Positions 1 to 64,000 of a DNA stretch of 64,000 nucleotides are shown here, piece by piece. Source of the DNA: Verrucomicrobiota bacterium (lineage in GTDB: Bacteria; Verrucomicrobiota; Verrucomicrobiia; Limisphaerales; AAA164-E04). The stretch is from positions 1,664,001 through 1,728,000 of the forward strand of contig CP170459.1 in assembly GCA_047947115.1 (NCBI GenBank), in the 5' to 3' direction. The notes under the pieces are model-generated. The model was not told the DNA's origin, did no database searches, and was given only the letters and a program-made list of their open reading frames with translations. Made by a program: the position numbers and the translations under genes. Positions within the stretch are counted from its first letter, which is position 1. Each line of letters starts with the position of its first letter.

Positions 1-2
1 AG

Positions 3-683
3 CGTATCCCGCTTCAGCATTTGGTGGGGTCCGTTGGTTTTTACGGTCTGGATCTGATGGTTTCGCCGGATGCCCTCATTCCTCGGCCCGAGACGGAGAT
101 TCTGGTGGAAACGGTTCTGGAGGAGATCAAAAAAGCAAGAGAGCTGGACCGACCTTTGCGAATACTTGACATGGCCACCGGTACCGGCTGCATCGCGCTG
201 GCTCTTGCCAATGAGGTGCCATCCGCCGAAGTATGGGGTGTGGATGTTTCGGAGTCCGCTTTGAAACTGGCCCAAGAAAATGCCAGGCATTGTGGCCTGG
301 ATCAGCGGGTGAAATTCGTTCATTCCGATCTTTGGTCCGCTTTTGAGATGGATTCCATAATATGGGATGTGATTGTTTCCAACCCGCCGTATATACCGAC
401 CGAAGAAATTCCCACTTTGGAACCTGAGGTGCGGGATCACGATCCGTTGCTTGCCTTGGACGGGGGTGATGATGGTTTGGATTTTTACTACAAGATTGCA
501 AGCGAATCGGGTGCATGGCTGCATTCAGGTGGGTTTATCTGCCTGGAATGCGGTAAAGATCAGGCCTCTTCCATTGAAATTCTGTTTAAATCGGCATCGT
601 GGTTTGCGGATCGGGTGGTTCGAGATTACAATAAGATCCGTCGAATCCTGGTTTTTCGGAGAGAAGAGCATTCTCGCCCGTAG
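3..683 (+). CDS. prmC: Release factor glutamine methyltransferase (HemK/PrmC), 5' end outside window
   Basis: Frame open from base 3 (RIPLQHLVG); LIPRPETE, LDMATGTG SAM-binding loop, VSNPPY motif, ALDGGDDG. Confidence 0.95.
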   Translation, partial: RIPLQHLVGSVGFYGLDLMVSPDALIPRPETEILVETVLEEIKKARELDRPLRILDMATGTGCIALALANEVPSAEVWGVDVSESALKLAQENARHCGLDQRVKFVHSDLWSAFEMDSIIWDVIVSNPPYIPTEEIPTLEPEVRDHDPLLALDGGDDGLDFYYKIASESGAWLHSGGFICLECGKDQASSIEILFKSASWFADRVVRDYNKIRRILVFRREEHSRP

Positions 684-717
684 CGCCAACGAGTAACCCA
701 AATTTCATTCTAGAAAC

Positions 718-1980
718 ATGGATACCTTTATCATCCAGGGCGGTGTGCCCTTGAACGGAGAAGTCGCCATTAGCGGCGCCAAAAATGCCGTGCTGCCGAT
801 CCTGGCCGCAACTTTGTTGACGTCCGAACCCTGTGTCATTCGTCGAGTCCCAGATTTGAGTGATGTTCACTTCATGGGCAAAATCCTTCAGTCACTCGGT
901 GCCGATTTCACTTTCGAAGACGGAACGGTCAAGGTTCACGCCAAACGGGTGAAGACCCGGGGCGATTACGATTTGATCCGCAAGATGCGGGGTTCCATTT
1001 GTATTCTGGGGCCATTGCTGGGGCGCAAAGGCAAGGCCACTGTGTCCATGCCCGGGGGGTGCGTGATTGGGACGCGTCCGATTGATCTGCATCTCAAGGG
1101 GCTTCGGTCGCTTTCGGCTGAAGTGAAGGTCAGGGAAGGGTATGTGCAGGTGGCCGCCAAGCGGCTTCAAGGGAACGAGGTTTTTCTCGGAGGGCGTGTG
1201 GGGCCGACGGTGCTGGGGACCGCCAACACCATGATGGCTGCCGTGCTCGCGGAAGGTGTGACGGTGATCGAAAGCGCCGCCTGTGAGCCGGAAGTGGTGG
1301 ATCTGGCGCATTTCCTGATATCCATGGGAGCAAAAATCCAGGGCGCCGGATCGCCTAGAATCGTGGTGACTGGTGTGGAAAAACTGCACGGAGCCGAGCA
1401 CGAGGTGATTCCCGACCGTATTGAAGCCGCCACATACGCCATTGCCGCTGCGGCTACGAATGGGGAAGTGACCTTGACCAACATGCGTTGCGACCATCTG
1501 GCGGCCGTGTTGGACAAGTTGAAAGAAGCCGGTGTGCGGTTTGAAGCGCGCGGATCATCGCTCAAGATTCTTTCCGGCGGTGAAATTCAAGCGGTCGATG
1601 TCAGCACCCAGCCTTACACTGGGTTTCCAACTGACGTTCAAGCCCAACTGATGGCATTGATGCTCAAGGCCTCGGGGTTGAGTATCATTACCGAACGTAT
1701 ATTCGAATCCCGTTTCATGCACGCCAACGAATTGGCTCGATTAGGCGCGGATATTGCTATTGAAGGTCCCAGCGCCATCGTCAGGGGCGGGGCGGATTTG
1801 AGTGGGGCAGAGGTGATGGCCAGTGATTTGAGGGCTTCGGCCGCGTTGGTGATTGCGGGGCTGATGTGCAAGGGGCGCACGCAGGTGAATCGTATTTACC
1901 ACTTGGATCGAGGGTATGAGGTCATGGATAAAAAATTGCGCAGTTTGGGCGCACGGGTTAAAAGATCTAAAGAAAAATGA
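718..1980 (+). CDS. murA: UDP-N-acetylglucosamine 1-carboxyvinyltransferase
   Basis: SGAKNA, PGGCVIGTRPID active-site loop, GFPTDVQ, SDLRAS, HLDRGYE. Confidence 0.98.
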   Translation: MDTFIIQGGVPLNGEVAISGAKNAVLPILAATLLTSEPCVIRRVPDLSDVHFMGKILQSLGADFTFEDGTVKVHAKRVKTRGDYDLIRKMRGSICILGPLLGRKGKATVSMPGGCVIGTRPIDLHLKGLRSLSAEVKVREGYVQVAAKRLQGNEVFLGGRVGPTVLGTANTMMAAVLAEGVTVIESAACEPEVVDLAHFLISMGAKIQGAGSPRIVVTGVEKLHGAEHEVIPDRIEAATYAIAAAATNGEVTLTNMRCDHLAAVLDKLKEAGVRFEARGSSLKILSGGEIQAVDVSTQPYTGFPTDVQAQLMALMLKASGLSIITERIFESRFMHANELARLGADIAIEGPSAIVRGGADLSGAEVMASDLRASAALVIAGLMCKGRTQVNRIYHLDRGYEVMDKKLRSLGARVKRSKEK

Positions 1981-2411
1981 ATGCCAAGGTCGCAGCAGCT
2001 GGAATATTTGTCATAGTAGGCTTTGTTGGAGTGCGCCTCGTTACCTTCATGCAGGAGGCAGACAAACATGTCAACCGCCAGGCATACGAGGATGGTTACT
2101 ACAAAACGCCCGCCAATGAGGAACCGGAAGATATCATTCCCATGGATCTGCCCGGGCTTCCACAACAGCTGCAAGCTTCTTATGATGTTGTGATCGAAAA
2201 GGATGCGGCCACTCTGGAAGCATGGCTGAAGATGTATCGACCCTATGTCAAGGAGCCTAAACTGTCCGAAATCGAGCTGGACTATATCGTTAAAGTGGGG
2301 CGCACTGATCCTCCAAAAGCCCGGAAACTTTTTTCCGAAGTAGCTGCCAAGAATGGGCCGAGTTCACCGTTGCGGGACCGGATCGATACGCTTTCCAAGA
2401 CGTATCAGTGA
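1977..2411 (+). CDS. Hypothetical membrane-anchored protein
   Basis: ATGA overlap with murA stop; hydrophobic N-terminal segment; 144 aa. Confidence 0.7.
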   Translation: MNAKVAAAGIFVIVGFVGVRLVTFMQEADKHVNRQAYEDGYYKTPANEEPEDIIPMDLPGLPQQLQASYDVVIEKDAATLEAWLKMYRPYVKEPKLSEIELDYIVKVGRTDPPKARKLFSEVAAKNGPSSPLRDRIDTLSKTYQ

Positions 2412-2453
2412 GATCAGATCGACCGTGGGGTTCAAAATTTATCAAAAAAGGGA

Positions 2454-2481
2454 TTGACCGGATGATTTCGACTGTTTTAAT
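2454..2481 (+). promoter_or_regulatory. Putative sigma70 promoter
   Basis: TTGACC-16 nt-TTTAAT with extended -10 TG. Confidence 0.45.
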
Positions 2482-2656
2482 CGCCGCTGTCCTGATCGGG
2501 AGACCGGTTTTCAGACGACATCTCAAACGGCTCGAATCGGCTGTAAGCGTTTCGGTGGCCGGATGTCGCGGGTGGCAGGTGAGGCGCACTTTTGGCGCCT
2601 CCTTTTGCTTTTCCAGCAACTAGGCTCGTGAAGCCCAGTTACCTTTCAGGCCTGTT

Positions 2657-2827
2657 ATGCATGAAGTCTATTGTCCGGAGTGCCGCACCAAGCGTGGCAT
2701 TGTCCAACGAGAAGAGGAAGTCATGAAGAACGGTCGGCGTGTCATGAAGGGACGCTGCACCTCTTGCAACACCTCCATCATCAAAATTCTGTGCCAGAAG
2801 TTCAAATGGCACGCCATGGCACGGTAA
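2657..2827 (+). CDS. Small Zn-ribbon protein, DUF5679-like (56 aa; not in ORF track)
   Basis: MHEVYCPECRTKRGIVQREEEVMKNGRRVMKGRCTSCNTSIIKIL: YCxxC...MKNGR...KGxCxxC pattern. Confidence 0.75.
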   Translation: MHEVYCPECRTKRGIVQREEEVMKNGRRVMKGRCTSCNTSIIKILCQKFKWHAMAR

Positions 2828-2896
2828 TCATTATTACCGCTTGCCCGACACCTTGTGGCAGAATGACGGCTTTTGCCGTACTCTACTTGTTTGATC

Positions 2897-3754
2897 ATGA
2901 GCGATACACAAACGTTAATCCATGTTTTCCCCGGTCAAGGTTCCCAAAATAAGGGGATGGGAGAGGGCTTGTTCGATGCTTTTCCGGAACAGACCAAGGC
3001 TGCGGATGAGATTCTCGGTTATTCCATCCAGTCCCTTTGTCTGGAAGATGCCGGTGATCAATTGAATCAAACCCAGTTCACCCAACCCGCTTTATACGTG
3101 GTGAACGCCCTGACTTATCAGCAGAGACTGAACGAAACGGAAAGAAAACCGGATTTTGTGGCTGGGCATAGTTTGGGGGAATACAACGCGCTGTTAGCTG
3201 CCGGGGTGTTTGATTTTGAGACAGGACTTCGATTGGTTCAGAAGCGCGGTGCGTTGATGGCAAGTGCCACGGGGGGAGGCATGGCGGCTGTGCTGGGAAT
3301 GACCATCGACAAGATTCACGAAGTTTTGGAGCAATCTGAAATCTCCGGTGTCAGCATCGCCAATCTCAATGCACCCCAGCAAACGGTATTGACCGGCAGT
3401 AAGGACGGCATTCTTGCTTTGCAACCGAAATTTCAAGAGGCAGGGGCCAAACGTTATATTCCGTTGAATGTCAGTGGTGCCTTTCACTCACCATTCATGG
3501 AGCCCGCTCAAAAGGAATTCGAAAGCTTTTTGGAGCCGTTTGATTTTGAAAAACCCTCCATTCCGGTCATTTCCAATGTCGAAGCCATACCTTATCCCGA
3601 TCACGGAGTGGCCCATTTACTCGCATTGCAGATCACTTCGCCTGTGCGATGGGTGGAAACGATTCAGTATCTGAATCAACAGCCCAATCCTGTTTTTGAA
3701 GAAGTGGGGCCCGGCAAAGTGCTTCAGGGATTGATCCGTCAGATTTCGGCCTGA
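2897..3754 (+). CDS. fabD: Malonyl-CoA:ACP transacylase (FabD family; resembles PksC-type trans-AT)
   Basis: FPGQGSQ, TQFTQPAL, GHSLGEY catalytic Ser, VSGAFHS, EVGPG. Confidence 0.9.
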   Translation: MSDTQTLIHVFPGQGSQNKGMGEGLFDAFPEQTKAADEILGYSIQSLCLEDAGDQLNQTQFTQPALYVVNALTYQQRLNETERKPDFVAGHSLGEYNALLAAGVFDFETGLRLVQKRGALMASATGGGMAAVLGMTIDKIHEVLEQSEISGVSIANLNAPQQTVLTGSKDGILALQPKFQEAGAKRYIPLNVSGAFHSPFMEPAQKEFESFLEPFDFEKPSIPVISNVEAIPYPDHGVAHLLALQITSPVRWVETIQYLNQQPNPVFEEVGPGKVLQGLIRQISA

Positions 3755-3854
3755 ATCGGATCTCCTCTGCCTTTGTGAGACTACGGGGGACGTTTGCCGG
3801 AGATGGCTTTTTTGCGGATCAGTCGAGTAGAGAATCGGGGGGGGCAGGTTGGTT

Positions 3855-4259
3855 TTACGTATATTGCCGTATCATCACGCTTTCGCGACCCACTCCGTAG
3901 GCTGACTTGATCTGGTTCAATTTTCGTCCGGAAGTGCGGGAGTGATCCAGTTCGCCTCGGGTCCGGTCGAGCTTTGCACCCAGATTCTGTGAGTTCTCGC
4001 GTTCCAGATGGAGTAATTCGGTCATCCGGGGAGCCAACCAATGACGTATGGTTGCGTCATCCGCTCCATGGCTTGCGGTGATTGTCTCGATCTGCCCCAT
4101 GATTTGCTGGATGGACTGCTGGACAATCCGGATCTGTTCCCAGTCCTGGCCTTGAATGGCCTTGGTTTCCTGCTGGCAGAACACCTTCCAGTCCTGTAGA
4201 AGGCTTTCCACTGTCTGTATCCAATCAGGTTTCACGGTATCGAAATCTGTCTGATTCAA
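3855..4259 (-). CDS. Helical flagellar chaperone-like protein (FliT/FlgN-like)
   Basis: Coiled-coil-like 134 aa ORF directly after fliS; call is largely positional. Confidence 0.5.
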   Translation of the reverse strand: MNQTDFDTVKPDWIQTVESLLQDWKVFCQQETKAIQGQDWEQIRIVQQSIQQIMGQIETITASHGADDATIRHWLAPRMTELLHLERENSQNLGAKLDRTRGELDHSRTSGRKLNQIKSAYGVGRESVMIRQYT

Positions 4260-4261
4260 GT

Positions 4262-4657
4262 TCAGGCTGTGACGGATTGTTGTTCGAGCATTTCGGCCCA
4301 GCCCTCCTGCAGGGTCGTCAGTCGATCGATCACCTCCACGATGCCCGCCTCATCTTTGCGGATATTGCTTTCAAACAATCGGCGTTCGAGGTAGGCGTAA
4401 AGATCACTCAGCACAACGGCAAGCTTTCCTCCCTGTTCCATGTTGAGAGTGTTGTGCAATTCATTGATGATGTCCTGGGCTCGGGAGATGTTGTTGTGGA
4501 CGGTTTCATTCATCTCCAGAGGATCATCCAGTTCCAGTCCCATCCGTGCGCGTTCGAGAAATTTGATGGCTCCCTCATAGAGCATCAATACCAATTACCC
4601 GGGAGGGGCGGTTTGGAGTGATATGGTCTTATAGGACTGAAGTGGATTGGCAATCAT
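4262..4657 (-). pseudogene. fliS: Flagellar export chaperone FliS with in-frame TAA at 4595-4597
   Basis: MIANPLQSYKTISLQTAPPG*LVLMLYEGAI...LYAYL...LQEGW; the stop falls inside the conserved TAxPxxLVLMLY motif. Confidence 0.85.
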
Positions 4658-4672
4658 AGTTTGTGATGAATC

Positions 4673-4942
4673 TTAATCTTCGTCTAATTTGATGTGGTCG
4701 CCGAGGAGATTTGCTATTTTAACCACTGTTTCAAGTGGGGGATAAAATTCGGAAGCGAGTAGTTCCTTTCCTCTTTGGACAACCTCCGGTCTTACTTCTT
4801 CATCGGTTTCCATGAGCTCTGCCTTTAGCAGGTCGATGGAATTTATGAATTCATCTTGCGGCTTCACGTTTTCCGGACGTGGCGGCTGTTGAGCCGGATT
4901 CATGGAGATCTGTACAGGATCTAGATTGGGTTCGATTTTCAT
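4673..4942 (-). CDS. FlgM-like anti-sigma-28 factor
   Basis: 89 aa, disordered N-terminus, C-terminal EVRPEVVQRGKELLASEFY...KIANLL; flagellar context. Confidence 0.55.
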   Translation of the reverse strand: MKIEPNLDPVQISMNPAQQPPRPENVKPQDEFINSIDLLKAELMETDEEVRPEVVQRGKELLASEFYPPLETVVKIANLLGDHIKLDED

Positions 4943-4994
4943 AATGATTCGCCTCGTTTTTTGGTTATTGGATGCGACAGGTTAGCACAGCGTA

Positions 4995-5707
4995 TCATTT
5001 CCTTGGCGGTAAAGTTGAGAACACGGAATCGAGCGTGTATTGCCCGAATAGTCGGGGAGACGCGAGAACGAGTTCCGGGTCCGGTTTTCGAAAGGCTGCG
5101 CTGAGTTGTGTCTCGTAATACGTTTGCGCGGCAGCCGCCACATGTATGTTTCCAGCATCATAAAATTCGTCAATTTCCCATATGGTTTCCAATGTGTCCG
5201 TGTCGATCAGTTTCATGTGCCATCCCATTTTGATGGGTGCCATGGTCTTGAGTGAGGTCAATTCACTCAGCAGCACCGCCTGGCAATTCAATTGCTCTTT
5301 CAATATCTTGAAAAATCTTTTGAAAACACGTGGTCGGAATAGATTTTCCGATAACCGGTCAGGGTGTTCAAGGTATCGCTGTCGAGTACCCGAACCGCAA
5401 ATGCATGCGTTTTCATCAGTTCTGAACGGTAAATTTGTTTCAAAACATTCAGTGTTTCATCATGTCCCGCGCTGATATTCCTGCCTGCTTCCGGTGTGAT
5501 CACGGCAACATTCACCAGTTCGGGTGCCAAGTAGGTGCGGCTTGATGAATAGTTGCTCGGTTGATACGGCTCTGCTTTTGGTTTCGCAAGTGGCACGGTC
5601 TGGCAGCCGGTTCCCGCTAACAACACCCAGAGCAACATGACGATGACTGCCATGTTAGCAGGATGGGGATAGGGTCGATTCGTTTTCATGTCTTTACTCC
5701 AATTCAT
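4995..5707 (-). pseudogene. Putative lipoprotein of flagellar operon, split by a 1-bp deletion near 5311-5315
   Basis: Lipobox-like LAGTGC; ORFs 5300-5707 and 4995-5303 join (SKDFFKILKEQL) if one base is added to an A5 run. Confidence 0.65.
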
Positions 5708-7419
5708 TGACCTGTGCTGACGCCGAGTCGAGATGATAAAAAGCTCATCTGCTGGTTGATCTGCTGTTGTGCCTGTTCCATGGAAACAAAGCTGGAAATC
5801 AACTGTTCCCTTCGCATTTGAACAAAAGATTCCATGCGTTCAATCTGATCATCGATATCTGTCGACTGCTCCGTCAGGCGATCTTGTTTTTCAATCAAAT
5901 CCCCGTCCTCACCAATTTGTTGGTCGATGTAGCTGAGCAGTTGAACACCTATACCACTGGTTGAATCTTGGAACAATGTTTTGATCTGGCTCAAGCTGTC
6001 GGTGAGAGCCTCGCTCAACAGGTCGGAGTCCTCTACGGACAGGTTGTTGTCGTATCCACTGCTTGAAATCCCTATCTCACTCAGGTGATTCATTGCGGCA
6101 TCCAAACCTGAAACTTCCGAAACAACGATGGAACGCAATTTGCTGGCAATGCTTTCCGCGAAATTCTCTCCGTAAAGAATCCCGGTGTTCACTTTGCCGA
6201 AGGTGTCCGTTGATGAGGAAGTGTGGGTTTCAATGAATGCCTGGACCTTGTTGAACTGGTCGATAAAATCGTTGATGCCTTTTTCTATGGTGGTTCGATC
6301 AGAATCCACGTTGACGGATGTAGTCCCCAGCTTTTTGCCCGTGACGCTCAGTCCGGCAATGCCGGTGGTGACTTCGCTGGCCTTGTTTGAGTAACTGACC
6401 TGGGTGCCTCCGCCATTGATGCTGAACTCCATGTTGTCACCTCGTTGAACGGTTCCGGCGCTGATTCCTGTTGCCGTCAGAAAATTCCCAGTCAAGTCTT
6501 CCATGCTGACTCCGAGATCGCCCGTGGTGGTGTTGGACAGTTGGATACGATCGTTTGTCGCGTCGTAGGTGGCGATGACTCCCGCTCCGGAGGCATTGAT
6601 GCGGTCCATCACGTTTGTCAGACTGTCACTGGATGCATCAAAGCTGATGGAGACGCCATTGATCTTGAACGAGCCTGTTCCGGCTCCTCCGTCTGAAATG
6701 GGTGTTGAAAAGTTTCCTGATACCAGGGCTTTGTCCGTTTGCACTTTCCCCAATGCATTGCTGCTGTCGATCGTGCCCGTGCCGTTGTTGAAAAGTTCGG
6801 CTTCCTGAAGGAAATTGGTCGTATCGTTTGAACTGCCGAGAATAATTTCCGATCCGCTGCTCAACTGTATTTTGTCCGTGACCGGATCATAGCTTCCCGT
6901 CACCGAACCGGATGTGGCCGCACTGATGGCGTCAAAAACGTCCTGTAATGATTGGGATGTCGTGATATCGATTCTCTTTCCATTGACAGTAAAGGAACCA
7001 TCGTTGATGGCGTTTCGAAAAGGTGCCTCGGACAGTAGCAATCCTGAGACATCCGAAGTGGCATTGAGCTGCCCTCCAACATCGGAAGTGCCTATTGTCT
7101 TGGTTGAGGTGGCGAGTTTGGAAATGGTGATGTCGTAGTTTCCTTGAGCAGCGCCCGGGGAGACTTCAGCATAAGCCACGGTTTCATCGGAAACGCTCAC
7201 TTGCCGCTGATCGAACAGATCATCCTCGACAAGGGATTCGAGTCTGCTTTGGAGCACCGTTAGTTCGGTTTGAAGGCTCTTGTAGGTGGTGTTCTTATCA
7301 AAGATGTCAGACTGCTCCAGCAGCAGCCGCTGCTGCGGGATGCGCTCCAGGTCGGTCAACTGGTCCACCATGGACATCCAGTCGAACCCTGAAGCCAATC
7401 CTGACAATTGAAGTTCCAC
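5704..7419 (-). CDS. fliD: Flagellar filament cap protein
   Basis: N-terminal LSGLASGFDW..MVDQL; C-terminal L...F..ME...Q.NQQ..FL. Confidence 0.95.
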   Translation of the reverse strand: MELQLSGLASGFDWMSMVDQLTDLERIPQQRLLLEQSDIFDKNTTYKSLQTELTVLQSRLESLVEDDLFDQRQVSVSDETVAYAEVSPGAAQGNYDITISKLATSTKTIGTSDVGGQLNATSDVSGLLLSEAPFRNAINDGSFTVNGKRIDITTSQSLQDVFDAISAATSGSVTGSYDPVTDKIQLSSGSEIILGSSNDTTNFLQEAELFNNGTGTIDSSNALGKVQTDKALVSGNFSTPISDGGAGTGSFKINGVSISFDASSDSLTNVMDRINASGAGVIATYDATNDRIQLSNTTTGDLGVSMEDLTGNFLTATGISAGTVQRGDNMEFSINGGGTQVSYSNKASEVTTGIAGLSVTGKKLGTTSVNVDSDRTTIEKGINDFIDQFNKVQAFIETHTSSSTDTFGKVNTGILYGENFAESIASKLRSIVVSEVSGLDAAMNHLSEIGISSSGYDNNLSVEDSDLLSEALTDSLSQIKTLFQDSTSGIGVQLLSYIDQQIGEDGDLIEKQDRLTEQSTDIDDQIERMESFVQMRREQLISSFVSMEQAQQQINQQMSFLSSRLGVSTGQ

Positions 7420-7485
7420 GATATAAGCCTTTTCTACTAGTTTCCGATAGTTGTTTACCGGACTGAAACAGTCCGGCCCTAATGT

Positions 7486-7512
7486 TTATCGGAAAATAGC
7501 GAGAGGGACTTA
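7486..7512 (-). promoter_or_regulatory. Sigma-28 (FliA) promoter of fliD operon
   Basis: TAAG-N15-TCCGATAA on minus strand (consensus TAAA-N15-GCCGATAA). Confidence 0.8.
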
Positions 7513-7550
7513 AGAAGGAACTTCTTTAAAAGACTGAAAAAGGACTTAAT

Positions 7551-7582
7551 AAAAAGCCCGGTCTTTTGAAGTAAGACCGGGC
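7551..7582 (-). terminator. Intrinsic terminator after fliC
   Basis: GCCCGGTCTT/AAGACCGGGC stem followed by T5 on minus strand. Confidence 0.85.
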
Positions 7583-7607
7583 CTGTGGGCTTTGGAACTG
7601 ATCTGTG

Positions 7608-8417
7608 CTAACCGATCAATCTTAGTGCCGATTGCGGCATGGCGTTGGCTTGGGCAAGCATTGCTGTTCCGGATTGGACCAGAATGTTCTGTCTTGCGAA
7701 GTTCGCGCTTTCTTCCGCAACGTCAACATCTTTGATGCGACTGTTTGCTTGACTGATGTTGTCTTTCAACACGCTCAGTTGTGAGCTGGTGTTTTCCTGC
7801 CGGGAGATATTGGCACCTACGGTTGCCCGGTCGGTGGCCAATTGGTTGATGGCAGTTTTCACTGCGGTCAACGCTGACGATGCTCCTGCGGTAGTGCCTA
7901 CTGCGAGTGAGTTCAACGCCGTGTAATTTGCTCCGGCAGCAAGGTTGACACCTGTCGCTGCAAACTTGGTTCCATCACTGTCTGTCGTTACGTTCAATGA
8001 ACTGCCATTGAACAAGCTGACACCATTAAAATCCTTTTTGGCGATATCCACGATGTAACTATCCAGGGTCTGGAATTCCTTATCGTAGAGAGCGCGGTCA
8101 GTATTTGTCTTCGTTTCATCCTGTGCGAGCATGGACAACTCACTCATTCGATCCAACGCTTTTCCGACTTTGTTCAAAAAGCCATCCTGCGTTTGTGAAA
8201 ATGAGACGGCATTGCCGACGTTGTCCTTAGCTGCCTGGATCCGGTTGACCTGTGCGTCAAACTTAAGTGAGACTGCGGCTCCTGCCGCGTCGTCTGCAGG
8301 TGAGTTTAACTTGGAACCTGAAGACAATCTTGCCAGGGATTTTTGTAGTGCCTGTGTCGATTCTCCCAAAATGCGAGATGACATTGCCGCCGACGGATTA
8401 GTATTGATGACTACCAT
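7608..8417 (-). CDS. fliC: Flagellin (short, ~269 aa)
   Basis: MVVINTN...LARLSSGSKLNSPADDAAG; SRIKDVDVAEE...AMLAQAN; GGAAGGAG RBS before ATG 8417. Confidence 0.97.
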   Translation of the reverse strand: MVVINTNPSAAMSSRILGESTQALQKSLARLSSGSKLNSPADDAAGAAVSLKFDAQVNRIQAAKDNVGNAVSFSQTQDGFLNKVGKALDRMSELSMLAQDETKTNTDRALYDKEFQTLDSYIVDIAKKDFNGVSLFNGSSLNVTTDSDGTKFAATGVNLAAGANYTALNSLAVGTTAGASSALTAVKTAINQLATDRATVGANISRQENTSSQLSVLKDNISQANSRIKDVDVAEESANFARQNILVQSGTAMLAQANAMPQSALRLIG

Positions 8418-8450
8418 TTTAGACTCCTTCCATTGAGTTTTTAGTTTATA

Positions 8451-8470
8451 ATATGGCTTCCTTGCCATAT
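8451..8470 (-). promoter_or_regulatory. Putative CsrA/RsmA-binding hairpin in flagellin leader
   Basis: ATATGGC-AAGGAA-GCCATAT hairpin with GGA in a hexaloop, ~35 nt upstream of the fliC start. Confidence 0.6.
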
Positions 8471-8477
8471 GGGATTT

Positions 8478-11444
8478 TTAATGAGGAAATCCCTTACCTT
8501 TGTTCACTTGATGGAGTGTTCCATCTCCACATGATTCATCGGAATCTTTCTTGCTTTCTTTAGATTCCATTGAAGTTTTTTGGTTGGTTTTTGAGAATAT
8601 TTTTTCAAGTTCTGAGCATAAGTCCTCCAATTTGTTGGGTTTGGCCAAGATGGCTTCAAAAATATTCATCGATTTGGAATGTCTGAGTTTTTCAGAAATA
8701 AACCCGGAACATAACAACATGGGTAGATCCGGTCGCATGGATTTGATTTTGCTTGCCAGGTCGATACCCGTGATGCTTGGCATATCCAAGTCCGTGATGA
8801 GGATGTCAACTGTTTCGGGGGATTCTGCAAATCGTTGGAACGCGAGACAGGGATCCGTAAATACTTCCACGTTGAATCCTACTTTTTCCAACCCCAATCG
8901 TGAGGACTGGCAGATGCTTTCCTCATTGTCCACAAAAAGAATGCGCTCTCCGTTGCCTTTATATAGATGCGTCGATTTTTCCTGCGGCCTCCCCACTTTC
9001 TGCTCGCTGATGGCCGGCAGATATATGTCGAAGCACGTCCCTTTGTTCTTCTTGCTCGTCACCCTGATATGACCGTCGTGGGATTTCACAATCCCGTGTA
9101 CGACCGACAATTCAAGCCCCGTACCCCGACCCGCTTCCTTGGTGGTGAAGAAGGGGTCAAATATCCTTTGGAGCGTGGCTTCGTCCATGCCTGCACCCGT
9201 GTCTTTAATGGTGAGCTTGAGGTAGGGGCCCATCTTCATTTTATGGATGGTGTTGGCTTCTTCTTTCTCAATCTGAATGCATTCCAACTGAATGGTGAGT
9301 TGGCCCGACACCATGTCTTCCATGGCGTGAATACTGTTGGTGCAAAGGTTGACCAGGACCTGGTGGATTTGATTCTGGTCGCACATGACAAATGGAATAT
9401 CGCCCAGGATATTGGCGGTGATGGTGATGTGCGACGAGCAGGTCGCTTGAATCATTCGGGTGGCTTCCTTGACGATGGGTTTCAAGGAGGCGGGTGTTTT
9501 TGACTGTTCCTGATTTCTGCTGAAAGCCAGGATTTGTTTTACGAGCATTTTGGCTCGGTCTGTTGCCTTGAGCACTTCTGTGGTCAGTTCATTGGCGAAC
9601 TTGTTTTCCGCGAATTCGATTTTCAGCAATTCGGTGAACCCGACGATTCCTGCCAGAATGTTGTTGAAATCATGAGCAACACCTCCCGCCATGGTGCCGA
9701 TGGCCTCCAGTTTCTGGGCGCGATACAGTTGCTGTTCCAATGTGCGTTTGCTCTTCTCGGATTCGACCAGTTCCGTGATGATTTCCGCGAAGATGATCAC
9801 GCCCCCCGGTCTGGACTCTTCGTCATACCAGGGCTGCATCTCCCAACGGATGACTTCTTCGTTGCCATCGTGTCGGGTGTAAGTGTCCCGGCTGGATTTT
9901 TTGTGATGACCGTTCAGGCATTCGTGCAGTGCCACTCGCCAGTTGTCAAAGACTCCCAGGTTCGAGTGGAGATCCAACGGGTTCTGGCCCACGCAATCCC
10001 CCTCCTCGGGCATATCGAATTTGCTTTTCCAGCGCAGGCTGGCTTCAAGGTAGTTGAACTGGATATCAAACATGGCCACCGCCGCGGGGGCGTAACGGAT
10101 GAACTGGCTGAGCAGCTTGCCGTCACGCTTTATGATTTTGCTTGATGTGTCCTGCTCAGTGACATCCACACCGCAGCAGATGAGGTATTTTAGTTTTTTA
10201 TCCTCATCTTTGATCACAGAATTGCGCCATTGAATGTTGTGCTTTTTTCCGTCCTTATCCGTCCAAGTGCTTTTGTGGCTGGAAGGACCGAGAAACAAGT
10301 TGGGCCTTTCACGGTAACGTTCCAGCTCGCGTCGGTGGCTTTGGGCATCCGGAATGATTTCCCAGAGGGGTTCACCGACCACTTCTTCGAACAAAATTCC
10401 GGATATACGTTCGCATTCCTGATTGTAACGGACAATGCGACCTTCCGCATCCACTACAAAGACATATGCGCCGACAATGCTGAGAATTTCATTTGAGAAA
10501 TCACTCACTTCCCTGGCAATGGTTACCAGTTTTTGGCGTTCTGATCTGTCATGAATGGTGACGATGACGTCATTGGAACCGTGGACAGTGGGAATCATAC
10601 CCAAAATGGCCAGTTCAACGAGTATGAGTTCTCCTGTTTTCTTGTGGAGTTTGACGGTGTTTTGACAGCAGGATTTGGAATGATCTCTTGAATTGAGGGC
10701 ACATTCAAAAGTCATTTTTGTCAGATCATGACATTCCAGTCCTGGAAACAATCTTGAAATGGGGGCTTCGTTCAATTGTCCGTTTTTATAACCGGTCAGT
10801 TTTTCAACGCGACGGTTGATCCGGGTGATGGTTCCGTCGGAACAGACCCGCATGAGCGCATCGTTTGAGATTTGGAAAAAGTGATCCTCTTCCAACATCT
10901 CTGAATGATCCTGCATAAGACGTGTCGCAAAGTGCGACATGTCTGTCAATCTTTGCAGGATCCCAGCCGGGTAATTCCAGGGTTTTTGGCTGATAAGTCC
11001 CACAACAAAGCCCGTCCCGCCTGAAACAGAATTTATCAGAACCGCCATCATCGAAGTTTGGTTTTTTTGATGGATGATGCGGTTGTAAGGATGCTCGTGG
11101 AGCGCCTCGTTCAGACGGACAACGTTACCTTGTTTGGTGGCTTCCAAAATCAGGGGATCTCCCATCAAATGTCCGGACACGTTATGAAAATGTCCACAAG
11201 AACATACCTGGCGGGGATGTCCCCCAAGATTGAGTCCTCTTGATTTCTCAAGGATGAAGCAACAATCGGCTGCCAACACATTTGCGATGTGCTCGGCACA
11301 TTCCCTCCAGCACTCAATCCAAGCGCCTGATGCAGGTGCTTGCGGTGGAACGCTCAAGTCGTCGTGTCCGGGTTTCTTTTCAGACTCCCCAACCAACTTT
11401 GTTTCCGTCAGACTGATTGTGCTTCTTTGTGTTTTCGAGATCAT
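8478..11444 (-). CDS. Multi-PAS hybrid sensor histidine kinase / response regulator
   Basis: GAF-like N-terminus, PAS/PAC repeats, AGGVAHDFNN H-box, DTGAGM, FDPFFTTK, C-terminal receiver (ITDLDMP, AKP). Confidence 0.93.
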   Translation of the reverse strand: MISKTQRSTISLTETKLVGESEKKPGHDDLSVPPQAPASGAWIECWRECAEHIANVLAADCCFILEKSRGLNLGGHPRQVCSCGHFHNVSGHLMGDPLILEATKQGNVVRLNEALHEHPYNRIIHQKNQTSMMAVLINSVSGGTGFVVGLISQKPWNYPAGILQRLTDMSHFATRLMQDHSEMLEEDHFFQISNDALMRVCSDGTITRINRRVEKLTGYKNGQLNEAPISRLFPGLECHDLTKMTFECALNSRDHSKSCCQNTVKLHKKTGELILVELAILGMIPTVHGSNDVIVTIHDRSERQKLVTIAREVSDFSNEILSIVGAYVFVVDAEGRIVRYNQECERISGILFEEVVGEPLWEIIPDAQSHRRELERYRERPNLFLGPSSHKSTWTDKDGKKHNIQWRNSVIKDEDKKLKYLICCGVDVTEQDTSSKIIKRDGKLLSQFIRYAPAAVAMFDIQFNYLEASLRWKSKFDMPEEGDCVGQNPLDLHSNLGVFDNWRVALHECLNGHHKKSSRDTYTRHDGNEEVIRWEMQPWYDEESRPGGVIIFAEIITELVESEKSKRTLEQQLYRAQKLEAIGTMAGGVAHDFNNILAGIVGFTELLKIEFAENKFANELTTEVLKATDRAKMLVKQILAFSRNQEQSKTPASLKPIVKEATRMIQATCSSHITITANILGDIPFVMCDQNQIHQVLVNLCTNSIHAMEDMVSGQLTIQLECIQIEKEEANTIHKMKMGPYLKLTIKDTGAGMDEATLQRIFDPFFTTKEAGRGTGLELSVVHGIVKSHDGHIRVTSKKNKGTCFDIYLPAISEQKVGRPQEKSTHLYKGNGERILFVDNEESICQSSRLGLEKVGFNVEVFTDPCLAFQRFAESPETVDILITDLDMPSITGIDLASKIKSMRPDLPMLLCSGFISEKLRHSKSMNIFEAILAKPNKLEDLCSELEKIFSKTNQKTSMESKESKKDSDESCGDGTLHQVNKGKGFPH
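8536..8562 (-). promoter_or_regulatory. Sigma-28 promoter of fliC (inside 3' end of the kinase ORF)
   Basis: TAAA-N15-TCCGATGA on minus strand. Confidence 0.75.
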
Positions 11445-11546
11445 GTCAATGCCTACATTCCTTGAAACGACAAGGTGAAACGGTGTTCTTATGTCCGTTC
11501 GATCCGTGCGTGGTTTCCTCCGAAAAGCTGCCTATATGACATCATC

Positions 11547-11573
11547 TTATCGGAAGAAAATTATTTATGCTTA
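11547..11573 (-). promoter_or_regulatory. Sigma-28 promoter of the hybrid kinase
   Basis: TAAG-N15-TCCGATAA; boxes identical to the fliD promoter. Confidence 0.75.
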
Positions 11574-12029
11574 ATGGGAATTGCACAGACTGTGTCCTGA
11601 ACGTGTTCGGTGTGGTTTGGGCATATGAACGTTTCCGTCAGCGCAGGTATCGCCGTGCATTTCCTCACAGCGCCTCATGACATGTCCCCGGAGTATGCAT
11701 TTTTTGGTTTTTTGTATGGTTGAACCCAAATTGCTTTTGAGATTGCTCCTTGGGTGCCTGGTTTGTAACAAAAACGGAATAAGCATGTTGTGGTTTTGTT
11801 GGGGTATTTTCAGTGTGATTTTGATGGCTTAACAAAAAATGTGGAAGTAAAAGCCAAAATAAGGATGGTGTGGGATTTTCCGAATGCTTAGATTGCTGGT
11901 GTCTCTGGGAGGGATGGGTGACAACTACTTCAGTCAGGTTTTGCATGAACAAGGGAATTGTGCGTGGCGAGTTTGGCGGGAGTGGTTTTCAATGAGAGTC
12001 TGAAAAACTAAAAGCAGGAGTTTATCAAC

Positions 12030-12539
12030 ATGACCAATGTCCCCACATGGATGAGTGGCGGGAGTGTTCCTGTCCAATTCAAAGAAACTGGAGAACGGTT
12101 TGGCGTCAGGCCAATTGTCGTCCGTAACAATTGCAGTCTAGCCTCCGAGGATACATCCGGCGGCGCTATCAGCAGGCGTCCCCGCCTTCTTCTCTTAGAC
12201 GATAATCCTGTCTTCCTCAGAGCATTGGGGCGTTTGCTGGAAACGCATTCCTTCAACGTCGACATGGAGGGGTGTCACAAAGCGGCGTTCAATCGTGTTT
12301 TTGAAAAAGGATCCGTTTATGATTTGGCTTTGGTGGATGTTCATCTGAAAGGGAGTTCCGGTTGGGATTTCGCCAGAAAGGTCAGCCAATTGCCCGATTC
12401 ACCCCCCATACTCCTCATGTCCGGTGAGGCTCTGTCCCTCTCTCGGGATGCTCCTAAAAATGTTAAGGGAATTTTGACCAAACCTTTTTCTGTGAAGCGT
12501 CTCAAGCAAGTGATTGATGGCTGGGGTTATTCTGTTTGA
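12030..12539 (+). CDS. Single-domain response regulator (CheY-like)
   Basis: LLLDDN, ALVDVHL, LLMSG, LTKPF; start uncertain. Confidence 0.85.
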   Translation: MTNVPTWMSGGSVPVQFKETGERFGVRPIVVRNNCSLASEDTSGGAISRRPRLLLLDDNPVFLRALGRLLETHSFNVDMEGCHKAAFNRVFEKGSVYDLALVDVHLKGSSGWDFARKVSQLPDSPPILLMSGEALSLSRDAPKNVKGILTKPFSVKRLKQVIDGWGYSV

Positions 12540-12660
12540 CCGTTTTCATCGGCTTTCACGGACATTTGACCGAGATGGTTTTCATCGCCTTCTAGCGTGG
12601 ATGCATTGCCGCTTTGGGTTGCGGGTTTGTCGTTTTGTGGGCAAGCTTGTGCTTTACGTG

Positions 12661-15582
12661 ATGGCTTTCAAATCTTTTCAACTGATGATTAGCTGGCAGT
12701 TGGTTGTGCTGTGCTGCAGCCCATTGCAGGCTGAATCCTTGATTCGAATTTCTGATTCCTGGCGATTCTTGCAAAACACTCTATTGCCTCCATCCGAAGC
12801 CGCAGAATGGCGTTTGCCTTCTTTCAATGACAATGCATGGCCGGAAGCTGCCGGTGGATTTGTTGACGCATCGGCAGATGGAAACCGGCGACTGAGCCAA
12901 GCGACCCGCATCGCCAATTTTGCAATTGGCTATCAAAGTCTTTTGTTCAGACATACGTTCGAGGTAGACGATCCGGCTGGAATCCGGTCTTTGGCCATTC
13001 GCCTGCAGTTCACACACGGTATTGTCCTATGGTTGAATGGTGAGCAGGTTTATCAATCGGGATTCGAACAGCAACCGGCAAGTGACAGTGTGCCTCTGGA
13101 TGCTTTCGGTGCACTCAGACAGCACAATGTGATTGAGGAAATCAGTCTTGATCACGCCATTCCCATGGTTCACGCCGGTAGGAATGTGGTGGCAGTGCAG
13201 GTGCATGCGGCGGCAGAAAGCGCGACTTTTACTTTTGCAATGGAACTTCTGGCCAATTTTGTCAGAGCGCCCATGGTGCACCAGTTGGCGGCTCATTCTG
13301 CGGTGCTATCATGGAAATCCACTCAACCGGTTCAGAGTGTGGTTCGATATGGACTCACTCAGAACCTTTCCCATAGCGTTCCTCAGAATGTGCCGTTGAC
13401 CGAACCTGAAGTGCGGCTTTCATCCTTGCTCCCTGGTTCGACCTATTACTACAGGGTTGATTTGGTATATCCTTCCGGGGTGGCAACATCGCATGTCGGG
13501 ACCTTTCGCACTCCTGCTCCAGAAGACACGCATCTGAAATTTGCCGTGTTCGGCGACAGCGGTAGAGGAACCGTTCCTCAGTATGACATTGCAAGGGAAC
13601 TCCTTCGTTCAGGCGCTGATTTGGTCCTGCACACCGGGGATACGGTTTACCCTTTTCTGTTTCCCGAACTCGCGGATTTTCGTTTTTTCAGTCTTTATGG
13701 TCCCCACATGGGTTCTGCGCCTTATTATGTTTCCACTGGTAACCATGATCGGGATATCGGAGTAGATGTGTTTGACAGGGTGTTTCACATGCCAACCAAC
13801 GATACCGATCCAGGTGTTCACTTGAGCAACCAGACCACGGATGAGTCCTACTTCACCGTTGTTCATGGGCCCGCGCAGTTTTTTGTGTTATATGCTCCGT
13901 TCTTTTACCAATACAACTTTGCTTCAGGATTTGCCCAGCATGCATGGTTGGAGGCGGAATTGAATCGTTCGGATCGTCCTTGGAAGTTTATCGTCATGCA
14001 TCATCCGATGCGCACCTCCAGTCTTCATTGGGCAGATGATTATAACAGGAATCAAATATTGGATACCCGGGAAGTCAGGGACGTTGTGCTTCCTCTCGCC
14101 CAAAAGTATGGGGTTCAAGCCGTCTTTTCTGGCCACGACCACGTTTACGAGAGGTTTCAACCTGAGCGAGGGGTGGTCAGTGTCACGACGGCAGGAGGAG
14201 GAGGCAATCTTTATACGCTCGGCAGGCGCGATGCCATGAGCAGTCAATTCCGGCGCGCTTTTCATTTCTTGAGCGCCTCCATTGAGGGAAATGAATGTCA
14301 GATAGATGCTGTGGATGCATTTGGGCAGGTGCTGGATACTTTTTTTCTGAGCGTGCGTACTGATGCTCCGGTGCAATATCGCTCCGTTTGGCATTCTCCG
14401 GTCGTGGAAGATGTTGTTGCAGATGACATGGATGGTAATGTCAACGGCCAACAGTTTGATTTTGCAGGAGAAGGTATGATGGCTTCGCCCGGTCAGTTTT
14501 CGCATGCGGGGAAATTGTATGTGAACCATGATGAACAATTTGTTTATATCGGTTTGCGCGGAGTGGTTCTGCCGGATGACGGGGCGCTGTATCTGTTTGT
14601 GGGCGGGGGGGGGAGTGATCCGGCAGCGGGGCAACCGCCTTCTCTGCTCGATGGGTTTCTTTTTGACCATTGGAGTCCGGCTGTCATGGGGGTTTTGGGG
14701 GACGAGTTTGGTGATGGAATGTCACAGGGCTTTCACCGGTCCGGGGCCGCTCAGGAAACCTGGCAGGGAGTCTTTTCCATTCACCAGGATTTTTCTCCTG
14801 TGGATATGGCCCGGGTTCAGCAATATAATTCAAATCCTCAAGCAAGTCCCGCCAACCTGGTAAATACCCATCTCTCGGAACAAAACGCCGATTATATCGA
14901 AATGGCCATCCCCATTGATGCTCTGTCTCCAGAGGATGATCCAACATACATTCACGTGGCCGTTGTGAGCGGTCGACAGCATTCCATGGAAGCAAATGTT
15001 CCATGGGTTCTGGATACCAGTTCGTTCGGAAATGTTTTGATCGATGATCATGGGCGGATCTCTGTGATGGGAGTCAAGGTGGACTTGTCTGGTGGTCCGG
15101 ATTCTGATGGAGATGGGTTGATCGATGAACAGGAGTGGCTCTGGGGCACAGATCTGGCGCAAATGGATTCGGATGATGACGGTCTGCCGGACGGGTGGGA
15201 AGTGTTGTATGGCTTGTCCCCTGTTTCCTCTGAAACTCAGAATGGCGGACAAGGTGATTCTGACGGAGATGGATTTTCCAACCTGCAGGAATGGATCGCC
15301 AATACCGACCCCTCTGATGCGCAATCCAATCTGAAGCTGGAGATTGATTGGGTCGAACCGCAAGTAATTCAGTTGCGGTGGTCCGCCAAGCCGGGGGTTC
15401 AGTATCGACTGGAGCAGGCCGCTTCCATGCAGCAGTTATTTGCCCCCGTGCCACTGGAGGAATCAGCAGTGGATCGAGGCAGCGGCGGCCAAATTATGAA
15501 AACGCACGTTTTTGTTCAGGAAAAACAGCAACAATTCTTTCGCGTGATTGCGACTCCTATCAACCATGATGAAGCTTTTTAA
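12661..15582 (+). CDS. Secreted purple-acid-phosphatase-like metallophosphoesterase with FN3 domain and DxDxDG Ca-binding repeats
   Basis: FGDSG, HTGDTVY, GNHD, HHP, SGHDHVYER; DSDGDG repeats; C-terminal FFRV; start uncertain. Confidence 0.88.
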   Translation: MAFKSFQLMISWQLVVLCCSPLQAESLIRISDSWRFLQNTLLPPSEAAEWRLPSFNDNAWPEAAGGFVDASADGNRRLSQATRIANFAIGYQSLLFRHTFEVDDPAGIRSLAIRLQFTHGIVLWLNGEQVYQSGFEQQPASDSVPLDAFGALRQHNVIEEISLDHAIPMVHAGRNVVAVQVHAAAESATFTFAMELLANFVRAPMVHQLAAHSAVLSWKSTQPVQSVVRYGLTQNLSHSVPQNVPLTEPEVRLSSLLPGSTYYYRVDLVYPSGVATSHVGTFRTPAPEDTHLKFAVFGDSGRGTVPQYDIARELLRSGADLVLHTGDTVYPFLFPELADFRFFSLYGPHMGSAPYYVSTGNHDRDIGVDVFDRVFHMPTNDTDPGVHLSNQTTDESYFTVVHGPAQFFVLYAPFFYQYNFASGFAQHAWLEAELNRSDRPWKFIVMHHPMRTSSLHWADDYNRNQILDTREVRDVVLPLAQKYGVQAVFSGHDHVYERFQPERGVVSVTTAGGGGNLYTLGRRDAMSSQFRRAFHFLSASIEGNECQIDAVDAFGQVLDTFFLSVRTDAPVQYRSVWHSPVVEDVVADDMDGNVNGQQFDFAGEGMMASPGQFSHAGKLYVNHDEQFVYIGLRGVVLPDDGALYLFVGGGGSDPAAGQPPSLLDGFLFDHWSPAVMGVLGDEFGDGMSQGFHRSGAAQETWQGVFSIHQDFSPVDMARVQQYNSNPQASPANLVNTHLSEQNADYIEMAIPIDALSPEDDPTYIHVAVVSGRQHSMEANVPWVLDTSSFGNVLIDDHGRISVMGVKVDLSGGPDSDGDGLIDEQEWLWGTDLAQMDSDDDGLPDGWEVLYGLSPVSSETQNGGQGDSDGDGFSNLQEWIANTDPSDAQSNLKLEIDWVEPQVIQLRWSAKPGVQYRLEQAASMQQLFAPVPLEESAVDRGSGGQIMKTHVFVQEKQQQFFRVIATPINHDEAF

Positions 15583-17398
15583 ACGCAGGTCTTTTCTAAA
15601 AAACGCAAGGTTTGCATCGGTGGCTTTTGGGCTGCATTTGGCAGGGTGTTCTTCGTGCCTGCACGGAGGGGGCTGGAACAGTCTTCATCCCGAAATACAC
15701 CATTTGGGGGTGGCTGATTTTCCTGAATGGTATGTCTTTAGGGGTCGAACTCCGGATGGGCGTGAGTTGAGTGTTTCGTTGGGTGGTATGCAACTTGACG
15801 GTGTTTCCTCCCTGTTGATCTACCAGAATGACGTCAAAGAGTCGTGGGAACTCAGACTGAATGGTCATCGGCTCGGAAATCTTTTCACGATCGAACAGGC
15901 TCAAGTCACTCCATTTAGCATTCAACCCGAGTGGGTCAGGGAGGATGATAACACTCTGTCCATTCTTGCGCCAAAAGCCATCGACGATATCGAAGTGGGC
16001 GACATCCGTTGGTCCCCCATGGCCTTGGAACAAGCATTGTCTGACGCAACGGTTCATGTGGAGGTGAGGGAAAAGGGATTGCCGATACCGTGCCGGTTGA
16101 CGATCGCCGATGAACGTGGGGCACTCTTTCCTGTGCATCCATTACCGGATCAGCCATTGGCCGTCCGGCCAGGAGTAATCTACACGGGAGATGGACATGC
16201 CCGGTTTGGTCTGAGCGAAGGAACCTATACGATTTATGCCAGCCGGGGATTCGAATACAGTGTGGATCGTCGCAAAGTTGAAATTGTTGCCGGTGTGGAT
16301 CAGATCGTTCACCTGGATCTGCGACGCGAAGTGGACACACAAGGTTGGATCGCTGCGGATACGCACATTCATACCAGGACCTTCAGTGGGCATGGGGATG
16401 CCCGGATTAATGAAAGTATGTTGTCCATTGCGGGGGAAGGGATCGAGTTGGCGGTGGCCACGGATCACAACCACCACACTGATTTCACCGAACCTGCCCG
16501 TGCGATGGGAGTCAGTCGTCGGTTCACCTCCGTCATTGGGAACGAAGTCACCACCAAAACCGGTCATTTCAATATCTTTCCCGTTCAGTCCGGCAGTCCT
16601 TTGCCCGATCATAGTCGAACCAACTGGGTGGCTTTGGTGGATTCCATGAGGCAGACCTCTGGAGTGAAAGTGATCATCCTCAATCATCCTCGAAACATTC
16701 ACAATGAATTCTGCCCGATGGATGAGGAGCTGTTCAATGTCCAGACCGGGGTGCATCAGTTTGCCAAAGCTTTTTCATTTGATGGTATTGAGCTGGTCAC
16801 CTCCGCTGCTTTGCAGAATGATCTGATGCGTGTCTTCCGTGATTGGTTTGCACTTTTGAATCGCGGCCATCGGCTCGTGGGAGTCGGGTCTAGCGATACC
16901 CACGACATCAGTCGCTACATCCTGGGGCAGGGGCGATCCTATATCCGATGCGGGGATACAAACCCCGCGGCGATCTCCGTCGAGGAAGCGTGTCATTCCT
17001 TTCTGGATGGACGGGTGTTGGTCAGTATGGGGCTTTGGGTGAACATGCGTGTGGACGGTCGATTTGAAGTGGGCGATGTTGCCACCGATCTGCCAGATGT
17101 GTTCGAAGTGGAAATCGAGGTGCAAGGTCCGAGCTGGGTGGCGGCTGATGAGGTGAGTCTTTACCTCAATGGGAAACTTATTCGGCAAATACCCGTCGAA
17201 CCGGATCTCCACCGCATCCAAAAAGCCCTGGTCCAATGGACGCTCCCTAAACCTGACAAACCAGCTTACCTGGTCGCCATGGCTCAAGGGCCGGGAGTCA
17301 AGGAACCCTTCTGGGTGATCCCCCGTCCTTACCAGCACAAGACCTTGGATTACACGCCGCGTATCATAGGGGCAACCAATCCGGTCTGGATTGACTGA
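15566..17398 (+). CDS. PHP-domain metallohydrolase (CehA/McbA-like), Tat signal
   Basis: KRRSFLK; DTHIHT, TDHN, GNEVT, GHFN, NHP, SDTH. Confidence 0.85.
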   Translation: MMKLFKRRSFLKNARFASVAFGLHLAGCSSCLHGGGWNSLHPEIHHLGVADFPEWYVFRGRTPDGRELSVSLGGMQLDGVSSLLIYQNDVKESWELRLNGHRLGNLFTIEQAQVTPFSIQPEWVREDDNTLSILAPKAIDDIEVGDIRWSPMALEQALSDATVHVEVREKGLPIPCRLTIADERGALFPVHPLPDQPLAVRPGVIYTGDGHARFGLSEGTYTIYASRGFEYSVDRRKVEIVAGVDQIVHLDLRREVDTQGWIAADTHIHTRTFSGHGDARINESMLSIAGEGIELAVATDHNHHTDFTEPARAMGVSRRFTSVIGNEVTTKTGHFNIFPVQSGSPLPDHSRTNWVALVDSMRQTSGVKVIILNHPRNIHNEFCPMDEELFNVQTGVHQFAKAFSFDGIELVTSAALQNDLMRVFRDWFALLNRGHRLVGVGSSDTHDISRYILGQGRSYIRCGDTNPAAISVEEACHSFLDGRVLVSMGLWVNMRVDGRFEVGDVATDLPDVFEVEIEVQGPSWVAADEVSLYLNGKLIRQIPVEPDLHRIQKALVQWTLPKPDKPAYLVAMAQGPGVKEPFWVIPRPYQHKTLDYTPRIIGATNPVWID

Positions 17399-17829
17399 GT
17401 CATGGCGATGCAAGTCGGTCCCGGGTCATCCGGAAAAGAAAGGAGCATGACAGCCCGGTCCGGAGCCACCGTCGTGTGAAAAACGATCAGAACAGTAACA
17501 AGCAGCCTAACCACCCACATACCAAACTGATCAGCATGATGCCCCCGGAGATTTCAGCCGTCCTGTAGATCCTCTGAGCCAGAGGAAGCTTGGAAGCCTC
17601 CTTTAATGGGTTGGTTTGCCATTTGGAAACCTGGCTTAACAACGTTTCGCCACCCAGGGCCAAAAGTTCCAAGAAGTATCCAACATCAACAGGGCGTCTC
17701 ATAATGCCTCAAGTTATGGGCTGTTTTGTGTGTTGCAAGCGAAATGATTTGATCCGAAGAGACTTTCGTATCCGCACATCGCCCCAGTTTCCTGTATCTG
17801 TGGGCGTTGATGATATCAAGGGGAAAGGA

Positions 17830-17862
17830 GATGGCGACCCTACCGGGGTTCGAACCCGGGTT
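17830..17862 (-). repeat. att core: duplicated 3' end of tRNA-Glu
   Basis: GATGGCGACCCTACCGGGGTTCGAACCCGGGTT identical to 37524-37556. Confidence 0.95.
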
Positions 17863-17933
17863 TCGACAGAACCTTAAAAAAACCGCTTTTTCAAGGTTTT
17901 TAGACATTCCTAGACATCCTTGACGCCCTTATC

Positions 17934-17954
17934 TGTTATGCTATTATGTTATGC
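17934..17954 (+). repeat. Putative integrase arm-type sites (left)
   Basis: TGTTATGC x2, starts 13 bp apart; same pair at 37442-37462. Confidence 0.7.
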
Positions 17955-17957
17955 ATT

Positions 17958-19103
17958 ATGGCAAGCATTCACCGGCAAAAAGGAAGGTCTTCTTGGTATT
18001 GCGCCTACACCGACCAAAATGGAGCTCGGCACTTTAAAAGTACTCGCACCTCTGACAAAAAGGAAGCGCGAAGAATCTGCAATGTGATGCAAGGGGCTGT
18101 CGATCGGATGAAATCCACCAAGCTTACACCGGCGACAGCACGTAAATTTATAGAGCGTAATCTGGAGGAACTCCTCCTTGCCTCCGGGACGCAATCCATG
18201 AGCTCAACTCCGCGGGAGTTTTTCGATGATTGGATCAAGGAGAAGGAAGTTACAACAGCGGCAAACACATTGGTAAGATACGAGTCAATAGTTCGTAATT
18301 TCCTAGACCATTTAGGACCACGAGCCATGCAACCCTTAGCAAACATCAACAGCATGGTAATCGAAAATTTCAGAAGCCACATCGCTAGATCCCAGTCACC
18401 AAGTTCAGCTAACCTAAACCTCAAGGTCATTCGCTCAGCATTCAAGAAAGCAGTCACACAAGCTTTGATTCCAGAGAATCCTGCTTCGAATGTCGAAACC
18501 ATCAAGAAACCACCCTCCCAAGCGCGCAGGCCCTTCCAACTTCCGGAACTGAAAAAGCTTTTGGAGGTGGCTAACTGCGATTGGCAAACAATGATTCTGG
18601 TTGGGCTTTACACCGGTCTGAGGCTGCGGGACTGTGCCAATCTTTGCTGGAACCAAGTCGATCTGCAAGTTGGTGAGATAACCGTTCAAACCAGCAAAAC
18701 TGCCAGAACGCAAGTGCTTCCAATGGCCACACCACTTATGAATCATGTTGCTAATTTGCCGTCAACCGATGATCCCCACTGTCCATTGGCCCCCTCCTGC
18801 TTCGATCTACCAAGTAACGTACTCTCAAACCAATTTTATGAGCTCATGACTACCGCGGGATTGGTCAAAAAGCGAACACATCAAAAATCTAAAAACGGTT
18901 TGTCGGGTTCGAGACAAGCTTCTGGTCTTGGTTTTCACTGCCTCCGGCATACCGCAACCAGTCTGCTGAAAAATGCGGGGGTTTCAGATGTAATTGCCCG
19001 TGACATAATTGGCCATGAGTCTGCTGCCATCTCCAGAGTCTACACCCACATTGACTCCGAAACAAAACGCCAAGCCGTCAACAAAATGCCATCCTTGTTC
19101 TAG
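17958..19103 (+). CDS. int: Tyrosine recombinase/integrase
   Basis: N-terminal arm-binding-like domain; YTGLRLRD, FHCLRH, IGHES, RVYTH catalytic residues intact. Confidence 0.95.
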   Translation: MASIHRQKGRSSWYCAYTDQNGARHFKSTRTSDKKEARRICNVMQGAVDRMKSTKLTPATARKFIERNLEELLLASGTQSMSSTPREFFDDWIKEKEVTTAANTLVRYESIVRNFLDHLGPRAMQPLANINSMVIENFRSHIARSQSPSSANLNLKVIRSAFKKAVTQALIPENPASNVETIKKPPSQARRPFQLPELKKLLEVANCDWQTMILVGLYTGLRLRDCANLCWNQVDLQVGEITVQTSKTARTQVLPMATPLMNHVANLPSTDDPHCPLAPSCFDLPSNVLSNQFYELMTTAGLVKKRTHQKSKNGLSGSRQASGLGFHCLRHTATSLLKNAGVSDVIARDIIGHESAAISRVYTHIDSETKRQAVNKMPSLF

Positions 19104-19145
19104 TGTTTTTGCGCGGCAGGTATCACCTCTAAATATTCTTAGACG

Positions 19146-20048
19146 ATGAGTCGAAATAAACAAAAGGCTTCAAACTTTCAGGGCAAGACTCGAGTGAAAG
19201 ACAATTCAAAGGGCTTTGAAGGTTGTTTATTGCCAAAAGAGGAATATCAGTTCTGGGACATACCTGAAAATGAGTATATCGAAGCCTATCAATATGAAAT
19301 AGAAAGAGAATCACGCCGTGACGGATCGAAACCCAAATCTCCCCAGGATTACCTATCAACTATCGATCCAGAGGATCCTCCATGGACGGCTTGGAGTGTA
19401 AGTGCAGAAAAATCAGCTTGGGATAGTTTTACCCATACTGGGAGCTCATATCCGCTATTAGTTGACAAAGAGTTGCCTACACATCCGTGCCGATCGCCCC
19501 AACCTAAAGCATTGATTCATCTTTCGCTTAATCCATACCAGCTTTCGACAGAAGAAAGCAAAAGTGTCCTTCAAAGTCTGCGTTCTACTTACCTAAAAGA
19601 GCTGTTGGCATCTGAGCAAAGCAGAAAAGATGCAATCTCCCTTGCGCTCTTTGAGATAGATTTTTCCCGTCCAGTCAATGAAATCCTTGATGAATTTAAA
19701 CATTGGCTGCAAGATAAAAGCAGCATCAAAATCGGAGGCAGACCACAAGAAGTTATTCCGAAGTTGTTCCGCCTTGCCATTTATCGATTAACAAGGGTGC
19801 ATTTTGATAGTGACGTCAAAAAGTTCTTGAAGAGTTTTAAAGCCCCCTTCAAACGCAGCATTGACGATAGAGACTTTCGAAGATTTAGGAAAAAGGCAGA
19901 AGACGAAATTATCAAAACGTTGAATTACTGCATTAGTGAAAACTTCTATGAGAAGTATTCGACGAAGGAATTGGTCAATGTGAAAAAAGATTTGATTTCA
20001 AAGTATCCTGACGAATATCTTAGGTCTGTTACTAGGCAGGATGCATGA
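19146..20048 (+). CDS. Hypothetical island protein (300 aa)
   Basis: Long ORF between integrase and xis-like gene; no family recognised. Confidence 0.7.
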   Translation: MSRNKQKASNFQGKTRVKDNSKGFEGCLLPKEEYQFWDIPENEYIEAYQYEIERESRRDGSKPKSPQDYLSTIDPEDPPWTAWSVSAEKSAWDSFTHTGSSYPLLVDKELPTHPCRSPQPKALIHLSLNPYQLSTEESKSVLQSLRSTYLKELLASEQSRKDAISLALFEIDFSRPVNEILDEFKHWLQDKSSIKIGGRPQEVIPKLFRLAIYRLTRVHFDSDVKKFLKSFKAPFKRSIDDRDFRRFRKKAEDEIIKTLNYCISENFYEKYSTKELVNVKKDLISKYPDEYLRSVTRQDA

Positions 20049-20139
20049 ATCCAGTCCTATTCATCGACTGCACCTTCAAAGGGGGGGGTAAAACCCTGCA
20101 GCAGGTTTGCACCCCTATTTTTCTCAATAGTGTTCTGCA

Positions 20140-20466
20140 ATGGTTGACGCGATGAACGTCAATCATATCGAATTACACAATCACAAATCGCCAAAACCAT
20201 TATTCTTCCGGCTTCCAAAGCCGGGCGAAACAGATCCCTACTTCGGAGCAAATCGTTCCTTCTGGAATGAACGGATCCTACCAACACCTCGGAACAACTA
20301 CGACCCCCCGATAAACTCCATCGTAGATCGAAAACCAGGTGCAAAAACCGGTTGTCGATTCATCGAATTCCAATCGGCGCTAAAATATTTTGAGGGGTTG
20401 CAAAACCATCCACCCCAACCCCACCCCCACAACAAAAATCTCAACAAGCAGGATAACCATAGGTAG
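20140..20466 (+). CDS. Putative excisionase/AlpA-like DNA-binding protein
   Basis: FFRLPKPGETDPYFGANRSFWNERI winged-helix-like pattern; position ahead of the replication genes. Confidence 0.5.
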   Translation: MVDAMNVNHIELHNHKSPKPLFFRLPKPGETDPYFGANRSFWNERILPTPRNNYDPPINSIVDRKPGAKTGCRFIEFQSALKYFEGLQNHPPQPHPHNKNLNKQDNHR

Positions 20467-20561
20467 GCCCCTTTTCGGGGTTACCCAAAGGTATACCTGC
20501 GCCTTGCGATTTTCTGTCACAAACCTATTTCCCGTGCATTGAGCACTCGAAAATAAAAGTT

Positions 20562-20972
20562 ATGAAACTAAAACTACAAATAGAAATTCCCCAAGAGGGA
20601 TGGCATCGAGCAATTTGCTCCGACATCATGGACAGAGGCTGTGTTGCAACAGAATATGGCAACAAGCATCTGGTCCGTTTCACATGGATGATCGTTCCAG
20701 AAGGCTCTTCAGAGCCGCTTCGGATCAGGAAATCCTACAACGCAACCCTGCATCCAAAAAGCAATCTGCTAAAGGATCTATCTGCATGGGTAGGTTCAGA
20801 GGAACTTCAGAACGAGTTCGATCTAATGAAGCTCAAGGGAAAGAAATGCCAACTGAAAGTAGCGCATTTCGAGGCCGAAGGTCAAACCATGGCCAAGGTA
20901 GTGGAAATCAAACCATTAACAGAAAACTTATCAATTGGGGAGGGTGTGTACTCTCCCAACTCAAATTTATGA
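20562..20972 (+). CDS. Phage-type OB-fold/ssDNA-binding-like replication protein
   Basis: PQEGWHRAIC.DI.D.G...Y.ATLHPKSNL.K.L..W...LKGKKCQL.V pattern of phage replication accessory proteins. Confidence 0.6.
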   Translation: MKLKLQIEIPQEGWHRAICSDIMDRGCVATEYGNKHLVRFTWMIVPEGSSEPLRIRKSYNATLHPKSNLLKDLSAWVGSEELQNEFDLMKLKGKKCQLKVAHFEAEGQTMAKVVEIKPLTENLSIGEGVYSPNSNL

Positions 20973-21988
20973 AACAGTTAAAAGTTCAAACTCCTACCAA
21001 GGTGCAGAGTCAAATTAAACAACTCAAACAAGCGCTTCCACTCCCAGATCTGATGGAAGCAATGGATTTCGGCGATTATGCCAAAAAATCATGTTCTTCA
21101 CCCTTCAGGGACGATAAGAATCCAAGTTTTGGGATTTATCAAGTTGAGACCAATTGGTTGTTCAAAGACCACGGAACAGGACTTGTTGGAGATGAAATTC
21201 AATTCATTGCCACTGTTCACGGTTTCGATCGGCACAAAGATTTTGCCAAGGTGTTGGACATATACAGAACCCTGGCTAAGGTTGCCCCACCAAAGCGGAT
21301 CCGCCCTTTGCGCAGGACCAAGGATCAACCGGTTAACTTGGATCCCAAAATGTTTCTGGATGCAGAGGCATACGAGCAAGGTCGCGGCCTTCTGAAGCCC
21401 TCTAGGCAGATTCTGCAGCAAATGGCTCATGAGAGGCCTTACGGTCTGCAGGGACTGCTCTGGGCTTCGGAGCGCGGCGTTCTTAAGTGCAAGAACGAAT
21501 GCTACTACGTATGCGACAAAACAGGGAACGTCATTGAGGGACGGCGGCTGGACAACAAGCCATTTCCAGCAGGAATTAAAAGCAAGGCCGAGCCCGGTAG
21601 TCGGAAAAGCTGGCCCGTTGGTATTGTGGAGGCATCAAAGTTCAGGAACATAGCCTTGGTTGAGGGAATTCCGGATTTCCTGATAGCACATCACATCATC
21701 CAGACCGAACAGCCAGAACCGAATTGTGCACCAGTAGGCATGCTTGGCAGCACTTCACTCATTAATGAGGCCGCGCTTCCTTTCTTCAAAGGCAAAGTGA
21801 TTAGGATCTTCGGACATGATGACGAAGCTGGAAGGCGAGCGGCATCCCGCTGGAAAAAACAGTTACTTGGTGAAGGCTGCTCTTCAGTGGAGGTATACGA
21901 ATTGTCGCCATTTGAAGGGGTGAACGACCTTTATGATTACTGGAGCCAACATGGAGACCTGTGCGAACGATGGATGCCGAACAATTAA
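20969..21988 (+). CDS. DNA primase (Zn-finger-like + Toprim)
   Basis: SPFRDDKNPSF, FKDHGTG..GD, LVEGIPD, GHDDEAG; ATGA overlap with upstream gene. Confidence 0.85.
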   Translation: MKQLKVQTPTKVQSQIKQLKQALPLPDLMEAMDFGDYAKKSCSSPFRDDKNPSFGIYQVETNWLFKDHGTGLVGDEIQFIATVHGFDRHKDFAKVLDIYRTLAKVAPPKRIRPLRRTKDQPVNLDPKMFLDAEAYEQGRGLLKPSRQILQQMAHERPYGLQGLLWASERGVLKCKNECYYVCDKTGNVIEGRRLDNKPFPAGIKSKAEPGSRKSWPVGIVEASKFRNIALVEGIPDFLIAHHIIQTEQPEPNCAPVGMLGSTSLINEAALPFFKGKVIRIFGHDDEAGRRAASRWKKQLLGEGCSSVEVYELSPFEGVNDLYDYWSQHGDLCERWMPNN

Positions 21989-23013
21989 TTCTGGATCCAC
22001 TGGATCTTGCCTTGGCGCAAGGCAATGATCTGCCGGAGATAACACCCCTCAGTCAATTGAATCCGCAGGATCGCGAGAAGCCCGCGGAATTGATTGATGG
22101 GGTGTTACACGCCGGTTGCAAAATGATCATTGGCGGTGGATCCAAATCCAACAAGACTTGGATCCTGATGCAACTTGCACATGCACTGGCTTCAGGCGGA
22201 AGCTGGTTGGATTTTAAAACTAACAAGTGCCGCGTTTTGTATGTCAATATGGAACTGCTCACTTCGTTTTTCTTGGAGCGCATGGACAATATTGATCAAT
22301 CGATCAAAGGTGTTGTCGCAAAATATCCCGATGGTGGAATGGAGAACATCGACTACTGGGGCTTGCGCGGTCACAATCCCGATATTACGACCATCAGAGA
22401 AGCCATATGCAGCCGGGCAGCTCCGATGAAGTATGGGGCCATTATCCTTGATCCGCTTTACAAGATCATGGCCGGTAGGAATGAAAACGCCGCCGGGGAA
22501 ATAGCGGAGTTTTTGAACATAATTGATGACATAGCCAACCAGACCGGTGCCGCCGTCATCAGTGCTCACCATTTTTCCAAGGGCAACCAAGCCGGCAAGG
22601 AACAAATGGATCGATTCTCAGGCAGTGGTGTATTTGCTCGAGATCCGGATGCACTGGTGACAATGACCAAGCACAAGGAAGAGGATTGTTTCACTGTGGA
22701 CTTGGTCCTGCGTAATCATCCGAGTGTTGAAAGCTTCGTGATAAGCTGGAGTCATCCTGTTTGTACAAGAGTTGACTTCGATCCTTCTGATCTGAAGACC
22801 AAGGCAGGAGCAAGCAAGAAGTATTCATCAGAGCAATTGCTTGAGTTGTTGCCGGTTTCAGGTTGCAAAACAAAGGACTGGCTCAAGCTTGCCAGAGAAG
22901 AGACAGGAATGAGCGAACGTACTTTTCACAATTTGCTCAAGCAGCTTGAGCATGATGGTTCAGTGACCAAGGAACCTAAGACTCGTATCTGGACTACTGC
23001 AGCGTTGCAGTGA
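21970..23013 (+). CDS. RepA-like AAA (AAA_25) replicative helicase with C-terminal wHTH
   Basis: Walker A GGSKSNKT, VLYVNME, Walker B IILDP, HHFSK, SGSG. Confidence 0.88.
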   Translation: MDAEQLILDPLDLALAQGNDLPEITPLSQLNPQDREKPAELIDGVLHAGCKMIIGGGSKSNKTWILMQLAHALASGGSWLDFKTNKCRVLYVNMELLTSFFLERMDNIDQSIKGVVAKYPDGGMENIDYWGLRGHNPDITTIREAICSRAAPMKYGAIILDPLYKIMAGRNENAAGEIAEFLNIIDDIANQTGAAVISAHHFSKGNQAGKEQMDRFSGSGVFARDPDALVTMTKHKEEDCFTVDLVLRNHPSVESFVISWSHPVCTRVDFDPSDLKTKAGASKKYSSEQLLELLPVSGCKTKDWLKLAREETGMSERTFHNLLKQLEHDGSVTKEPKTRIWTTAALQ

Positions 23014-23122
23014 AAAAGCTAAAGCCAGGTTAACTGCATACTGCAAAAACCCTTTAGGGTTTGCAGTTGCAGTAACTGGCAGGTTTATTACTGTTCTGCA
23101 GTGCAGGAAACCAGTTGCAGTA
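22996..23122. repeat. TGCA(G)-rich iteron-like cluster with central palindrome; putative island ori
   Basis: Nine TGCA in ~125 bp, arranged around CTGCAAAAACCC-TTTA-GGGTTTGCAG, right after the helicase. Confidence 0.6.
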
Positions 23123-23227
23123 AAACGCACAGGTAAAAAGTAGACGCCGGAATACACCCAGCGACAGCCATCCGATCAACTCTGAGCGGAGTTGACTGGA
23201 ACGCCCCGTTGGTTAGATTCATTGAAA

Positions 23228-23509
23228 ATGATCAGACCAACTTTTGAAATCGAGGGAGGCGACGACGATTTTGAGCTCGTGTATTCTCCATTGTGCCAAG
23301 TCATCAGCATTGGCGACGACTCTGTTTCCGTTAAAATTTACGGAGACGGAGAAGGCAAATGGATACTTGAGGTTGAAGACGAATACGATAATTCGACCGT
23401 CTGGGATGATCCCTTTGATACCGATCAGGAGGCTCTGGACGAAGTTCTTAAAACCATACGGGAAGAAGGGATCTGGTGTTTGATTGGCGAACCAGACTCG
23501 TCCGACTAA
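23228..23509 (+). CDS. Small acidic hypothetical protein
   Basis: VSVKIY...WILEVEDEYDNSTVWDDPF.TD..AL; protein-like composition. Confidence 0.7.
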   Translation: MIRPTFEIEGGDDDFELVYSPLCQVISIGDDSVSVKIYGDGEGKWILEVEDEYDNSTVWDDPFDTDQEALDEVLKTIREEGIWCLIGEPDSSD

Positions 23510-23565
23510 GTTTTATGACACAAAACAGTATTGTCGAACACATCTGCATGATGTAGGTTGTTTTC

Positions 23566-23684
23566 GTCATCAGGAACGGTCCTGCAAGTTGCAAGACCTG
23601 GCAACCTGGCTGGGAGAGCCAAGGTGCCTTCGATACTGAAAAGTATCGGATGAGCCACTCAATTGAGTGGAAAGTAAGTCTCCT
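23566..23684 (+). ncRNA. SAM-I/IV riboswitch aptamer
   Basis: P1 TCATC/GATGA; P2 GGTC/GACC; GGCAACC...GGTGCC P3; P4 CGATACT-GAAA-AGTATCG; P5 CCACTC/GAGTGG; L3 GGAGA can pair with 3' TCTCC (PK-2). Confidence 0.8.
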
Positions 23685-23693
23685 CCGGATTTT

Positions 23694-23733
23694 AGACCCG
23701 CGTTCCTGATTGGAGTGCGGGTCTTTTGTTTTT
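23694..23733 (+). terminator. Riboswitch expression-platform terminator
   Basis: AGACCCGCGTTCC...GGAGTGCGGGTCT followed by TTTGTTTTT. Confidence 0.8.
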
Positions 23734-23779
23734 GGATTCCTGATGGCTGTTAGTGCAAACAACCAAAAGAAAGTCAGGA

Positions 23780-24028
23780 ATGAATAACTGGACACTATCA
23801 ATAAGAATTCGGGAATCCAACCCCGACCATCACCTATTCCAAAATCACGGCACCTGGTGGTGTCACTTCTGGGCGATTGAGGATGGATTCCGACAGGAAC
23901 GGTTCCGCGTGAATCTCCAAACAAAATCCCGCACTAAGGCCCACCAGAAACGGAATTCATTGCTTCGTGACGGTTGGAAAAATGTTGTTTCGAATTCAAA
24001 AGAAGGGGTCCAAAATGCCTTATTCTAA
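23780..24028 (+). CDS. Small basic hypothetical protein downstream of SAM riboswitch
   Basis: NPDHHLFQNHGTWWCHF...RFRVNLQTKS...RN; resembles beta-sheet DNA-binding domains. Confidence 0.7.
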   Translation: MNNWTLSIRIRESNPDHHLFQNHGTWWCHFWAIEDGFRQERFRVNLQTKSRTKAHQKRNSLLRDGWKNVVSNSKEGVQNALF

Positions 24029-25608
24029 CCCGGATATTTCATCAAAACCAGAAATACCCACAAATTGGTTTTCATTGTAGCTCAAGGTTGAGTTTGGAGA
24101 GGTCAGACGCACCTTTTTAAGGTTCTTTTCGAATTGAGGATACACTCCCCCAATCCCCCATTGTTTTTCGACGTGCCGGGGCAGCACTCTGGGCATGTTA
24201 TCCTGTGTTCAGTTTGGCGTGAACATGTGCAAAGAGTTTTTGATAGGGGTATGCCTGACTCATCAATAATCGAATGCGTCTTGTGTTTTTCAGGACGATG
24301 GTTCCAATTTTGAACAGTTTCAGTCGGATGGTGCTGACCTGGGCTCGAGCCATTTCACTTCCTTTCAATCCAACTCGGCGGATGGTTTCCATCAGCACAT
24401 AGGCAGCACTGCTGAGCAGGAGTCGAAACTGATTGCTCCACCATTTATGACAACTGGTTCGGTCGGCGAATAATCCAAGCTGTTGTTCCTTGATGCGGTT
24501 TTCCATTTCTCCCCGAGCACAATAAATCTTCTCGTAGATATGCTGGGCATTGCCCGAAAGGTTACTCACCACAAATCTGGGATTGCTGCCCTGTCGATTA
24601 TGTTCCGCTTTAATGATCACCATTCTTTCCTGATCCCAGGAATGTGCCTTGTATTGGAGACAGGCAAAGTGGCGTTGTTTTTCACCAGTCTTTTCAAAGA
24701 GAACAGCGGATTCTGAAATAAGGTTTTGTCCTTGTTCAAGCAATCGTGGGTTTTTGGCGATTCCAACAACATACTTCACTTCATGACGTTCGCACCAACG
24801 CAACATTCTCCAACGACAAAACCCGGAGTCTCCCCGGAAGATGATGCGTACTTTGGGCCATTTTTGGCGCAGGCGTTGAACTAGCAATTTGAGAATGGCC
24901 CATGCATGACGTGCAGGATCAATATTGCTTGGGCGTAGATAACTGACCAAGAGTTGCTCGCCACAAAAGACATAAAGAGGAAGGAAACACCAGCAATCGT
25001 AATACCCGTGAAAACTGCGTCTCTCCTGGCCGCCATGAACTCGATCATCAGTTGCGTCAAAATCCAGAATCAGTTCTTCCGGAGCTTTTTTGAAAGAGTT
25101 GATAAAAGTTTCAATCAAGACTTTCGAAAAATCCATCGCTGTTTGGCGATCTGCCCGAGCTTCAAAGCGACACAAAGTAGGACTGCTGGCAAGCGAATCA
25201 GAACGTTCCACAGCACTTTGAATGAGTGGATCCTTTCGGAGGCAATCGTGATCGTTGAGATCTTCGTATCCCAAGGCCAGGCCGTAAATGCGTTGACGCA
25301 ACAAATCGAGAGTGGAATGAGCCGTCCGGCCAGATTGACGAGGATCGGTCATCACCTTGGAAATCGATTTGGTAAGACCAAGTAACCGATCAGCCTGCCT
25401 TAAAACAAAGCACCACCGTCCGAGGAAATGTGACCACCGCTGAAAGAAGCCTCAATTTTTCGTCGTTCAAGGCTTGGAAACTCAAAAGAAATCTGGTTAC
25501 ACTTTGTCATTAGCGGAGTTTTTACTGGTTTTTGTTTCAACACCAACAACCATATGGGATTATCCCAAAAACTTCGCTAATTTTTTTTAATTTAATGAAA
25601 TATCCGGG
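24029..25608 (-). mobile_element. IS1380-family element
   Basis: Terminal IRs CCCGGATATTTCAT / ATGAAATATCCGGG; CTA on both flanks. Confidence 0.88.
24198..25510 (-). pseudogene. IS1380 transposase, frameshifted near 25403
   Basis: N-terminus MTKCNQ...FSGGHISSDGGAL out of frame with GYEDLND, LDFDATDD, RGDSGF, RGEMENRIKE. Confidence 0.85.
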
Positions 25609-25611
25609 CTA

Positions 25612-27096
25612 GCAGCCCGTTAAAAAAGTCACAATTCTTCACGAAAAGAATCGTGATTGATCACATGATCAAGTAAAGTCTTTGCCATGGCACTTGGCAA
25701 ACGGAAAACGAAACAGCAAGAACTGTTCATTGCCTCCAATCAGATTCCCAAAACGCCGGCTCATCCGTTTTACTCCAAACTCAATCAGGTTTTCGATGAG
25801 TGCGGATTTGATGCTTATGTTGAAGAGTTGTGCGCCCCGTTTTACAAGAATTTTGGTCGGCCAGGTATTGCGCCCGGAATTTATTTCCGAATGATTTTCA
25901 TCGGATATTTTGAAGGGCTCAACAGTCAACGAGGTATCGCATGGAGATGTCATGACAGCCTTTGCCTGCGTGAATTTCTCGGTATCAGTTTGACGGAGAA
26001 AACTCCTGTTCACGCATCGATGACAATTATCCGTCAACGCTTGTCCGATGATGTGTTTCACAAGGTTTTCCTTTTTGTCCTTGAACAACTCAATGAGAAA
26101 AAGCTTTTGAAGGGAAAAACTCTTGGTGTTGATGCCACCACCCTGGAAGCCAATGCAGCCATGCGTAGCATCGTGCGCAAAGGCACGGGTGAGGATTGGA
26201 AAGAATACCTTCGTGAACTGGCCAAAGAAGAAGGTATTGAAAATCCGAGTGATGAAGATATTCAGCGCATCGACCGAGGGCGTAAGGGGAAGAAAGTTTC
26301 CAACAAAGAATGGCAAAGCAAGTCAGATCCGGACAGCCGCATTACCAAGATGAAAGATGGGCGCACACATCTTGCATATAAGGCTGAACATTCGGTGGAC
26401 TTGGAAACCGAGGCAATTGTTTCTTGTCATGTCACACATGCAGATCAAGGCGATACAACCACGGGGCCTGAGAGCCTCATCTTGGCTGAAGCCAATCTAC
26501 AATTAATCGAATCAGAAAGGACCGTTGAAGAGGCGGTGATGGACAAGGGATATCACAGCAACGCATTGTTGGAACGGCTCACGCAGTGGGGTATCCGCAC
26601 ATACATACCAGAGAAGAAGCAAAAGAAGCGTAAGTGGGTGGACAAACCGGAATGCTACGAACACGCATTCCGTGGTAATCGACGAAGAGTTCGGAGTGTC
26701 AAGGGTAAGCGACTGAGTCGAAAACGAAGCGAACTTGTGGAGCGAACATTTGCTCATGTGTGCGAAACAGGAGCTGGACGTCGTACCTGGCTCCAGGGAA
26801 TGGAAAATGTCACCAAGATTCACACACTGAAGTGCGCAGCATTCAACCTCGGATTGCTGATGCGGAAAATCTTTGGCCTCGCCAAGCCAAGAAACTGGGA
26901 AGCGAGCCTCGCTACCGCTTTGACGGCTGCTTTTGTCATAATTTTTGGCGAATGGATGACTCTGGGGGCGATAAATATGTCTCCCGCCGTCCTTTTACTG
27001 ATTTCCACCATTTTATTATGCAGCTTGATGAAATCGAAGCGGGACGAGATTCGGATCATTCGGTTTTTCGAAATTGGCACTTATTAAACGGGCTGT
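25612..27096 (+). mobile_element. IS1182/IS5-like element
   Basis: IRs CAGCCCGTTAAAAAAGT / ACTTATTAAACGGGCTG, flanked by TA on both sides. Confidence 0.8.
25687..27087 (+). CDS. DDE transposase (DUF772 + DDE), intact
   Basis: GRPGIAP, VDATTLEANA, SDPDSR, MDKGY, VERTFAH. Confidence 0.92.
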   Translation: MALGKRKTKQQELFIASNQIPKTPAHPFYSKLNQVFDECGFDAYVEELCAPFYKNFGRPGIAPGIYFRMIFIGYFEGLNSQRGIAWRCHDSLCLREFLGISLTEKTPVHASMTIIRQRLSDDVFHKVFLFVLEQLNEKKLLKGKTLGVDATTLEANAAMRSIVRKGTGEDWKEYLRELAKEEGIENPSDEDIQRIDRGRKGKKVSNKEWQSKSDPDSRITKMKDGRTHLAYKAEHSVDLETEAIVSCHVTHADQGDTTTGPESLILAEANLQLIESERTVEEAVMDKGYHSNALLERLTQWGIRTYIPEKKQKKRKWVDKPECYEHAFRGNRRRVRSVKGKRLSRKRSELVERTFAHVCETGAGRRTWLQGMENVTKIHTLKCAAFNLGLLMRKIFGLAKPRNWEASLATALTAAFVIIFGEWMTLGAINMSPAVLLLISTILLCSLMKSKRDEIRIIRFFEIGTY

Positions 27097-27152
27097 TATG
27101 CAAAAAAAGCTGGAAAACCATATCTAAAGCTGCAAATTTATCACTGTTCAAG

Positions 27153-28265
27153 ATGATACTTAATTATTTTCTCAAATCTCAGTCACTTAAATGGGCCTTT
27201 TGGACTTTCCTTTCCATGGTGCTTTGGCTTGGTTCATCTGATTTATCGGGGCAAACAATTAATTACCAGGGACGTATTGTGGGAGATGATGGAAACCCTG
27301 TTAATGCGTCCTGGGATGTAGAAGTTAATGTTTACGAAAGTGAGGATAGTGAAGTAGCTATATACACAGAGGTGGTAAATAGTGTTGCAATTAAAAACGG
27401 TCTTTATTCTTTCGGTTTTGGCGCTGAAGGGGTTGGGAAAAGGCGGCAAACTGAAATTTTGGGCTTTGGAGATGCTTCCACTAAAGTTTTTAACTTTACA
27501 CCAAGTCGTGGCATGATCCCCGGGTCCATCAAAATTAGTGACTCAAAATATACTTGGAGCGATCTTGAAGGTGCTTCAGATGCAGGTAACTTTATAGGGT
27601 CTGTTAATATTCCTGATAACAACGTTTCAGCTATCTATTTTAATGATGCGCCGGATCATTCTGTTTCAATTCAGCTTGCTTATTCTTATCAAGTTAGCAG
27701 TCTAAGCACTATTCTGATAGATCATGATGAGGCGTTTGTTCAAGTTCAAGTTGGTGACTATGTTTTCCCGAGAGAACGACTTTCTTATACCTTTTTTGCA
27801 TATCGATCGGCTTATTCTAATAATGAGCTCAAGCCCAAAGCCTATCGTCCTGTGATTTATGATAGTAATGGAACAACATCAAATATGGGGCCAATCGGAG
27901 CCGGTATCTACACAATTCCAGTACCAAAAACTGTAATATCCGACTACTCGGTAAAGATCTCTGGGACGATGAATGGCGTCCCGGACATAACACATGCTTC
28001 GGGTGGCTCTCGGAGCTCCTTGATTGTAACATTAATACGTGAAAATATTTCAACAGGAGAAGTTGAAAGGATTCTATTAAATTCCACTTATTCTTTTCAT
28101 TCCTACGAAAAGATCGAGTTTACACGTCAGGTGGATATAAACAAATGGATTGATTCGTCCGATAATTTCTCCTTAATCATCGAGTTAAATTTGTATTCTC
28201 AAGCAGGCAATTCGTGGTTTCGTGGTGGGCATATATCAGCAAAAGCTTCGGTTTTTCACAACTGA
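27153..28265 (+). CDS. Secreted 'INYQGR' fibre-like protein, paralog 1
   Basis: Signal peptide then QTINYQGRI...NGLYSFGFG; N-terminal half aligns with 34231-35319. Confidence 0.75.
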   Translation: MILNYFLKSQSLKWAFWTFLSMVLWLGSSDLSGQTINYQGRIVGDDGNPVNASWDVEVNVYESEDSEVAIYTEVVNSVAIKNGLYSFGFGAEGVGKRRQTEILGFGDASTKVFNFTPSRGMIPGSIKISDSKYTWSDLEGASDAGNFIGSVNIPDNNVSAIYFNDAPDHSVSIQLAYSYQVSSLSTILIDHDEAFVQVQVGDYVFPRERLSYTFFAYRSAYSNNELKPKAYRPVIYDSNGTTSNMGPIGAGIYTIPVPKTVISDYSVKISGTMNGVPDITHASGGSRSSLIVTLIRENISTGEVERILLNSTYSFHSYEKIEFTRQVDINKWIDSSDNFSLIIELNLYSQAGNSWFRGGHISAKASVFHN

Positions 28266-28291
28266 TAATCAGGCTTCAATAAGGTTTTTTT

Positions 28292-31200
28292 ATGCAATTA
28301 TTTTTGAAAAAAGCATTGCTCGCCATATTATACTTTTCTTGCTCCTGCCCCATTTGGGCAGCAGAGCAAGCAGCACATGTTATAGCGAGTGGTTCGGTAT
28401 CCGAGTCCGGTGGATTCACTAACCACTCTGCCATCGGCCAATCATTCGCATATTTATCAGGCAACGCTGCTGGGGCGTTCGTGAATTATGGTGGGTTCAT
28501 CAATGGCTTTGAAGGCGGTTTTGCCGTTGATTCAGACGGCGATGGTTTGAGTGACGAGGAAGAGCTTGAATTGGGGATCAATCCGAACTCTAAGGACACG
28601 GATGGTGAAGGCCTTGAAGATAAGGCGGAAGTTGATTTTGGAAGCAATCCCTTGATCCAAGATACTGATGGAGATGGATCCAATGATTACGAGGAATTCC
28701 TCAATGGAACCGATCCCAATGTTTTTGACATTACCTACGAGTGGCCTGAACCATCTGCTATCGTTTACGGCACGCCCTTGCCAGAGAGTGCGTTTGAAAT
28801 AACCACCAATGTTGAGGGTAACGTTTCCCATCCCTTTGGCATGGCCAAGCCTGGTGATATACTCAATGCAGGTAATCGGCTTTTGGCGGTTAATTTTATT
28901 GCAAATACAGGTGGAACTAAGCTCCTTACTCAAAATATTTCCGTCACCCAAATGGCCATCAACCTGATTTCTGCTGCTGATTCTTACCCGTTTGGTTCTA
29001 CCCTAGAAGATATCTTGATAACATCCGCTGGATTTGTGAATGGTGATTCTTATGCTGACATTGATGCAGCTCCAGCACTAGATTTTTCCCAGGTCAATTT
29101 CTCATTGCCCGGGGCATACACTGTTTCCTATTCCGGTGCCATTGATAACAACTATTTCATTGCTGATGGGGCCTTCGAAATCAGCATCAGTAGTGAAGGG
29201 TTTGATTCCTTCTCATTTCTTACTGAAGATCTGGTAGCCTATTTTCCTCTGGATGGTAATGGACTGGATTTCAGTGGTAATAGTCACCACGGCGAAGGTG
29301 ATTTTGAGTTTGCGGAGGATCGATTTGGCAGATCTCGGGCAGCTTACAAATCAAACACCGAGACATTCTTTTCAACTGGTCCAACAAGTCACCCAACAGG
29401 TAATGCATCATTTACCTACTCTTGTTGGTTTAATGGAATGAACGGACTAAGCGATCCAGATATCCTAATTGCGACTGGCGGTGACCAGGAACACGAAGCT
29501 TCTTTTTTTGGGATTAGTAACGACCAACTTGTTTTTGATACCATTGGAGATGTCTCCGAGAAAGGACAGATTCCATCGAATGGTTGGCATCACGCTGTTT
29601 TTACAAAAAATGGAAATAGTGCGTCTTTTTATCTAAATGGTAATTTTGTCAGTGATGCACACATTACCCAGCAAAATATTGAAGTTACCAATATCAGAAT
29701 TGGTTGGAGCGGATATTCGACCATGAACAAAGGTCAGCATTTTGTTGGTTCAATAGATGATGTTCGCATATACGACAGGGCCCTAGATAAGAATTCCATC
29801 AAGTTGATTTATGCTTATGAATCAGACGAAACCAATTATCCATTCGTAAACAACTCCCCTGTGGCCTCAGACCAAACATTGAACTTAGGACAAGGATCCT
29901 CAAAGGAGATTAAGCTTTCTGCCGACGACCCGGATGGTGACTCCGTCGTTTTTTCTGTAATATTGAACCCGATCAACGGTACCCTCAGCGGTACGGCACC
30001 CAATCTTATCTACTCTCCTAATGCCGATTTTGTTGGCACAGATACCTTTACCTTTAAAGTGAATGATGGGGACTTGGATTCCAATGTGGCTACGGTGACC
30101 ATCACGGTGAATCCCGTTGAGGAAATATTCGTTTGGGACCCATCGGACATTGTCTATGGTCAAGATGCGTTGATTCACATCTTTAACGCCACTTCAACAA
30201 TTCCAGCCAGTATCTTCTACTTTGACGCTGATACGAAACTACCGTTCGTGGCCGATTCCAAACTCTCAGCCGGTGAATACTCCTTGGAAGTTTTATTCAT
30301 GCCAGATGACCTTGCATCCCACCTGCCTAAACGGGAAAGCGCTACCATTTCTGTATCCAAGGCCCGTCTGGATGTCGCTGTTCCGAGCATTGAAGTGGAA
30401 GTAGGGGGCCCCATCCCAAATTTAGGTATTTCCTACTCTGGATTTGTCTGGGATGAGACCCCTGAATCGCTCATCTCAGCACCGATCATCAATCTGGGTG
30501 TTATTGATTTTGCTACGCCTGGAGTCTATCAGGGTAGTCTTTTGGGAGGTGAATCCTATAATTATGACCTGGTCGTAAATCCATTCACCATCACGGTCAC
30601 TCAGCCTGGGATCCAAATTGTCTGGGATGATTTGCCTGAGCTGACCTACGGGGATTTGTTGAGCGACAATGTGCTGAATGCCTCAGCCAATGTGCCTGGT
30701 TTATTTGTTTATCAGCCAGGTCCAGGTTCGCTGCCCGATGTGGGCCAAACCATTGTCAAGGCGACCTTTGTTCCGGATGATCTTGTCTCCTACTTGCCAG
30801 TGGTGACACAGAAGACCTTGATTGTTAATAAGAGGACGCTTGAGGTTTCCATGCCTGATTTGGAGGTCGAAAAGGGCAGCCCTCTCCCAGCGCTGACATC
30901 CTATGAGATCTCAGGGTTTGTGGGGCAAGATGCGGAAGGTGATTTGGACAACCCACTTGTCTTCAGCATTCAGGGTGGGAACCCTTCTCAAGTGGGGCAG
31001 TATCCCATAACAATGAGTTTTGCTGGTGATAATCAATATGTAGTGAACTTTTCTGGTGCCAAGCTGGTGATCACTGAACCTGTGTTCGTTAGCCAAATTC
31101 AGTGGGCTGAGATACCGGATAATTCACTTGAATACGGAGACATTCTCGATGACAGCACTCTAGGTGCTCAGTCAGAGGTGCCCGGGCTGATTATCTACAC

Positions 31201-34198
31201 ACCTCCTATGGGAACCCGAGTGGATGTCGGTGAGCTGACCATCAGGCTCACTTTTGTCCCCGATGATTTGATTGATCATAAGACAGAGGTCATCACGCAA
31301 ACCGTTTCGGTTGCCAAGCGTCGATTGGTGGCGACAATGGAAGATGTCTCGGTCATTCAAGGTCAATCTGATGTTCCACTTGATCGCTACCAGGTTACAG
31401 GTTTTGTCGAAGGTGAGTCTGAAGCGGACTTGGATAATCCAATTGAATTTAAGGTTGCTGGAGGTATTCCTGCGCAGCCAGGTTCCTACCCCATTGAGAT
31501 GATCTTCAACGGTGATGACCACTATGAAGTGATGTTTTTGGGGGCGAACCTCGTCGTGCAGAGTGTGCAGCCGGAACTTTCATGGGTTGTCACAGATCAC
31601 ACCTACGGTGATAGCATTGCGGCCAATGTGCTCACCGCATCAAGCAATTTACCTGGCGACATCACTTACCGAATCGTCGGTAGCGACGAGACTGTTGACG
31701 CCAATACCCAACTTGGTGCTGGAAGCCATACCATCATGGCCACCTGGACTTCCGGTAATGCCGGAGTGGAGCCGATTAGCGAAATCAGACAGGTGAATAT
31801 TGCCAAGGCGCAGTTGTTACTCACAGTTCAGCCTTTGATTGTGCAGCCAGGTGCCGCCTCAGTGCCACCAATTGATTATGTCATTGAAGGTTTCCAGTAT
31901 GAGGAGACAGAGAGCGTCTTTACCTTTACCCTCATATTCGACCTCGGAGGTAGTTACAAGAGACCAGGTGAATATCCTCTGACATTGTCTGCCAACTGGC
32001 CTGAGCAGCCCAATTATGAGGTGCTGACCATTCCTAGCACGATGACGGTCATGGGTGAAGAAATGGAAGTCACTTGGGATCTGCAGCAAGACCAATACAT
32101 TTATGGTGATTTGGCTTCCAAGGCACTGCTCTCTGCTGAAAGTAATGTGGAGGGCCAGTTTCTCTATCAAATAAAGAAGGTGGGGGGGCAAGTAAGTGGT
32201 ATCTTGACTAGCGGCACGGTGTTGCCTGTCGGGGAACACGTGGTGACCATGACCTTCATTCCTGAAGAGAAGCCGCAAGACCTTGTAGTCATTGAGAAAA
32301 CGATCACCGTTTCCAAGGCTAACCTGGTCGTGAGAGCCAATGGTTTGAACATAATTGTAGGTTCGCCTTATCAGAACCAGCTCTCAGCCAGCTATGAAGG
32401 TTTTGTGTTTGAAGACGCAGAAAAAGATCTTCAGGTGAAACCACGGCTGTCTGTTCCTAACTTCGTTCAAAACCTGGCCGGCCAATATGAAATCCAGGTT
32501 TCTGGTGGCAGTGATGAAAGCTATGACTTCACCTATGTTTCTGGGGTCTTGAACGTGGCCGAAAACGCTAGTTTTCCCGATATCGCTTTTGTGGAGCCAG
32601 TGGTTAACCCAGTCAATGTGGCTGAGGGCAGGGGGGTCACGCTTCGGTTTCAGCTGGATGGTGTCGTTCCAACCAACGCTTCAGTCAGTGTGAGCAAGGA
32701 TGGTTTGCCATTTGGTAAAACACGTATTGATGGCGACAGCATTTATCTGGATATCGATGCGGCGGTGAGATCTGATTCGGGTAACTACATCGCCAGATTA
32801 GCCATTCCTCAATTCAAGGCGATTGAATCCTCGTCTCTGGAACTCAATGTGATCTACAAATCATTGCTAGGCATGGGATTGCTGAACTATCGCCAGAGCA
32901 ACCAGCCCATGTTGGGTGCCCCGATTGTGAATGATGACAACTCGGTCGTGATAAGCACCAAAGATGGCACTTTCTACGGATATCAATCCAATCCAGCCAC
33001 AGGAGATATCGAGCCTGCTTGGGCCTATTCGATGGGGCAGGATATCCTCGGGAATATCCTCAAAGGTGAAGACGATAATTATTACGCACTCTCAGACAAA
33101 GGAACGCTGATTAAATTCAAGCAAGAGGCCACCTCAGGAACTCAGGTCTGGGAGTTTGACACGGACGAACAGGGATCCCTCAGCAACGGTTTCACCAACT
33201 CACCTACCATCCTCAACGATGAGATCGTTGTCTTTGGGTGGATTGATGGACACGTCTATGCCGTGAATCGGCAGACAGGTGACTTGGTATGGAAGACGGA
33301 CTTGGGTGGCATGGTCTTTACCCCTGTAGCTGTTTATGAAGACAAGATTTACACCCATACCTGGAATACTTGGTATTGTGTGTTGGATTCCAATGGTCAA
33401 ATTCTTCACAAAAATCCTATCAGCTACGGGCTTTATCGCCAACAACCTTCGGTGGATACAGATGGAACTGCCTTTCTGGGCTGCGATGATAGTTATGTTT
33501 ATGCTTTTTGGAGTAGTGGACTGTTGAAGTGGAGTTATGAGTGCGAGAATATTGTTTCCGGTGGTATCGTTGTGGGTGACCACTTCATTGCCTTCATTGA
33601 CCAGGAAGGCATTCTCTATTATCTCAAGAAGAGTACTGGTGCCGTCATTAAGAAATCTCAGTTGGCCAATACTCCAGGTTCCACATCCCATCTGACCATT
33701 GGCTATGATGGGACCATCGTGGTGGGTAGCCAGAAAGGAGGGCTTTTTGCCTTCACCGCTGATGGTCAGGTCATCTGGGAGTATCAAAGCGCCCCGACAA
33801 CCTGGGGTTCTCCATCGATCGGTCGTGATGGTAAGGTGTTTTTCGGTTCTGACGATGGCTATTTCTACGCAGTCCAGGGACATACCTCATTGGGTATGCA
33901 ATATCCCTGGTATAAGCAGGGAGCCAATCGCCTGAATACAGGCGGCCTTTGGTTGGCTACTCAGGATCCTGAATCAGGTGGGGGCTCTGGTAGCGGAGAA
34001 GGCCCAGATTTGATTGCTGGGATTGAAGGTGGGAACATCGTGATCAATGTGATCGCACATGACAAGCAGCGTGTCTACAAAGTCTACACCAGTGATGATT
34101 TGAAGTCTTGGGTCGAGGTTCCAGGGTATCGCCCCAATGTGAATGGCGAAATCAAACTTCCAGCGAATAGGCGGTCGCAATTTATCAAAGTTGAATAG
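28292..34198 (+). CDS. Large secreted surface protein/adhesin (DxDxDG repeats, LamG, Ig/tandem-95, MBG-like repeats, PQQ-type beta-propeller)
   Basis: 1968 aa; LVAYFPLDGN..D.SGN and GSIDDVRIYDRAL (LamG); GTDTFTFKVNDG; repeated W...YG...L.A / GFV..E units; IWEY..GSPSIG.DG.VFFGSDDG. Confidence 0.9.
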   Translation: MQLFLKKALLAILYFSCSCPIWAAEQAAHVIASGSVSESGGFTNHSAIGQSFAYLSGNAAGAFVNYGGFINGFEGGFAVDSDGDGLSDEEELELGINPNSKDTDGEGLEDKAEVDFGSNPLIQDTDGDGSNDYEEFLNGTDPNVFDITYEWPEPSAIVYGTPLPESAFEITTNVEGNVSHPFGMAKPGDILNAGNRLLAVNFIANTGGTKLLTQNISVTQMAINLISAADSYPFGSTLEDILITSAGFVNGDSYADIDAAPALDFSQVNFSLPGAYTVSYSGAIDNNYFIADGAFEISISSEGFDSFSFLTEDLVAYFPLDGNGLDFSGNSHHGEGDFEFAEDRFGRSRAAYKSNTETFFSTGPTSHPTGNASFTYSCWFNGMNGLSDPDILIATGGDQEHEASFFGISNDQLVFDTIGDVSEKGQIPSNGWHHAVFTKNGNSASFYLNGNFVSDAHITQQNIEVTNIRIGWSGYSTMNKGQHFVGSIDDVRIYDRALDKNSIKLIYAYESDETNYPFVNNSPVASDQTLNLGQGSSKEIKLSADDPDGDSVVFSVILNPINGTLSGTAPNLIYSPNADFVGTDTFTFKVNDGDLDSNVATVTITVNPVEEIFVWDPSDIVYGQDALIHIFNATSTIPASIFYFDADTKLPFVADSKLSAGEYSLEVLFMPDDLASHLPKRESATISVSKARLDVAVPSIEVEVGGPIPNLGISYSGFVWDETPESLISAPIINLGVIDFATPGVYQGSLLGGESYNYDLVVNPFTITVTQPGIQIVWDDLPELTYGDLLSDNVLNASANVPGLFVYQPGPGSLPDVGQTIVKATFVPDDLVSYLPVVTQKTLIVNKRTLEVSMPDLEVEKGSPLPALTSYEISGFVGQDAEGDLDNPLVFSIQGGNPSQVGQYPITMSFAGDNQYVVNFSGAKLVITEPVFVSQIQWAEIPDNSLEYGDILDDSTLGAQSEVPGLIIYTPPMGTRVDVGELTIRLTFVPDDLIDHKTEVITQTVSVAKRRLVATMEDVSVIQGQSDVPLDRYQVTGFVEGESEADLDNPIEFKVAGGIPAQPGSYPIEMIFNGDDHYEVMFLGANLVVQSVQPELSWVVTDHTYGDSIAANVLTASSNLPGDITYRIVGSDETVDANTQLGAGSHTIMATWTSGNAGVEPISEIRQVNIAKAQLLLTVQPLIVQPGAASVPPIDYVIEGFQYEETESVFTFTLIFDLGGSYKRPGEYPLTLSANWPEQPNYEVLTIPSTMTVMGEEMEVTWDLQQDQYIYGDLASKALLSAESNVEGQFLYQIKKVGGQVSGILTSGTVLPVGEHVVTMTFIPEEKPQDLVVIEKTITVSKANLVVRANGLNIIVGSPYQNQLSASYEGFVFEDAEKDLQVKPRLSVPNFVQNLAGQYEIQVSGGSDESYDFTYVSGVLNVAENASFPDIAFVEPVVNPVNVAEGRGVTLRFQLDGVVPTNASVSVSKDGLPFGKTRIDGDSIYLDIDAAVRSDSGNYIARLAIPQFKAIESSSLELNVIYKSLLGMGLLNYRQSNQPMLGAPIVNDDNSVVISTKDGTFYGYQSNPATGDIEPAWAYSMGQDILGNILKGEDDNYYALSDKGTLIKFKQEATSGTQVWEFDTDEQGSLSNGFTNSPTILNDEIVVFGWIDGHVYAVNRQTGDLVWKTDLGGMVFTPVAVYEDKIYTHTWNTWYCVLDSNGQILHKNPISYGLYRQQPSVDTDGTAFLGCDDSYVYAFWSSGLLKWSYECENIVSGGIVVGDHFIAFIDQEGILYYLKKSTGAVIKKSQLANTPGSTSHLTIGYDGTIVVGSQKGGLFAFTADGQVIWEYQSAPTTWGSPSIGRDGKVFFGSDDGYFYAVQGHTSLGMQYPWYKQGANRLNTGGLWLATQDPESGGGSGSGEGPDLIAGIEGGNIVINVIAHDKQRVYKVYTSDDLKSWVEVPGYRPNVNGEIKLPANRRSQFIKVE

Positions 34199-34230
34199 TA
34201 AATATCTTAAGAACAAGGAAATTTAAACTA

Positions 34231-35319
34231 ATGAAAAAGTTTTTTTGCACGTTTCTCTCATTGTTTTGGGTGACTCAGGTGGCGGGTCAGACGATTAATT
34301 ACCAGGGTAGGCTTACCGACGCCGGTGGGGAGCCAGTTAATGATACTGTGAATGTATCTTTGAAGATATATGATAGTGAGACGGAAGGGGCAGTTGTTTA
34401 CACCGAGGATGTGGGCGAGATCGAAGTAGTGAGTGGACTTTATTCTTTTAATTTCGGCTTGAATGGTAAGAGTATTGCAAATTCAGTGGAATTAATTGGG
34501 ACAGGGGATGGGGAAGTAAAGGTTTTCAATTACACAACGTATCACTTACCAATCGATGCGGAAATAGAGCTTTATGATGGGTTGTTTAGTTGGTCAAATG
34601 TAGGCGGCGCTTCAGACGCAGGCCAGTTTATTGGGAGCGTCAACATTGCAGAAAAATCTGTCACAGGAATTTACATAGCTTCTCCTCCGCCACAGGGCCG
34701 GAATATATATGTGGCCTACCAATATACCCTTGATGGTATAACTGGGGCTTTGACTGACCACGATTCGTCATACTTGGAGGTTAGCATCAATAATACAAAG
34801 CTTAGGCGGGAGAAAATAGCGGATTCGCCAATTTCTGTATTTGCAAAAAATATTTTGCGAGTAAATAAAAAAAATGTTCCTATTAATATAGTTCATCAAG
34901 GAAGGTTTGTTAATAATTTCAATGGGTTCAAATATTGTGACACACCCGCTTTCTTAATCGATTTTCCGGAAGTCGATTTCAGGGAACTGGTTTTCAAAGT
35001 GCGAGGTTTATCGCTTGATGACAATGTTGGCGGAAATGGTCCGTGCCATAGCAATTATAATGGGAAGCATTCCACTTCCGATGTGAGAATTAAATTGGTT
35101 GGCAGGAACCTTGAAACATTAGAGCTTGAGGAGTTGGCCGATATTGATGTTTACAGTAATCAAACCATGCCGCTTTCTAAAGATTACAATCTTTCCGGAT
35201 TTCTCCATCTGCAGCAGACCTATATGCTGGGGGTGCAAATTAAGGCCGCTGCCAGAGGAATCGGAGGCGGTGTGACAGCGGGCTACATACGGATCCCTTG
35301 CTACTGGGAAATGAAATAG
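34231..35319 (+). CDS. Secreted 'INYQGR' fibre-like protein, paralog 2
   Basis: Signal peptide then QTINYQGRL...SGLYSFNFG...GASDAGQFIGSVNI. Confidence 0.8.
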   Translation: MKKFFCTFLSLFWVTQVAGQTINYQGRLTDAGGEPVNDTVNVSLKIYDSETEGAVVYTEDVGEIEVVSGLYSFNFGLNGKSIANSVELIGTGDGEVKVFNYTTYHLPIDAEIELYDGLFSWSNVGGASDAGQFIGSVNIAEKSVTGIYIASPPPQGRNIYVAYQYTLDGITGALTDHDSSYLEVSINNTKLRREKIADSPISVFAKNILRVNKKNVPINIVHQGRFVNNFNGFKYCDTPAFLIDFPEVDFRELVFKVRGLSLDDNVGGNGPCHSNYNGKHSTSDVRIKLVGRNLETLELEELADIDVYSNQTMPLSKDYNLSGFLHLQQTYMLGVQIKAAARGIGGGVTAGYIRIPCYWEMK

Positions 35320-35461
35320 ACCTAGTGTTCTTATTTTCAAACGAAAATCCTTTTTCTTCTAAGTGTCAAAAATTTATTTCTTATTTGACTTTAATAACAT
35401 CCCAGACACCCATTTACGCCGAAGAATAAAAATTATCTCGCTCCATAACTATAACCAATTC

Positions 35462-36088
35462 ATGAAAAACATCCCAAAATATTGCTCTGCTGCTATTGTA
35501 GCAGCTCTCACCATGGCAGCGTCCTCTGCGAATGCTGAGAATTCAGTCATTCTCGACTATGACTACGCCTCTGCTGGGTATTTCTACAGAGACTACGACA
35601 CTGCACTGGGTAACGTGGACGGACACGGCGCAGGCATCGAAATTTCCAAGATGTTGGCAGGAGATTTTGGGCTGAGTTTGACCTCGATGGCAGGAAGTGT
35701 CTCCGATCTGGACGCTGACATGTGGGGCATTTCGCCCACATTGTTTTACGTGGTCAAAATATCCGAAACCATGAACTTGGTGCCGAATGTTGCCTGGAAC
35801 GTTGAGCATGTAGACTACAGCTCACTCGGAATGGACAATACTACCTCTGAGGTGCAGTTTGGCTTGAGGCTCGATACGGCAGTCACCGAATCCTTTCAGT
35901 TAAGTGTTGGCACGGAGTATCGCAACGTTGTGGGTTCCGATCTCCCTCTAGACGATGACGATCGCTGGGACTTCTATCTTGGTGCTAAACTTGCACTGTC
36001 CGATCAATTAGGGCTTGGGGCTCAGATATTGACGACTACTGAGAATGTCGACTTCGGTGGGCAGATTGGCTTGGAGTGGCATTTTTAG
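35462..36088 (+). CDS. Outer-membrane beta-barrel protein
   Basis: Signal peptide, alternating amphipathic strands, C-terminal GLEWHF (BAM-type signal). Confidence 0.8.
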   Translation: MKNIPKYCSAAIVAALTMAASSANAENSVILDYDYASAGYFYRDYDTALGNVDGHGAGIEISKMLAGDFGLSLTSMAGSVSDLDADMWGISPTLFYVVKISETMNLVPNVAWNVEHVDYSSLGMDNTTSEVQFGLRLDTAVTESFQLSVGTEYRNVVGSDLPLDDDDRWDFYLGAKLALSDQLGLGAQILTTTENVDFGGQIGLEWHF

Positions 36089-36113
36089 AAATCATCTAGC
36101 ATCTTATTATATT

Positions 36114-36147
36114 GCCTCGGGCACGCCTTTGCTGCCCGGGGCTTTTT
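36114..36147 (+). terminator. Intrinsic terminator
   Basis: GCCTCGGGCA...TGCCCGGGGC + TTTTT. Confidence 0.8.
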
Positions 36148-36242
36148 GTTTTAAGCCCCCTTGCTCACCATCTGTATTCCAGGCTCAATGAGTTCCTGAG
36201 TTGGCCTCAAGAACTTGGTGCAATTTACACCATGATAATTTA

Positions 36243-36436
36243 TAGTGATTGCCAAAAATCATTTCCGAATTGAGCAGATGGAAGCGGTTTTTTCTGGCGA
36301 TTGAACGAAGCTCATAAGTGCAGTGCTTATACGATCGGTCAGCTCCTCGGTAGTCTTCGCTAAAAAGTCGTAAAACCAATCTGCCTTGAGCCGTAACCAC
36401 AACCTTTCAATCGGATTGAAATCTGGAGAATAGGCT
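36243..36436 (-). pseudogene. IS630-family transposase 3' remnant
   Basis: Minus strand reads AYSPDFNPIERLWLRLKADWF...ICSIRK*; element end followed by TA. Confidence 0.8.
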
Positions 36437-36828
36437 GTAAGCGGTGTACCGGAGTCCCCCTGAATGATACTGTCAATTCAGATGGGATTGTTTAATTTGG
36501 AGGGTTCGCTTACCGGTTTGTGGGCAAGCAGCTTTTGATCCGGCTTTCAACAGCACTCCAGCGGCGTTCGCACCTCCAAGGCGGCAGCAGGCCAAAGTTT
36601 TCCAGTTGAGGGATGCATAAAATAGCCTAAAAAGACCAAAGTGGGTTTTTATTACTACTTTTTACTCCATCTAACCCTTAAAAGTCGGATTCTGGCATGG
36701 GCTGGACGCTGAAATGCAAGGTGTAGGGAAGCCGTTTCTGCTCCTAGCGCCAGTGGAGCTTAAACCATTGTTCAAAACTATAACGATACAGTGTTGAGTT
36801 TCGATGCAATATTCGATATGCTTTCAGC

Positions 36829-37272
36829 ATGTCTTCTCTACCCCTGGACATAAGACGACAAGCCAAGGAGCTCGTTGAAGCAGGAAAATCATCGCACGAG
36901 ATAGGCGCTCTTTTGGACATCAAACCAGGCACCGTTCGTGAGTGGAAACGCCGCTACCTCTGGCACGGGCCTGACGGACTGGATCGACAGTGTGGTGATG
37001 ACCTGGACGAAGACCAGCTCCCTGCCGAATACGAGCGGATCATGTCCACGGATGTCATGGAGACGCTACACTGGATCCGCCGAATGCCCATGCCGCGTCG
37101 CATCGATTCTATCCTGAAACGGGAGAGGGCGCTGGAGATGCTATCCAAGCGAGCTGAGCGGGTTATCGGCGGTTTGGCCCGGTCGCATGGGCAGCAGAGC
37201 AAGGTGATCCAGGTCAACTCTGTGACCGCGATTCTGAGCTCTAACGAAAACTCCGGGTGTGATGTGACTTGA
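36829..37272 (+). CDS. HTH protein resembling a terminase small subunit
   Basis: AKELVEAGKSSHEIGALLDIKPGTVREWKRRYLW N-terminal HTH; last gene of the island. Confidence 0.55.
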   Translation: MSSLPLDIRRQAKELVEAGKSSHEIGALLDIKPGTVREWKRRYLWHGPDGLDRQCGDDLDEDQLPAEYERIMSTDVMETLHWIRRMPMPRRIDSILKRERALEMLSKRAERVIGGLARSHGQQSKVIQVNSVTAILSSNENSGCDVT

Positions 37273-37441
37273 TACGGTTTTTGGTGGTAAACAGAGCCTT
37301 GGACAGATTATCTCGCAGTCACGGGGCTTCTGCTGTTCGATTTCACCCTCCTAACCGTTTATTGTATAGGTCCATAGTTGCTCTGTTTATTCTGCTTTAA
37401 CATCTCCAAACGCGTTTTGACATCCATAACACGGACACACA

Positions 37442-37462
37442 TGTTATGCATAGGTGTTATGC
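37442..37462 (+). repeat. Putative integrase arm-type sites (right)
   Basis: TGTTATGC x2, 13 bp apart, plus inverted CATAACA at 37425. Confidence 0.7.
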
Positions 37463-37525
37463 TGTTGCATGGTCGAGGAATGAAGGTATGACTGAAGCTT
37501 CTCTATGAGAAATACTTGAGGGGGA

Positions 37526-37601
37526 TGGCGACCCTACCGGGGTTCGAACCCGGGTTACCGCCGTGAAAGGGCGGTGTCCTAGACCACTAGACGATAGGGT
37601 C
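37526..37601 (-). tRNA. tRNA-Glu(TTC)
   Basis: 76-nt cloverleaf: GACCCTA acceptor, CCGCC-CTTTCAC-GGCGG anticodon arm, GTTCGAA T-loop, CCA end. Confidence 0.97.
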
Positions 37602-37843
37602 CCCTCAATGGGCGGCCTATCTTAAGGAAACCTTCCGACGTGTCACGTGAAAAATGCGATTTTTTTCATTTTTTTTCTGACCGCTTGTTTCGCATCTGGA
37701 ATGCATGCTGAGAATAAGCACTTGTTGAATCCCTTTTGGCACTCTTCGCGCCGGTTTTCATGCCTCTTTTTAACAAAAAACGTCCGATTTGATCGATTTT
37801 TGATGAAAGCTGCTTCCTTTTCCGTTATTTAAGATCTTCATTT

Positions 37844-39298
<1,455 letters not shown>

Positions 39299-39319
39299 TT
39301 CCATTTCAATACATTCGAT

Positions 39320-39358
39320 AAGAAAGGGACAGGCGAACTCGCTTGTCCCTTTCTTTTT
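39320..39358 (+). terminator. Intrinsic terminator after gnd
   Basis: AAGAAAGGGACAGGCG...CGCTTGTCCCTTTCTT + T run. Confidence 0.85.
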
Positions 39359-39743
39359 ACAAACTGTTTTCATCTCATGGTACGTGCCAGAATAAGCTTG
39401 GTGAGATTTTTGCTTGATCAGGGACAATGTCAGAGCCGAGATGGAGCCGCTGCTTTGTCAAATGCGCCAGAGGCGATCAGAGACCACTTGTACTCATTCG
39501 CAGTGTTTCCTTTACCGAAAGGAAGGACTTGAAGCCGTGCGCCAACTGATGAGAGTCACTTGCTGACTCGATGCCCCCATCCTTGGTGACGAGTTGCTTC
39601 AGGAGAAGGTTCAGAAGTAAAGAATACCGGTTGACGTGGTTGAACCGAACACGTGTTAAGGCCGAACAACTGCAAAGGATTTCGTTGGAACGGTCTGTGA
39701 TATAGTGGAATTGCCAAGAGTCATCGGTTTGACATGGTAATTT

Positions 39744-39931
39744 TGGACTGCGGAGGCTCGATACAGCTCTGGATACGCCGGGCGAACGTAGTAGCTACAT
39801 TTCTAAAATTATCCTGCATTGCCCCAAAACGTGGCCACCCAGGTGTAATCTTGCAGTTCTATCGCTTGAAAACGACTCGAGTTGGCGGACGGTATCCAAA
39901 GCGGTTCCGATTCATCGGAACTCGCACTCCA
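39744..39931. repeat. 188-bp REP/MITE-like element, copy 1
   Basis: Ends TGGACTGCGG...GGATACGCC..AACGTAGTAGCTA and AAAGCGGTTCCGATTCATC..GCACTCCA; same length and ends as copy 2. Confidence 0.7.
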
Positions 39932-40261
39932 AAAAACAAACCATAAAACGGAAGTAACAGGGATCCCTTGGGCACCAATCCTGATGGCACGTTTAGAAAA
40001 GTAGAAATCCATCACCGGAGGGGTAAGCTCCGTCTTACACCCACTTCAAACCTCAGTGCTTTGGAACCCTTTTCAAGCTGCAACGGAAACGCCACAGCCA
40101 TTCGATGAACGTTAGACTCCCCGCGTTCCATTCCTTTTGCTCAGAAACGTTTTCAAGGGGAAAGTTAGGGGAGAGTCCCGCGTGCGGGATCTCCACTCCA
40201 TTGTTTAAAAACTGAACTGCATCCCAATCATGAGCGGCAATGAGAAAATATATTGACTCAC

Positions 40262-40302
40262 TGCTACAGTTGTAGCAAGTTCTTGTTGCTACAACTGTAG
40301 CA
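40262..40302. promoter_or_regulatory. Paired BlaI/MecI/CopY operators
   Basis: TGCTACAGTTGTAGCA and TGCTACAACTGTAGCA (TACA-N2-TGTA) just after TTGACT and before blaI. Confidence 0.88.
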
Positions 40303-40310
40303 GGACTGTT

Positions 40311-40682
40311 ATGAAGCCGATATCTATTTCAGATTCCGAGTGGCAGGTCATGCACTTGGTTTGGGAACGCGAGCCCATTGCGACATCCGATGTTGTTGAT
40401 GTGTTGGAAGAATCCAAAGAGTGGCGATCACGCACGACGCGAACCTTGCTTGATCGATTAGTCAGCAAAGGCGCTTTAACCAAACGAAAGGATGGGAAAC
40501 GCTACCTATACTCCGCTGCGGTCAAACAGAAGGACTGTGTGCGGCAGGAAAAGCAGTCGTTTGTTGATCGGGTATTCGGAGGCAATGCGGCGGCGATGGT
40601 CTTGAATGTGGTGCGGGATACCAAACTTTCCGATGCGGATATCGCCGAACTGGAACGTTTGTTGAAGGAGAAAAAGGATTGA
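40311..40682 (+). CDS. BlaI/MecI/CopY family repressor
   Basis: ISDSEWQVM..VW, TTRTLLDRLVSKG, FVDRVFGG. Confidence 0.95.
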   Translation: MKPISISDSEWQVMHLVWEREPIATSDVVDVLEESKEWRSRTTRTLLDRLVSKGALTKRKDGKRYLYSAAVKQKDCVRQEKQSFVDRVFGGNAAAMVLNVVRDTKLSDADIAELERLLKEKKD

Positions 40683-40683
40683 T

Positions 40684-43661
40684 ATGACCGATGTATTGGA
40701 TCTTTTACGAAACATTTTCGAAAGCATACTAACGACCTCCTGGCGGGCGAGCTGGATTGTTGGACTCATTCTCTCGGTTTCATGGTTGTTGCGTGATCGA
40801 ATTTCCAGTGGGTTGCGCTATGTGCTTTGGATGATGCTGTTTTTGCATATGGTATTGCCGTTTTTGTGGATCCCCTCTTCTTTCAGTTTATTCAATTGGG
40901 TGCCCAAGAGTCCTATGTATTTTGTGGGAAAAACGGTCCAGGAGCCGATTCCAAATGAGGCGCAAAGGTTGTGGGACCAGCAAAGCTCTTCCAAACGCTA
41001 CTTGGAAGCATCTGAAACATTGGCACCTGGCTTAGATTCAGATTCCCCGTCGGCATCGTCCACTCGTGATCAAACTCAAACTCCAAAAACCGAGCCATTC
41101 TCGTGGATGACTTTGATAGCAGGTGTCTGGTTCGTAGGGTGCTTGTTTTTTCTACTCCAAATGGCCTATCAGAATCGGAAGTTTTCCCGGCGAGTGCATA
41201 TGGACGGACCACTCAATGATTCATCGGTTCAAGTGATGTTGAGGAAATTGGTGGGACAGATCGGACTCGATCAAACCCCGATTTTGGTGGAGAGTGGGGC
41301 TGTATCCACGCCTGCAGTGCATAACTACCTGAAGCCTGCCATCATCCTACCTGCAGGTATGTCGAAAAGTTTGACAGAGGATCAATTGCGTCACGTATTC
41401 TTGCATGAACTGGCCCACATCAAGCGGCGGGATTTGTTGGTGCAATGGTTGGCGCATGTAATGCGAGCAGTGCACTGGTTTAATCCCTTCATATGGATTG
41501 CCGTGGCTCGCTTGCGGGTGGATTGTGAAATGGGAACGGATGCTTTGGCTCTCTGGCATGTGGGGGAAGCGCATCGTCATGCCTACGTAAAGACAATCAT
41601 TGATTTGGTTAAACGCGTCAACGCATCCAAACGAAAACCCAGATTGGTGGGGATTGTTGAAGGCAAAAAAGAGATGACGCGTCGTATTCTGAGGATTCGT
41701 AACTTTTCAATTAATCCGCAGCTTTCAAGAATCTCCATTTTTACGTTCGCAATGGTATGGATGGTTGCTTTTTCCGGTGCGGTTCGCAAACCGGAGATAA
41801 GTCGGCCACCAAAGGTAAAGTATGCTCAATTACCGACAACCAAGATATTGGGAATGCAAGGCACAGGTGGGATCGTCTGCACCATCGTGGATCCCGATGG
41901 AAATCCTGTTCCCTCAGCCCAAATTTCTTTTGGTGAAAGGGACAACTTTATTTTCCTACCGATCGGTCAAACGGATGAAAGTGGACGGATTCGGATTCCT
42001 TTCGAACGATTAAAGCCGGATATGGTGTTGGATGCTGCTGGTTTTGCCCCGACCTTGGTGGCATTTGATTATGATCCATCGCTGACTAACCGCACCTATC
42101 AACTACAAAAAGCGGCCACCGTGACAGGTAGGATCACTGATGAGAATGATGTTCCCATTTCCGAAGCAGAGGTGAAACCCATGACCTGGCATGCTTATCC
42201 TTTATTGGGTGGGGCCGGGAGGCTTGGACGCTCTATCAACACGGACAAGGATGGGCGATTTACTTGGAATCATGCTCCTCATCAAGGGGAGATCGTTTGG
42301 AGTATTCAGGCAAGCGGTTACAGATCCATTTTGAGCGATCCGATGCCTGTGGCCATGAACTGAATCTTAAAATGTCAAAACCGGACCGGGTGATTGGGAC
42401 GGTTGTGGATGCTGAAACGGGAGAACCCATCCATTCATTTCACTTTTTCATAGGTCAAACGATACGTGAAGGCGGACCTGTTTTAACAATTGATCATAAA
42501 AGCAGAGGAATCAAAGGGCTTTTCGAAATGGATGTCTTAAAGCCTGCCCGGCAGTTTCACGTGATCCAGGTTTCCGCAGATGGATATGCTCCCGCTCTTT
42601 CGCCTATCTTTCGGGATGGAGATGGGGAGCTTGAGTTTCGGTTTGAGTTGAATAAGGAAACGATCATTCCGGTCGATGTTTTTCTGCCTGACGGTAAACC
42701 TGCGTCAAATGCAACTTGGATGCAAACCCATCTTGAAAAACTGGATGTTCTACTGCCTGAACCACACGAATTTATCATGCACCATCTAAAAAGCATGTCG
42801 AGGGTTGGCGGAGCGGATAGTGATGGTCATATTGATTTCAGGACAGCTCCAGGAATCACAGGCATCATTCTGACGCACGAGCAAGGATATGCGGAAGTGA
42901 GTCTGGCGGCTCTTCAGTTATCTCCTGATATCCAATTGCGACCTTGGGGACATGTTGAAGGAAAACTCTTTTCCGGAAAGAAGCCATTGGTCGGTGAGAC
43001 AGTAGCACTCTGGCGGAATGATTATGAACTGAGCCTGGTTTCGGTCAGCACCGAAACCGGACCAGATGGAAGTTTTGCATTTCATGAGCTTCCGGCAGGA
43101 GAATACAAATTGCGAACTGAGATAGAAACCACACTTGATTGGGTGCAAGTCGAGGCTGGCAAGACTACCCATATAAATGTAGGCCAAGACGGACGTACCA
43201 TCTGTGGGCATGCCAAAGCGGATAGACGTCTTAATGACGGAGCAGACTGGAACTGGCAGATCCAGCGTTGCTATTTGAAAACAGATTCCCACATTCCCGC
43301 TGGTATCGAGGAACCCACAGAACAAGATCGCAATGACGGGGATGAAGGAATTCAACGATTCCGAGAACGCAGGAAAGCTTTTTGGGATTCACCTGAAGGC
43401 AAAGCTATTGAGCGGTCAAAGAGAAGTTATGCCGTCAAGTTCGAATACGATGGATCCTTTCGCATCGAAGGAGTGGTACCCGGTCCCTACTCACTGGAGC
43501 TTCAATTGAAGGAACGTTATCGAGAAGGGCCTAACCTGACGCATGTCGATACCATTGCCGAAGCTCGTCGAATCGTTGTTGTTCCTGGCGAAGAGGAATC
43601 CTTGCAGCATGAGGTTATAGATTTGGGAGATATTGAATTGTGGGCCGATGAAGAAAATTGA
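40684..43661 (+). pseudogene. BlaR1-like M56 peptidase with carboxypeptidase-regulatory-like periplasmic domains, frameshifted near 42350
   Basis: HELAHIKRRD, HWFNP; ORFs 40684-42363 and 42264-43661 join (DPMPVGHELNL) if one G is added. Confidence 0.8.
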
Positions 43662-43757
43662 GGATCGGCTGTCTTGGGCAGTAGAACCATGCATTTGAAA
43701 TAGCGCGGCAACAATTTCGAGGGCAATCACCGCTGAGAGACCAAAAAAAACCTACTT

Positions 43758-43787
43758 GACAAACGTATCAAAATTGATACGTTTGTC
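43758..43787. promoter_or_regulatory. TA operator palindrome overlapping TTGACA
   Basis: Perfect 14-bp IR GACAAACGTATCAA-AA-TTGATACGTTTGTC, 2 nt before the toxin ATG. Confidence 0.8.
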
Positions 43788-43789
43788 CC

Positions 43790-44140
43790 ATGCATTCCGA
43801 CAGGCCTCTGAATCTGGTGTTCTTTCGAACAGAAGCAGGGACAGAACCTGTTCGTGAGTGGTTGTTGAGCCTAAGAAAGCCTGAACGCAAAATTGTAGGA
43901 TCTGATATTTTGGCCGTTTAATATGCATGGCCGGTTGGAAAGCCTCTTGTGGACTCGTTTGGGAATGGTCTGTGGGAAATTCGGTCGAAGTTAAAGGATA
44001 GCATTGCCAGGACTTTGTTCATCATTGCAAACGAGGAAATTGTATTGATGCATGCGGTTATTAAGAAATCACGCACCACACCTAAATCGGACCTTCAATT
44101 GGCTCGGAAGCGACAAAAGGAATATCTGAGTTATCTATGA
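43790..44140 (+). pseudogene. RelE/Gp49-family (HigB-like) toxin with in-frame TAA at 43919-43921
   Basis: FFRTEAGTEPVREWL...DILAV*YAWPVGKPLV...GLWEIRS...KKSRTTP. Confidence 0.85.
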
Positions 44141-44433
44141 ATACGAACCATCCGCATCGAGGGAGTGATTTTCGATCTTTTTTAGAAGAAACGGGAATGT
44201 GTGAGGAGGTCGAAGCGCTAGCCATGAAAAAAGCCATCGCATTGAAACTGCAGTCACTCTTGAAAGATCACTCGCTAACCAAAACGGAGATGGCCAAGCG
44301 CATGAAAACAAGTCGGGCTGCCGTTGATAGATTATTGGATGAGTCCAATCCTTCCATTACTTTGCTAACACTCGAAAAGGGTGCGATGGCTTTGGGACAT
44401 CGATTGAAAATCGAGCTGGTGCCTGCGGTTTAG
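44137..44433 (+). CDS. XRE-family antitoxin (HigA-like)
   Basis: HRGSDF..FL, KTEMAKRMKTSRAAVDRLLD, TLLTL; ATGA overlap. Confidence 0.9.
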   Translation: MNTNHPHRGSDFRSFLEETGMCEEVEALAMKKAIALKLQSLLKDHSLTKTEMAKRMKTSRAAVDRLLDESNPSITLLTLEKGAMALGHRLKIELVPAV

Positions 44434-44528
44434 TTGTCGGTGGTAAGCCTTAAAAATTTTCCAAAATCAAAGCAATGATGTGCTTGCCGTTGCATTATTA
44501 TTTTATCAGTGCATCGTGCATGGCAGTC

Positions 44529-44716
44529 TGGACTGCGGTGGCTTGACACCGCTTTGGATACGCCAGGGGAACGTAGTAGCTAACCTGATTGCGATCCACA
44601 TTAATAGTCTCCAGCAGGATTCACTTAGGTGTAAGTATGCAGTTGAGTTGTTTGAGTGTAACTTACGCATACGCCCATATCTAAAGCGGTTCCGATTCAT
44701 CCGAACGCCCATTCCA
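44529..44716. repeat. 188-bp REP/MITE-like element, copy 2
   Basis: Same termini and length as 39744-39931, divergent centre. Confidence 0.7.
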
Positions 44717-44837
44717 GATTGCGCATCCATTGAACGATACACAGTGGAATTTTTGAATGGATCATTCATATGGTGATCCTGTCTTTTCACACATTGACCT
44801 GATTCCCCTCCTTACGGCAGAGTTGGACTTTAAATTC

Positions 44838-46181
44838 ATGAACTCAGATTTTTTATCAGGTGTGATCGAGGGTTTTTATGGTACGCCGTGGACCCCGTCG
44901 GAACGTCACATGGTGCTCGGCTGGATGCAGGCGTGGCAGTTGAATACCTACCTTTATGCCCCGAAAGATGACTTGAAGCAGCGCTTGCTGTGGCGCGAGG
45001 ATTACACGGTTGAGGAAGCCGCTTTATTGAAGGACTTGATCGATGCGTGTCAGGCGCGGGGGATTCGGTTTGTTTATGCTTTGAGTCCTGGATTGGACAT
45101 TGCTTACGCACGGGATGCAGAAGTTGACACACTGAAGCGTCGTATGGATCAGGTTCGTAAGCTGGGTGGAAATCACTTTGCGTTGCTTTTTGATGATATC
45201 CCGGACTCCATGCGTGAGGAGGATCGTGTAAGGTTTGGTTCTTTTGCGAAGGCCCAGTGTCATGTGGTGAACTCGCTTTATCAGTGGATACAACAAGCGT
45301 CGACTGACGATAGCCGTGTTTTGTTTTGTCCCACGCCTTATTGCGGGCGCATGCAACGTGCCGGGTTGGGAGGGGATCATTACCTGGAGGAAATCGGCAC
45401 CGGGCTTGATTTGGGCATTGATGTTTTTTGGACCGGGCCCGAGATCATCTCCTCAGAGATATCGGTTGAACATGTCGAGTCATTGAGCCAGATCCTCAAG
45501 CGGCAGCCCTTGATTTGGGATAATCTGCATGCCAATGATTACGATGGGACTCGGTTTTATTGTGGACCTTACTCTGGACGCCCTTTGGAGTTACGGGGTG
45601 CTGTCCGGGGCATTCTGCATAATCCAAACAACGAAGCGCCGCTGAACTTTGTTCCTTGGAAAACGCTTTCGGATTATTTGCGTGCCGAGACAGATTGGGA
45701 CCCACGGGTATCTTATCTCGGCTCGATGAAAACATGGCATGCGAGTTTTGAATCCGCCGGATCTCCCATTTCCTTTGAGGATTTGGTGTTGCTGGGGGAT
45801 TGTTTCTACCTGCCGCAGGAGGAGGGAAGTGAAGCAGCTCAACTATACATCGCCGCAAGAAACTGGCTGACCGCTGATGTAGGTGACAGGCAATCCAAAT
45901 TTGAAACCTTCCGTCCCTTGGCCACACGCTTGCGCAATGCGTGTGCAGAGATCGTCAACCTCAAGGATCGAGCCTTGTTCTCAGCGCTTTGTCGTAAGAC
46001 CTGGGATTTGCGTGAAGAAATGGATCTGATGCTGACCTGCGGTCGCTTGATGGAGGCCGATCCCAATGCCCGGTTGCATTCGGATTTTCATCTGCCGGGT
46101 ACCTACCGTGGCAGCATGGTTGACAAGTTGCGGGGGCTTTTGGATCAAAGTGAGGATGGTTCATTTACGGCGACAAAATGA
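44838..46181 (+). CDS. GH84 beta-N-acetylglucosaminidase (O-GlcNAcase-like)
   Basis: GVIEGFYGTPW, YLYAPKDD, YALSPG, catalytic LLFDDI, FCPTPYC, WTGP, WDNLHANDYD. Confidence 0.93.
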   Translation: MNSDFLSGVIEGFYGTPWTPSERHMVLGWMQAWQLNTYLYAPKDDLKQRLLWREDYTVEEAALLKDLIDACQARGIRFVYALSPGLDIAYARDAEVDTLKRRMDQVRKLGGNHFALLFDDIPDSMREEDRVRFGSFAKAQCHVVNSLYQWIQQASTDDSRVLFCPTPYCGRMQRAGLGGDHYLEEIGTGLDLGIDVFWTGPEIISSEISVEHVESLSQILKRQPLIWDNLHANDYDGTRFYCGPYSGRPLELRGAVRGILHNPNNEAPLNFVPWKTLSDYLRAETDWDPRVSYLGSMKTWHASFESAGSPISFEDLVLLGDCFYLPQEEGSEAAQLYIAARNWLTADVGDRQSKFETFRPLATRLRNACAEIVNLKDRALFSALCRKTWDLREEMDLMLTCGRLMEADPNARLHSDFHLPGTYRGSMVDKLRGLLDQSEDGSFTATK

Positions 46182-46353
46182 ACGTTCAAGGGCGTTGGTT
46201 GATGTCTAATGATCTCTCACAAAGGCACTAAGACGCGAAGCTTTTTTCTTAATGGCTTAGTGCCTTTCCCTGAGAAGTATTGTGCATGGGGCTGTGCCAT
46301 ATTCGTTTCTGGACGAATGGAGGCTTCCATGACAAGAATCGCGGCATTCAAGC

Positions 46354-46977
46354 ATGAGTGCATTCAAGATTCGACAGGGGAGTATGGAGGATCTTCAGGC
46401 GGCGTATTACATTTGCCTGAAGACCGGTGATCATGGGGCCGACGGTGAGGCTTTGTATCGGGATGATCCCGATGCGCTGGGCCGTATCTTTGTTGGACCG
46501 TATCTGGCGTTTGAACCGGAGCTCAGTTTGATGCTGGAGGATGATCAGGGGGTATGTGGGTATGCCTTTGCTTCTTTCGATTCAAAGCAGTTTTATGACC
46601 GATACGAACGTGAGTGGCGCCCGAAGCTTTGTGCCAAGTTTCCCAATCCGGATGGTGATCCCAAAACCTGGACACATTCGCAGGAAGTGCATTCGTGGTA
46701 TCATGATCCCGATTACTATTGTCCGGAACCTTACGATCAGTATCCTTCGCACCTCCACATTGATTTTCTGGACCGTGCCCGGGGGCATGGTTTCGGTCGT
46801 CGAATGATGGAAGACCTGATGCAGCAGTTAAAGAAGATGGGATCGCCGGGCGCGCATCTTGGGGTGAGTATGCGGAATACAAAGGCGTTCGGATTTTATC
46901 ACGCGCTCGGTTTTGAAGAACTGGCGCGTGTCGGTGAGCCGGGTGAAGGGTGTGTCTATTTAGGAAAAAGACTGTGA
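46354..46977 (+). CDS. GNAT acetyltransferase resembling the OGA C-terminal HAT-like domain
   Basis: ICLKTG.HG.D, FVGPYL, YPSHLHID, ARGHGFG, GAHLGV...N..A.GFY..LGF. Confidence 0.9.
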   Translation: MSAFKIRQGSMEDLQAAYYICLKTGDHGADGEALYRDDPDALGRIFVGPYLAFEPELSLMLEDDQGVCGYAFASFDSKQFYDRYEREWRPKLCAKFPNPDGDPKTWTHSQEVHSWYHDPDYYCPEPYDQYPSHLHIDFLDRARGHGFGRRMMEDLMQQLKKMGSPGAHLGVSMRNTKAFGFYHALGFEELARVGEPGEGCVYLGKRL

Positions 46978-48266
46978 AAGCATTGACTCAATTTCTGGAT
47001 CGCTACCTGGTGCCGCCGCTGACCAAGCTGAGCGAGAACACGTATCTGTCCGCCATTCGCGCGGGGATGGTTGCCATCGTGCCTCTTACAATCATTGGGG
47101 GACTGTTTCTGGTGGTTGCCGAAATGCCCTGGCCCATCTGGCAATCCTGGGTGGCGCCCTATCAGGGTTTGCTGGAGATTCCTGTATCGGCCACCTTTGG
47201 GATGTTGGCGGTGTTTGTTTGTTTTGCCATCGCTTATGATCTGGCGAAACGATTCAAGCTGGAGGCATCGGTCAGCGCAAGCATGGCCACCCTGGTTTTT
47301 CTGATGGTGCAACTCCAGCGCGGTGAACCGACGGAGGAAGGTCTCGGGCCGCTTGTGCTGAACATGGACGGTTTGGCGTCCGGTGGATTATTTACCGCTA
47401 TCCTTTTGTCGCTGGTATGTGTGAGGGTTCAAAAGGCGTTGAATGATTACAATCTCGTGATTCGCCTGCCGAAGAGTGTGCCGGAGGTGGTATATGAATC
47501 GTTCCTCAGTTTGGTTCCCATGACGTTTTTGGTCATTTGTTTTTTTACCATTCGATTTGTTTTGGGGGTGGATATCAACGCTCTCCTTCAGCAGGCGTTT
47601 TCACCCTTGCTGTTCGCGTTGAACACGCTGCCGGGAATTCTGGTGTTCACTCTGCTGCTGACCATGCTTTGGTCCATCGGGATCAATGGAGACAATACGC
47701 TGGATGCGGTGGTTGCTCCGATCTTCTTGATGTTTCTTGCCGCCAACGCGGAAGCAGCTCAGGCGAATGAACCGTTACCATATATCACGGCGTTGGGATT
47801 TATTACCAGCTTCGTGAATGTGGGTGGCACCGGGGCGACGATTGCATTGGCTCTGGTGATGCTGAATTCCAAGGATGCGGGGTATCGTCAGATCAGTCGG
47901 GTGTCCATGCCCACACAGATTTTTCAGATCAATGAGCCCATCTTCTTCGGCTTCCCGATCGTGTTGAATCCGGTGTTCATGGTGCCTTATGTGCTGTGCG
48001 CCTTGTCTCTGGCAACCGTTACTTTTTTGCTGATGGATTTTGGAATGATCAACAAACCATTGATTGCGGTGCCCTGGACGACGCCTCCGGTGATTGGGCA
48101 TTTTCTGGTATCTGGAGGAGATTGGCGGGCGGCGGTGTGGGGTGCCATATCGATTCCGATGTGCATGGCCATCTATTACCCCTTTGCCAAGGCGGCCGAA
48201 CGACAACGCCTGAAGGAGGCCTCTGAATCTGTCAACGAGGCATCATCGGTTGAAGGTAAATCGTGA
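46974..48266 (+). CDS. PTS EIIC permease, cellobiose/chitobiose (ChbC/CelB) family
   Basis: AIRAGM, IRLPKSVP, LWSIGING, GGTGAT, FQINEPIFFGFPIVLNP, PWTTP, YYPF; GTGA overlap with GNAT stop. Confidence 0.93.
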   Translation: MKALTQFLDRYLVPPLTKLSENTYLSAIRAGMVAIVPLTIIGGLFLVVAEMPWPIWQSWVAPYQGLLEIPVSATFGMLAVFVCFAIAYDLAKRFKLEASVSASMATLVFLMVQLQRGEPTEEGLGPLVLNMDGLASGGLFTAILLSLVCVRVQKALNDYNLVIRLPKSVPEVVYESFLSLVPMTFLVICFFTIRFVLGVDINALLQQAFSPLLFALNTLPGILVFTLLLTMLWSIGINGDNTLDAVVAPIFLMFLAANAEAAQANEPLPYITALGFITSFVNVGGTGATIALALVMLNSKDAGYRQISRVSMPTQIFQINEPIFFGFPIVLNPVFMVPYVLCALSLATVTFLLMDFGMINKPLIAVPWTTPPVIGHFLVSGGDWRAAVWGAISIPMCMAIYYPFAKAAERQRLKEASESVNEASSVEGKS

Positions 48267-48419
48267 TGATGTTGTAGAATGAATATTAACCGCACCATTG
48301 GAATTGCGGGATCTTCGAGATTGCACGGATTTTCGCAGATTAGTTGAAAGGCTATACTTATAAGCAATCACGTTCCTTACTTCGAAAAAAAGCAATGCCA
48401 TCTCTCAATCTCATTGTTT

Positions 48420-49084
48420 TCAATCTGTGATAATCTGTTTAATCTGCGGTTCAATAAAAAACACCTTGTTCAAAGTTTGGTTCACCGAAATAGATGACAC
48501 TGGAAGTAATCGAAAAACGTGCGACTGAAAAGCGGTATGAGTTACCGCATTTGTCCGTGCATGGATGGTGATGGGGGTGAGGTTGTGATTGTTTGCAAAG
48601 TGGCAGGAGAAACCTTTGGTGACTTGCTGCCAGCATCTCGGTAGAGGCCTTCGACGACGTTGAAAATATAACCGCCCTGCCAGTTCCAGTAGCGCCCCGA
48701 GACATTTGGGTGGTTTGCGGGATGAATCCATGGATTCGATTTGTTCCTTTCCTCGCTCAAGCCGACTTTGAAATGAATCGAAGTGTATGCTCCGTCGGGA
48801 ATGTTGGGCAGCATGAGAGAGATTTCTCTTTTTCCGACATCAAACCAAGCCACTGAATCCGGAAAGGATTGAAGATGCCTTTCACTTGTCTGGAGACTGA
48901 AATCGCTGAGAAACAGGCTCAATCGTGAAATGGAATAGATCTGCCCTGCGTCGTTGGAGTATCGCAACGAATCCAGCGCCAAGGCGCGGTCCTCGTACAC
49001 TGTGTGAAGCGTCAATTTCAGCTGTCCCGCGCTTGCGCTCCAGCAGACCAATACTGCCACGATGATGAAGCTGTATTTGTTCAT
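48420..49084 (-). pseudogene. MbnP-family (copper-binding) protein, frameshifted/truncated
   Basis: Signal peptide, ISRLSLFLSDF, YTSIHFKVG, YWNWQGGYIF; frame changes near 48610 (KGFSCHFA continues in another frame). Confidence 0.65.
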
Positions 49085-49225
49085 ATCGAACGTAATATTG
49101 GAAGGATGCTTGTCGAATGCAATCAGCAAGGGGTGAACCGGAACCGGGGAGGGGTGAATGAGAGCATCGATGGGGTGAATTAAAATATGGTTGACATGGT
49201 CAAGTTATAAAGTCAAGTTGGTCAT

Positions 49226-49549
49226 ATGAAAGTTAAGACAGCCGATCTCAAAGCCAATTTGTCGAGCTATGTGCGTAAGGTTCGAGAAACAGGTGAACCA
49301 GTTGAAATCCTTCTGAGAGAAGAAGCAGTGGCTTACCTGACACCGGTTTGCGGAGAAAAAAAGCAGACTGTTCAGGAAATCCAGGATATGAAGGCATTGG
49401 AACGTGATTTAGCCGAGAATGGCCTCACCTGCCAAATGGCGCGTGCCGGTTCCAAACCTTCCGATTTTACGCCAGCTCCGGCAGTTGCGGGTGATGGTCA
49501 GGTAGATGTGATTACCGTCGAATCAATCCGCAGTGAAAAGGATTGGTAA
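49226..49549 (+). CDS. Phd/YefM-like antitoxin
   Basis: VKTADLKANLSSYVRKV..GEPVEI....AVAYL.P. Confidence 0.88.
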   Translation: MKVKTADLKANLSSYVRKVRETGEPVEILLREEAVAYLTPVCGEKKQTVQEIQDMKALERDLAENGLTCQMARAGSKPSDFTPAPAVAGDGQVDVITVESIRSEKDW

Positions 49550-49575
49550 TCGACGAGAATTTCTAGGGAGTTATT

Positions 49576-49974
49576 GTGGAACTTTTTTTTGATACATCCG
49601 CCATTGTACCGATCCTTCTCAAGGAACCTCATACAGAAAAAGCGATCAGCGCCTGGACTAAAGCGAAAAGAGTTTGGGCCTGGCGATGGCTGCAGGTTGA
49701 GGCAGAAGCGGCTTTGAGCCGACGGAAAGCACCTGCGCTTGCCTGGCAAAAATGGCATCAAATGAGTGCCGTTTTCGGATGGTTGGATATCGACGATAGG
49801 CAATACTCGCAATTAAGAGTCTTTAATCGGACCTTACGATTACGGGCAGCTGATGCCGGGCATCTCTACACATTTCACCTGGCAGTTCCCATTCTACCCG
49901 ATCTCAAGCTTGTCTGCTTTAATGAAGAAATCAATCGTGCAGCCGAAGTGCTCGGTTTGGATCGTTTTTCATAA
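49576..49974 (+). CDS. VapC PIN-domain toxin
   Basis: FFDTSAIVP, LRAADAGHL; downstream of the antitoxin. Confidence 0.88.
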   Translation: MELFFDTSAIVPILLKEPHTEKAISAWTKAKRVWAWRWLQVEAEAALSRRKAPALAWQKWHQMSAVFGWLDIDDRQYSQLRVFNRTLRLRAADAGHLYTFHLAVPILPDLKLVCFNEEINRAAEVLGLDRFS

Positions 49975-50635
49975 GGCTGAGACAATTTACCTCAGAAGTC
50001 TGTTAGTTGCCCCACGACCCCGTTTTCACTGATTTTCGGCCAACTTTGCTCTAAAAAACCGGACCGGATACCTTGCCGAAGCGGACGCATCCAAACGGAT
50101 ATGCATCGAAGTCACACCACTTCGGAATTGCCGATACGTCGACCAAGGTCCTGCAGAAGTGGGGGCTGATTCCAATACAATTCCTCTTGGAACAAGGGAC
50201 CAATGGAATTCAAGAAAATCACCCGAGCGTTTTACTGGAGCATGATTTTCCCTGGTCCTTTTGGATTGACCCCAAAACTCACTAATTTACGAGGCAATCG
50301 GGGCTTGTTCTGCGGCTATAGTCAGTCACAAGGGTCTGGAAATCCGAGTTGGGCAATCAGCAATGGAAACCCTCATAGACTGAATCGGCGGCGATGGATG
50401 TACAAACGATTTTCTGGACCTGCGAATGCAGGAAGGGCTCAGGATAAGTTGGTTGAAGATCGAACAATCCCAGAGTCTAAAACCAGATGTGTGACTGGAT
50501 CAGACAAGCAATACGAAAATCAAGAAAGCGGCGAGCCTTGATAATCTGGGGGACATCCGGACAAATATAAACAAAGTAAAAAAAGTCGAAAAAAACGACT
50601 TGGGGTTGATATTTGTCTCTTGACCGAAAACTCTA

Positions 50636-51360
50636 ATGTGTGACCTCAAAACTCTTGTTTTTGAAACAATTGAAAGAGAGGTTGGGGATTGGAACCGTTT
50701 CACAAATCGTCGTCAAATTGGCAGTTATACGGGGCTCTGTGGCGGTCTCAGTGCCAGTGGGCGCAGCAGTTGTCAGCTATCGATTACAAAGCACGGCAAC
50801 GTGCGATTACGAACTGCACTGGTCGAGATGGCCTGGCGATTATTGTTATGGCAAAAGGAATCTAAGCTAGTGAAGAAATGGCAATCGGTATTGGCAAATC
50901 CTCGAGCCAGCGGTGCCGCACGTAAAAAGGCCATTGTCGCCATGGCTCGACAACTGGCTGTGGACTTATGGAGATGGCAAACCGGACGAATAAGCCCAGA
51001 GGACTTGGGATGGGTAATGAAGGGGGGTTGAAGTCTCAGTCTCCCCTCATAGAACAACACTTTTAACCAGGATAAAGATGGACTGGAAAGATTTGAAACG
51101 GCACGTGCCCGGAACCCAGGCGGGGTCAGAAATGGTCCGATTATGAGATGGGGTACGTTCGTTTCTTGGCTGTGACCGTATGAGTCACGAGGTGCCGAAA
51201 TTAGTAATAAATCGTGCACGGATAGCAGGATGAGCAACGGCTAAGACCGTCGCCAGAGCCAGGAAAACGTTTTAGATTTTCCATATCCTTCGAGAAAGGA
51301 ACAAAAAGAAGAACCTGAAAAAAACAGAAAATGCACTTGGGTGCTTGACACTACTCATAG
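50636..51360 (+). mobile_element. IS110-family remnant: 3' part of transposase (to 51031) plus long right-end noncoding region
   Basis: RFTNRRQIGSYTGL, SG, ITKHGNVRLR, KKAIVAMARQL; N-terminal RuvC-like domain missing; end marked by outward TTGACA..CATAG. Confidence 0.8.
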
Positions 51361-51434
51361 CAGCCTGAAGGGCTGGCTGTGTATGAAGGCAATTGCAACT
51401 TGCTCAGCGGCACACGTTCGTCCATCATCCGCTC

Positions 51435-51550
51435 ATGCTCAGAACCACCATTGCCCATTACAAAATCACCGGCAAGCTCGGGCAAGGCGGCATGGGAGAA
51501 GTGTGTCGGCCGACGAACGGCAAAATGGACCACTTGGCGGCGATCAAAGT
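51435..51550 (+). pseudogene. N-terminal fragment of a Hanks-type Ser/Thr kinase
   Basis: TIAHYKITGKLGQGGMGEV Gly-rich loop and AIKV; rest of domain absent. Confidence 0.75.
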
Positions 51551-51721
51551 AGTGGCTACGGTGGCTGTAAAAGGCAGGAGCGCCCCTCTCAAAATGGAAG
51601 TGCTGATAGGGGAATTCCTTTCACAGAACAAGAATAGGCGGGTCCTACATTTTTTTCAATTAAGGGAAAAAGTGCTTCGAAGTTGTGCCTTTTCATTTGA
51701 GTTCCAAAAAGAAGCTTTTTG

Positions 51722-52372
51722 ATGATGCCAAAACGAAAATTGACAATAATGGTGTCTTCGACGGTTTATGGTATCGAAGAGTTGCTTGAACGTGTTTATG
51801 CGCTACTTACATCTTTCGGATACGAGGTTTGGATGTCGCATAAAGGCACAGTCCCGGTAATTTCGCCCATGACCGCTTTTGAGAACTGCCTCCGTGCAGT
51901 GGAAAAATGTGATCTGTTTCTTGGAATTATCACTCCTTCTTACGGGAGCGGTGAAGATCCACGTGATTCAACGGGTATGTCTATCACTCATCATGAAATC
52001 CGGAAGGCTATTGAGCTGGATAAGCCTCGCTGGCTATTGGCTCATGATCACGTTGTATTTGCCCGTACTTTACTCAAAAATCTTGGGTTTGGAGGTAAAA
52101 GCGGAAGAAAAAAACTGAAACTCAACAAGAATCAAGTTTTTACTGATCTGCGCATTTTGGATCTGTATGAAGATGCCACGATTGATCATGAAGAGCCTGC
52201 GTCCATTCCTTTGGCAGATCGGCGAGGCAATTGGGTCCAGAAATATCATTCCGATAACGATGGAGCCGTTTTTGTCATTGCGCAGTTTTTTCGTTACCAG
52301 GAAGTGGAGGAATTTATTCGAGAGCATTTCCAGAACGGCAACCCTCCTACATTAAACGGGGGTAGCAAATGA
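51722..52372 (+). CDS. DUF4062-domain protein (TIR/NDT-like fold)
   Basis: IMVSST, NCLRAVEKCDLFLGII..SYGS, SITHHEIRKA. Confidence 0.85.
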   Translation: MMPKRKLTIMVSSTVYGIEELLERVYALLTSFGYEVWMSHKGTVPVISPMTAFENCLRAVEKCDLFLGIITPSYGSGEDPRDSTGMSITHHEIRKAIELDKPRWLLAHDHVVFARTLLKNLGFGGKSGRKKLKLNKNQVFTDLRILDLYEDATIDHEEPASIPLADRRGNWVQKYHSDNDGAVFVIAQFFRYQEVEEFIREHFQNGNPPTLNGGSK

Positions 52373-53811
52373 CTCAAAAACAAATCAGGGAACTGTTATT
52401 TCTCGGCGAAGGCCAACGTATAGAGTTCAAATCTTCCCCTCGAAACCCGGACGCGCTTGGCAAGACGGTGTGCGGTTTTTTGAACAGCTCCGGTGGCTTT
52501 TTGGTTTGCGGAGTCAGTGACAAGGGTGATTTGAAAGGCGTCGATACCTCTTCTGACGCCATCGGCCGACTTGAACATATTCTCAACGAGAAAATATCTC
52601 CGAAATCTTTGATCGCTGTCCAAGTGGAGCAAGTGGGGAAGTTTCCGGTAATCGTCATCGAAGTGCCGGCGGGAAATGATGTTCCTTATGCTTTTAAGGA
52701 TGTCATTTACATACGGTCCGGTGACCGGACCCAAAAAGCGGATGCGGAGACTATTCGCGATATAGTCCTGCGCCGCCAGATAGAGCCGGAACGGTGGGAA
52801 CGTCGTTTCTCCTTTGCCGATCTAGATGATGATGTAGATGAGGTTGAGGTGCTCGCAGCGGTATCCGACGCCGAAAAGGTGCGGCGGGCTTTTTTCCGTG
52901 ATGGAACCCAGTTATTGATGGTTCTCGAGGATTTTTCGGTCGCCCGTTACGGCCGTTTGACCAATGGTGGTGATGTTCTTTTTGCCAAGAATTCGGCGAT
53001 CCGTCTTCCGCAAATTCGCATCCGCGCCATGTGCTACAGTTCGGATAAAACAAGCGCTGAATTCAGAGATATGAAATCGTTTGAGGGTCCAGTCTGTCGC
53101 ATTTTTGAGGAAGCCTATTCCTTCATTGTTCGTAATACGCCTACGATTTCGCGATTCATCCCGGGCAGTCCCAAACGCCAAGATGCCTCTATATACCCGG
53201 AGGAAGCGGTCAGAGAAGCTCTGGTTAACGCGCTAGCACACCGTGATTACAGCGTCGCATCTGGTGGAATTGGCATCCACATATATCCTCGTCGGCTTGA
53301 GATTTGGAACTCTGGCGCCTTGCCTGCGGGTGTTACGGTGCCCAGCCTGCAGGCTGGGCAGATCTCCGTTCTGCGAAATCCTGATATTGCCCATGTGCTT
53401 TATTTGCGGGGACTCATGGAGAAGGCCGGTCGTGGCAGCGTGCTCATGGTTCGTAAATGCTTGGAAAACAAGATGCCTCCCCCGGTATGGAAATCAGATT
53501 CTCAGCTGGGAGTAACTGTAACATTCTTTACCCCGGAAGTCACCCCGGAAGTCACCCCGGAAGTCACCCCGGAAGTCACCCCGGAAGTTTTTAGGTTATT
53601 GCGGTGCATTCAGGGGGAAATGACTCGGCAGGCGTTGCAAGCGGAGATGAATCTCAAGGATGCAGAGCATTTCCGAAAGTCATTTCTATTGCCAGCGTTA
53701 GAATCGGGAGTTGTAGAAATGACAATCCCCCAAAAACCAAGAAGCAGCAAACAACGTTATCGACTTACTGCTAACGGCAAGCTGCTGACAAAGCGGCCAA
53801 AAGAAGAATGA
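52369..53811 (+). CDS. Schlafen/AlbA_2 + RecG-C-like (HATPase_c_4) + C-terminal HTH protein
   Basis: GEGQRIEFKS, CGFLNSSGG..VCGVSD; YPEEAVREALVNALAHRDY, RNPDIA, EKAGRG; PRSSKQRYRLT. Confidence 0.9.
   Translation: MTQKQIRELLFLGEGQRIEFKSSPRNPDALGKTVCGFLNSSGGFLVCGVSDKGDLKGVDTSSDAIGRLEHILNEKISPKSLIAVQVEQVGKFPVIVIEVPAGNDVPYAFKDVIYIRSGDRTQKADAETIRDIVLRRQIEPERWERRFSFADLDDDVDEVEVLAAVSDAEKVRRAFFRDGTQLLMVLEDFSVARYGRLTNGGDVLFAKNSAIRLPQIRIRAMCYSSDKTSAEFRDMKSFEGPVCRIFEEAYSFIVRNTPTISRFIPGSPKRQDASIYPEEAVREALVNALAHRDYSVASGGIGIHIYPRRLEIWNSGALPAGVTVPSLQAGQISVLRNPDIAHVLYLRGLMEKAGRGSVLMVRKCLENKMPPPVWKSDSQLGVTVTFFTPEVTPEVTPEVTPEVTPEVFRLLRCIQGEMTRQALQAEMNLKDAEHFRKSFLLPALESGVVEMTIPQKPRSSKQRYRLTANGKLLTKRPKEE
53530..53589 (+). 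repeat. 5 x 12-bp coding tandem repeat (TPEV)5
   Basis: ACCCCGGAAGTC x4 + ACCCCGGAAGTT. Confidence 0.95.
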
Positions 53812-54116
53812 GAGCGCCATTCAATGGCCGCAGTTTGACGGTGAGTCTCCTGTTGCTAGTGGCAGGGGTGGGTGTCTGGATTCCATGGATAAAATATGGA
53901 TACTCACCTACTATGATTCACTTTGTTGGCATGCTGACCACTGGCTGCATCTATTTTGCTTTTTGGACTGTTGGTTTAGTAAGTCTGATTCGTGATTCTG
54001 ATCGTGGATATGTGGGCTGGAAGTTGCAGATTGCAAGCGTTGTTTACCTGTTAGCATTCATCGTTCCGGCTGGCATGATCATCATCATAGTGAGGGCAAT
54101 GTTGATGGGCATTTGA
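53808..54116 (+). CDS. Small ~3-TM membrane protein
   Basis: Three hydrophobic segments; ATGA overlap with upstream gene. Confidence 0.7.
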   Translation: MRAPFNGRSLTVSLLLLVAGVGVWIPWIKYGYSPTMIHFVGMLTTGCIYFAFWTVGLVSLIRDSDRGYVGWKLQIASVVYLLAFIVPAGMIIIIVRAMLMGI

Positions 54117-54280
54117 CCGTATTTGAGGTTCAAAAATTTGGCATTTATTTGGTTTCCTTGCCTGGAACTTCACTGGATTGCCCGGTATTGCAGATTCCAG
54201 AAGCATGGCTAATCCGTCACCTTAAACGCATCTAACAACCTGGTAAAAAGTGGGATAAATAGGCGAAAAACGGGAGGATT

Positions 54281-54327
54281 TGGTGGAGCCATGGTGAGTC
54301 GAACCCCAGACCTTCTCATTACGAATG
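54281..54327 (-). pseudogene. Degenerate 3' half of a tRNA (Ala-type acceptor); probable att relic
   Basis: Minus strand CATTCGTAATGAGAAGGTCTGGGGTTCGACTCACCATGGCTCCACCA; no D-arm or 5' acceptor strand. Confidence 0.75.
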
Positions 54328-54487
54328 GGAAGGCATTGAGGAGGAGTGTGATTTTTGATATCTTCCTGTGCAGGCCGGACTTTGATAGTGGGTCTGGTTT
54401 CCTGCAGCCGGAATTACAGGAACGTGTGAGCACTGGATACTCATAGCTTTTCGTGACAAGCAAGAAGGTCTCTGCTAGGAGTTTGGT

Positions 54488-57175
54488 GTGAATCAGATGA
54501 TGAACATTCAAATCCTCCCCTTGAGTGTGGCGCTCTTTATGGGGACGGTATGTTTTATTGCTGCCGAGGATAATGATCGTTTTGATCAACTCAAGTTGGA
54601 GGGAGCTCGGCGTTCAACGTTGGTGGATCAAAGCTTCAAATTGGAAGGGGATCTGGTTCCGAAACCTCAGTTAGATGCCTTTCGAGACGACATACTTCCG
54701 GTTCTGAATCAACATTGCGTTCCTTGTCATGGTCCCGACAAATCCAAGGGGCGGTTTCGAATCGATACTTTGGATCCGAATCTTCTGGAAGGGAATGATG
54801 TGGATTGGTGGCTGGATGTTCAGGCTGCATTGGCGAATGGTGAAATGCCGCCTCCCGAAGAGTCCGAATTGTCAGGGGAGGATCGAGGGAAGGTCATGGA
54901 ATGGTTTGCCAATGAAATCAGGACAGCTTCAGTCGTCCGAAGGGCCACCGGGGGCCATTCGTCATTTCGGCGCATGACGCGTTATGAATACAATTACGCC
55001 CTGCAGGATCTGCTGGGGTTGCCTTGGGAGTTTGCCAGGGATCTGCCGCCTGAGGCTCATTCTGAGGATGGATTCCAAAACAGTTCGGACATCCTTCATG
55101 TGTCCGTTGTTCAATTGGAAGCGTATCGACGACTGGCGAGGGAGGCTCTGATGCGCGCCACGGTTCATGGTTCGCAACCATCCGCACTTTACTGGGGTGT
55201 CTCCATGAAGGAGGCCAGTCGTGAGAAATGGGAGGAACAGGAAGCGAAACTCGAGAAGGTGCGATCTGATTTCAAGGATAATCCTGAACAGTTGAAGCTG
55301 GAGACCGAAAAACTGCTTAACGAATTCAAACGCCCTCATTGGGGTGCCTACTACAAAGATTTGACAACGGGTCGGATTGCACAGCATTCCTGGAATTATG
55401 GCGGAGCAAAATATGCGATTAAACCCTCGGATACGCGTGCAGATTTTCCCGATTCCTTTGAACACGTCGCGATTCTTCCTCCCGGGGTAAACCGAAGTCA
55501 AAAGTTGGTGGTGGAGTTGGGGAATCTATTGCCCGATGAAGGGATGATGCGTGTTCGGGTGCGGGCTTCGAGATCACCGAAGGACTTGAAGCGTGATCCG
55601 AGCATGCAGCTTGAATTCGGATGGCAGGCCAGCAATGAAGGGCGTGCGCTGATGAAGGTGAGTGAAGAGGACATTCTGGTGACCGCTTCACCGGAATCCC
55701 CTCAGATCTATCAATGGGACATTCCTCTCGGTGATATCTATCCGCGTAATTCAGTGCGCAAAACCTCGCCCATGGGTTCAATGCCCAGCCCCTCCGAGCA
55801 CATTCGTCTGGTCAATAGTTCGGTTTCAGAGGGGGAAATTCAATTGGATTATGTGGAGGTGATCGCCCCTGTTTACGATGAATGGCCACCCGCGTCGCAC
55901 AAACGCATTTTTTTCGATAGCCCGAACCGGGAAGATGAACCGGTGTATGCGAAAGAAATCCTGACCGCATTCATCCCGCGCGCCTGGCGTCGTCCTGTCA
56001 GTGGGGATGAGTTGGATCGTAAGCTACGGTTGTTCCACTCCATGCGGGATACATGTGAGACATTCGAGGAAGCGATGGTCGAAGTGTTGGCGACGGTTTT
56101 GGCTTCGCCCCATTTTCTGTATGTCGCCCGGGAGGAGGAGAGCGGGTTTGCCGATCAATCATCAGGTGTTCAGCCTTTGACCGACCATGAATTGGCCACT
56201 CGTTTGTCTTTGTTTTTATGGTGCAGTGTGCCCGATGAACGCTTGCTGAATCTGGCGGATCGCGGTGTGTTGCACCAACCTGAAATGTTGACCGGGGAGG
56301 TGCAACGGATGTTGAAGGATCCGCGTTCAAACCGCTTTGCCAAACATTTCGTGCGGCAGTGGCTCGATATGCAGCTGTTGGATTTTGTGAACCCCAAAAA
56401 TGGGATGGGAGACGAACTGAAGGAAGCCATGCATCAGGAACCGATTCTCTTTTTCCAGGAAGTGTTAAAGGGGAATGAGTCGATACTTCAATTCATTCAT
56501 GCCGACTATACCATGGTTAATGAGCGACTCGCTGGTCACTATGGATTGGTTGGTGTTTACGGGAATCATTTTCGACGTGTCGCGCTTGAACCTGCTCATC
56601 GGCGTGGCGGCTTGATGACTCAGGCTGGATTGCTGGCAATGAATGCAAGTGGCATGGATTCCAATCCTCTCAAGCGTGGGATTTGGATGTTGGAAAGCCT
56701 TCTCAATGATCCTCCGCCTCCGCCACCTCCGGCGGTTCCCCAGATTGATCTGGCGGATCCCGAAATTGCGAAGATGACCTTGAAGGAACGCATTGCGGAT
56801 CATCGTAACCATCCTGCCTGTATGTCCTGTCATTCGAAGATTGATCCCTGGGGAATTGCGTTCGAAAACTTTGATGCACTCGGTAAATGGCGTGAAGAAA
56901 TCAACGGGAAGCCCGTTGACGCCACCAGTCGTCTGTTCAATAATGAACGCTTGGATGGCATGGACGGGTTGAAACGCTTTTTGTTGGAACGCCGCCAAGA
57001 TCAGTTTGTACTCGCGGTGACGCACAAGATGTGTGTTTACGCGTTGGGACGTCCGCTGAGTTTCTCCGATCATTCCAGCGTGCAGGAGATAGCCTCCAAG
57101 GTGCGCCGGAAAGGGGATGGGTTGGCCACGCTGGTGCAGCAAGTGGTTGTGAGTTCTTTATTCTTATCAAAATGA
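54488..57175 (+). CDS. Planctomycete-type cytochrome c + DUF1587/1592/1588/1585 (PSD) protein
   Basis: CVPCH..MPP, RRMTRYEYNY, LASPHFLY, ELATRLS.FLW, RGGLM, CMSCH.KIDP.G, YALGR. Confidence 0.92.
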   Translation: MNQMMNIQILPLSVALFMGTVCFIAAEDNDRFDQLKLEGARRSTLVDQSFKLEGDLVPKPQLDAFRDDILPVLNQHCVPCHGPDKSKGRFRIDTLDPNLLEGNDVDWWLDVQAALANGEMPPPEESELSGEDRGKVMEWFANEIRTASVVRRATGGHSSFRRMTRYEYNYALQDLLGLPWEFARDLPPEAHSEDGFQNSSDILHVSVVQLEAYRRLAREALMRATVHGSQPSALYWGVSMKEASREKWEEQEAKLEKVRSDFKDNPEQLKLETEKLLNEFKRPHWGAYYKDLTTGRIAQHSWNYGGAKYAIKPSDTRADFPDSFEHVAILPPGVNRSQKLVVELGNLLPDEGMMRVRVRASRSPKDLKRDPSMQLEFGWQASNEGRALMKVSEEDILVTASPESPQIYQWDIPLGDIYPRNSVRKTSPMGSMPSPSEHIRLVNSSVSEGEIQLDYVEVIAPVYDEWPPASHKRIFFDSPNREDEPVYAKEILTAFIPRAWRRPVSGDELDRKLRLFHSMRDTCETFEEAMVEVLATVLASPHFLYVAREEESGFADQSSGVQPLTDHELATRLSLFLWCSVPDERLLNLADRGVLHQPEMLTGEVQRMLKDPRSNRFAKHFVRQWLDMQLLDFVNPKNGMGDELKEAMHQEPILFFQEVLKGNESILQFIHADYTMVNERLAGHYGLVGVYGNHFRRVALEPAHRRGGLMTQAGLLAMNASGMDSNPLKRGIWMLESLLNDPPPPPPPAVPQIDLADPEIAKMTLKERIADHRNHPACMSCHSKIDPWGIAFENFDALGKWREEINGKPVDATSRLFNNERLDGMDGLKRFLLERRQDQFVLAVTHKMCVYALGRPLSFSDHSSVQEIASKVRRKGDGLATLVQQVVVSSLFLSK

Positions 57176-58590
57176 AACCGATGCAATACTTGAGTCTGAA
57201 ATCCCTGGACCGTCGACGTTTCCTTCGTGGAACGAGCTGGGCCCTGGCGCTGCCGTTTTTCGAATCCTTCGCCGGTTCATTGGCCAAAGGTGAAGGCACA
57301 GGGAATAAGCCCAGGCGCCTGGGATGTTTTTACTTCCCGGACGGAGTCCCCATGCCGCTGCCGGAAGATCCCGCCTATCAGGATTGGGCATGGTTTCCGC
57401 ACGGCAATGGGAGCGATTTTACCTTCACCAAATGCATGGAACCGCTTCAGTCCTTGCGGTCCGAATTGACGGTGATATCCGGCTTGTCACATCCCGCCGG
57501 TCGCAACGTGCATGGACACAACAATGCGGATCAATTCCTGACCGCCGCGGCCACCGGGACAGGGGACATGGATTATCAAAACACCATTTCTCTGGATCAA
57601 TTCTATGCAGACCATGTCGGTGATCAGACGCGGTTTGCTTCTCTGGTGATGTCCACCGATGGGGGGACTGGGACGGCTCGAGGGGCTCATACGATTTCGT
57701 TCAATCGGCAGGGGCGCGCCGTGCCGGCCGAGAATCGTCCCAAGCGTATTTTTGACATGCTGTTTGTCAAAGATGACACCGACGCAGCACGACGACTCGC
57801 CTTAAGTCAAAACGCGTTGGACGACCTGCTGGAGGACGCCCGTCAACTGCGCAGAAAGCTTTCGAAGCATGATCAGGGTAGTCTGGATGAATACCTGCAG
57901 TCTGTTCGTGAAGCTGAACTCAGAGTTCAAAAGGCAAAACAGTGGATCAACACGCCGCTTCCAACGGTCAATGTGGATCACATGAATCTGGAGATCTCAC
58001 CGGATCAGCCGCGTGAATATTTGCAGACCATGTTCGAACTGATCTTCCTGGCATTCAAAACGGATTCCACCCGTGTGGCGACGTATCAGATCGGGCGTGA
58101 GAACGGGGTGGGCATCAGTGATCATCTATCCCGTGCCATAGGTTTTCCGGCAGCGCACCAATTGTCGCATGAGACCAAGCAACCGGATGGATGGAAGAAT
58201 TTTGGAACCTATTGTCGTTTCCTGCATGAATTGTATGGACAGTTCATTACACGACTTCAACAAACCGCCGAGCCTGCCGGAGAAGGATCGATGCTGGACA
58301 ATACCCTGTTGCTTTTTGGATCCGCCTCCAGCGCGTTTCATTTGTCGCGCAACTATCCATTGATTCTGGCCGGCGGACGCAACATGGGCTTGGAACATGG
58401 GCGCTATCTCAACCACGCCGGTGCCGAAGCTTACCGTGGCGGTTGGAAACCGGGAGATCCTGAGCCCTGGACAAAGAAAGCAACTCAGGAGGATCGGCCA
58501 CTATCCAATCTATTCGTTTCCATGCTGCAGCGTCTAGGTGTCGAGTCGGATTCGTTTGCTGACAGCACCGGTAAACTGGATGCGGTTTGA
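57172..58590 (+). CDS. DUF1552 protein (Tat signal)
   Basis: RRRFLRG..LALPF.ES, ISLDQ, LDEYL.SVRE.E, SMLDNT..LFGS, LAGG; ATGA overlap. Confidence 0.92.
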   Translation: MKPMQYLSLKSLDRRRFLRGTSWALALPFFESFAGSLAKGEGTGNKPRRLGCFYFPDGVPMPLPEDPAYQDWAWFPHGNGSDFTFTKCMEPLQSLRSELTVISGLSHPAGRNVHGHNNADQFLTAAATGTGDMDYQNTISLDQFYADHVGDQTRFASLVMSTDGGTGTARGAHTISFNRQGRAVPAENRPKRIFDMLFVKDDTDAARRLALSQNALDDLLEDARQLRRKLSKHDQGSLDEYLQSVREAELRVQKAKQWINTPLPTVNVDHMNLEISPDQPREYLQTMFELIFLAFKTDSTRVATYQIGRENGVGISDHLSRAIGFPAAHQLSHETKQPDGWKNFGTYCRFLHELYGQFITRLQQTAEPAGEGSMLDNTLLLFGSASSAFHLSRNYPLILAGGRNMGLEHGRYLNHAGAEAYRGGWKPGDPEPWTKKATQEDRPLSNLFVSMLQRLGVESDSFADSTGKLDAV

Positions 58591-58615
58591 GGGACGCCAA
58601 ATTTAGGAGTATTCA

Positions 58616-59683
58616 ATGGTGAGTACAAGTTTTTGTCAGCCACGGAAATCGGCCAACAAATCGCTTAACCGTATCCATTATGGGATCGTGCTGGTGGTAG
58701 TATGCTTTCTGCTGTCGGATTCGCGTGTGAGTGCCCAGCGGGGATCAAATCAAATCGGCGGCGTCCCATGTGAACACGTGCTCGCTCAAATGGGGGCAAA
58801 GATGGAATCGGGGCTTCAATACCTTGATCATTTGGACTATATACGGCATTTCGATCGAGTTGACACGAACCACGACGGGCGTCATTCACCAAAGGAGTAT
58901 ATCGACAACGGATTCCACATGAATGCCATGGCTCGTCGCGGCATTTTCAATGCCGCCGATGAAGACCGGGATGGATTCGTGTCCAGGGATGAATATGTGT
59001 TGAATCGCGTGATTACCGACGAGGCCAAGAGGATTGTTCAAGCCATGGATGAAGATCGGGACGGATTCATCAGTCAAAACGAATTCCTTTCACGTACCGA
59101 TTCGGTGTTGGGCGAGAGTTTGGCGAAGGAAGTATTCGATGCTTTCGACCTGAATGAAAATGGTTCCTTGATGATTCCCGAGTATTTGAGGGTGTGGGGC
59201 TTTTGGGCGCGCTCGGGAAAACCATCTGCCAAGCAACGATTGGGCGCATTGCGCGAAGCGGAACTGGATGACTATTGGGCCGAGGTTTCAAGATCGGTAA
59301 AAGAGGGCGATTTCGAGGGGTATGCCGCGACATGTCATCCCGAGGGTGTGTTGGTCTCTGGCAGTTCCCAATCCAGCTATCCATTGAGCCGAGCCTTGGC
59401 ACGGTGGAAACAAGGAATTCTGGACACCAAGTCAGGTAAGATGAAAGCGTCCGTTGAGTTCCGGTTCAGCCATCGTGTTGGGGATGTGACCACGGCTCAC
59501 GAGACCGGGATTTTTCGATATGCATCCGAAGTCGACGGGGCAAAGTCGGTGGCCTTTATTCACTTTGAAGCCTTGTTGACGAGGGGGCAGGATCGCTGGT
59601 TGATCTTGATGGAGAATCAGAAGGCCCCAGCTTCTGAAGATGACTGGAAGGCGCTGGGACCCTTTGATCAAGCCGAACGTTGA
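58616..59683 (+). CDS. EF-hand protein fused to NTF2/SnoaL-like domain
   Basis: DTNHDG, DEDRDGFVS, DEDRDGFIS, DLNENG loops; C-terminal GDFEGYAA..HP...AHETG. Confidence 0.85.
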   Translation: MVSTSFCQPRKSANKSLNRIHYGIVLVVVCFLLSDSRVSAQRGSNQIGGVPCEHVLAQMGAKMESGLQYLDHLDYIRHFDRVDTNHDGRHSPKEYIDNGFHMNAMARRGIFNAADEDRDGFVSRDEYVLNRVITDEAKRIVQAMDEDRDGFISQNEFLSRTDSVLGESLAKEVFDAFDLNENGSLMIPEYLRVWGFWARSGKPSAKQRLGALREAELDDYWAEVSRSVKEGDFEGYAATCHPEGVLVSGSSQSSYPLSRALARWKQGILDTKSGKMKASVEFRFSHRVGDVTTAHETGIFRYASEVDGAKSVAFIHFEALLTRGQDRWLILMENQKAPASEDDWKALGPFDQAER

Positions 59684-59723
59684 ACATGACTCCTCATAAA
59701 ACTGCCAAGCTTTTGTCCTTTCA

Positions 59724-60497
59724 ATGATTTTCGAGTTTTTCAAACGGCGTCGCAGGAGGAAAATCCTTTCCAAGCCCTTCCCTGAATCTCAGCTCAAGAT
59801 TTTGGAAGGTCAGTTTCCGTTGTATCAAAAGCTGCCCGCCGACGCCCAGACCAGGTTGAAGGATTTGGTTCAGGTATTTCTTGCTGAAAAAAATTTTGAA
59901 GGATGCCGTGGGTTTGAGCTTTCGGAGGAAGTTCCGGTTCTGATTGCTGCGCAGGCTTGCTTGCTTTTGATTGGGAATCCTGATCGTGAGTATTCCAAGT
60001 TGAAATCCATTCTGGTTTATCCACGCTCCTATGCGGCTGCGTCGGAACAGATTTCTGAAGGAGGCATTGTGACGGTATCCAATCATGAGGTGCTCGGGCA
60101 ATCCTGGGAGCAGGGACTTGTCTCGCTTTCCTGGGAATCCACAAAGCATGGGGCTGCCAACATGCATGATGGACGTAACGTCGTGATTCATGAGTTTGCC
60201 CATCAACTGGATCAGGAGGATGGTATTGCAAATGGACTGCCGGTATTGCGTTCGCGTTGCAGGTATGCCGCCTGGAAATCAGTTCTTAGTGAGGAATACG
60301 AACGGTTACAGGATCGTGTGGAGAAGGGGCGAAAAGCCATCATGGACGTATATGGCGCAACGCATCCGGCAGAGTTCTTCGCTGTGGCTTCGGAATGCTT
60401 TTTTGAAAAATCCAAACAGCTGAAACATCATCGGCCAGAACTTTATCGGGAACTTCAAATATTCTACGGTCAAGATCCGGTGGAGTATCACAGGTAG
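59724..60497 (+). CDS. mtfA: MtfA-family (M90) zinc metallopeptidase
   Basis: IAAQACLL, ILVYP, NVVIHEFAHQLD, YGATHPAEFFAVASE.FF. Confidence 0.92.
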   Translation: MIFEFFKRRRRRKILSKPFPESQLKILEGQFPLYQKLPADAQTRLKDLVQVFLAEKNFEGCRGFELSEEVPVLIAAQACLLLIGNPDREYSKLKSILVYPRSYAAASEQISEGGIVTVSNHEVLGQSWEQGLVSLSWESTKHGAANMHDGRNVVIHEFAHQLDQEDGIANGLPVLRSRCRYAAWKSVLSEEYERLQDRVEKGRKAIMDVYGATHPAEFFAVASECFFEKSKQLKHHRPELYRELQIFYGQDPVEYHR

Positions 60498-60793
60498 ATC
60501 GGATCGTCTTGTTGTATCCCGGAGTAATTGAGATGTATTTTGACAGGATGAACAGGATTGACAGGATGGTTTTTGGGGGAAGGATCATGTGCCGAGAAGT
60601 TCGCCACTCAATAGGTAGATAGATCGTTTCGATCCCCTTCGAGGGCGCAGGACAGGGCGGTCAGTGGTTGGCCGTTTAATGGCTTCCCAAAACGGTTGGC
60701 ATATGAGGTTATGGATACCACAAGGGGGCGCGTCGAGACGACCCGCGCTACCTCACTGAAAATTCACCATTCACCATTCCAAATTCACCATTC

Positions 60794-60823
60794 AAAAAGC
60801 CCACTCGTGAGAGTGGGCTTTTT
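60794..60823. terminator. Bidirectional intrinsic terminator
   Basis: AAAAAGCCCACTC-GTGA-GAGTGGGCTTTTT between convergent genes. Confidence 0.9.
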
Positions 60824-60853
60824 GTTTTGTTGGAGATGGTTTGATTTTTTTTT

Positions 60854-62641
60854 TCAGAATCGCCCGATGACCATCTTGCGATCCTGCTGCCACTTCAAAC
60901 GATTGTGCAAACTGGAGATCCAACTGCTTGTTGAAGTGATCGGATCCGAGCTGGGCAAGGACCATGTGTGTCCCACGATGGCTCCGTTGTCATCGATCAA
61001 TACCCCGATGGTTCCGGTTCCGATGCCTTCCAATTCTACACCGTTCATTTCCCTTGTGTCATTGCTGTGTGGGTTGGAGGTGGAATCCAACACTTGGACA
61101 GGAACATACCAGGTGCCTGCCAAGTTGGGATTCGCATCTTGATGGGTTGCGGGATATTCAACTGCCGCGCTCCAATCAATCGCATTGATCAGCATGGTGT
61201 GCCCCGACCAACTGGAGATATAGCGGATAGCTATCACGTCGCCAGCATAGGCATCGGTGAAGGCGTGGATCTGGCTCGAGAATCCTGCCTGCTGCTCAAT
61301 CAAGTCCACATACTGAGTGGAACCTGGACTGGATGTTTTACGCACTTCATTCTTTTTCGTATCGAAGAATTCGTAATCTCTCCAGGAATGTCCATAGGCT
61401 TCCTGTAACAGCAAGCTGAGCAAGGTCGTGCCTTTGGTGTTGTTCATCGGCAGGATGCCATTTGCTTCATCCGCAAATTGGATCATGGCTGGATTGGAAC
61501 TGCTACCCCAACTTCCGCCGTTGCGATTGATGTCGGTTCCGTCTTGATCGACAAAGACGCCGGCTGCCTGGATTGTCAGGATTTGGTCCAACAAGGTTCT
61601 TCCCAAGACCATGAATGAAGGAACTTCACCTGTGGTTGGTTCTGGATCTTCCGCGGTGGTGTTTGAGTCCACGACATCGTTGTTCGCTGTGGCTTCACTA
61701 GTGCCGGAGTTTGTGCCTGATGTGACGTCGTCCATGTTATTGCTCTGCGATGGTGCCAGATCCAATCGGCCGATCACCAATTCATCTACATCCATCAAAT
61801 TGATTTTTCCATTCAAGCTTGAGACCCAGGATGCCGTTTCAGAGGCGTAATCCGCTGATGGAAGACTCCATGTGTGACCGATGATGGTGCCGTTGGGATC
61901 CGTCAACAGTCCCATGGTTCCGACACCGGCCCCGTGGGTTTCATGCAAGAAGCCGTTTTATTCCACCAAACGCGTGTCATAGCTGTGATAGCCATTTGAA
62001 CTGTCCAAAACATCGACTTCGTAATAGATGGTTCCGGCCAGATGGTTCAACGATGCGAGCTGATTCGAATCATAGGGCATGGGCTGACCAATCAAGACCT
62101 CCTTGATGATCCAAACATGTCCCGAGGTGTCCCCGACTTCGCGTTTAACCATGATATCGCCTGGTTGCACGTCTTGGATCTGAAAGATTTGATCCTTGAA
62201 TCCAACCTGTTGTTTCACGAGTTCCATGTAACGATGAGCGTTGGGACTGGCGGTCGTCACGTTTTTCCCGACGTTCGGGTCATAGAACTGATAGTTGCTC
62301 CAGTTCCAATTGAAGGAGTGGTTCAACAATTTGGTGACAAAGTTTCCGCAGACACTGTTGTTTTTGGGAAGGATGTTCTGGTTGTGATCACCCACTTCGA
62401 CAATCAAGTCGTTGTTCCAGCTGCCGCCATATTGATTCAGGGGAACCATGTTGTCGTCGGTGAACTGACCTGCTGTTTGGTGAATGAGCAAGTGTTCCAC
62501 CAGTTCCAATCCCATGTCGAGATGATCGGTCGTTCCGGCTTGGGCTCCGAGTGATGCCGCTCCCGTGATGCCTGCCCAGATGGTGCAGGTAAGCAATTTG
62601 AAGGTTGATTTCATAGCGTTGTTTTTGATGTCCGGTTTCAT
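60854..62641 (-). pseudogene. Secreted protein with two tandem NlpC/P60-like domains, interrupted by in-frame TAA at 61958-61960
   Basis: ORFs 61958-62641 and 60854-61948 are in frame; both halves share GGSW, SP..Y..L..QQ.GF, GD, SGH, VLDS..H..DTR, G.GT.G, GHTWSLPS. Confidence 0.75.
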
Positions 62642-62896
62642 GTTTTGTGCTTTCTATGCGGAGAAATTCCGTATGATCACCCTTGTTGCAACCGGCGTGC
62701 CAAGTGCGTGAAAGCGCGTCGTGCGAAAGGTGGGTGATCGGTGAAAACCCGCATGAACAAAGGGGAAAGATAGATTGTAAAAAATTTACTTTCTTAAACG
62801 CGGATTGTGGCATGGGTTTATGCCGGGTCTATGCGGATACTGCGCTCATCCGCATAGAAACCCTATGCGTAATCCAGATGGAGAACAGTTCAACAT

Positions 62897-63301
62897 GTAG
62901 CCATCCACGTAAGAAGTAGCCGCCTTCGCAAGAAGTAGCCATCCTCGTAAGAAGTAGCCGCCTTCGCAAGAAGGTGGATCCCAGCATGGAGGTGAGTTGT
63001 CTGGTCAATGCTCTATCTGGTAGGGGCGCGATGCAGCGCGACCGGTGGCGGGGACGCTCAACGCGATGAGTTTTTCGAATACCCAAACGCGCCCACGGCC
63101 AAGCGGCAGCTTGGCCCTACCCGGTCAAGGGTCTGCTGATGTGGGAGGTGTGTTGAGAGTTTGTATGCGTATGTCCACCTTCTGGCAAAGGCGGCTACTT
63201 GAAAGTGTAGCCGCGTTTTCAAAAACGTGGTACTCGACATCATGAATGGGTGGCTCAACGCGTTAGGTTTGCAGGCTCCACCTTCTGGTGAAGGCGGCTA
63301 C
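62897..63301. repeat. GTAG-type REP cluster
   Basis: Four 19-bp tandem units GTAGCC(A/G)...AAGAA at 62897-62972; inverted partners TCCACCTTCTGG..AAGGCGGCTAC at ~63174 and ~63277. Confidence 0.8.
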
Positions 63302-63398
63302 TTGGGTGGGGCGGTGCTTAGGGTATGCGGATGTTATGCGGAGGTTGTGTGGACTATGAAGAGGGTGTGCGCATAGAGTTGGGAATGTGGTGGAAGGA

Positions 63399-64000
63399 AT
63401 GAGTTTGAAGATGGTGGCTGGCGTTTCGGGGCATGTGTCGGGGTTGGAAAGGGCGGCGGTTGCGGACGCTACACTGTCGATTTATCCCTATGTCGAAGAT
63501 ATCAAGAATGGGGGCCATGCGCCTTTCAGTAGTCAGGACACATTCAAAGATGGATTCTACGCATTCTATAACCTTCCTCCGGGTTCATACATACTGGCTC
63601 TCAGAAATCGTCAGCATGAATCGGATCGAATCACCTGGTCCGAATATTTTGAAATCAAACCCAATGTGGATATCGAAGTGGATTTCGCCGAGCGTGATCC
63701 TTGGTTGGGGCATTGGACTCACTACAGTGGTCGGGATGGTCTCGCGAGCATGGCCAATCAATCCTTGTTTCAGGATAGCAAGGGATACCTGTGGATCGGG
63801 TCCGGTAGCCAGGGGGTGCCCGGCAACGGGGTTTCAAGATATGACGGCAAACAGTTCGAAGTGTTTACGGTGGACACCCCGTCGGTGAACGAAAAGATCA
63901 CCAGCATTGCCGAAACCCGGGACGGCACGCTTTGGTTTGCGTCAAAAAGCGGTTTGTTTCGGCTGGGTGAGACTCAGCTGATTTCTGTTGTTTTGCAGGG
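63399..64000 (+). CDS. Two-component-regulator propeller protein (ligand-binding sensor), runs off window
   Basis: Open frame: DGFYAFYNLPPGSY, RDGLAS, LFQDSKGYLWIG, GVSRYDG, IAETRDGTLWF. Confidence 0.8.
   Translation, partial: MSLKMVAGVSGHVSGLERAAVADATLSIYPYVEDIKNGGHAPFSSQDTFKDGFYAFYNLPPGSYILALRNRQHESDRITWSEYFEIKPNVDIEVDFAERDPWLGHWTHYSGRDGLASMANQSLFQDSKGYLWIGSGSQGVPGNGVSRYDGKQFEVFTVDTPSVNEKITSIAETRDGTLWFASKSGLFRLGETQLISVVLQ

Follow-up and report, generated by a model that had tools for sequence, protein, structure and literature searches.

A PICI-like island joining a probable small terminase with large cargo at a tRNA-Glu gene of a marine Verrucomicrobiota bacterium

Several described systems come close to the island reported here. 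More than 99.9% of described PICIs come from Proteobacteria or Firmicutes, 'Verrucomicrobia' being absent from the main text of the survey, which gives a median PICI size of 9.5 kb and describes many valid type B PICIs in which the capsid morphogenesis gene is absent (PMC10085698). Among tycheposons, PICI-like (terS/MCP) forms with extra cargo were never seen, according to the preprint text of Hackl et al. (bioRxiv 10.1101/2020.12.28.424599). The virion-encapsidated VEIMEs are presented by Eppley et al. 2022 as packaged as concatemers in full-size heads, and their article lists 14 such elements with Verrucomicrobia hosts, 13 of them in module 3 (PMC9618062). Vibrio PLEs are described as satellites of a lytic phage that combine helper TerL with packaging-specificity proteins of their own (PMC11417361).

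The island occupies positions 17830-37556 of the window (the whole 64,000-nucleotide stretch analyzed) in a marine Verrucomicrobiota bacterium, where it is integrated at tRNA-Glu(TTC) and spans 19.7 kb between two att repeats. One repeat, at 17830-17862 on the integrase side, is the displaced 3' end of tRNA-Glu, and the other lies on the tRNA side at 37524-37556; neither is assigned a strand. They are identical at 33 of 33 positions, confirming the perfect repeats read earlier, are spaced 19,694 bp apart, consist of the last 31 nt of the tRNA gene plus 2 nt, and occur in full at these two sites only in the 6.08-Mb genome. The intact target gene lies at 37526-37601 (-). Tandem TTATG(C/T) motifs at 17936-17950 (+), which have two counterparts at 37444 and 37457, are likely integrase arm-type sites.

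The island resembles PICIs, as the SatelliteFinder models represent them, in the order of its genes, from an integrase through the regulator position and a primase-replicase to a probable small terminase; an integrase with att sites and a primase-replicase module were present, tail, holin, portal and head-tail genes were absent, and no capsid morphogenesis gene was detected among its ORFs. As far as sequence goes, the layout would correspond to a type B PICI, with four of the five components, if the regulator and TerS calls discussed below hold, and the int-alpA-pri-rep-ori-terS order proposed in an earlier note on this DNA was in that respect supported. It differs from PICIs in that its regulator has no AlpA/MerR profile match, its TerS-like family shows no relationship to library TerS outside the HTH, the elements measure 19.7-49 kb against the 9.5-kb median (PMC10085698), and cargo lies between replicon and TerS. 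None of the capsid, portal, TerL and head-tail genes of cf-PICIs was found in the island. With tycheposons, as described, it shares a tRNA target, a tyrosine integrase facing inward from one end, an adjoining small replication module, modular cargo and a marine host, but in the island family a TerS-like gene coexists with 9-40 kb of cargo. VEIMEs are likewise marine and, as their article describes them, carry an integrase, an excisionase and a primase/helicase or PolA, with a TerS in some that most closely resembles the TerS of phages found alongside them; however, they are defined by recovery from virions, whereas the island is described here from a bacterial genome, and their module 3 has mostly serine recombinases (PMC9618062). 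The island may overlap with VEIMEs in sequence. The earlier suggestion of an undescribed satellite family in PVC bacteria has to be narrowed because Verrucomicrobia satellites are already listed there. Vibrio PLEs, at about 18 kb (PMC10085698), are similar in size to the island; compared by description, they are genetically uniform, whereas integrases and replicons of several kinds occur in the modular island family. In searches of the open literature for a description of such a family, only the VEIME paper proved relevant. We class the island family as a probable variant of satellites of the PICI/VEIME type, unusual because it combines a probable TerS with large cargo.

The inward-facing tyrosine integrase (17958-19103, +) was found intact, as claimed earlier, with matches to PF00589 Phage_integrase (E=2.8e-16) and phrog_1 (E=3e-56) and an open frame containing the GLR, HCLRH and GH...Y motifs, the last read from the translation. 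Behind it lies a conserved 300-aa gene, ORF2 (19146-20048, +), which the earlier note had left out. It belongs to no known family, has a 29% homolog in sister element D, and is a possible regulator; the int-xis gap of most relatives holds a gene of similar size, and an Atlas lead, PF20109, appears in 18% of one cluster. The next gene, ORF 20140 (20140-20466, +), takes the position of the HTH_17 genes of sisters B and D. As it matched no library family (Pfam, PHROGs and NCBIfam, AlpA/MerR profiles included), its reading as xis/AlpA-like rests on gene position and on a predicted beta-alpha-beta-beta-alpha, winged-helix-like topology (pLDDT 89.6). Foldseek gave no match to this model at E<=0.001, the highest-probability row being the putative excisionase 2kvv (prob 0.21). 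Position and model make an excisionase/AlpA-type regulator likely. The ORF 20140 family is present in 26 of 301 genomes, and packaging or virion genes are clear in 3 of the 13 scanned relatives bearing it (phrog_57 TerS and a head protease in L072 and L081, a tape measure in L073).

The replication module comprises an NGO0469-family phage replication protein (20562-20972, +; NF046043, 81.8 bits against an NCBIfam cut-off of 75), a primase with a CHC2 zinc finger and a Toprim-like domain (20969-21988, +; phrog_47 E=8.7e-12, CHC2 and Toprim being weak in Pfam), and an AAA_25 replicative helicase (21961-23013, +; PF13481 E=9.8e-25). The latter two, whose earlier identification these matches confirm, recur in sister B, the primase at 97% identity and the helicase with differences of 2 aa and 3 nt. 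The region previously called iteron-like proved to be a cluster of TGCA repeats (22991-23135, unstranded) whose 9 copies in 145 bp are the genome-wide maximum, a count that no site outside the island and sister B reaches (the next best has 6, against 0.54 expected); it is a likely replication origin. A 105-aa acidic ORF (23192-23509, +), identical in sister B, has no family above cut-off, and its baseplate match (PF11246, E=0.08) fell below cut-off and was discarded as noise.

Next come a SAM-I/IV riboswitch (23562-23686, +; RF01725, 48.6 bits, gathering score 41.1) and, behind it, a small ORF (23753-24028, +; ATG at 23780) that is 84% identical in sister B and has no family in Pfam, PHROGs or NCBIfam. 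The backbone-cargo junction is marked by an IS1380 element (24025-25612, -; transposase 24198-25355, NF033539 above cut-off) and an IS1182/IS5-like element (25610-27098, +; transposase 25687-27087). The IS1380 element, with 6 matches in the genome, is inserted just past the start of a 71-aa gene that sister B has whole. Neither the riboswitch nor the two IS elements appear in the earlier note. The cargo encodes two paralogous, likely secreted proteins (27183-28265, + and 34231-35319, +; 39% identical over 200 aa), weakly similar to the N-terminus of a Bdellovibrio mosaic adhesive trimer (NF053851, E=6e-6 and E=1e-6 respectively, both below cut-off). Between them lies the gene for a 1968-aa surface protein with Pfam TSP3, LamG, Big_9 and MBG_2 repeats and a PQQ-type beta-propeller (28292-34198, +), and beyond them that for an outer-membrane beta-barrel (35363-36088, +; PF13505 E=8.8e-8) and a 119-bp dispersed repeat (36436-36554, unstranded) with more copies elsewhere in the genome. 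The absence of capsid, tail, lysis and conjugation genes was borne out: no such family scored above cut-off among 15 island ORFs in Pfam and NCBIfam, and no convincing PHROGs match was seen among 13 ORFs scanned. Relaxase and type IV secretion genes were not found among the island ORFs either, and VirB4 had no match in the genome.

The same genome carries three sister elements (22-49 kb), absent from the earlier note, that also bear the terminal gene, with integrases, replicons and cargo swapped; a further one, sister E, does not bear it. The four TerS-bearing elements measure 19.7, 22.4, 45.8 (sister D) and 49.2 kb (sister C). Sister C lies at tRNA-Ser, and the first 132 codons of its integrase differ by 4 nt from those of the island. 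Sister cargo includes type I-E CRISPR-Cas, kinase/ECF sigma, photolyase-like and other genes, which does not agree with the proposal that these elements move adhesion/surface modules specifically. The backbone recurs as a family, as had been expected, but not as one unit, its integrase, replicon and TerS-like gene reassorting among the sisters. That the island is a decayed prophage or immobile, its HTH gene a relic, we judge very improbable: two IS insertions, the truncation of the sister C integrase by IS1380, and broken terminal-gene copies and partial backbones in several relatives speak for decay, but all island backbone frames are open, the terminal gene is under purifying selection (dN/dS 0.04-0.14 in 12 of 12 comparisons), near-identical modules occupy different sites, Pfam and PHROGs revealed no structural-gene debris in the island, and empty sites exist in nature.

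These empty target sites, one of the checks proposed earlier, were found in two of seven water metagenome runs, X3 (joint 17826-37521) and X6, whose contigs join the left flank to tRNA-Glu. The attP circle junction was not seen in any of the seven runs, a weak test because the assembled Logan contigs break at the 33-bp repeat; in run X9 the right-end contig ends inside it. The backbone was covered and the cargo (27.7-35.7 kb) almost uncovered in four runs, a gap that proves nothing and was not counted. Overall, the data support a polymorphic, self-replicating island with PICI-like gene order that is present or absent at tRNA-Glu in nature.

The terminal gene (ORF 36829; 36829-37272, +), which ends 251 bp from att, is likely a terminase small subunit (TerS), with a predicted HTH (residues 6-43), two long helices (61-85 and 90-119) and a short C-terminal segment. 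Its Terminase_5 match is limited to the HTH (aa 7-53), the only part matched in the libraries and one that generic HTH and transposase families match as well, so that the TerS call needed further evidence. Structure comparison of the model gave no Foldseek match at E<=0.001 and only HTH matches in VIA-align (top Z 6.0). Among these the small terminase of G20C came 19th (Z 5.1, rmsd 2.2, 47 aligned), level with generic HTHs, and sequence searches of the PDB gave no useful information. A four-copy model scored 0.51, the best control 0.00 (agreement between runs at least 57%, pLDDT at least 61), and places one face of helices 61-115 against a different face of the next copy in a ring-like arrangement. 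Of 30 solved homo-pairs, 20 reached this oligomer mark, as did 1 of 23 single chains; these counts are only roughly valid here, and the pass may be a recall of solved rings.

Outside the island family, a 38%-identical homolog (128 aa, E=1e-25) was found on the complete 52,768-bp phage IMGVR_UViG_3300006919_000075. The gene before its TerL (phrog_2, E=1.4e-20) encodes a 1255-aa virion protein, and a scan of 50 of the phage proteins detected neither a TerS nor an integrase family. A tandem-repeat array at the end of the contig is about 1.2 kb away from the homolog, and TerL 27 kb, so that a TerS role for the homolog there is assigned by exclusion. Among 50,697 phage records the best-covering match was a gene of Fusobacterium phage phiRTG5 (E=0.3 with ORF 36829, E=1e-3 with the phage homolog) that overlaps the TerL start, with the portal next, and to which ORF 36829 aligns at full length. 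Profile-profile comparison of this pair gave 97.6% across 120 columns; without the HTH, a score of 22.6 exceeded all 60 column shuffles and all 40 seven-residue block shuffles, a control that overstates the case because the pair was chosen as best hit, and the HHalign probability was only 15%. In the G667 prophage, the gene upstream of TerL (185 aa) is not a homolog of the terminal gene. Of the earlier reading of 36829-37272 as TerS-like, the phage homologs, predicted ring and dN/dS speak for it, and against it stand library and fold matches confined to the HTH; on sequence and model, the gene is probably a small terminase.

The placement of this gene counts among the evidence for a TerS in a satellite, but it also bears on a different reading, that of a cargo-carrying integrative element like cargo tycheposons, transferred by vesicles or another non-capsid route, in which the phage-derived HTH protein would be an att regulator or recombination accessory. 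Of 49 non-independent loci examined, 40 could be judged, and in 32 of these the gene lies 183-313 bp from a tRNA gene or tRNA fragment; about nine different tRNAs are involved, and in four of five copies in this genome the distance to att is 245-261 bp. Its fixed distance from att with any of three integrase types, the end of DNA similarity between copies with different integrases at its stop codon, and its position in a circle, just upstream of int across attP, would all suit such a role. So would the lack of virion-derived copies: IMG/VR scans, which depend on exact short peptides, found no close relative of the island integrase, helicase or terminal gene, and two further scans returned one phage only. 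Cargo tycheposon genes, moreover, are reported in vesicles and not in phage fractions in the text of Hackl et al. (bioRxiv 2020.12.28.424599). On the other hand, the closest outside homolog sits in a phage without a detected integrase, the second at the TerS position of phiRTG5, and the predicted ring-type self-association fits TerS, which leaves this reading unlikely in our estimate, albeit one to be taken seriously.

Integration and replication genes, cargo and a phage-related conserved gene make spread in borrowed phage heads likely, and we consider it reasonably probable that the island is a phage satellite with its own integrase, primase, helicase, predicted small terminase and swappable cargo carried in full-size heads. 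As helper, a lytic phage like IMGVR_UViG_3300006919_000075, larger than all four TerS-bearing elements, is a better candidate than the lambda-type prophage of 41.5 kb resident at tRNA-Met because only the lytic phage has a terminal-gene homolog. Its TerL found only itself in an exact-short-peptide IMG/VR scan and nothing at E<=1e-10 among the 50,697 phage records, and the 39 spacers of sister B gave only chance matches of 13-22 nt to this phage and the other loci compared. That the island uses the terminase and heads of the prophage we regard as improbable. The prophage has a GpA-type TerL (E=1.9e-45) and a portal (E=3.7e-25) with open frames, and no other source of heads was detected in the genome (searches with PF03237, PF03354 and PF04860 found nothing, the prophage being present nonetheless), but it shares DNA with the island only at chance level (best E=0.2), nothing in it matches the terminal-gene profile significantly (best E=0.03), and sisters C and D exceed its genome in size. 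No DNA common to the island and either phage that would suggest packaging-site mimicry was found.

For a satellite of this kind, excision would be carried out by Int and ORF 20140, and replication would start from 22991-23135. The predicted TerS would then steer the packaging motor of the helper onto island DNA, at a packaging site that may lie in or near the terminal gene, about 250 bp from att, and concatemers would be packaged by the headful. A broader proposal, which we put forward tentatively as possible, is that a family of marine Limisphaerales satellites does not shrink heads and fills the whole ~53-kb head of a lytic phage (IMGVR_UViG_3300006919_000075 or a relative), with as much as 45 kb given over to cargo such as giant surface proteins, CRISPR-Cas and signalling genes. 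A plug-in TerS set about 250 bp inward from the att end at whichever tRNA would make whole islands packageable and may drive lateral transduction of the neighbouring chromosome.

The island family bears on how large genomic islands that lack conjugation genes move in marine bacteria. Tycheposons have been reported as cargo carriers without packaging genes or as TerS carriers without cargo; the island family joins both, one genome holding four TerS-bearing islands of 20-49 kb, and the complete phage gives a candidate TerS/TerL pair for in vitro testing. If true, the satellite reading would add a TerS family that current satellite profiles catch only via the generic HTH, and would explain the turnover of CRISPR-Cas and giant surface proteins in a marine lineage of Verrucomicrobiota that has been little studied.

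Close homologs of the genes in the window (C1:1,664,001-1,728,000 of a single-contig 6.08-Mb genome) are named Verrucomicrobia or Limisphaerales in their sources, and the metagenome runs containing its DNA come mostly from seawater, estuary and marsh. Element A, the suspected satellite, comprises 19,694 bp enclosed by a perfect 33-bp repeat (17830-17862 and 37524-37556) that duplicates the 3' end of tRNA-Glu(TTC), bearing out the att repeats which the earlier note had placed at tRNA-Glu; paired TTATG(C/T) motifs just within each end probably serve the integrase as arm-type sites. With the exception of a single transposase, all of its genes lie on the plus strand. The first half encodes, in order, an integrase, a 300-aa ORF, a 108-aa ORF (20140-20466), an NGO0469-family replication protein, a primase and an AAA_25 helicase, and 3' of the helicase are the strongest TGCA-repeat cluster of the genome, an ORF of 105 aa, a SAM-I/IV riboswitch and a further short ORF. 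These are followed by a pair of adjoining IS elements (3.07 kb together); because the first splits a 71-aa gene that sister element B has intact, the pair is taken as the site of a cargo swap. The cargo is a surface module of four proteins, namely two secreted-looking paralogs, a 1968-aa protein with LamG/Ig/MBG/beta-propeller and an outer-membrane barrel. The last gene (36829-37272), hereafter the terminal gene, encodes a 147-aa HTH protein and stops 251 bp short of att. The riboswitch precedes a small unknown ORF within a mobile element (23562-24028), an arrangement found in sister B too and partly near the replicon of sister D (C1:3854290). A 119-bp repeat at 36436-36554, possibly a MITE or IS end, has no fewer than four further copies scattered through the genome, some adjoining IS elements.

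Searches of the genome by tblastn and for att repeats located sister elements at tRNA-Ser(CGA) (C, 49.2 kb), tRNA-Ser(GCT) (D, 45.8 kb), tRNA-Leu(CAG) (E, 39.5 kb) and a secondary site (B, 22.4 kb, C1:4516439-4538845), the att repeat of B being only 8 bp. The replicons of A and B share 97% nucleotide identity, B having another integrase and, as cargo, a type I-E CRISPR-Cas system, and D and E carry a PolA-type replicon. The integrase start of C differs from that of A by 4 nt in 396, and the C copy is cut by IS1380. The terminal gene occurs in five copies, at the att ends of A, B, C and D and once more inside C, those other than A's being 81-92% identical to it; E has none. The backbone, which should be conserved as a unit if the earlier note is right, does recur in the sisters, but its modules reassort, with integrases and replicons exchanged; similarly, the idea that these elements move surface modules fits the cargo of A but not that of B. 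The CRISPR array of B has 40 repeats and stops roughly 150 bp short of the TerS-like gene, on its upstream side. Near-identity extends over the integrase start and arm region between C1:158162-158670, at tRNA-Ser(CGA), and window 17845-18353, at tRNA-Glu; one integrase may have two tRNA targets, and that of A might complement the broken copy of C in trans. Further duplicated tRNA or tmRNA 3' ends were seen at tRNA-Thr(CGT) (4306), tRNA-Asn (1941987) and tmRNA (2495055), delimiting islands of about 9, 55 and 29 kb.

The terminal-gene family is small (64 proteins) and lineage-restricted. It is present in 9 of 22 genomes of the host's taxonomic family, these being the present genome, 6 of the 7 others of its genus, and 2/3 and 0/11 in the other two genera, and, of 301 genomes taken from across the order, only 2 have the gene at full length. 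Purifying selection acts on the gene, with dN/dS values of 0.04-0.14 across 12 comparisons, of which some are saturated and one has a partner carrying a stop. Among 49 loci, many redundant and 9 too short to judge, 32 of the 40 with enough flank have it at 183-313 bp from a whole or partial tRNA gene, and no TerL was found beside it among the neighbours scanned. At tRNA-Glu of a related genome (L015:9403-10405), the 3' end of an integrase 96% identical to that of A is found next to an IS, some 350 bp ahead of the TerS-like gene, and this locus is a putative deletion derivative without replicon. Three further loci (L132, L133, L150), in which a helicase 3' end runs directly into the latter half of the TerS-like gene, next to a whole or fragmentary tRNA-Thr gene, have the appearance of a collapsed remnant.

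Library matches to the terminal-gene protein cover the HTH part only, insufficient alone for the name TerS, and fold searches with its model did not single out TerS. On the other hand, four lines speak for the TerS-like nature that had been ascribed to this gene. A profile search found a distant full-length relative, 38% identical over 128 aa, on a phage whose 52,768-bp genome is complete and has terminal repeats (IMGVR_UViG_3300006919_000075), where it is close to the tandem-repeat array of the contig end and 27 kb away from the TerL gene; a scan of 50 of the 73 ORFs called on all but 976 nt of this phage found no library TerS or integrase. Among annotated phages, the best-covering match was a phiRTG5 gene overlapping the TerL start, with a full-length profile alignment (97.6%), in which the part behind the HTH scored above all 100 shuffles at a probability of only 15%. 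The protein is predicted to begin with its HTH, continue with two long helices and close with a short tail, as TerS proteins usually do. Finally, a four-copy model packs side by side through the two long helices (0.51 versus 0.00 for the best control; agreement at least 57%, pLDDT at least 61), a mark reached by approximately 20/30 solved homo-pairs and 1/23 monomers, although this result is possibly a recall of solved rings. Together, these lines make TerS ancestry of the terminal gene quite probable, and a present packaging function somewhat favoured.

The 108-aa ORF, found in 26 of 301 genomes of the order, has a co-oriented integrase within 3.5 kb upstream in 12 of 20 fetched loci (searched with three query integrases only) and variable replicons downstream. 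Its confident model (pLDDT 89.6; beta-alpha-beta-beta-alpha) gave no significant match in fold searches; because HTH_17 genes fill the same slot in B and D, its position points to a putative excisionase. Clear-cut packaging or virion genes, belonging to other families, occur in 3 of 13 scanned loci, linking the backbone to satellites and degenerate phages. A roughly 10-kb element at tRNA-Leu (L073:1190-11408) shares the int-ORF2-xis start and has a tape-measure-like gene and a weak TerS, with no capsid detected, and is possibly a tail-forming satellite. Two others of about 10 kb (L072:8107-18988 and L081) encode TerS (phrog_57) and a Clp-type head protease, TerL and portal not being detected.

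As potential helpers we considered a resident 41.5-kb prophage at tRNA-Met (G000:C1:3010958-3052476), with integrase, PolA, GpA-type TerL, lambda-type portal and capsid, tail-tube and tape-measure genes assigned by sequence and position only, and the 52.8-kb phage. The prophage has neither DNA nor a TerS-like family in common with A, and the 52.8-kb phage is the better candidate type of helper. Their PolA proteins are 33% identical. Matches to the TerL of the 52.8-kb phage occur in 2 of 401 Verrucomicrobiota genomes, one of which (G667, same class) also matches three more structural-region genes and a helicase of the phage at 21-29%, a weak hint that the phage host belongs to this phylum; no CRISPR spacers tying the phage to the present genome were found. 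Other features of this phage are genes for sugar epimerase and methyltransferase, an 11-nt tandem array located at the ends of the contig, and low-complexity Ser/Arg or Ala/Gly repeats at about 5.3-8.6 kb. The TerS-bearing elements A-D are each smaller than 52.8 kb, and no head-size gene was detected in them; both observations agree with concatemer packaging in full-size heads, the mode reported for VEIMEs (PMC9618062). Since the terminal gene of A is oriented toward tRNA-Glu and the chromosome, and PICI packaging can extend to DNA downstream of the integration site (PMC12829572), lateral transduction by A would be possible but speculative.

Assembled contigs from 7 of 21 matching metagenome runs were examined for the empty attB and the attP circle that the earlier note had expected. 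The empty site was indeed present in two runs, one contig skipping 17826-37521 (X3) and another passing from the left flank across the repeat and on into tRNA-Glu (X6), in a population with a flank about 5% divergent. No attP junction was seen in the seven runs; as contigs mostly break at the 33-bp repeat, they neither show nor exclude an excised circle. In contigs of runs X1 and X2, window positions 36257 and 17706 are connected by 40 letters that look like left flank, which suggests that the right part of A is similar to strain variants of the flank.

Element A would work like a type B PICI or a PICI-like tycheposon and is a candidate member of either; a capsid-morphogenesis gene, a PICI trait, was not found in it. 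The proposal of an undescribed PVC satellite family must be narrowed, as 14 VEIMEs with Verrucomicrobia hosts are already reported (PMC9618062). A literature search found no description of the TerS-bearing cargo islands, which may overlap with VEIMEs. The apparent novelty lies in a TerS-like family confined to one lineage and fixed at the tRNA att ends of cargo islands of 20-49 kb, islands whose integrases and replicons are interchangeable, and in a candidate phage donor.

Follow-up and report, generated by a model that had tools for sequence, protein, structure and literature searches.

A SAM-I/IV riboswitch in a conserved and apparently undescribed cassette ahead of a gene for a small integrase-arm-like protein

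The window, that is the whole stretch of 64,000 nucleotides of contig CP170459.1 that was analysed (genome G000, a Verrucomicrobiota bacterium), contains a 19.7-kb integrative element at a tRNA-Glu gene. The element is bounded by 36-nt repeats that are 97% identical, and it has a lower G+C content (46% vs 51%). Apart from the leader and small gene that are our main subject, the following features were found in it.

17827-17862, no strand assigned: attL, the left border, a duplicate of the tRNA-Glu 3' end as found at 37521-37556
17934-17954, no strand assigned: two TGTTATGC repeats, 13 nt apart, beside attL, likely integrase arm-type sites
17946-19103, + strand: tyrosine integrase (PF00589, 2.8e-16) with an N-terminus weakly similar to the small-protein family (DUF6538, E 0.029)
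20972-23013, + strand: a primase-like gene with weak matches to CHC2 zinc finger/Toprim, together with a helicase-like gene of the AAA_25 type, both from Pfam
24025-25612, - strand: IS1380-type insertion that interrupts the next small ORF four codons in (repeat, Pfam, sequence)
25610-27098: a further IS (DUF772/DDE, Pfam) after IS1380
37442-37462, no strand assigned: another pair of TGTTATGC repeats, again spaced by 13 nt, close to attR; these too are likely arm-type sites
37521-37601, - strand: attR and tRNA-Glu(TTC), with the att repeat at 37521-37556 (tRNA match, repeat)

Four of the seven TGTTATGC copies in the window lie beside the two att cores, where 0.006 copies are expected per 400 nt. 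Four small ORFs of the element had no Pfam match. The cargo at 27087-36088 is one of large secreted proteins; it comprises a protein of 1968 aa in which TSP3 and LamG domains were recognised, two related proteins of 360-390 aa and an outer-membrane barrel. The attL side and the 5' end of the integrase gene (17845-18353) are duplicated at G000:C1:157103-158670, where they are joined to a piece of IS1380. The first-pass annotation had described the region as a satellite-like island. This view is supported as far as the integrase, the att repeats and the primase-like and AAA_25 genes go.

The leader and the small gene, here called the cassette, lie immediately before IS1380.

23514-23521, + strand: TATGACAC box, candidate binding site of P0001, 9 nt 5' of the predicted -35
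23531-23559, + strand: predicted promoter, -35 TTGTCG and extended -10 TG-TAGGTT (seen by eye; absent from a consensus promoter scan)
23562-23686, + strand: SAM-I/IV riboswitch aptamer with P1-P5 and the L3-3' pseudoknot (Rfam RF01725)
23694-23733, + strand: intrinsic terminator, including the first complement (23701-23710) to the aptamer 5' strand (terminator and pairing predictions)
23736-23782, + strand: second complement (23736-23746) and start-region hairpin (folding, 44-locus survey)
23780-24028, + strand: P0001, 82-aa basic protein, stand-alone homologue of integrase N-terminal arm domains (ORF, profiles, model)

An allele of this site without the IS was seen in a contig of run X1. As IS1380 has cut off the downstream payload, P0001 is the only intact output of the window copy.

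Only two Rfam matches were obtained in the whole window, a tRNA and RF01725, the latter with a score of 48.6 bits at a gathering cut-off of 41.1. P1 is formed by 23567-23571 and 23649-23653, the core by GGCAACC (23600-23606) and GGTGCC (23623-23628), P4 spans 23630-23649 and P5 23655-23670. The pseudoknot pairs GGAGA (23613-23617) with TCTCC (23679-23683). Indeed, a full SAM-clan core with P4, P5 and precisely this L3-3' pseudoknot had led to the earlier assignment to SAM-I/IV, which the Rfam search bears out. According to PMC6890682 and PMC2864571, SAM-I/IV RNAs have an undivided P2, possess P4 and lack PK-1. In predicted folds of the window RNA, the sole interruption of P2 is a 1x1 mismatch, and P4 forms a hairpin of 9 bp; no PK-1 was detected upon inspection of the aptamer. 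The Rfam alignment shows that the equivalents of U7, G11, A45, U57, G58 and U88 (SAM-I numbering), which are labelled as SAM-pocket positions in a supplement figure of PMC2864571, are all kept.

The survey covered 87 non-redundant loci with the small gene (2 further loci at contig ends being excluded), of which 44 have the aptamer and 43 have no detected aptamer. The 44 loci were chosen with a pattern that fixes several core bases, and they are kin, many coming from one family; the counts given for them therefore represent conservation and not independent trials. The complement of the pseudoknot 5-mer is present in 35 of 43 loci when paired with their own partner. When partners were exchanged between loci and the 5-mer differed (1420 pairings), it was present in 2.8%. 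A test on the longest helix did not separate own pairings (42/44) from cross pairings (66%).

Altogether, the window RNA is almost certainly a SAM-OFF riboswitch, for which SAM binding is predicted. The typical context of SAM-I/IV, with sulfur, methionine or SAM genes downstream, is not found here, since the next gene is that for P0001. This odd context, and the changed CAACC core in 2 of the 44 relatives (L009 and L012), might suggest a SAM-I/IV-like variant with another ligand. We consider this most improbable for the window RNA, because its pocket positions are retained and the payloads of the cassette include SAM enzymes. As for the two relatives themselves (L009:1278-1416 and L012:1234-1399), CAACC is replaced by CTACC or CAGCC and a UGAAG/CUUCA pseudoknot is common to both; possibly, these are variants with an altered ligand.

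P0001 has a pI of 10.5, and the ORF at 23780-24028 thus agrees with the earlier description of the regulated gene as encoding a non-metabolic, basic protein of 82 aa. The length is 82 and not 80 residues because the TGA of the second genomic copy is TTA in the window. P0001 matched no Pfam family, NCBIfam and PHROGs hold no family that describes it, and annotated phages yielded no match. Its model (pLDDT 87.6) has strands at 19-22, 25-34 and 38-45 and a helix at 51-73, which is the three-stranded antiparallel sheet followed by a helix of the arm-type fold. A Foldseek search with this model, which had been proposed as a check, returned nothing at E≤0.001, and nothing significant emerged when the family profile was searched against PDB sequences. 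Structure comparison produced weak matches to the HPI integrase arm (3jtz, Z 3.8, rmsd 3.0 over 50) and lambda Int (1z1b, Z 3.6), as well as to AP2 (6sy0, Z 4.2); arm and AP2 matches ranged from Z 3.0 to 4.2, while the top match was DUF1488 (Z 6.1).

The small protein belongs to a large Verrucomicrobiota family, for which a profile built from 10 close homologues retrieved 632 clusters (50% identity level) and which has the conserved motif N-P-x-H-H-L-W/F-x-N-x-G-T-W. DUF6538 matches 90 of 117 family members at E≤0.1, P0001 itself not being among them, and among named Atlas clusters the nearest ones are families of arm domains. Of the long proteins that the family profile matched weakly, 11 were checked; every one is a tyrosine integrase matched at its N-terminus, with E-values between 2e-9 and 1e-5 within the fetched loci. 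The integrase of the window element was aligned to the family with an hhalign probability of 50% (E 1.6e-4). The likeness to beta-sheet DNA-binding domains that had been proposed earlier is thereby upheld at the family level. Judged by these profile matches, the family is a homologue of the arm domain at the N-terminus of tyrosine integrases. P0001 can be read as a stand-alone arm-type domain that probably binds DNA. The small protein is also encoded on five viral contigs, one of which has both box and riboswitch.

The terminator stem (23694-23724) has 13 pairs and is followed by a U-tract, and all 10 bases of 23701-23710 form Watson-Crick pairs with 23569-23578. This exact complementarity had been noted in the first-pass annotation, which gave 23701-23710 as the 5' arm of the terminator; 6 of the 10 bases belong to the arm and 4 are located in the loop. 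A second complement, previously noted at 23737, was mapped to 23736-23746. Bases 23736-23744 of it pair with 23773-23781 in a 9-bp hairpin that covers the ribosome site and the AUG. As the second complement is part of this hairpin, the prediction is that a single aptamer governs termination as well as translation. The leader folds with a z-score of -8.1 (vs 200 shuffles). According to the folding calculations, the AUG is unpaired with a probability of 0.94-0.97 in the unconstrained leader, where the aptamer 5' strand lies on the second complement, and of 0.14-0.37 when P1 is enforced. The energies of the terminator folds are -72 to -74 kcal/mol and that of the antiterminator is -64 kcal/mol. 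Since the antiterminator is the less stable one at equilibrium, read-through must be kinetic and be won during transcription.

This arrangement is widely conserved among the 44 loci with gene and aptamer. The 5' strand of P1 has one complement or more in 41 of them (shuffle mean 3) and two complements in 25 (shuffles 0.08). A terminator was detected in 31 of the 44 loci, and a start-region hairpin of at least 6 bp in 33 of 41 (shuffles 8). The window leader differs from that of the second genomic copy, and yet it has its own matching 9-bp start hairpin. On the strength of these folds and their conservation, we consider it likely that one aptamer exerts two-tier control, of transcription and of translation.

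Other leaders in the set are organised differently. In loci of family f46 (e.g. L033:1320-1514), the gene follows rpmB without a SAM riboswitch, and an invariant TCATCTG pairs with the start-codon region in 8 of 8 sequences, with no covariation; an Rfam search of this leader gave no match. The pairing hints at another RNA switch. L097, L098 and L106 have a SAM-I/IV aptamer with a single P1 complement over the start region, before a different family of proteins of 140-190 aa.

Upstream of the aptamer, TATGACA occurs in either orientation within 110 nt in 27 of the 44 cassette loci (shuffles 0.9), and in 17 loci it is positioned at -53 to -56 from the AUC of the aptamer, just 5' of a -35-like hexamer. 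It was found at 1 of 16 SAM-I/IV loci that do not have the gene. Of the 43 loci that have the gene but in which no aptamer was detected, 12 have the box, and aptamer remnants persist at 5 of these 12. The box is absent from 17 of the 44 cassette loci and from 31 of those 43. Based on this co-occurrence, the TATGACA box is likely to be the binding site of the small protein. The single sites in varying orientation would fit a monomeric arm-type binder. One genome, G006, has leader and box and no match to the small-protein gene, so another protein could bind the box there. Immediately 5' of the box, in both genomic copies, lies an ORF for a very acidic protein of about 93-105 aa (23192-23509), which is well covered by contigs of estuary and seawater RNA runs.

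Three other roles of the box were considered and rejected. It is not a general promoter element, the 8-mer being present in 3 of 1629 promoters of this genome where 9.6 were expected. It is not a site of a met regulon, as just one of 29 primary metK loci has it at a distance of up to 300 nt, and it is not enriched in the intergenic DNA of G000. Finally, one site in G000 had raised dnaA as a target, and the box precedes dnaA in only 1 of 28 loci. The cross-genome tests of the box before other genes covered metK and dnaA.

These data bear on the idea that P0001 is a trans regulator of host methionine and SAM genes, a counterpart of MetJ that would be made at low SAM only. SAM control of a DNA-binding protein would fit this idea, and one TATGACA (C1:3690283) lies just before an ORF that we take, from its sequence, to be metH-like. 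We nevertheless regard such a role as very unlikely, given the scarcity of the box near metK and dnaA and its lack of intergenic enrichment. Moreover, most primary metK promoters of the class (L140-L166) share a different motif, ATC...GATA..TTGAT, about 60-100 nt before metK, which resembles a SahR-type operator.

A 117-sequence profile was run on 401 genomes of the phylum and detected the small-protein gene in 83, with no more than a weak match in 14 of these. It is present in 3 of the 22 genomes of the family to which the window genome belongs; of eight relatives with a given taxon, seven are Verrucomicrobia and one belongs to the Planctomycetota. Among 149 other genomes, RF01725 gave 24 matches, followed by this gene in 8 cases, by a metY-like gene in 9, by a metK-like gene in 2 and by unknown genes in 5 (named by sequence reading). 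G000 itself has only two RF01725 matches, in the window copy and in a near-identical copy on another integrase-bearing element, for which an att repeat was sought and not found. In the second copy, a 62-aa ORF comes first, then the homologue, then genes that are HEAT-like, MoxR-like and of the CRISPR type I-E (again named by sequence reading). A third element, located at tRNA-Ser, has at its end no more than the 5' half of the aptamer (G000:C1:3854290-3854352, 98% over 63 nt), without box and without gene. The stretch was matched by metatranscriptome runs in 20 rows from 19 studies, only one with half of the words; the four matches inspected are contigs, which are not informative on transcription, strand or ends.

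It could be argued that P0001 acts on recombination, binding the arm-type sites of the integrase and tuning excision or integration at low SAM. The homology of the family to integrase N-termini, weakly including that of this element, is in line with this, the arm-like TGTTATGC repeats share TTATG with the box, and both full genomic copies as well as the truncated third leader reside on integrase-bearing elements. However, most genomes of families f46 (30 of 31) and f45 (21 of 35) have the gene, at stable sites flanked by housekeeping genes and with no integrase in the 3-8 kb retrieved, and the N-terminus of the second element's integrase looks unrelated by eye. We therefore judge the recombination reading unlikely. 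Nor is the cassette peculiar to a satellite, as the gene is near-universal in these two families; to that extent the earlier proposal is not supported in its wording.

The genes that follow the cassette were named with a Pfam run on 77 proteins around the loci (mostly from 164 neighbouring ORFs) and 41 proteins from wider regions, and otherwise by eye. In at least 13 of the 44 loci, a convergent gene is the next long one, which leaves the small gene as sole output. This is relevant to the view that the window copy is a passenger, which had a role in an ancestral element and has been useless here since IS1380 cut the operon. Besides the interruption of the next ORF by IS1380, such a view can draw on the decayed or gene-less leaders that exist in relatives and in this genome, on the rarity of the gene in its own family, and on the divergence of the two genomic copies, between which 9 amino acids and 7 silent codons have changed. 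Yet box, promoter, aptamer, terminator and start-codon hairpin are intact in the window copy, the first four being nearly identical to those of the second copy and the hairpin being matched to its own leader, and a small gene on its own is a normal output. We thus find it quite improbable that the window copy is a mere passenger.

MetK or a MetK-like protein follows the cassette in 4 of the 44 loci (L088, L093, L204 and L207), and in both of the genomes checked among these four it is an extra copy. The question whether homologues head chromosomal met operons, raised in the first-pass annotation as a possible objection, can therefore be answered in the negative, and none of the loci that were read showed metY, metH or a cys gene as the direct follower. 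MoxR-like ATPases follow in 5 loci, and MoxR/vWA genes are among the payloads. In three loci the next gene is SAM-lyase-like: L096, and L091 and L026 with aptamer remnants. PF23780 was matched below its cut-off in 17 of 20 homologues of these proteins, their best Foldseek matches are the phage SAM lyase structures 6znb/6zm9 (E 3e-4), and, by eye, their G, Y, E and Q occupy positions similar to those of the Svi3-3 residues named in PMC7877911. The proteins (L091:4144-4821, L096:4126-4713, L026:2734-3363) are cellular and carry an extra N-terminal domain. One of the three loci is 2 kb from an integrase-like gene and another adjoins DUF4007/Ssp-like genes; their leaders do not have the usual complement, and the strand 5' of P1 seems to be used instead. 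Neighbours of the cassette further include Dnd genes, DUF4007, two DNA methylases, TIR-STAND genes and integrases. The cassette often adjoins restriction or other defence loci, and at several other loci it sits among housekeeping genes. In L019:4391-5017, L009:1724-2074 and L010:270-917 it is followed by a conserved protein with YxxRPxSYW (P0169) that had no Pfam or Atlas match.

Our preferred reading of the cassette is as follows. At high SAM, P1 would form, the terminator would fire and the gene would be off, and any read-through RNA would fold 23736-23744 onto the ribosome site and the AUG. At low SAM, the aptamer 5' strand would first pair with the nascent terminator arm, permitting read-through, and would then shift to the second complement, leaving the AUG free for the synthesis of P0001. 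P0001 would in turn bind the TATGACA box beside its own promoter and raise its own output, a positive feedback amplifying the low-SAM response. Activators usually sit just upstream of the -35. The feedback would also turn on whatever payload follows, so that the cassette may serve as a portable low-SAM sensor head for accessory operons such as those with an extra MetK, SAM-lyase-like proteins or MoxR/vWA systems. We give the whole chain, from the SAM-I/IV switch with its shut-off at two levels at high SAM to autoactivation by P0001 via the box, about an even chance of being correct. In metabolic terms, it is difficult to explain why a SAM-OFF switch should precede a SAM lyase.

In textbooks, SAM riboswitches figure as feedback regulators of sulfur metabolism. 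In the present case, a SAM-I/IV RNA heads a conserved cassette whose constant output is predicted to be a DNA-binding-type protein and whose variable payloads include SAM-making and SAM-lyase-like enzymes near defence loci. Through the cassette, a family of 632 protein clusters gains a predicted binding site, and the cassette would represent a compact natural single-aptamer switch with two outputs. Depletion of SAM by phages is documented in PMC7877911 and bioRxiv 10.1101/2023.02.27.530186; according to the latter, phage T3 destroys SAM to beat restriction and BREX. Because SAM is the cofactor of these systems, the cassette is a candidate for how cells or mobile elements notice its loss. Sensing of phage SAM depletion is something that we infer from the neighbouring genes. 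In its most far-reaching form, this idea holds that the cassette is a mobile, phylum-wide 'SAM alarm', in which a riboswitch-gated, autoactivating factor derived from an integrase arm flips on conflict genes when a phage or rival drains SAM; we put it forward as a speculation with a rather small chance of being right. Equally speculative is the assignment of the conflict genes, which would be a spare MetK restoring SAM-dependent restriction or BREX, SAM lyases and MoxR/vWA systems. If the 'SAM alarm' is true, it would imply a riboswitch as infection sensor and a new transcription-factor family domesticated from integrases. A full-text literature search, for which most subscription journals were outside coverage, gave no titles or abstracts on this cassette and no match for DUF6538. 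The RNA is thus a genuine representative of a known riboswitch class, in a conserved regulatory cassette that is apparently undescribed.

How does the cassette relate to known systems? With tRNA-targeted elements and phage satellites, the window element shares a tyrosine integrase, att repeats at tRNA-Glu, primase-like and helicase-like genes and the lower G+C content. It differs from phage satellites in that no helper-interference or packaging genes were identified in it and its cargo consists of large secreted proteins and IS elements. The fold of phage SAM lyases (Svi3-3 and T3 SAMase; PMC7877911) is likewise predicted for the proteins after the three cassette loci in other genomes, whereas the window contains no SAM lyase gene. 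Arm-type domains (lambda Int, HPI integrase 3jtz, Tn916; DUF6538, Arm-DNA-bind) and AP2 share with the P0001 family the three-stranded sheet plus helix, the basic character and the similarity to integrase N-termini; the P0001 family is distinguished by being free-standing, by its N-P-x-H-H-L-W/F-x-N-x-G-T-W motif and by its riboswitch control.

The SAM-I/IV riboswitch of Weinberg et al. 2010 (RF01725; PMC2864571) has the same core, uninterrupted P2, P4, P5 and L3-3' pseudoknot as the window RNA. The window aptamer, however, controls an arm-domain gene on an integrative element, whereas 11 of the 24 other matches in the phylum precede metY- or metK-like genes. Unlike the cassette, these metY- and metK-linked loci have neither the box nor the double complement. 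Dual control by a single aptamer is known for other riboswitch classes, and the switch in the window would therefore be a variant and not a new principle. According to PMC9481103, the bi-mechanism tandem riboswitches (SAM-II/SAM-V and SAM-II/SAM-I/IV) likewise act on a terminator first and then on the ribosome site, as is predicted here. In contrast to these tandem arrangements with two aptamers, the window leader possesses one aptamer, a strand of which would have two successive partners.

Follow-up and report, generated by a model that had tools for sequence, protein, structure and literature searches.

Proteins with a DUF4062 domain are reported, in the available parts of two preprints, to be NADases that act in abortive infection, the bacterial products being ADP-ribose and nicotinamide (bioRxiv 10.64898/2026.05.01.722283; 10.64898/2026.09.04.749371). 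As described in the available text, Swarozyc (10.64898/2026.05.01.722283; PDB 10wc) and Evangelion (10.64898/2026.06.25.731849) are single genes in which the DUF4062 core is fused to an auxiliary sensor, whereas Vesta (10.64898/2026.09.04.749371) is a two-gene operon in which a small DUF4062/NIR protein with a catalytic glutamate (VstA) is encoded first, followed by an alkaline phosphatase (VstB) that is dispensable for defence. Schlafen-GHKL proteins account for about 59% of prokaryotic Schlafens (60,692 of 103,533) according to the available part of the SLFN-pAgo study (10.64898/2026.05.29.728809); there, the GHKL domain of the RzAgo Schlatpase binds ATP via E314 and N318 and drives the formation of tetramers that license tRNA cleavage, and exchange of the Schlatpase with restriction–modification (RM) systems and NACHT proteins is reported. 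Schlafen-HisKinase(-HTH) proteins, with DIP2311 (PDB 3LMM) as a solved example, are given as the commonest prokaryotic Schlafen class in the accessible portions of PMC13056530; those tested as single genes conferred no protection in E. coli, and a DUF4062 partner is absent from those portions of the text and supplements that were searched.

The cassette described here (Table 1) lies in the window, a stretch of 64,000 nucleotides from the 6.08-Mb genome of a Verrucomicrobiota bacterium, and brings both modules together in adjacent genes. Like Vesta, the pair begins with a small DUF4062/NIR gene that carries a catalytic-Glu candidate; it is set apart by its partner, a Schlafen-GHKL ATPase-wHTH protein in 103 of 106 loci in place of the phosphatase. 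Gene 1 shares the DUF4062 core of Swarozyc and Evangelion, but has no AUX domain and has a fixed partner; Evangelion (Eva01–04) is separated on its description. Pfam recognizes neither a STAND NTPase (Avs/NLR-type) nor HEAT repeats (Vulcan) fused to the NIR domain of gene 1, and none of nine longer homologues is annotated as STAND or HEAT, which is a weak negative. Gene 2 has the same architecture as the Schlafen-HisKinase(-HTH) proteins and, in common with RzAgo, combines SLFN and GHKL domains with the E(x)4(D/E)xK motif and the N-box Glu and Asn. In contrast to SLFN-pAgo, it has no Argonaute core (the PADLOC pAgo profile matched only over 59–396 of 1121, with no PIWI in Pfam), ends in a wHTH, has a predicted NADase as partner and often has a decayed nuclease site. 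No named system matches, in agreement with the sequence-only reading; in PADLOC, gene 1 had no match and gene 2 matched only partially, at domain level (pAgo, Aga_SIR2-PNTD), as that reading had expected. A description of a DUF4062 + Schlafen pair was not found in the text of the non-subscription literature covered; NIR Fig. 2, Swarozyc Fig. S1E/G and the identities of Eva02 and Eva04 may include this architecture. The pair is a real and widespread two-gene candidate, as yet unnamed, built of two recently characterized defence modules.

Table 1. Features of the cassette and its borders (positions within the window)
Feature	Position	Strand	Basis or remark
Ser/Thr kinase 5′ remnant	51393..51554	+	Pkinase E 0.009
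Gene 1, stand-alone DUF4062/NIR TIR-like protein, 216 aa, predicted NADase effector	51722..52372	+	Pfam, AF2, Foldseek
ATGA stop/start overlap of genes 1 and 2	52369..52372	+	Sequence; same 4-nt overlap in 96/105 unique pairs
Gene 2, Schlafen(AlbA_2)-GHKL ATPase-VTPE linker-wHTH, ‘Schlatpase’, 480 aa	52369..53811	+	Pfam, Foldseek
Schlafen nuclease motif E14-x4-E19-x-K21	52408..52431	+	Intact here; lost in ~30% of paired relatives
GHKL N-box E283/N287	53215..53229	+	Invariant (95/95); spaced like E314/N318 of RzAgo
12-nt tandem repeat (x4.9) encoding the (VTPE)n linker	53530..53588	+	Copy number differs among relatives
Gene 3, 102 aa, three hydrophobic segments, co-oriented passenger outside the conserved unit	53808..54116	+	Hydropathy
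tRNA-Ala(CGC) 3′ half + ~150 bp flank	54132..54326	-	Repeated element bounding a variable slot

Domain architecture of genes 1 and 2

Gene 1, whose start is placed at ATG 51722 (alternatives being TTG 51719 and a second ATG at 51725), matches DUF4062 in Pfam over residues 9–96 (PF13271; E 4e-17; 62.6 bits, above the curated cut-off of 24.7), in addition to a weak TIR_2 match. The AF2 model (pLDDT 91) is a single domain with a five-strand alpha/beta fold, and its Foldseek matches are nucleoside deoxyribosyltransferases (NDT), MilB, DNPH1 and TIR domains; for residues 100–205, the ESM Atlas returned only leads below 0.9. The catalytic-Glu candidate E92 lies in the sequence SITHHE (codon 51995–51997), where the sequence-only reading had placed the conserved Glu of a DUF4062 protein, and is invariant in 57/57 and, among the unique pairs that have a residue at this position, in 103/103. 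The family profile matches KpSwz (PDB 10wc; E 2e-5) over residues 4–107 only, and E92 aligns with the catalytic Glu97 of Swarozyc, the site of the KpSwz E97A mutation, a correspondence whose numbering derives from the printed alignment and the published residue numbers. Because other DUF4062 proteins have been shown to be NADases, with a catalytic Glu at the position of E92, gene 1 very probably encodes an NAD-consuming enzyme; this had been suggested from the sequence alone, and the 2026 DUF4062 preprints, together with the E92 alignment, support the prediction.

Gene 2 contains SLFN_AlbA_2 (E 1e-21, residues 14–124), HATPase_c_4 (E 1e-14, residues 301–386) and a Fic-like_C wHTH (E 5e-23, residues 406–467), which bears out the Schlafen, RecG-C/GHKL-like and HTH architecture proposed earlier, and PF04326 precedes PF13749 as in the Schlatpase supradomain. 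Its best Foldseek match is DIP2311 (3LMM, E 4e-20), followed by SLFN13, SLFN11 and SLFN12, and its sequence matches in the PDB are SLFN12, SLFN5 and SLFN11. The nuclease motif reads E14-x4-E19-F-K21, retaining the E..EFK signature first noticed from the sequence alone, and the window copy keeps all three sites, namely the NIR Glu, the GHKL Glu and Asn and the Schlafen motif. Pfam recognizes no ligand-binding domain in gene 2, which is the sole PF04326 match in the genome, and NCBIfam has no match for genes 1–3.

Pairing of the genes and conservation of their sites

Among 2375 candidates of similar length, 2003 proved to be relatives of gene 1. Its genomic surroundings were compared in 106 loci, some of them duplicates (22 from GTDB, the best 80 of 353 from metagenomes, one from IMG/VR and three of five plasmid matches), and in 103 of these a gene-2 homologue lies directly 3′ of gene 1. 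Two of the three misses fall within 120 bp of a contig end, and the third is a DUF4062 of another type with 26% identity. Named hosts belong to the Spirochaetota, Chlorobiota, Bacteroidota, Bacillota, Thermodesulfobacteriota, Verrucomicrobiota and Omnitrophota, and the pair is also carried by Hymenobacter and Acinetobacter plasmids; gene 1 had no match in 50,697 phage records and a single locus in IMG/VR. The reciprocal test, a search with gene 2 in 1103 genomes from three phylum samples, gave 62 loci, 21 of them at 190 bits or more. With the window and two seed genomes left out, gene 1 is upstream in 15 of the 18 relatives above this threshold; IS sequence lies upstream in two of the exceptions, and the third falls outside the paired clade. 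Below 190 bits, gene 1 was upstream in none of 41 loci, six of which have less than 650 bp of upstream sequence. Pairing holds down to about 32–35% identity in gene 2. In a tree of 129 Schlatpases built with the motif columns removed (a quick search, with long branches), the 87 paired proteins and the two IS-associated orphans form one branch (SH-aLRT 99). Genes 1 and 2 stay together as a fixed pair that has spread horizontally and is found across many bacterial phyla, and the system consists of two genes. Conserved patches specific to the clade lie at W143-E144 of gene 2 and R167-Q173 of gene 1.

The catalytic sites of the pair are unevenly conserved. E283 and N287 of the GHKL domain are present in every one of 95 unique pairs, whereas K21 of the Schlafen motif is retained in 71 of 105. 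Among full-length proteins, K21 is found in 61 of 87 that are paired, being lost in 26 (L014 and L017 are natural Lys-less pairs), and in all 40 that are unpaired; when the proteins are clustered at 70% identity, it is kept by 15 of 26 paired and 31 of 31 unpaired ones. The Fisher p value of 2e-5 for paired versus unpaired K21 is overstated, as kin are not independent. On the tree, K21 changed at least eight times, every time inside the paired clade. Decay of the Schlafen site also occurs outside the paired clade, where one unpaired subgroup (five rows) has E19Q, but only paired proteins have lost the Lys. The complete triad E14/E19/K21 is intact in 60 of the 87 paired proteins, and we note that it is still under some selection, because about 70% of pairs, the window included, retain it.

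Natural variants rearrange the same domains. A 640-aa fusion joins DUF4062, SLFN and HATPase_c_4 in one chain (cluster P0220, six members; three full length, and two partial NCBI proteins across the junction), and its Schlafen motif reads R-x4-E-x-L, lacking both E14 and K21. Two Chlorobium-like loci have NACHT in place of the wHTH, lack K21 and keep the upstream NIR gene, which in one of them (L157) is tandemly doubled. In a separate NIR-GHKL-HTH protein (L011:4866-6386), DUF4062 is attached straight onto GHKL without SLFN. Three further candidates (P0278–P0280) were not counted as fusions, since they have internal deletions and one or two members each.

The pair sits amid defence genes. Credible PADLOC matches occur near about 10 of the 22 GTDB loci (a raw tally over 128 neighbours, three loci having none) and include type I RM, AbiL/PARIS-like, AbiE, dGTPase, retron III-A, DarTG, PD-Lambda-1 and PDC candidates; mad3 matches in three loci (L003, L012 and L013) resemble housekeeping ATPases and were discounted. 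The pair is also found beside toxin–antitoxin (TA) genes. The sole recurrent neighbours are hsd genes: hsdM, often in two copies, is present in 26 of 90 unique loci and directly upstream in 22, and hsdS is downstream in 13, while about two thirds of loci, the window included, lack a nearby RM gene. Counted over stretches of equal size, RM genes accompany 36 of 107 paired loci and 4 of 40 unpaired ones, a comparison that is biased because the queries were drawn from paired loci. PrrC/RloC-type guards sit inside type I RM operons and are built from ABC ATPase and HEPN nuclease folds. The pair resembles them as a cassette among hsd genes that plausibly backs up restriction; its folds are unrelated to theirs, and its linkage to RM, seen in 26 of 90 loci, is optional.

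Proposed mechanism and its alternatives

The pair quite probably has a defence role of some kind. With moderate confidence, we favour abortive infection, in which a predicted ATPase switch would turn on the DUF4062 NADase and drain NAD+. That the nuclease site can be spared, but the NADase and ATPase sites never change, suggests that the ATPase controls the NADase, most likely by oligomerizing it; NAD+ depletion under ATPase control is most likely the core output, tRNA cleavage being optional. The proteins of genes 1 and 2 would form a complex, and infection would be sensed by the C-terminal module, i.e., the wHTH here and NACHT in the two Chlorobium-like loci. Given the RM context, the trigger might be an anti-restriction protein or damaged DNA. 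ATP-dependent oligomerization would then assemble gene 1 into its active form, and proteins with E14, E19 and K21 intact, the window copy among them, may in addition cleave tRNA as a dispensable output. More tentatively, one clade of Schlafen-GHKL ATPases may have changed from a tRNA nuclease into a scaffold, driven by ATP, that switches on a separate NADase in trans; its C-terminal sensor would be exchangeable (wHTH or NACHT), and it would often guard type I restriction operons. This would be a new abortive-infection system with Schlafen as the regulator and not the effector. Tight linkage need not imply control, since the published DUF4062 systems, in the available text, have their own sensor and act as single genes (10.64898/2026.05.01.722283; 10.64898/2026.06.25.731849) and the partner in Vesta is dispensable. 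Some DUF4062 genes (Eva02) gave no protection in E. coli when tested alone, as reported in the available part of the Evangelion preprint (10.64898/2026.06.25.731849).

The state of the nuclease site bears on two of the alternatives. One ATPase switch might free both NAD+ depletion and Schlafen tRNA cleavage, both of which would contribute to defence, the nuclease being lost only where redundant. The triad, intact in the window and in most paired proteins (60/87), would fit such a two-effector defence, as would tRNA cleavage by the RzAgo tetramer in the available text (10.64898/2026.05.29.728809), but this is unlikely in view of the K21 changes, at least eight inside the paired clade and none outside, and of the fusion and NACHT variants that lack K21. 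The wiring proposed from the sequence alone, in which a nucleotide signal made by gene 1 would turn on the Schlafen RNase in gene 2, as in Thoeris, fares worse and is now very unlikely: across the paired clade the Schlafen site has decayed time and again, with no such change in the NIR and ATPase sites. The site of the supposed effector is missing from 26 of 87 pairs, and the supposed signal enzyme is invariant. A Thoeris-like effector would have a ligand-binding domain and an indispensable catalytic site; Pfam finds no such domain in gene 2, and the reported bacterial DUF4062 products are ADP-ribose and nicotinamide. The TIR/NDT-like fold of gene 1 and the intact triad of the window are compatible with a signal, and the NIR authors speculate, in the available text, that some NIR domains may produce one (10.64898/2026.09.04.749371).

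Another alternative is a toxin–antitoxin or guard module. In such a module gene 2 would bind and restrain the NADase, its wHTH might repress the operon, and the toxin would be freed when gene 2, or an RM complex that it monitors, is lost or sequestered; the module could serve maintenance of the element as much as phage defence. Of the 103 close-family loci that extend downstream of gene 1, none has gene 1 without its partner, whereas gene 2 occurs alone in two loci with IS sequence upstream, and the probable translational coupling and the occurrence on plasmids and beside TA genes point the same way. A plain antitoxin, however, needs no invariant ATPase site, and both the fusion and the NIR-GHKL protein put NIR in the effector slot of an oligomerizing ATPase; we regard the arrangement as quite improbable. 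Least credible, and extremely unlikely, is that the membrane protein completes a three-gene system or that genes 1 and 2 are merely co-inherited without a functional link. Gene 3 has three hydrophobic segments, as the sequence-only reading had it, and overlaps gene 2 by ATGA, but the claim that it is a component of the system is not supported: it is present in 0 of 106 gene 1 loci and has one relative outside (76%). It belongs to no Pfam family. The mirror-tree correlation between genes 1 and 2 (rho 0.90) was rejected as evidence of binding, as co-inheritance alone would give the same value; pairing down to about one-third identity in gene 2 and the existence of the fusion argue against mere co-inheritance. 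In a clade with a fixed NADase partner, loss of NAD+ offers a direct measure of what the Schlafen-GHKL ATPase senses, and such a partner suggests why tests of single Schlafen-GHKL genes can fail. With natural variants that have or lack the nuclease site, a fusion and a NACHT swap at hand, a few point mutants are enough to test the wiring.

Local setting of the cassette

The three + strand ORFs at 51722–54116, neighbours being joined by two 4-nt ATGA overlaps, are as first described, and genes 1 and 2 are probably translationally coupled through theirs. The TA pair, IS debris and kinase fragment that had been noticed nearby are, by Pfam, a Phd/PIN pair, an IS110 remnant and the 5′ end of a Ser/Thr kinase gene, and the cassette lies 3′ of them. 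Gene 1 has a GC content of 44%, compared with 51% for the genome, and the cassette was probably acquired horizontally; no DNA-level cover of genes 1–3 is found among the matches listed from 30 host relatives, many with incomplete genomes. A scan for promoters and terminators performed at chance (four found, 3.4 expected). RNA runs contained 6–11% of sampled words, and short, near-exact metatranscriptome contig pieces of gene 2 (depth 2–4) show neither transcription nor a single transcript.

The tRNA fragment at the 3′ border, taken for an att relic in the sequence-only reading, corresponds to the 3′ half of tRNA-Ala(CGC) with its flank, and two other places in the genome, one of them the real tRNA gene, match it at 88% identity; assignment to tRNA-Thr was rejected on this match. 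The element is also present in two relatives (G007 and G001), and since in G007 it trails an intact kinase, it is not established as an att site of the cassette and was rejected as the cassette's own. The kinase of that relative has 939 aa and the same start, and immediately after it comes the 194-bp element found here at the cassette border; metatranscriptome contigs connect 51503 to 54131. The kinase body has thus been replaced by the cassette.

Variant architectures of the pair

In Chlorobium-like variants, a NACHT NTPase is fused to the Schlatpase (the Schlafen–GHKL ATPase of gene 2), in open frames of 1249 (L156) and 938 aa (L157). The SLFN lysine of the nuclease motif is lost in both, and the NIR (the DUF4062 domain of gene 1) encoded upstream is present as a tandem duplication, 407 aa long in L157. 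Proteins P0129, P0130, P0161, P0197, P0274 and P0275 have a similar double NIR.

Locus L011 carries, in the same type I restriction-modification (RM) operon as its pair, a separate single protein of DUF4062, GHKL (HATPase_c_4) and HTH domains without a Schlafen domain. This protein retains the conserved glutamate, and is possibly a one-gene cousin.

A divergent pair lies on an 8.9-kb Acinetobacter plasmid; in its gene 2, annotated 'Fic family protein', an SLFN Pfam match was not detected. At one Omnitrophota locus a NAD synthetase gene overlaps the gene 2 end, probably by chance. In RM operons carrying the pair, two hsdM genes often lie upstream of it (L028, L032, L035, L044, L048, L050, L054, L058, L081, L085, L089 and L100).

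Linker repeat and neighbouring genes

Among relatives, the (VTPE)n linker repeat of gene 2 ranges in copy number from roughly one to over 12, and it is possibly a slippage site. The recurrent element of ~200 bp beside the cassette comprises the tRNA-Ala(CGC) 3' half and its flank, and is repeatedly present in the host genus. In relative G007 an intact Ser/Thr kinase gene precedes the element, and the kinase slot appears hypervariable.

The MbnP-domain gene adjoining the TA pair encodes 195 aa in the window versus ~605 aa in relative G001, and therefore appears truncated. The window also holds a second small TA-like pair (Gp49/DUF891 and HTH).

Coordinates of variant loci and window features
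Feature	Location	Strand
NACHT-fusion variant	L156:1325-4003	
NACHT-fusion variant	L157:1-3896	
DUF4062-GHKL-HTH gene	L011:4866-6386	
Divergent plasmid pair	L105:2477-4351	
NAD synthetase gene	L018:5302-6906	
(VTPE)n repeat	window 53530-53588	
tRNA-Ala(CGC) element	window 54132-54326	-
Element copies	G000 C1:4190415-4190615 and 4216812-4217005	
Element copy	L150:7024-7216	
MbnP-domain gene	window 48542-49129	-
MbnP-domain gene, G001	L149:5342-7156	
Second TA-like pair	window 43949-44433
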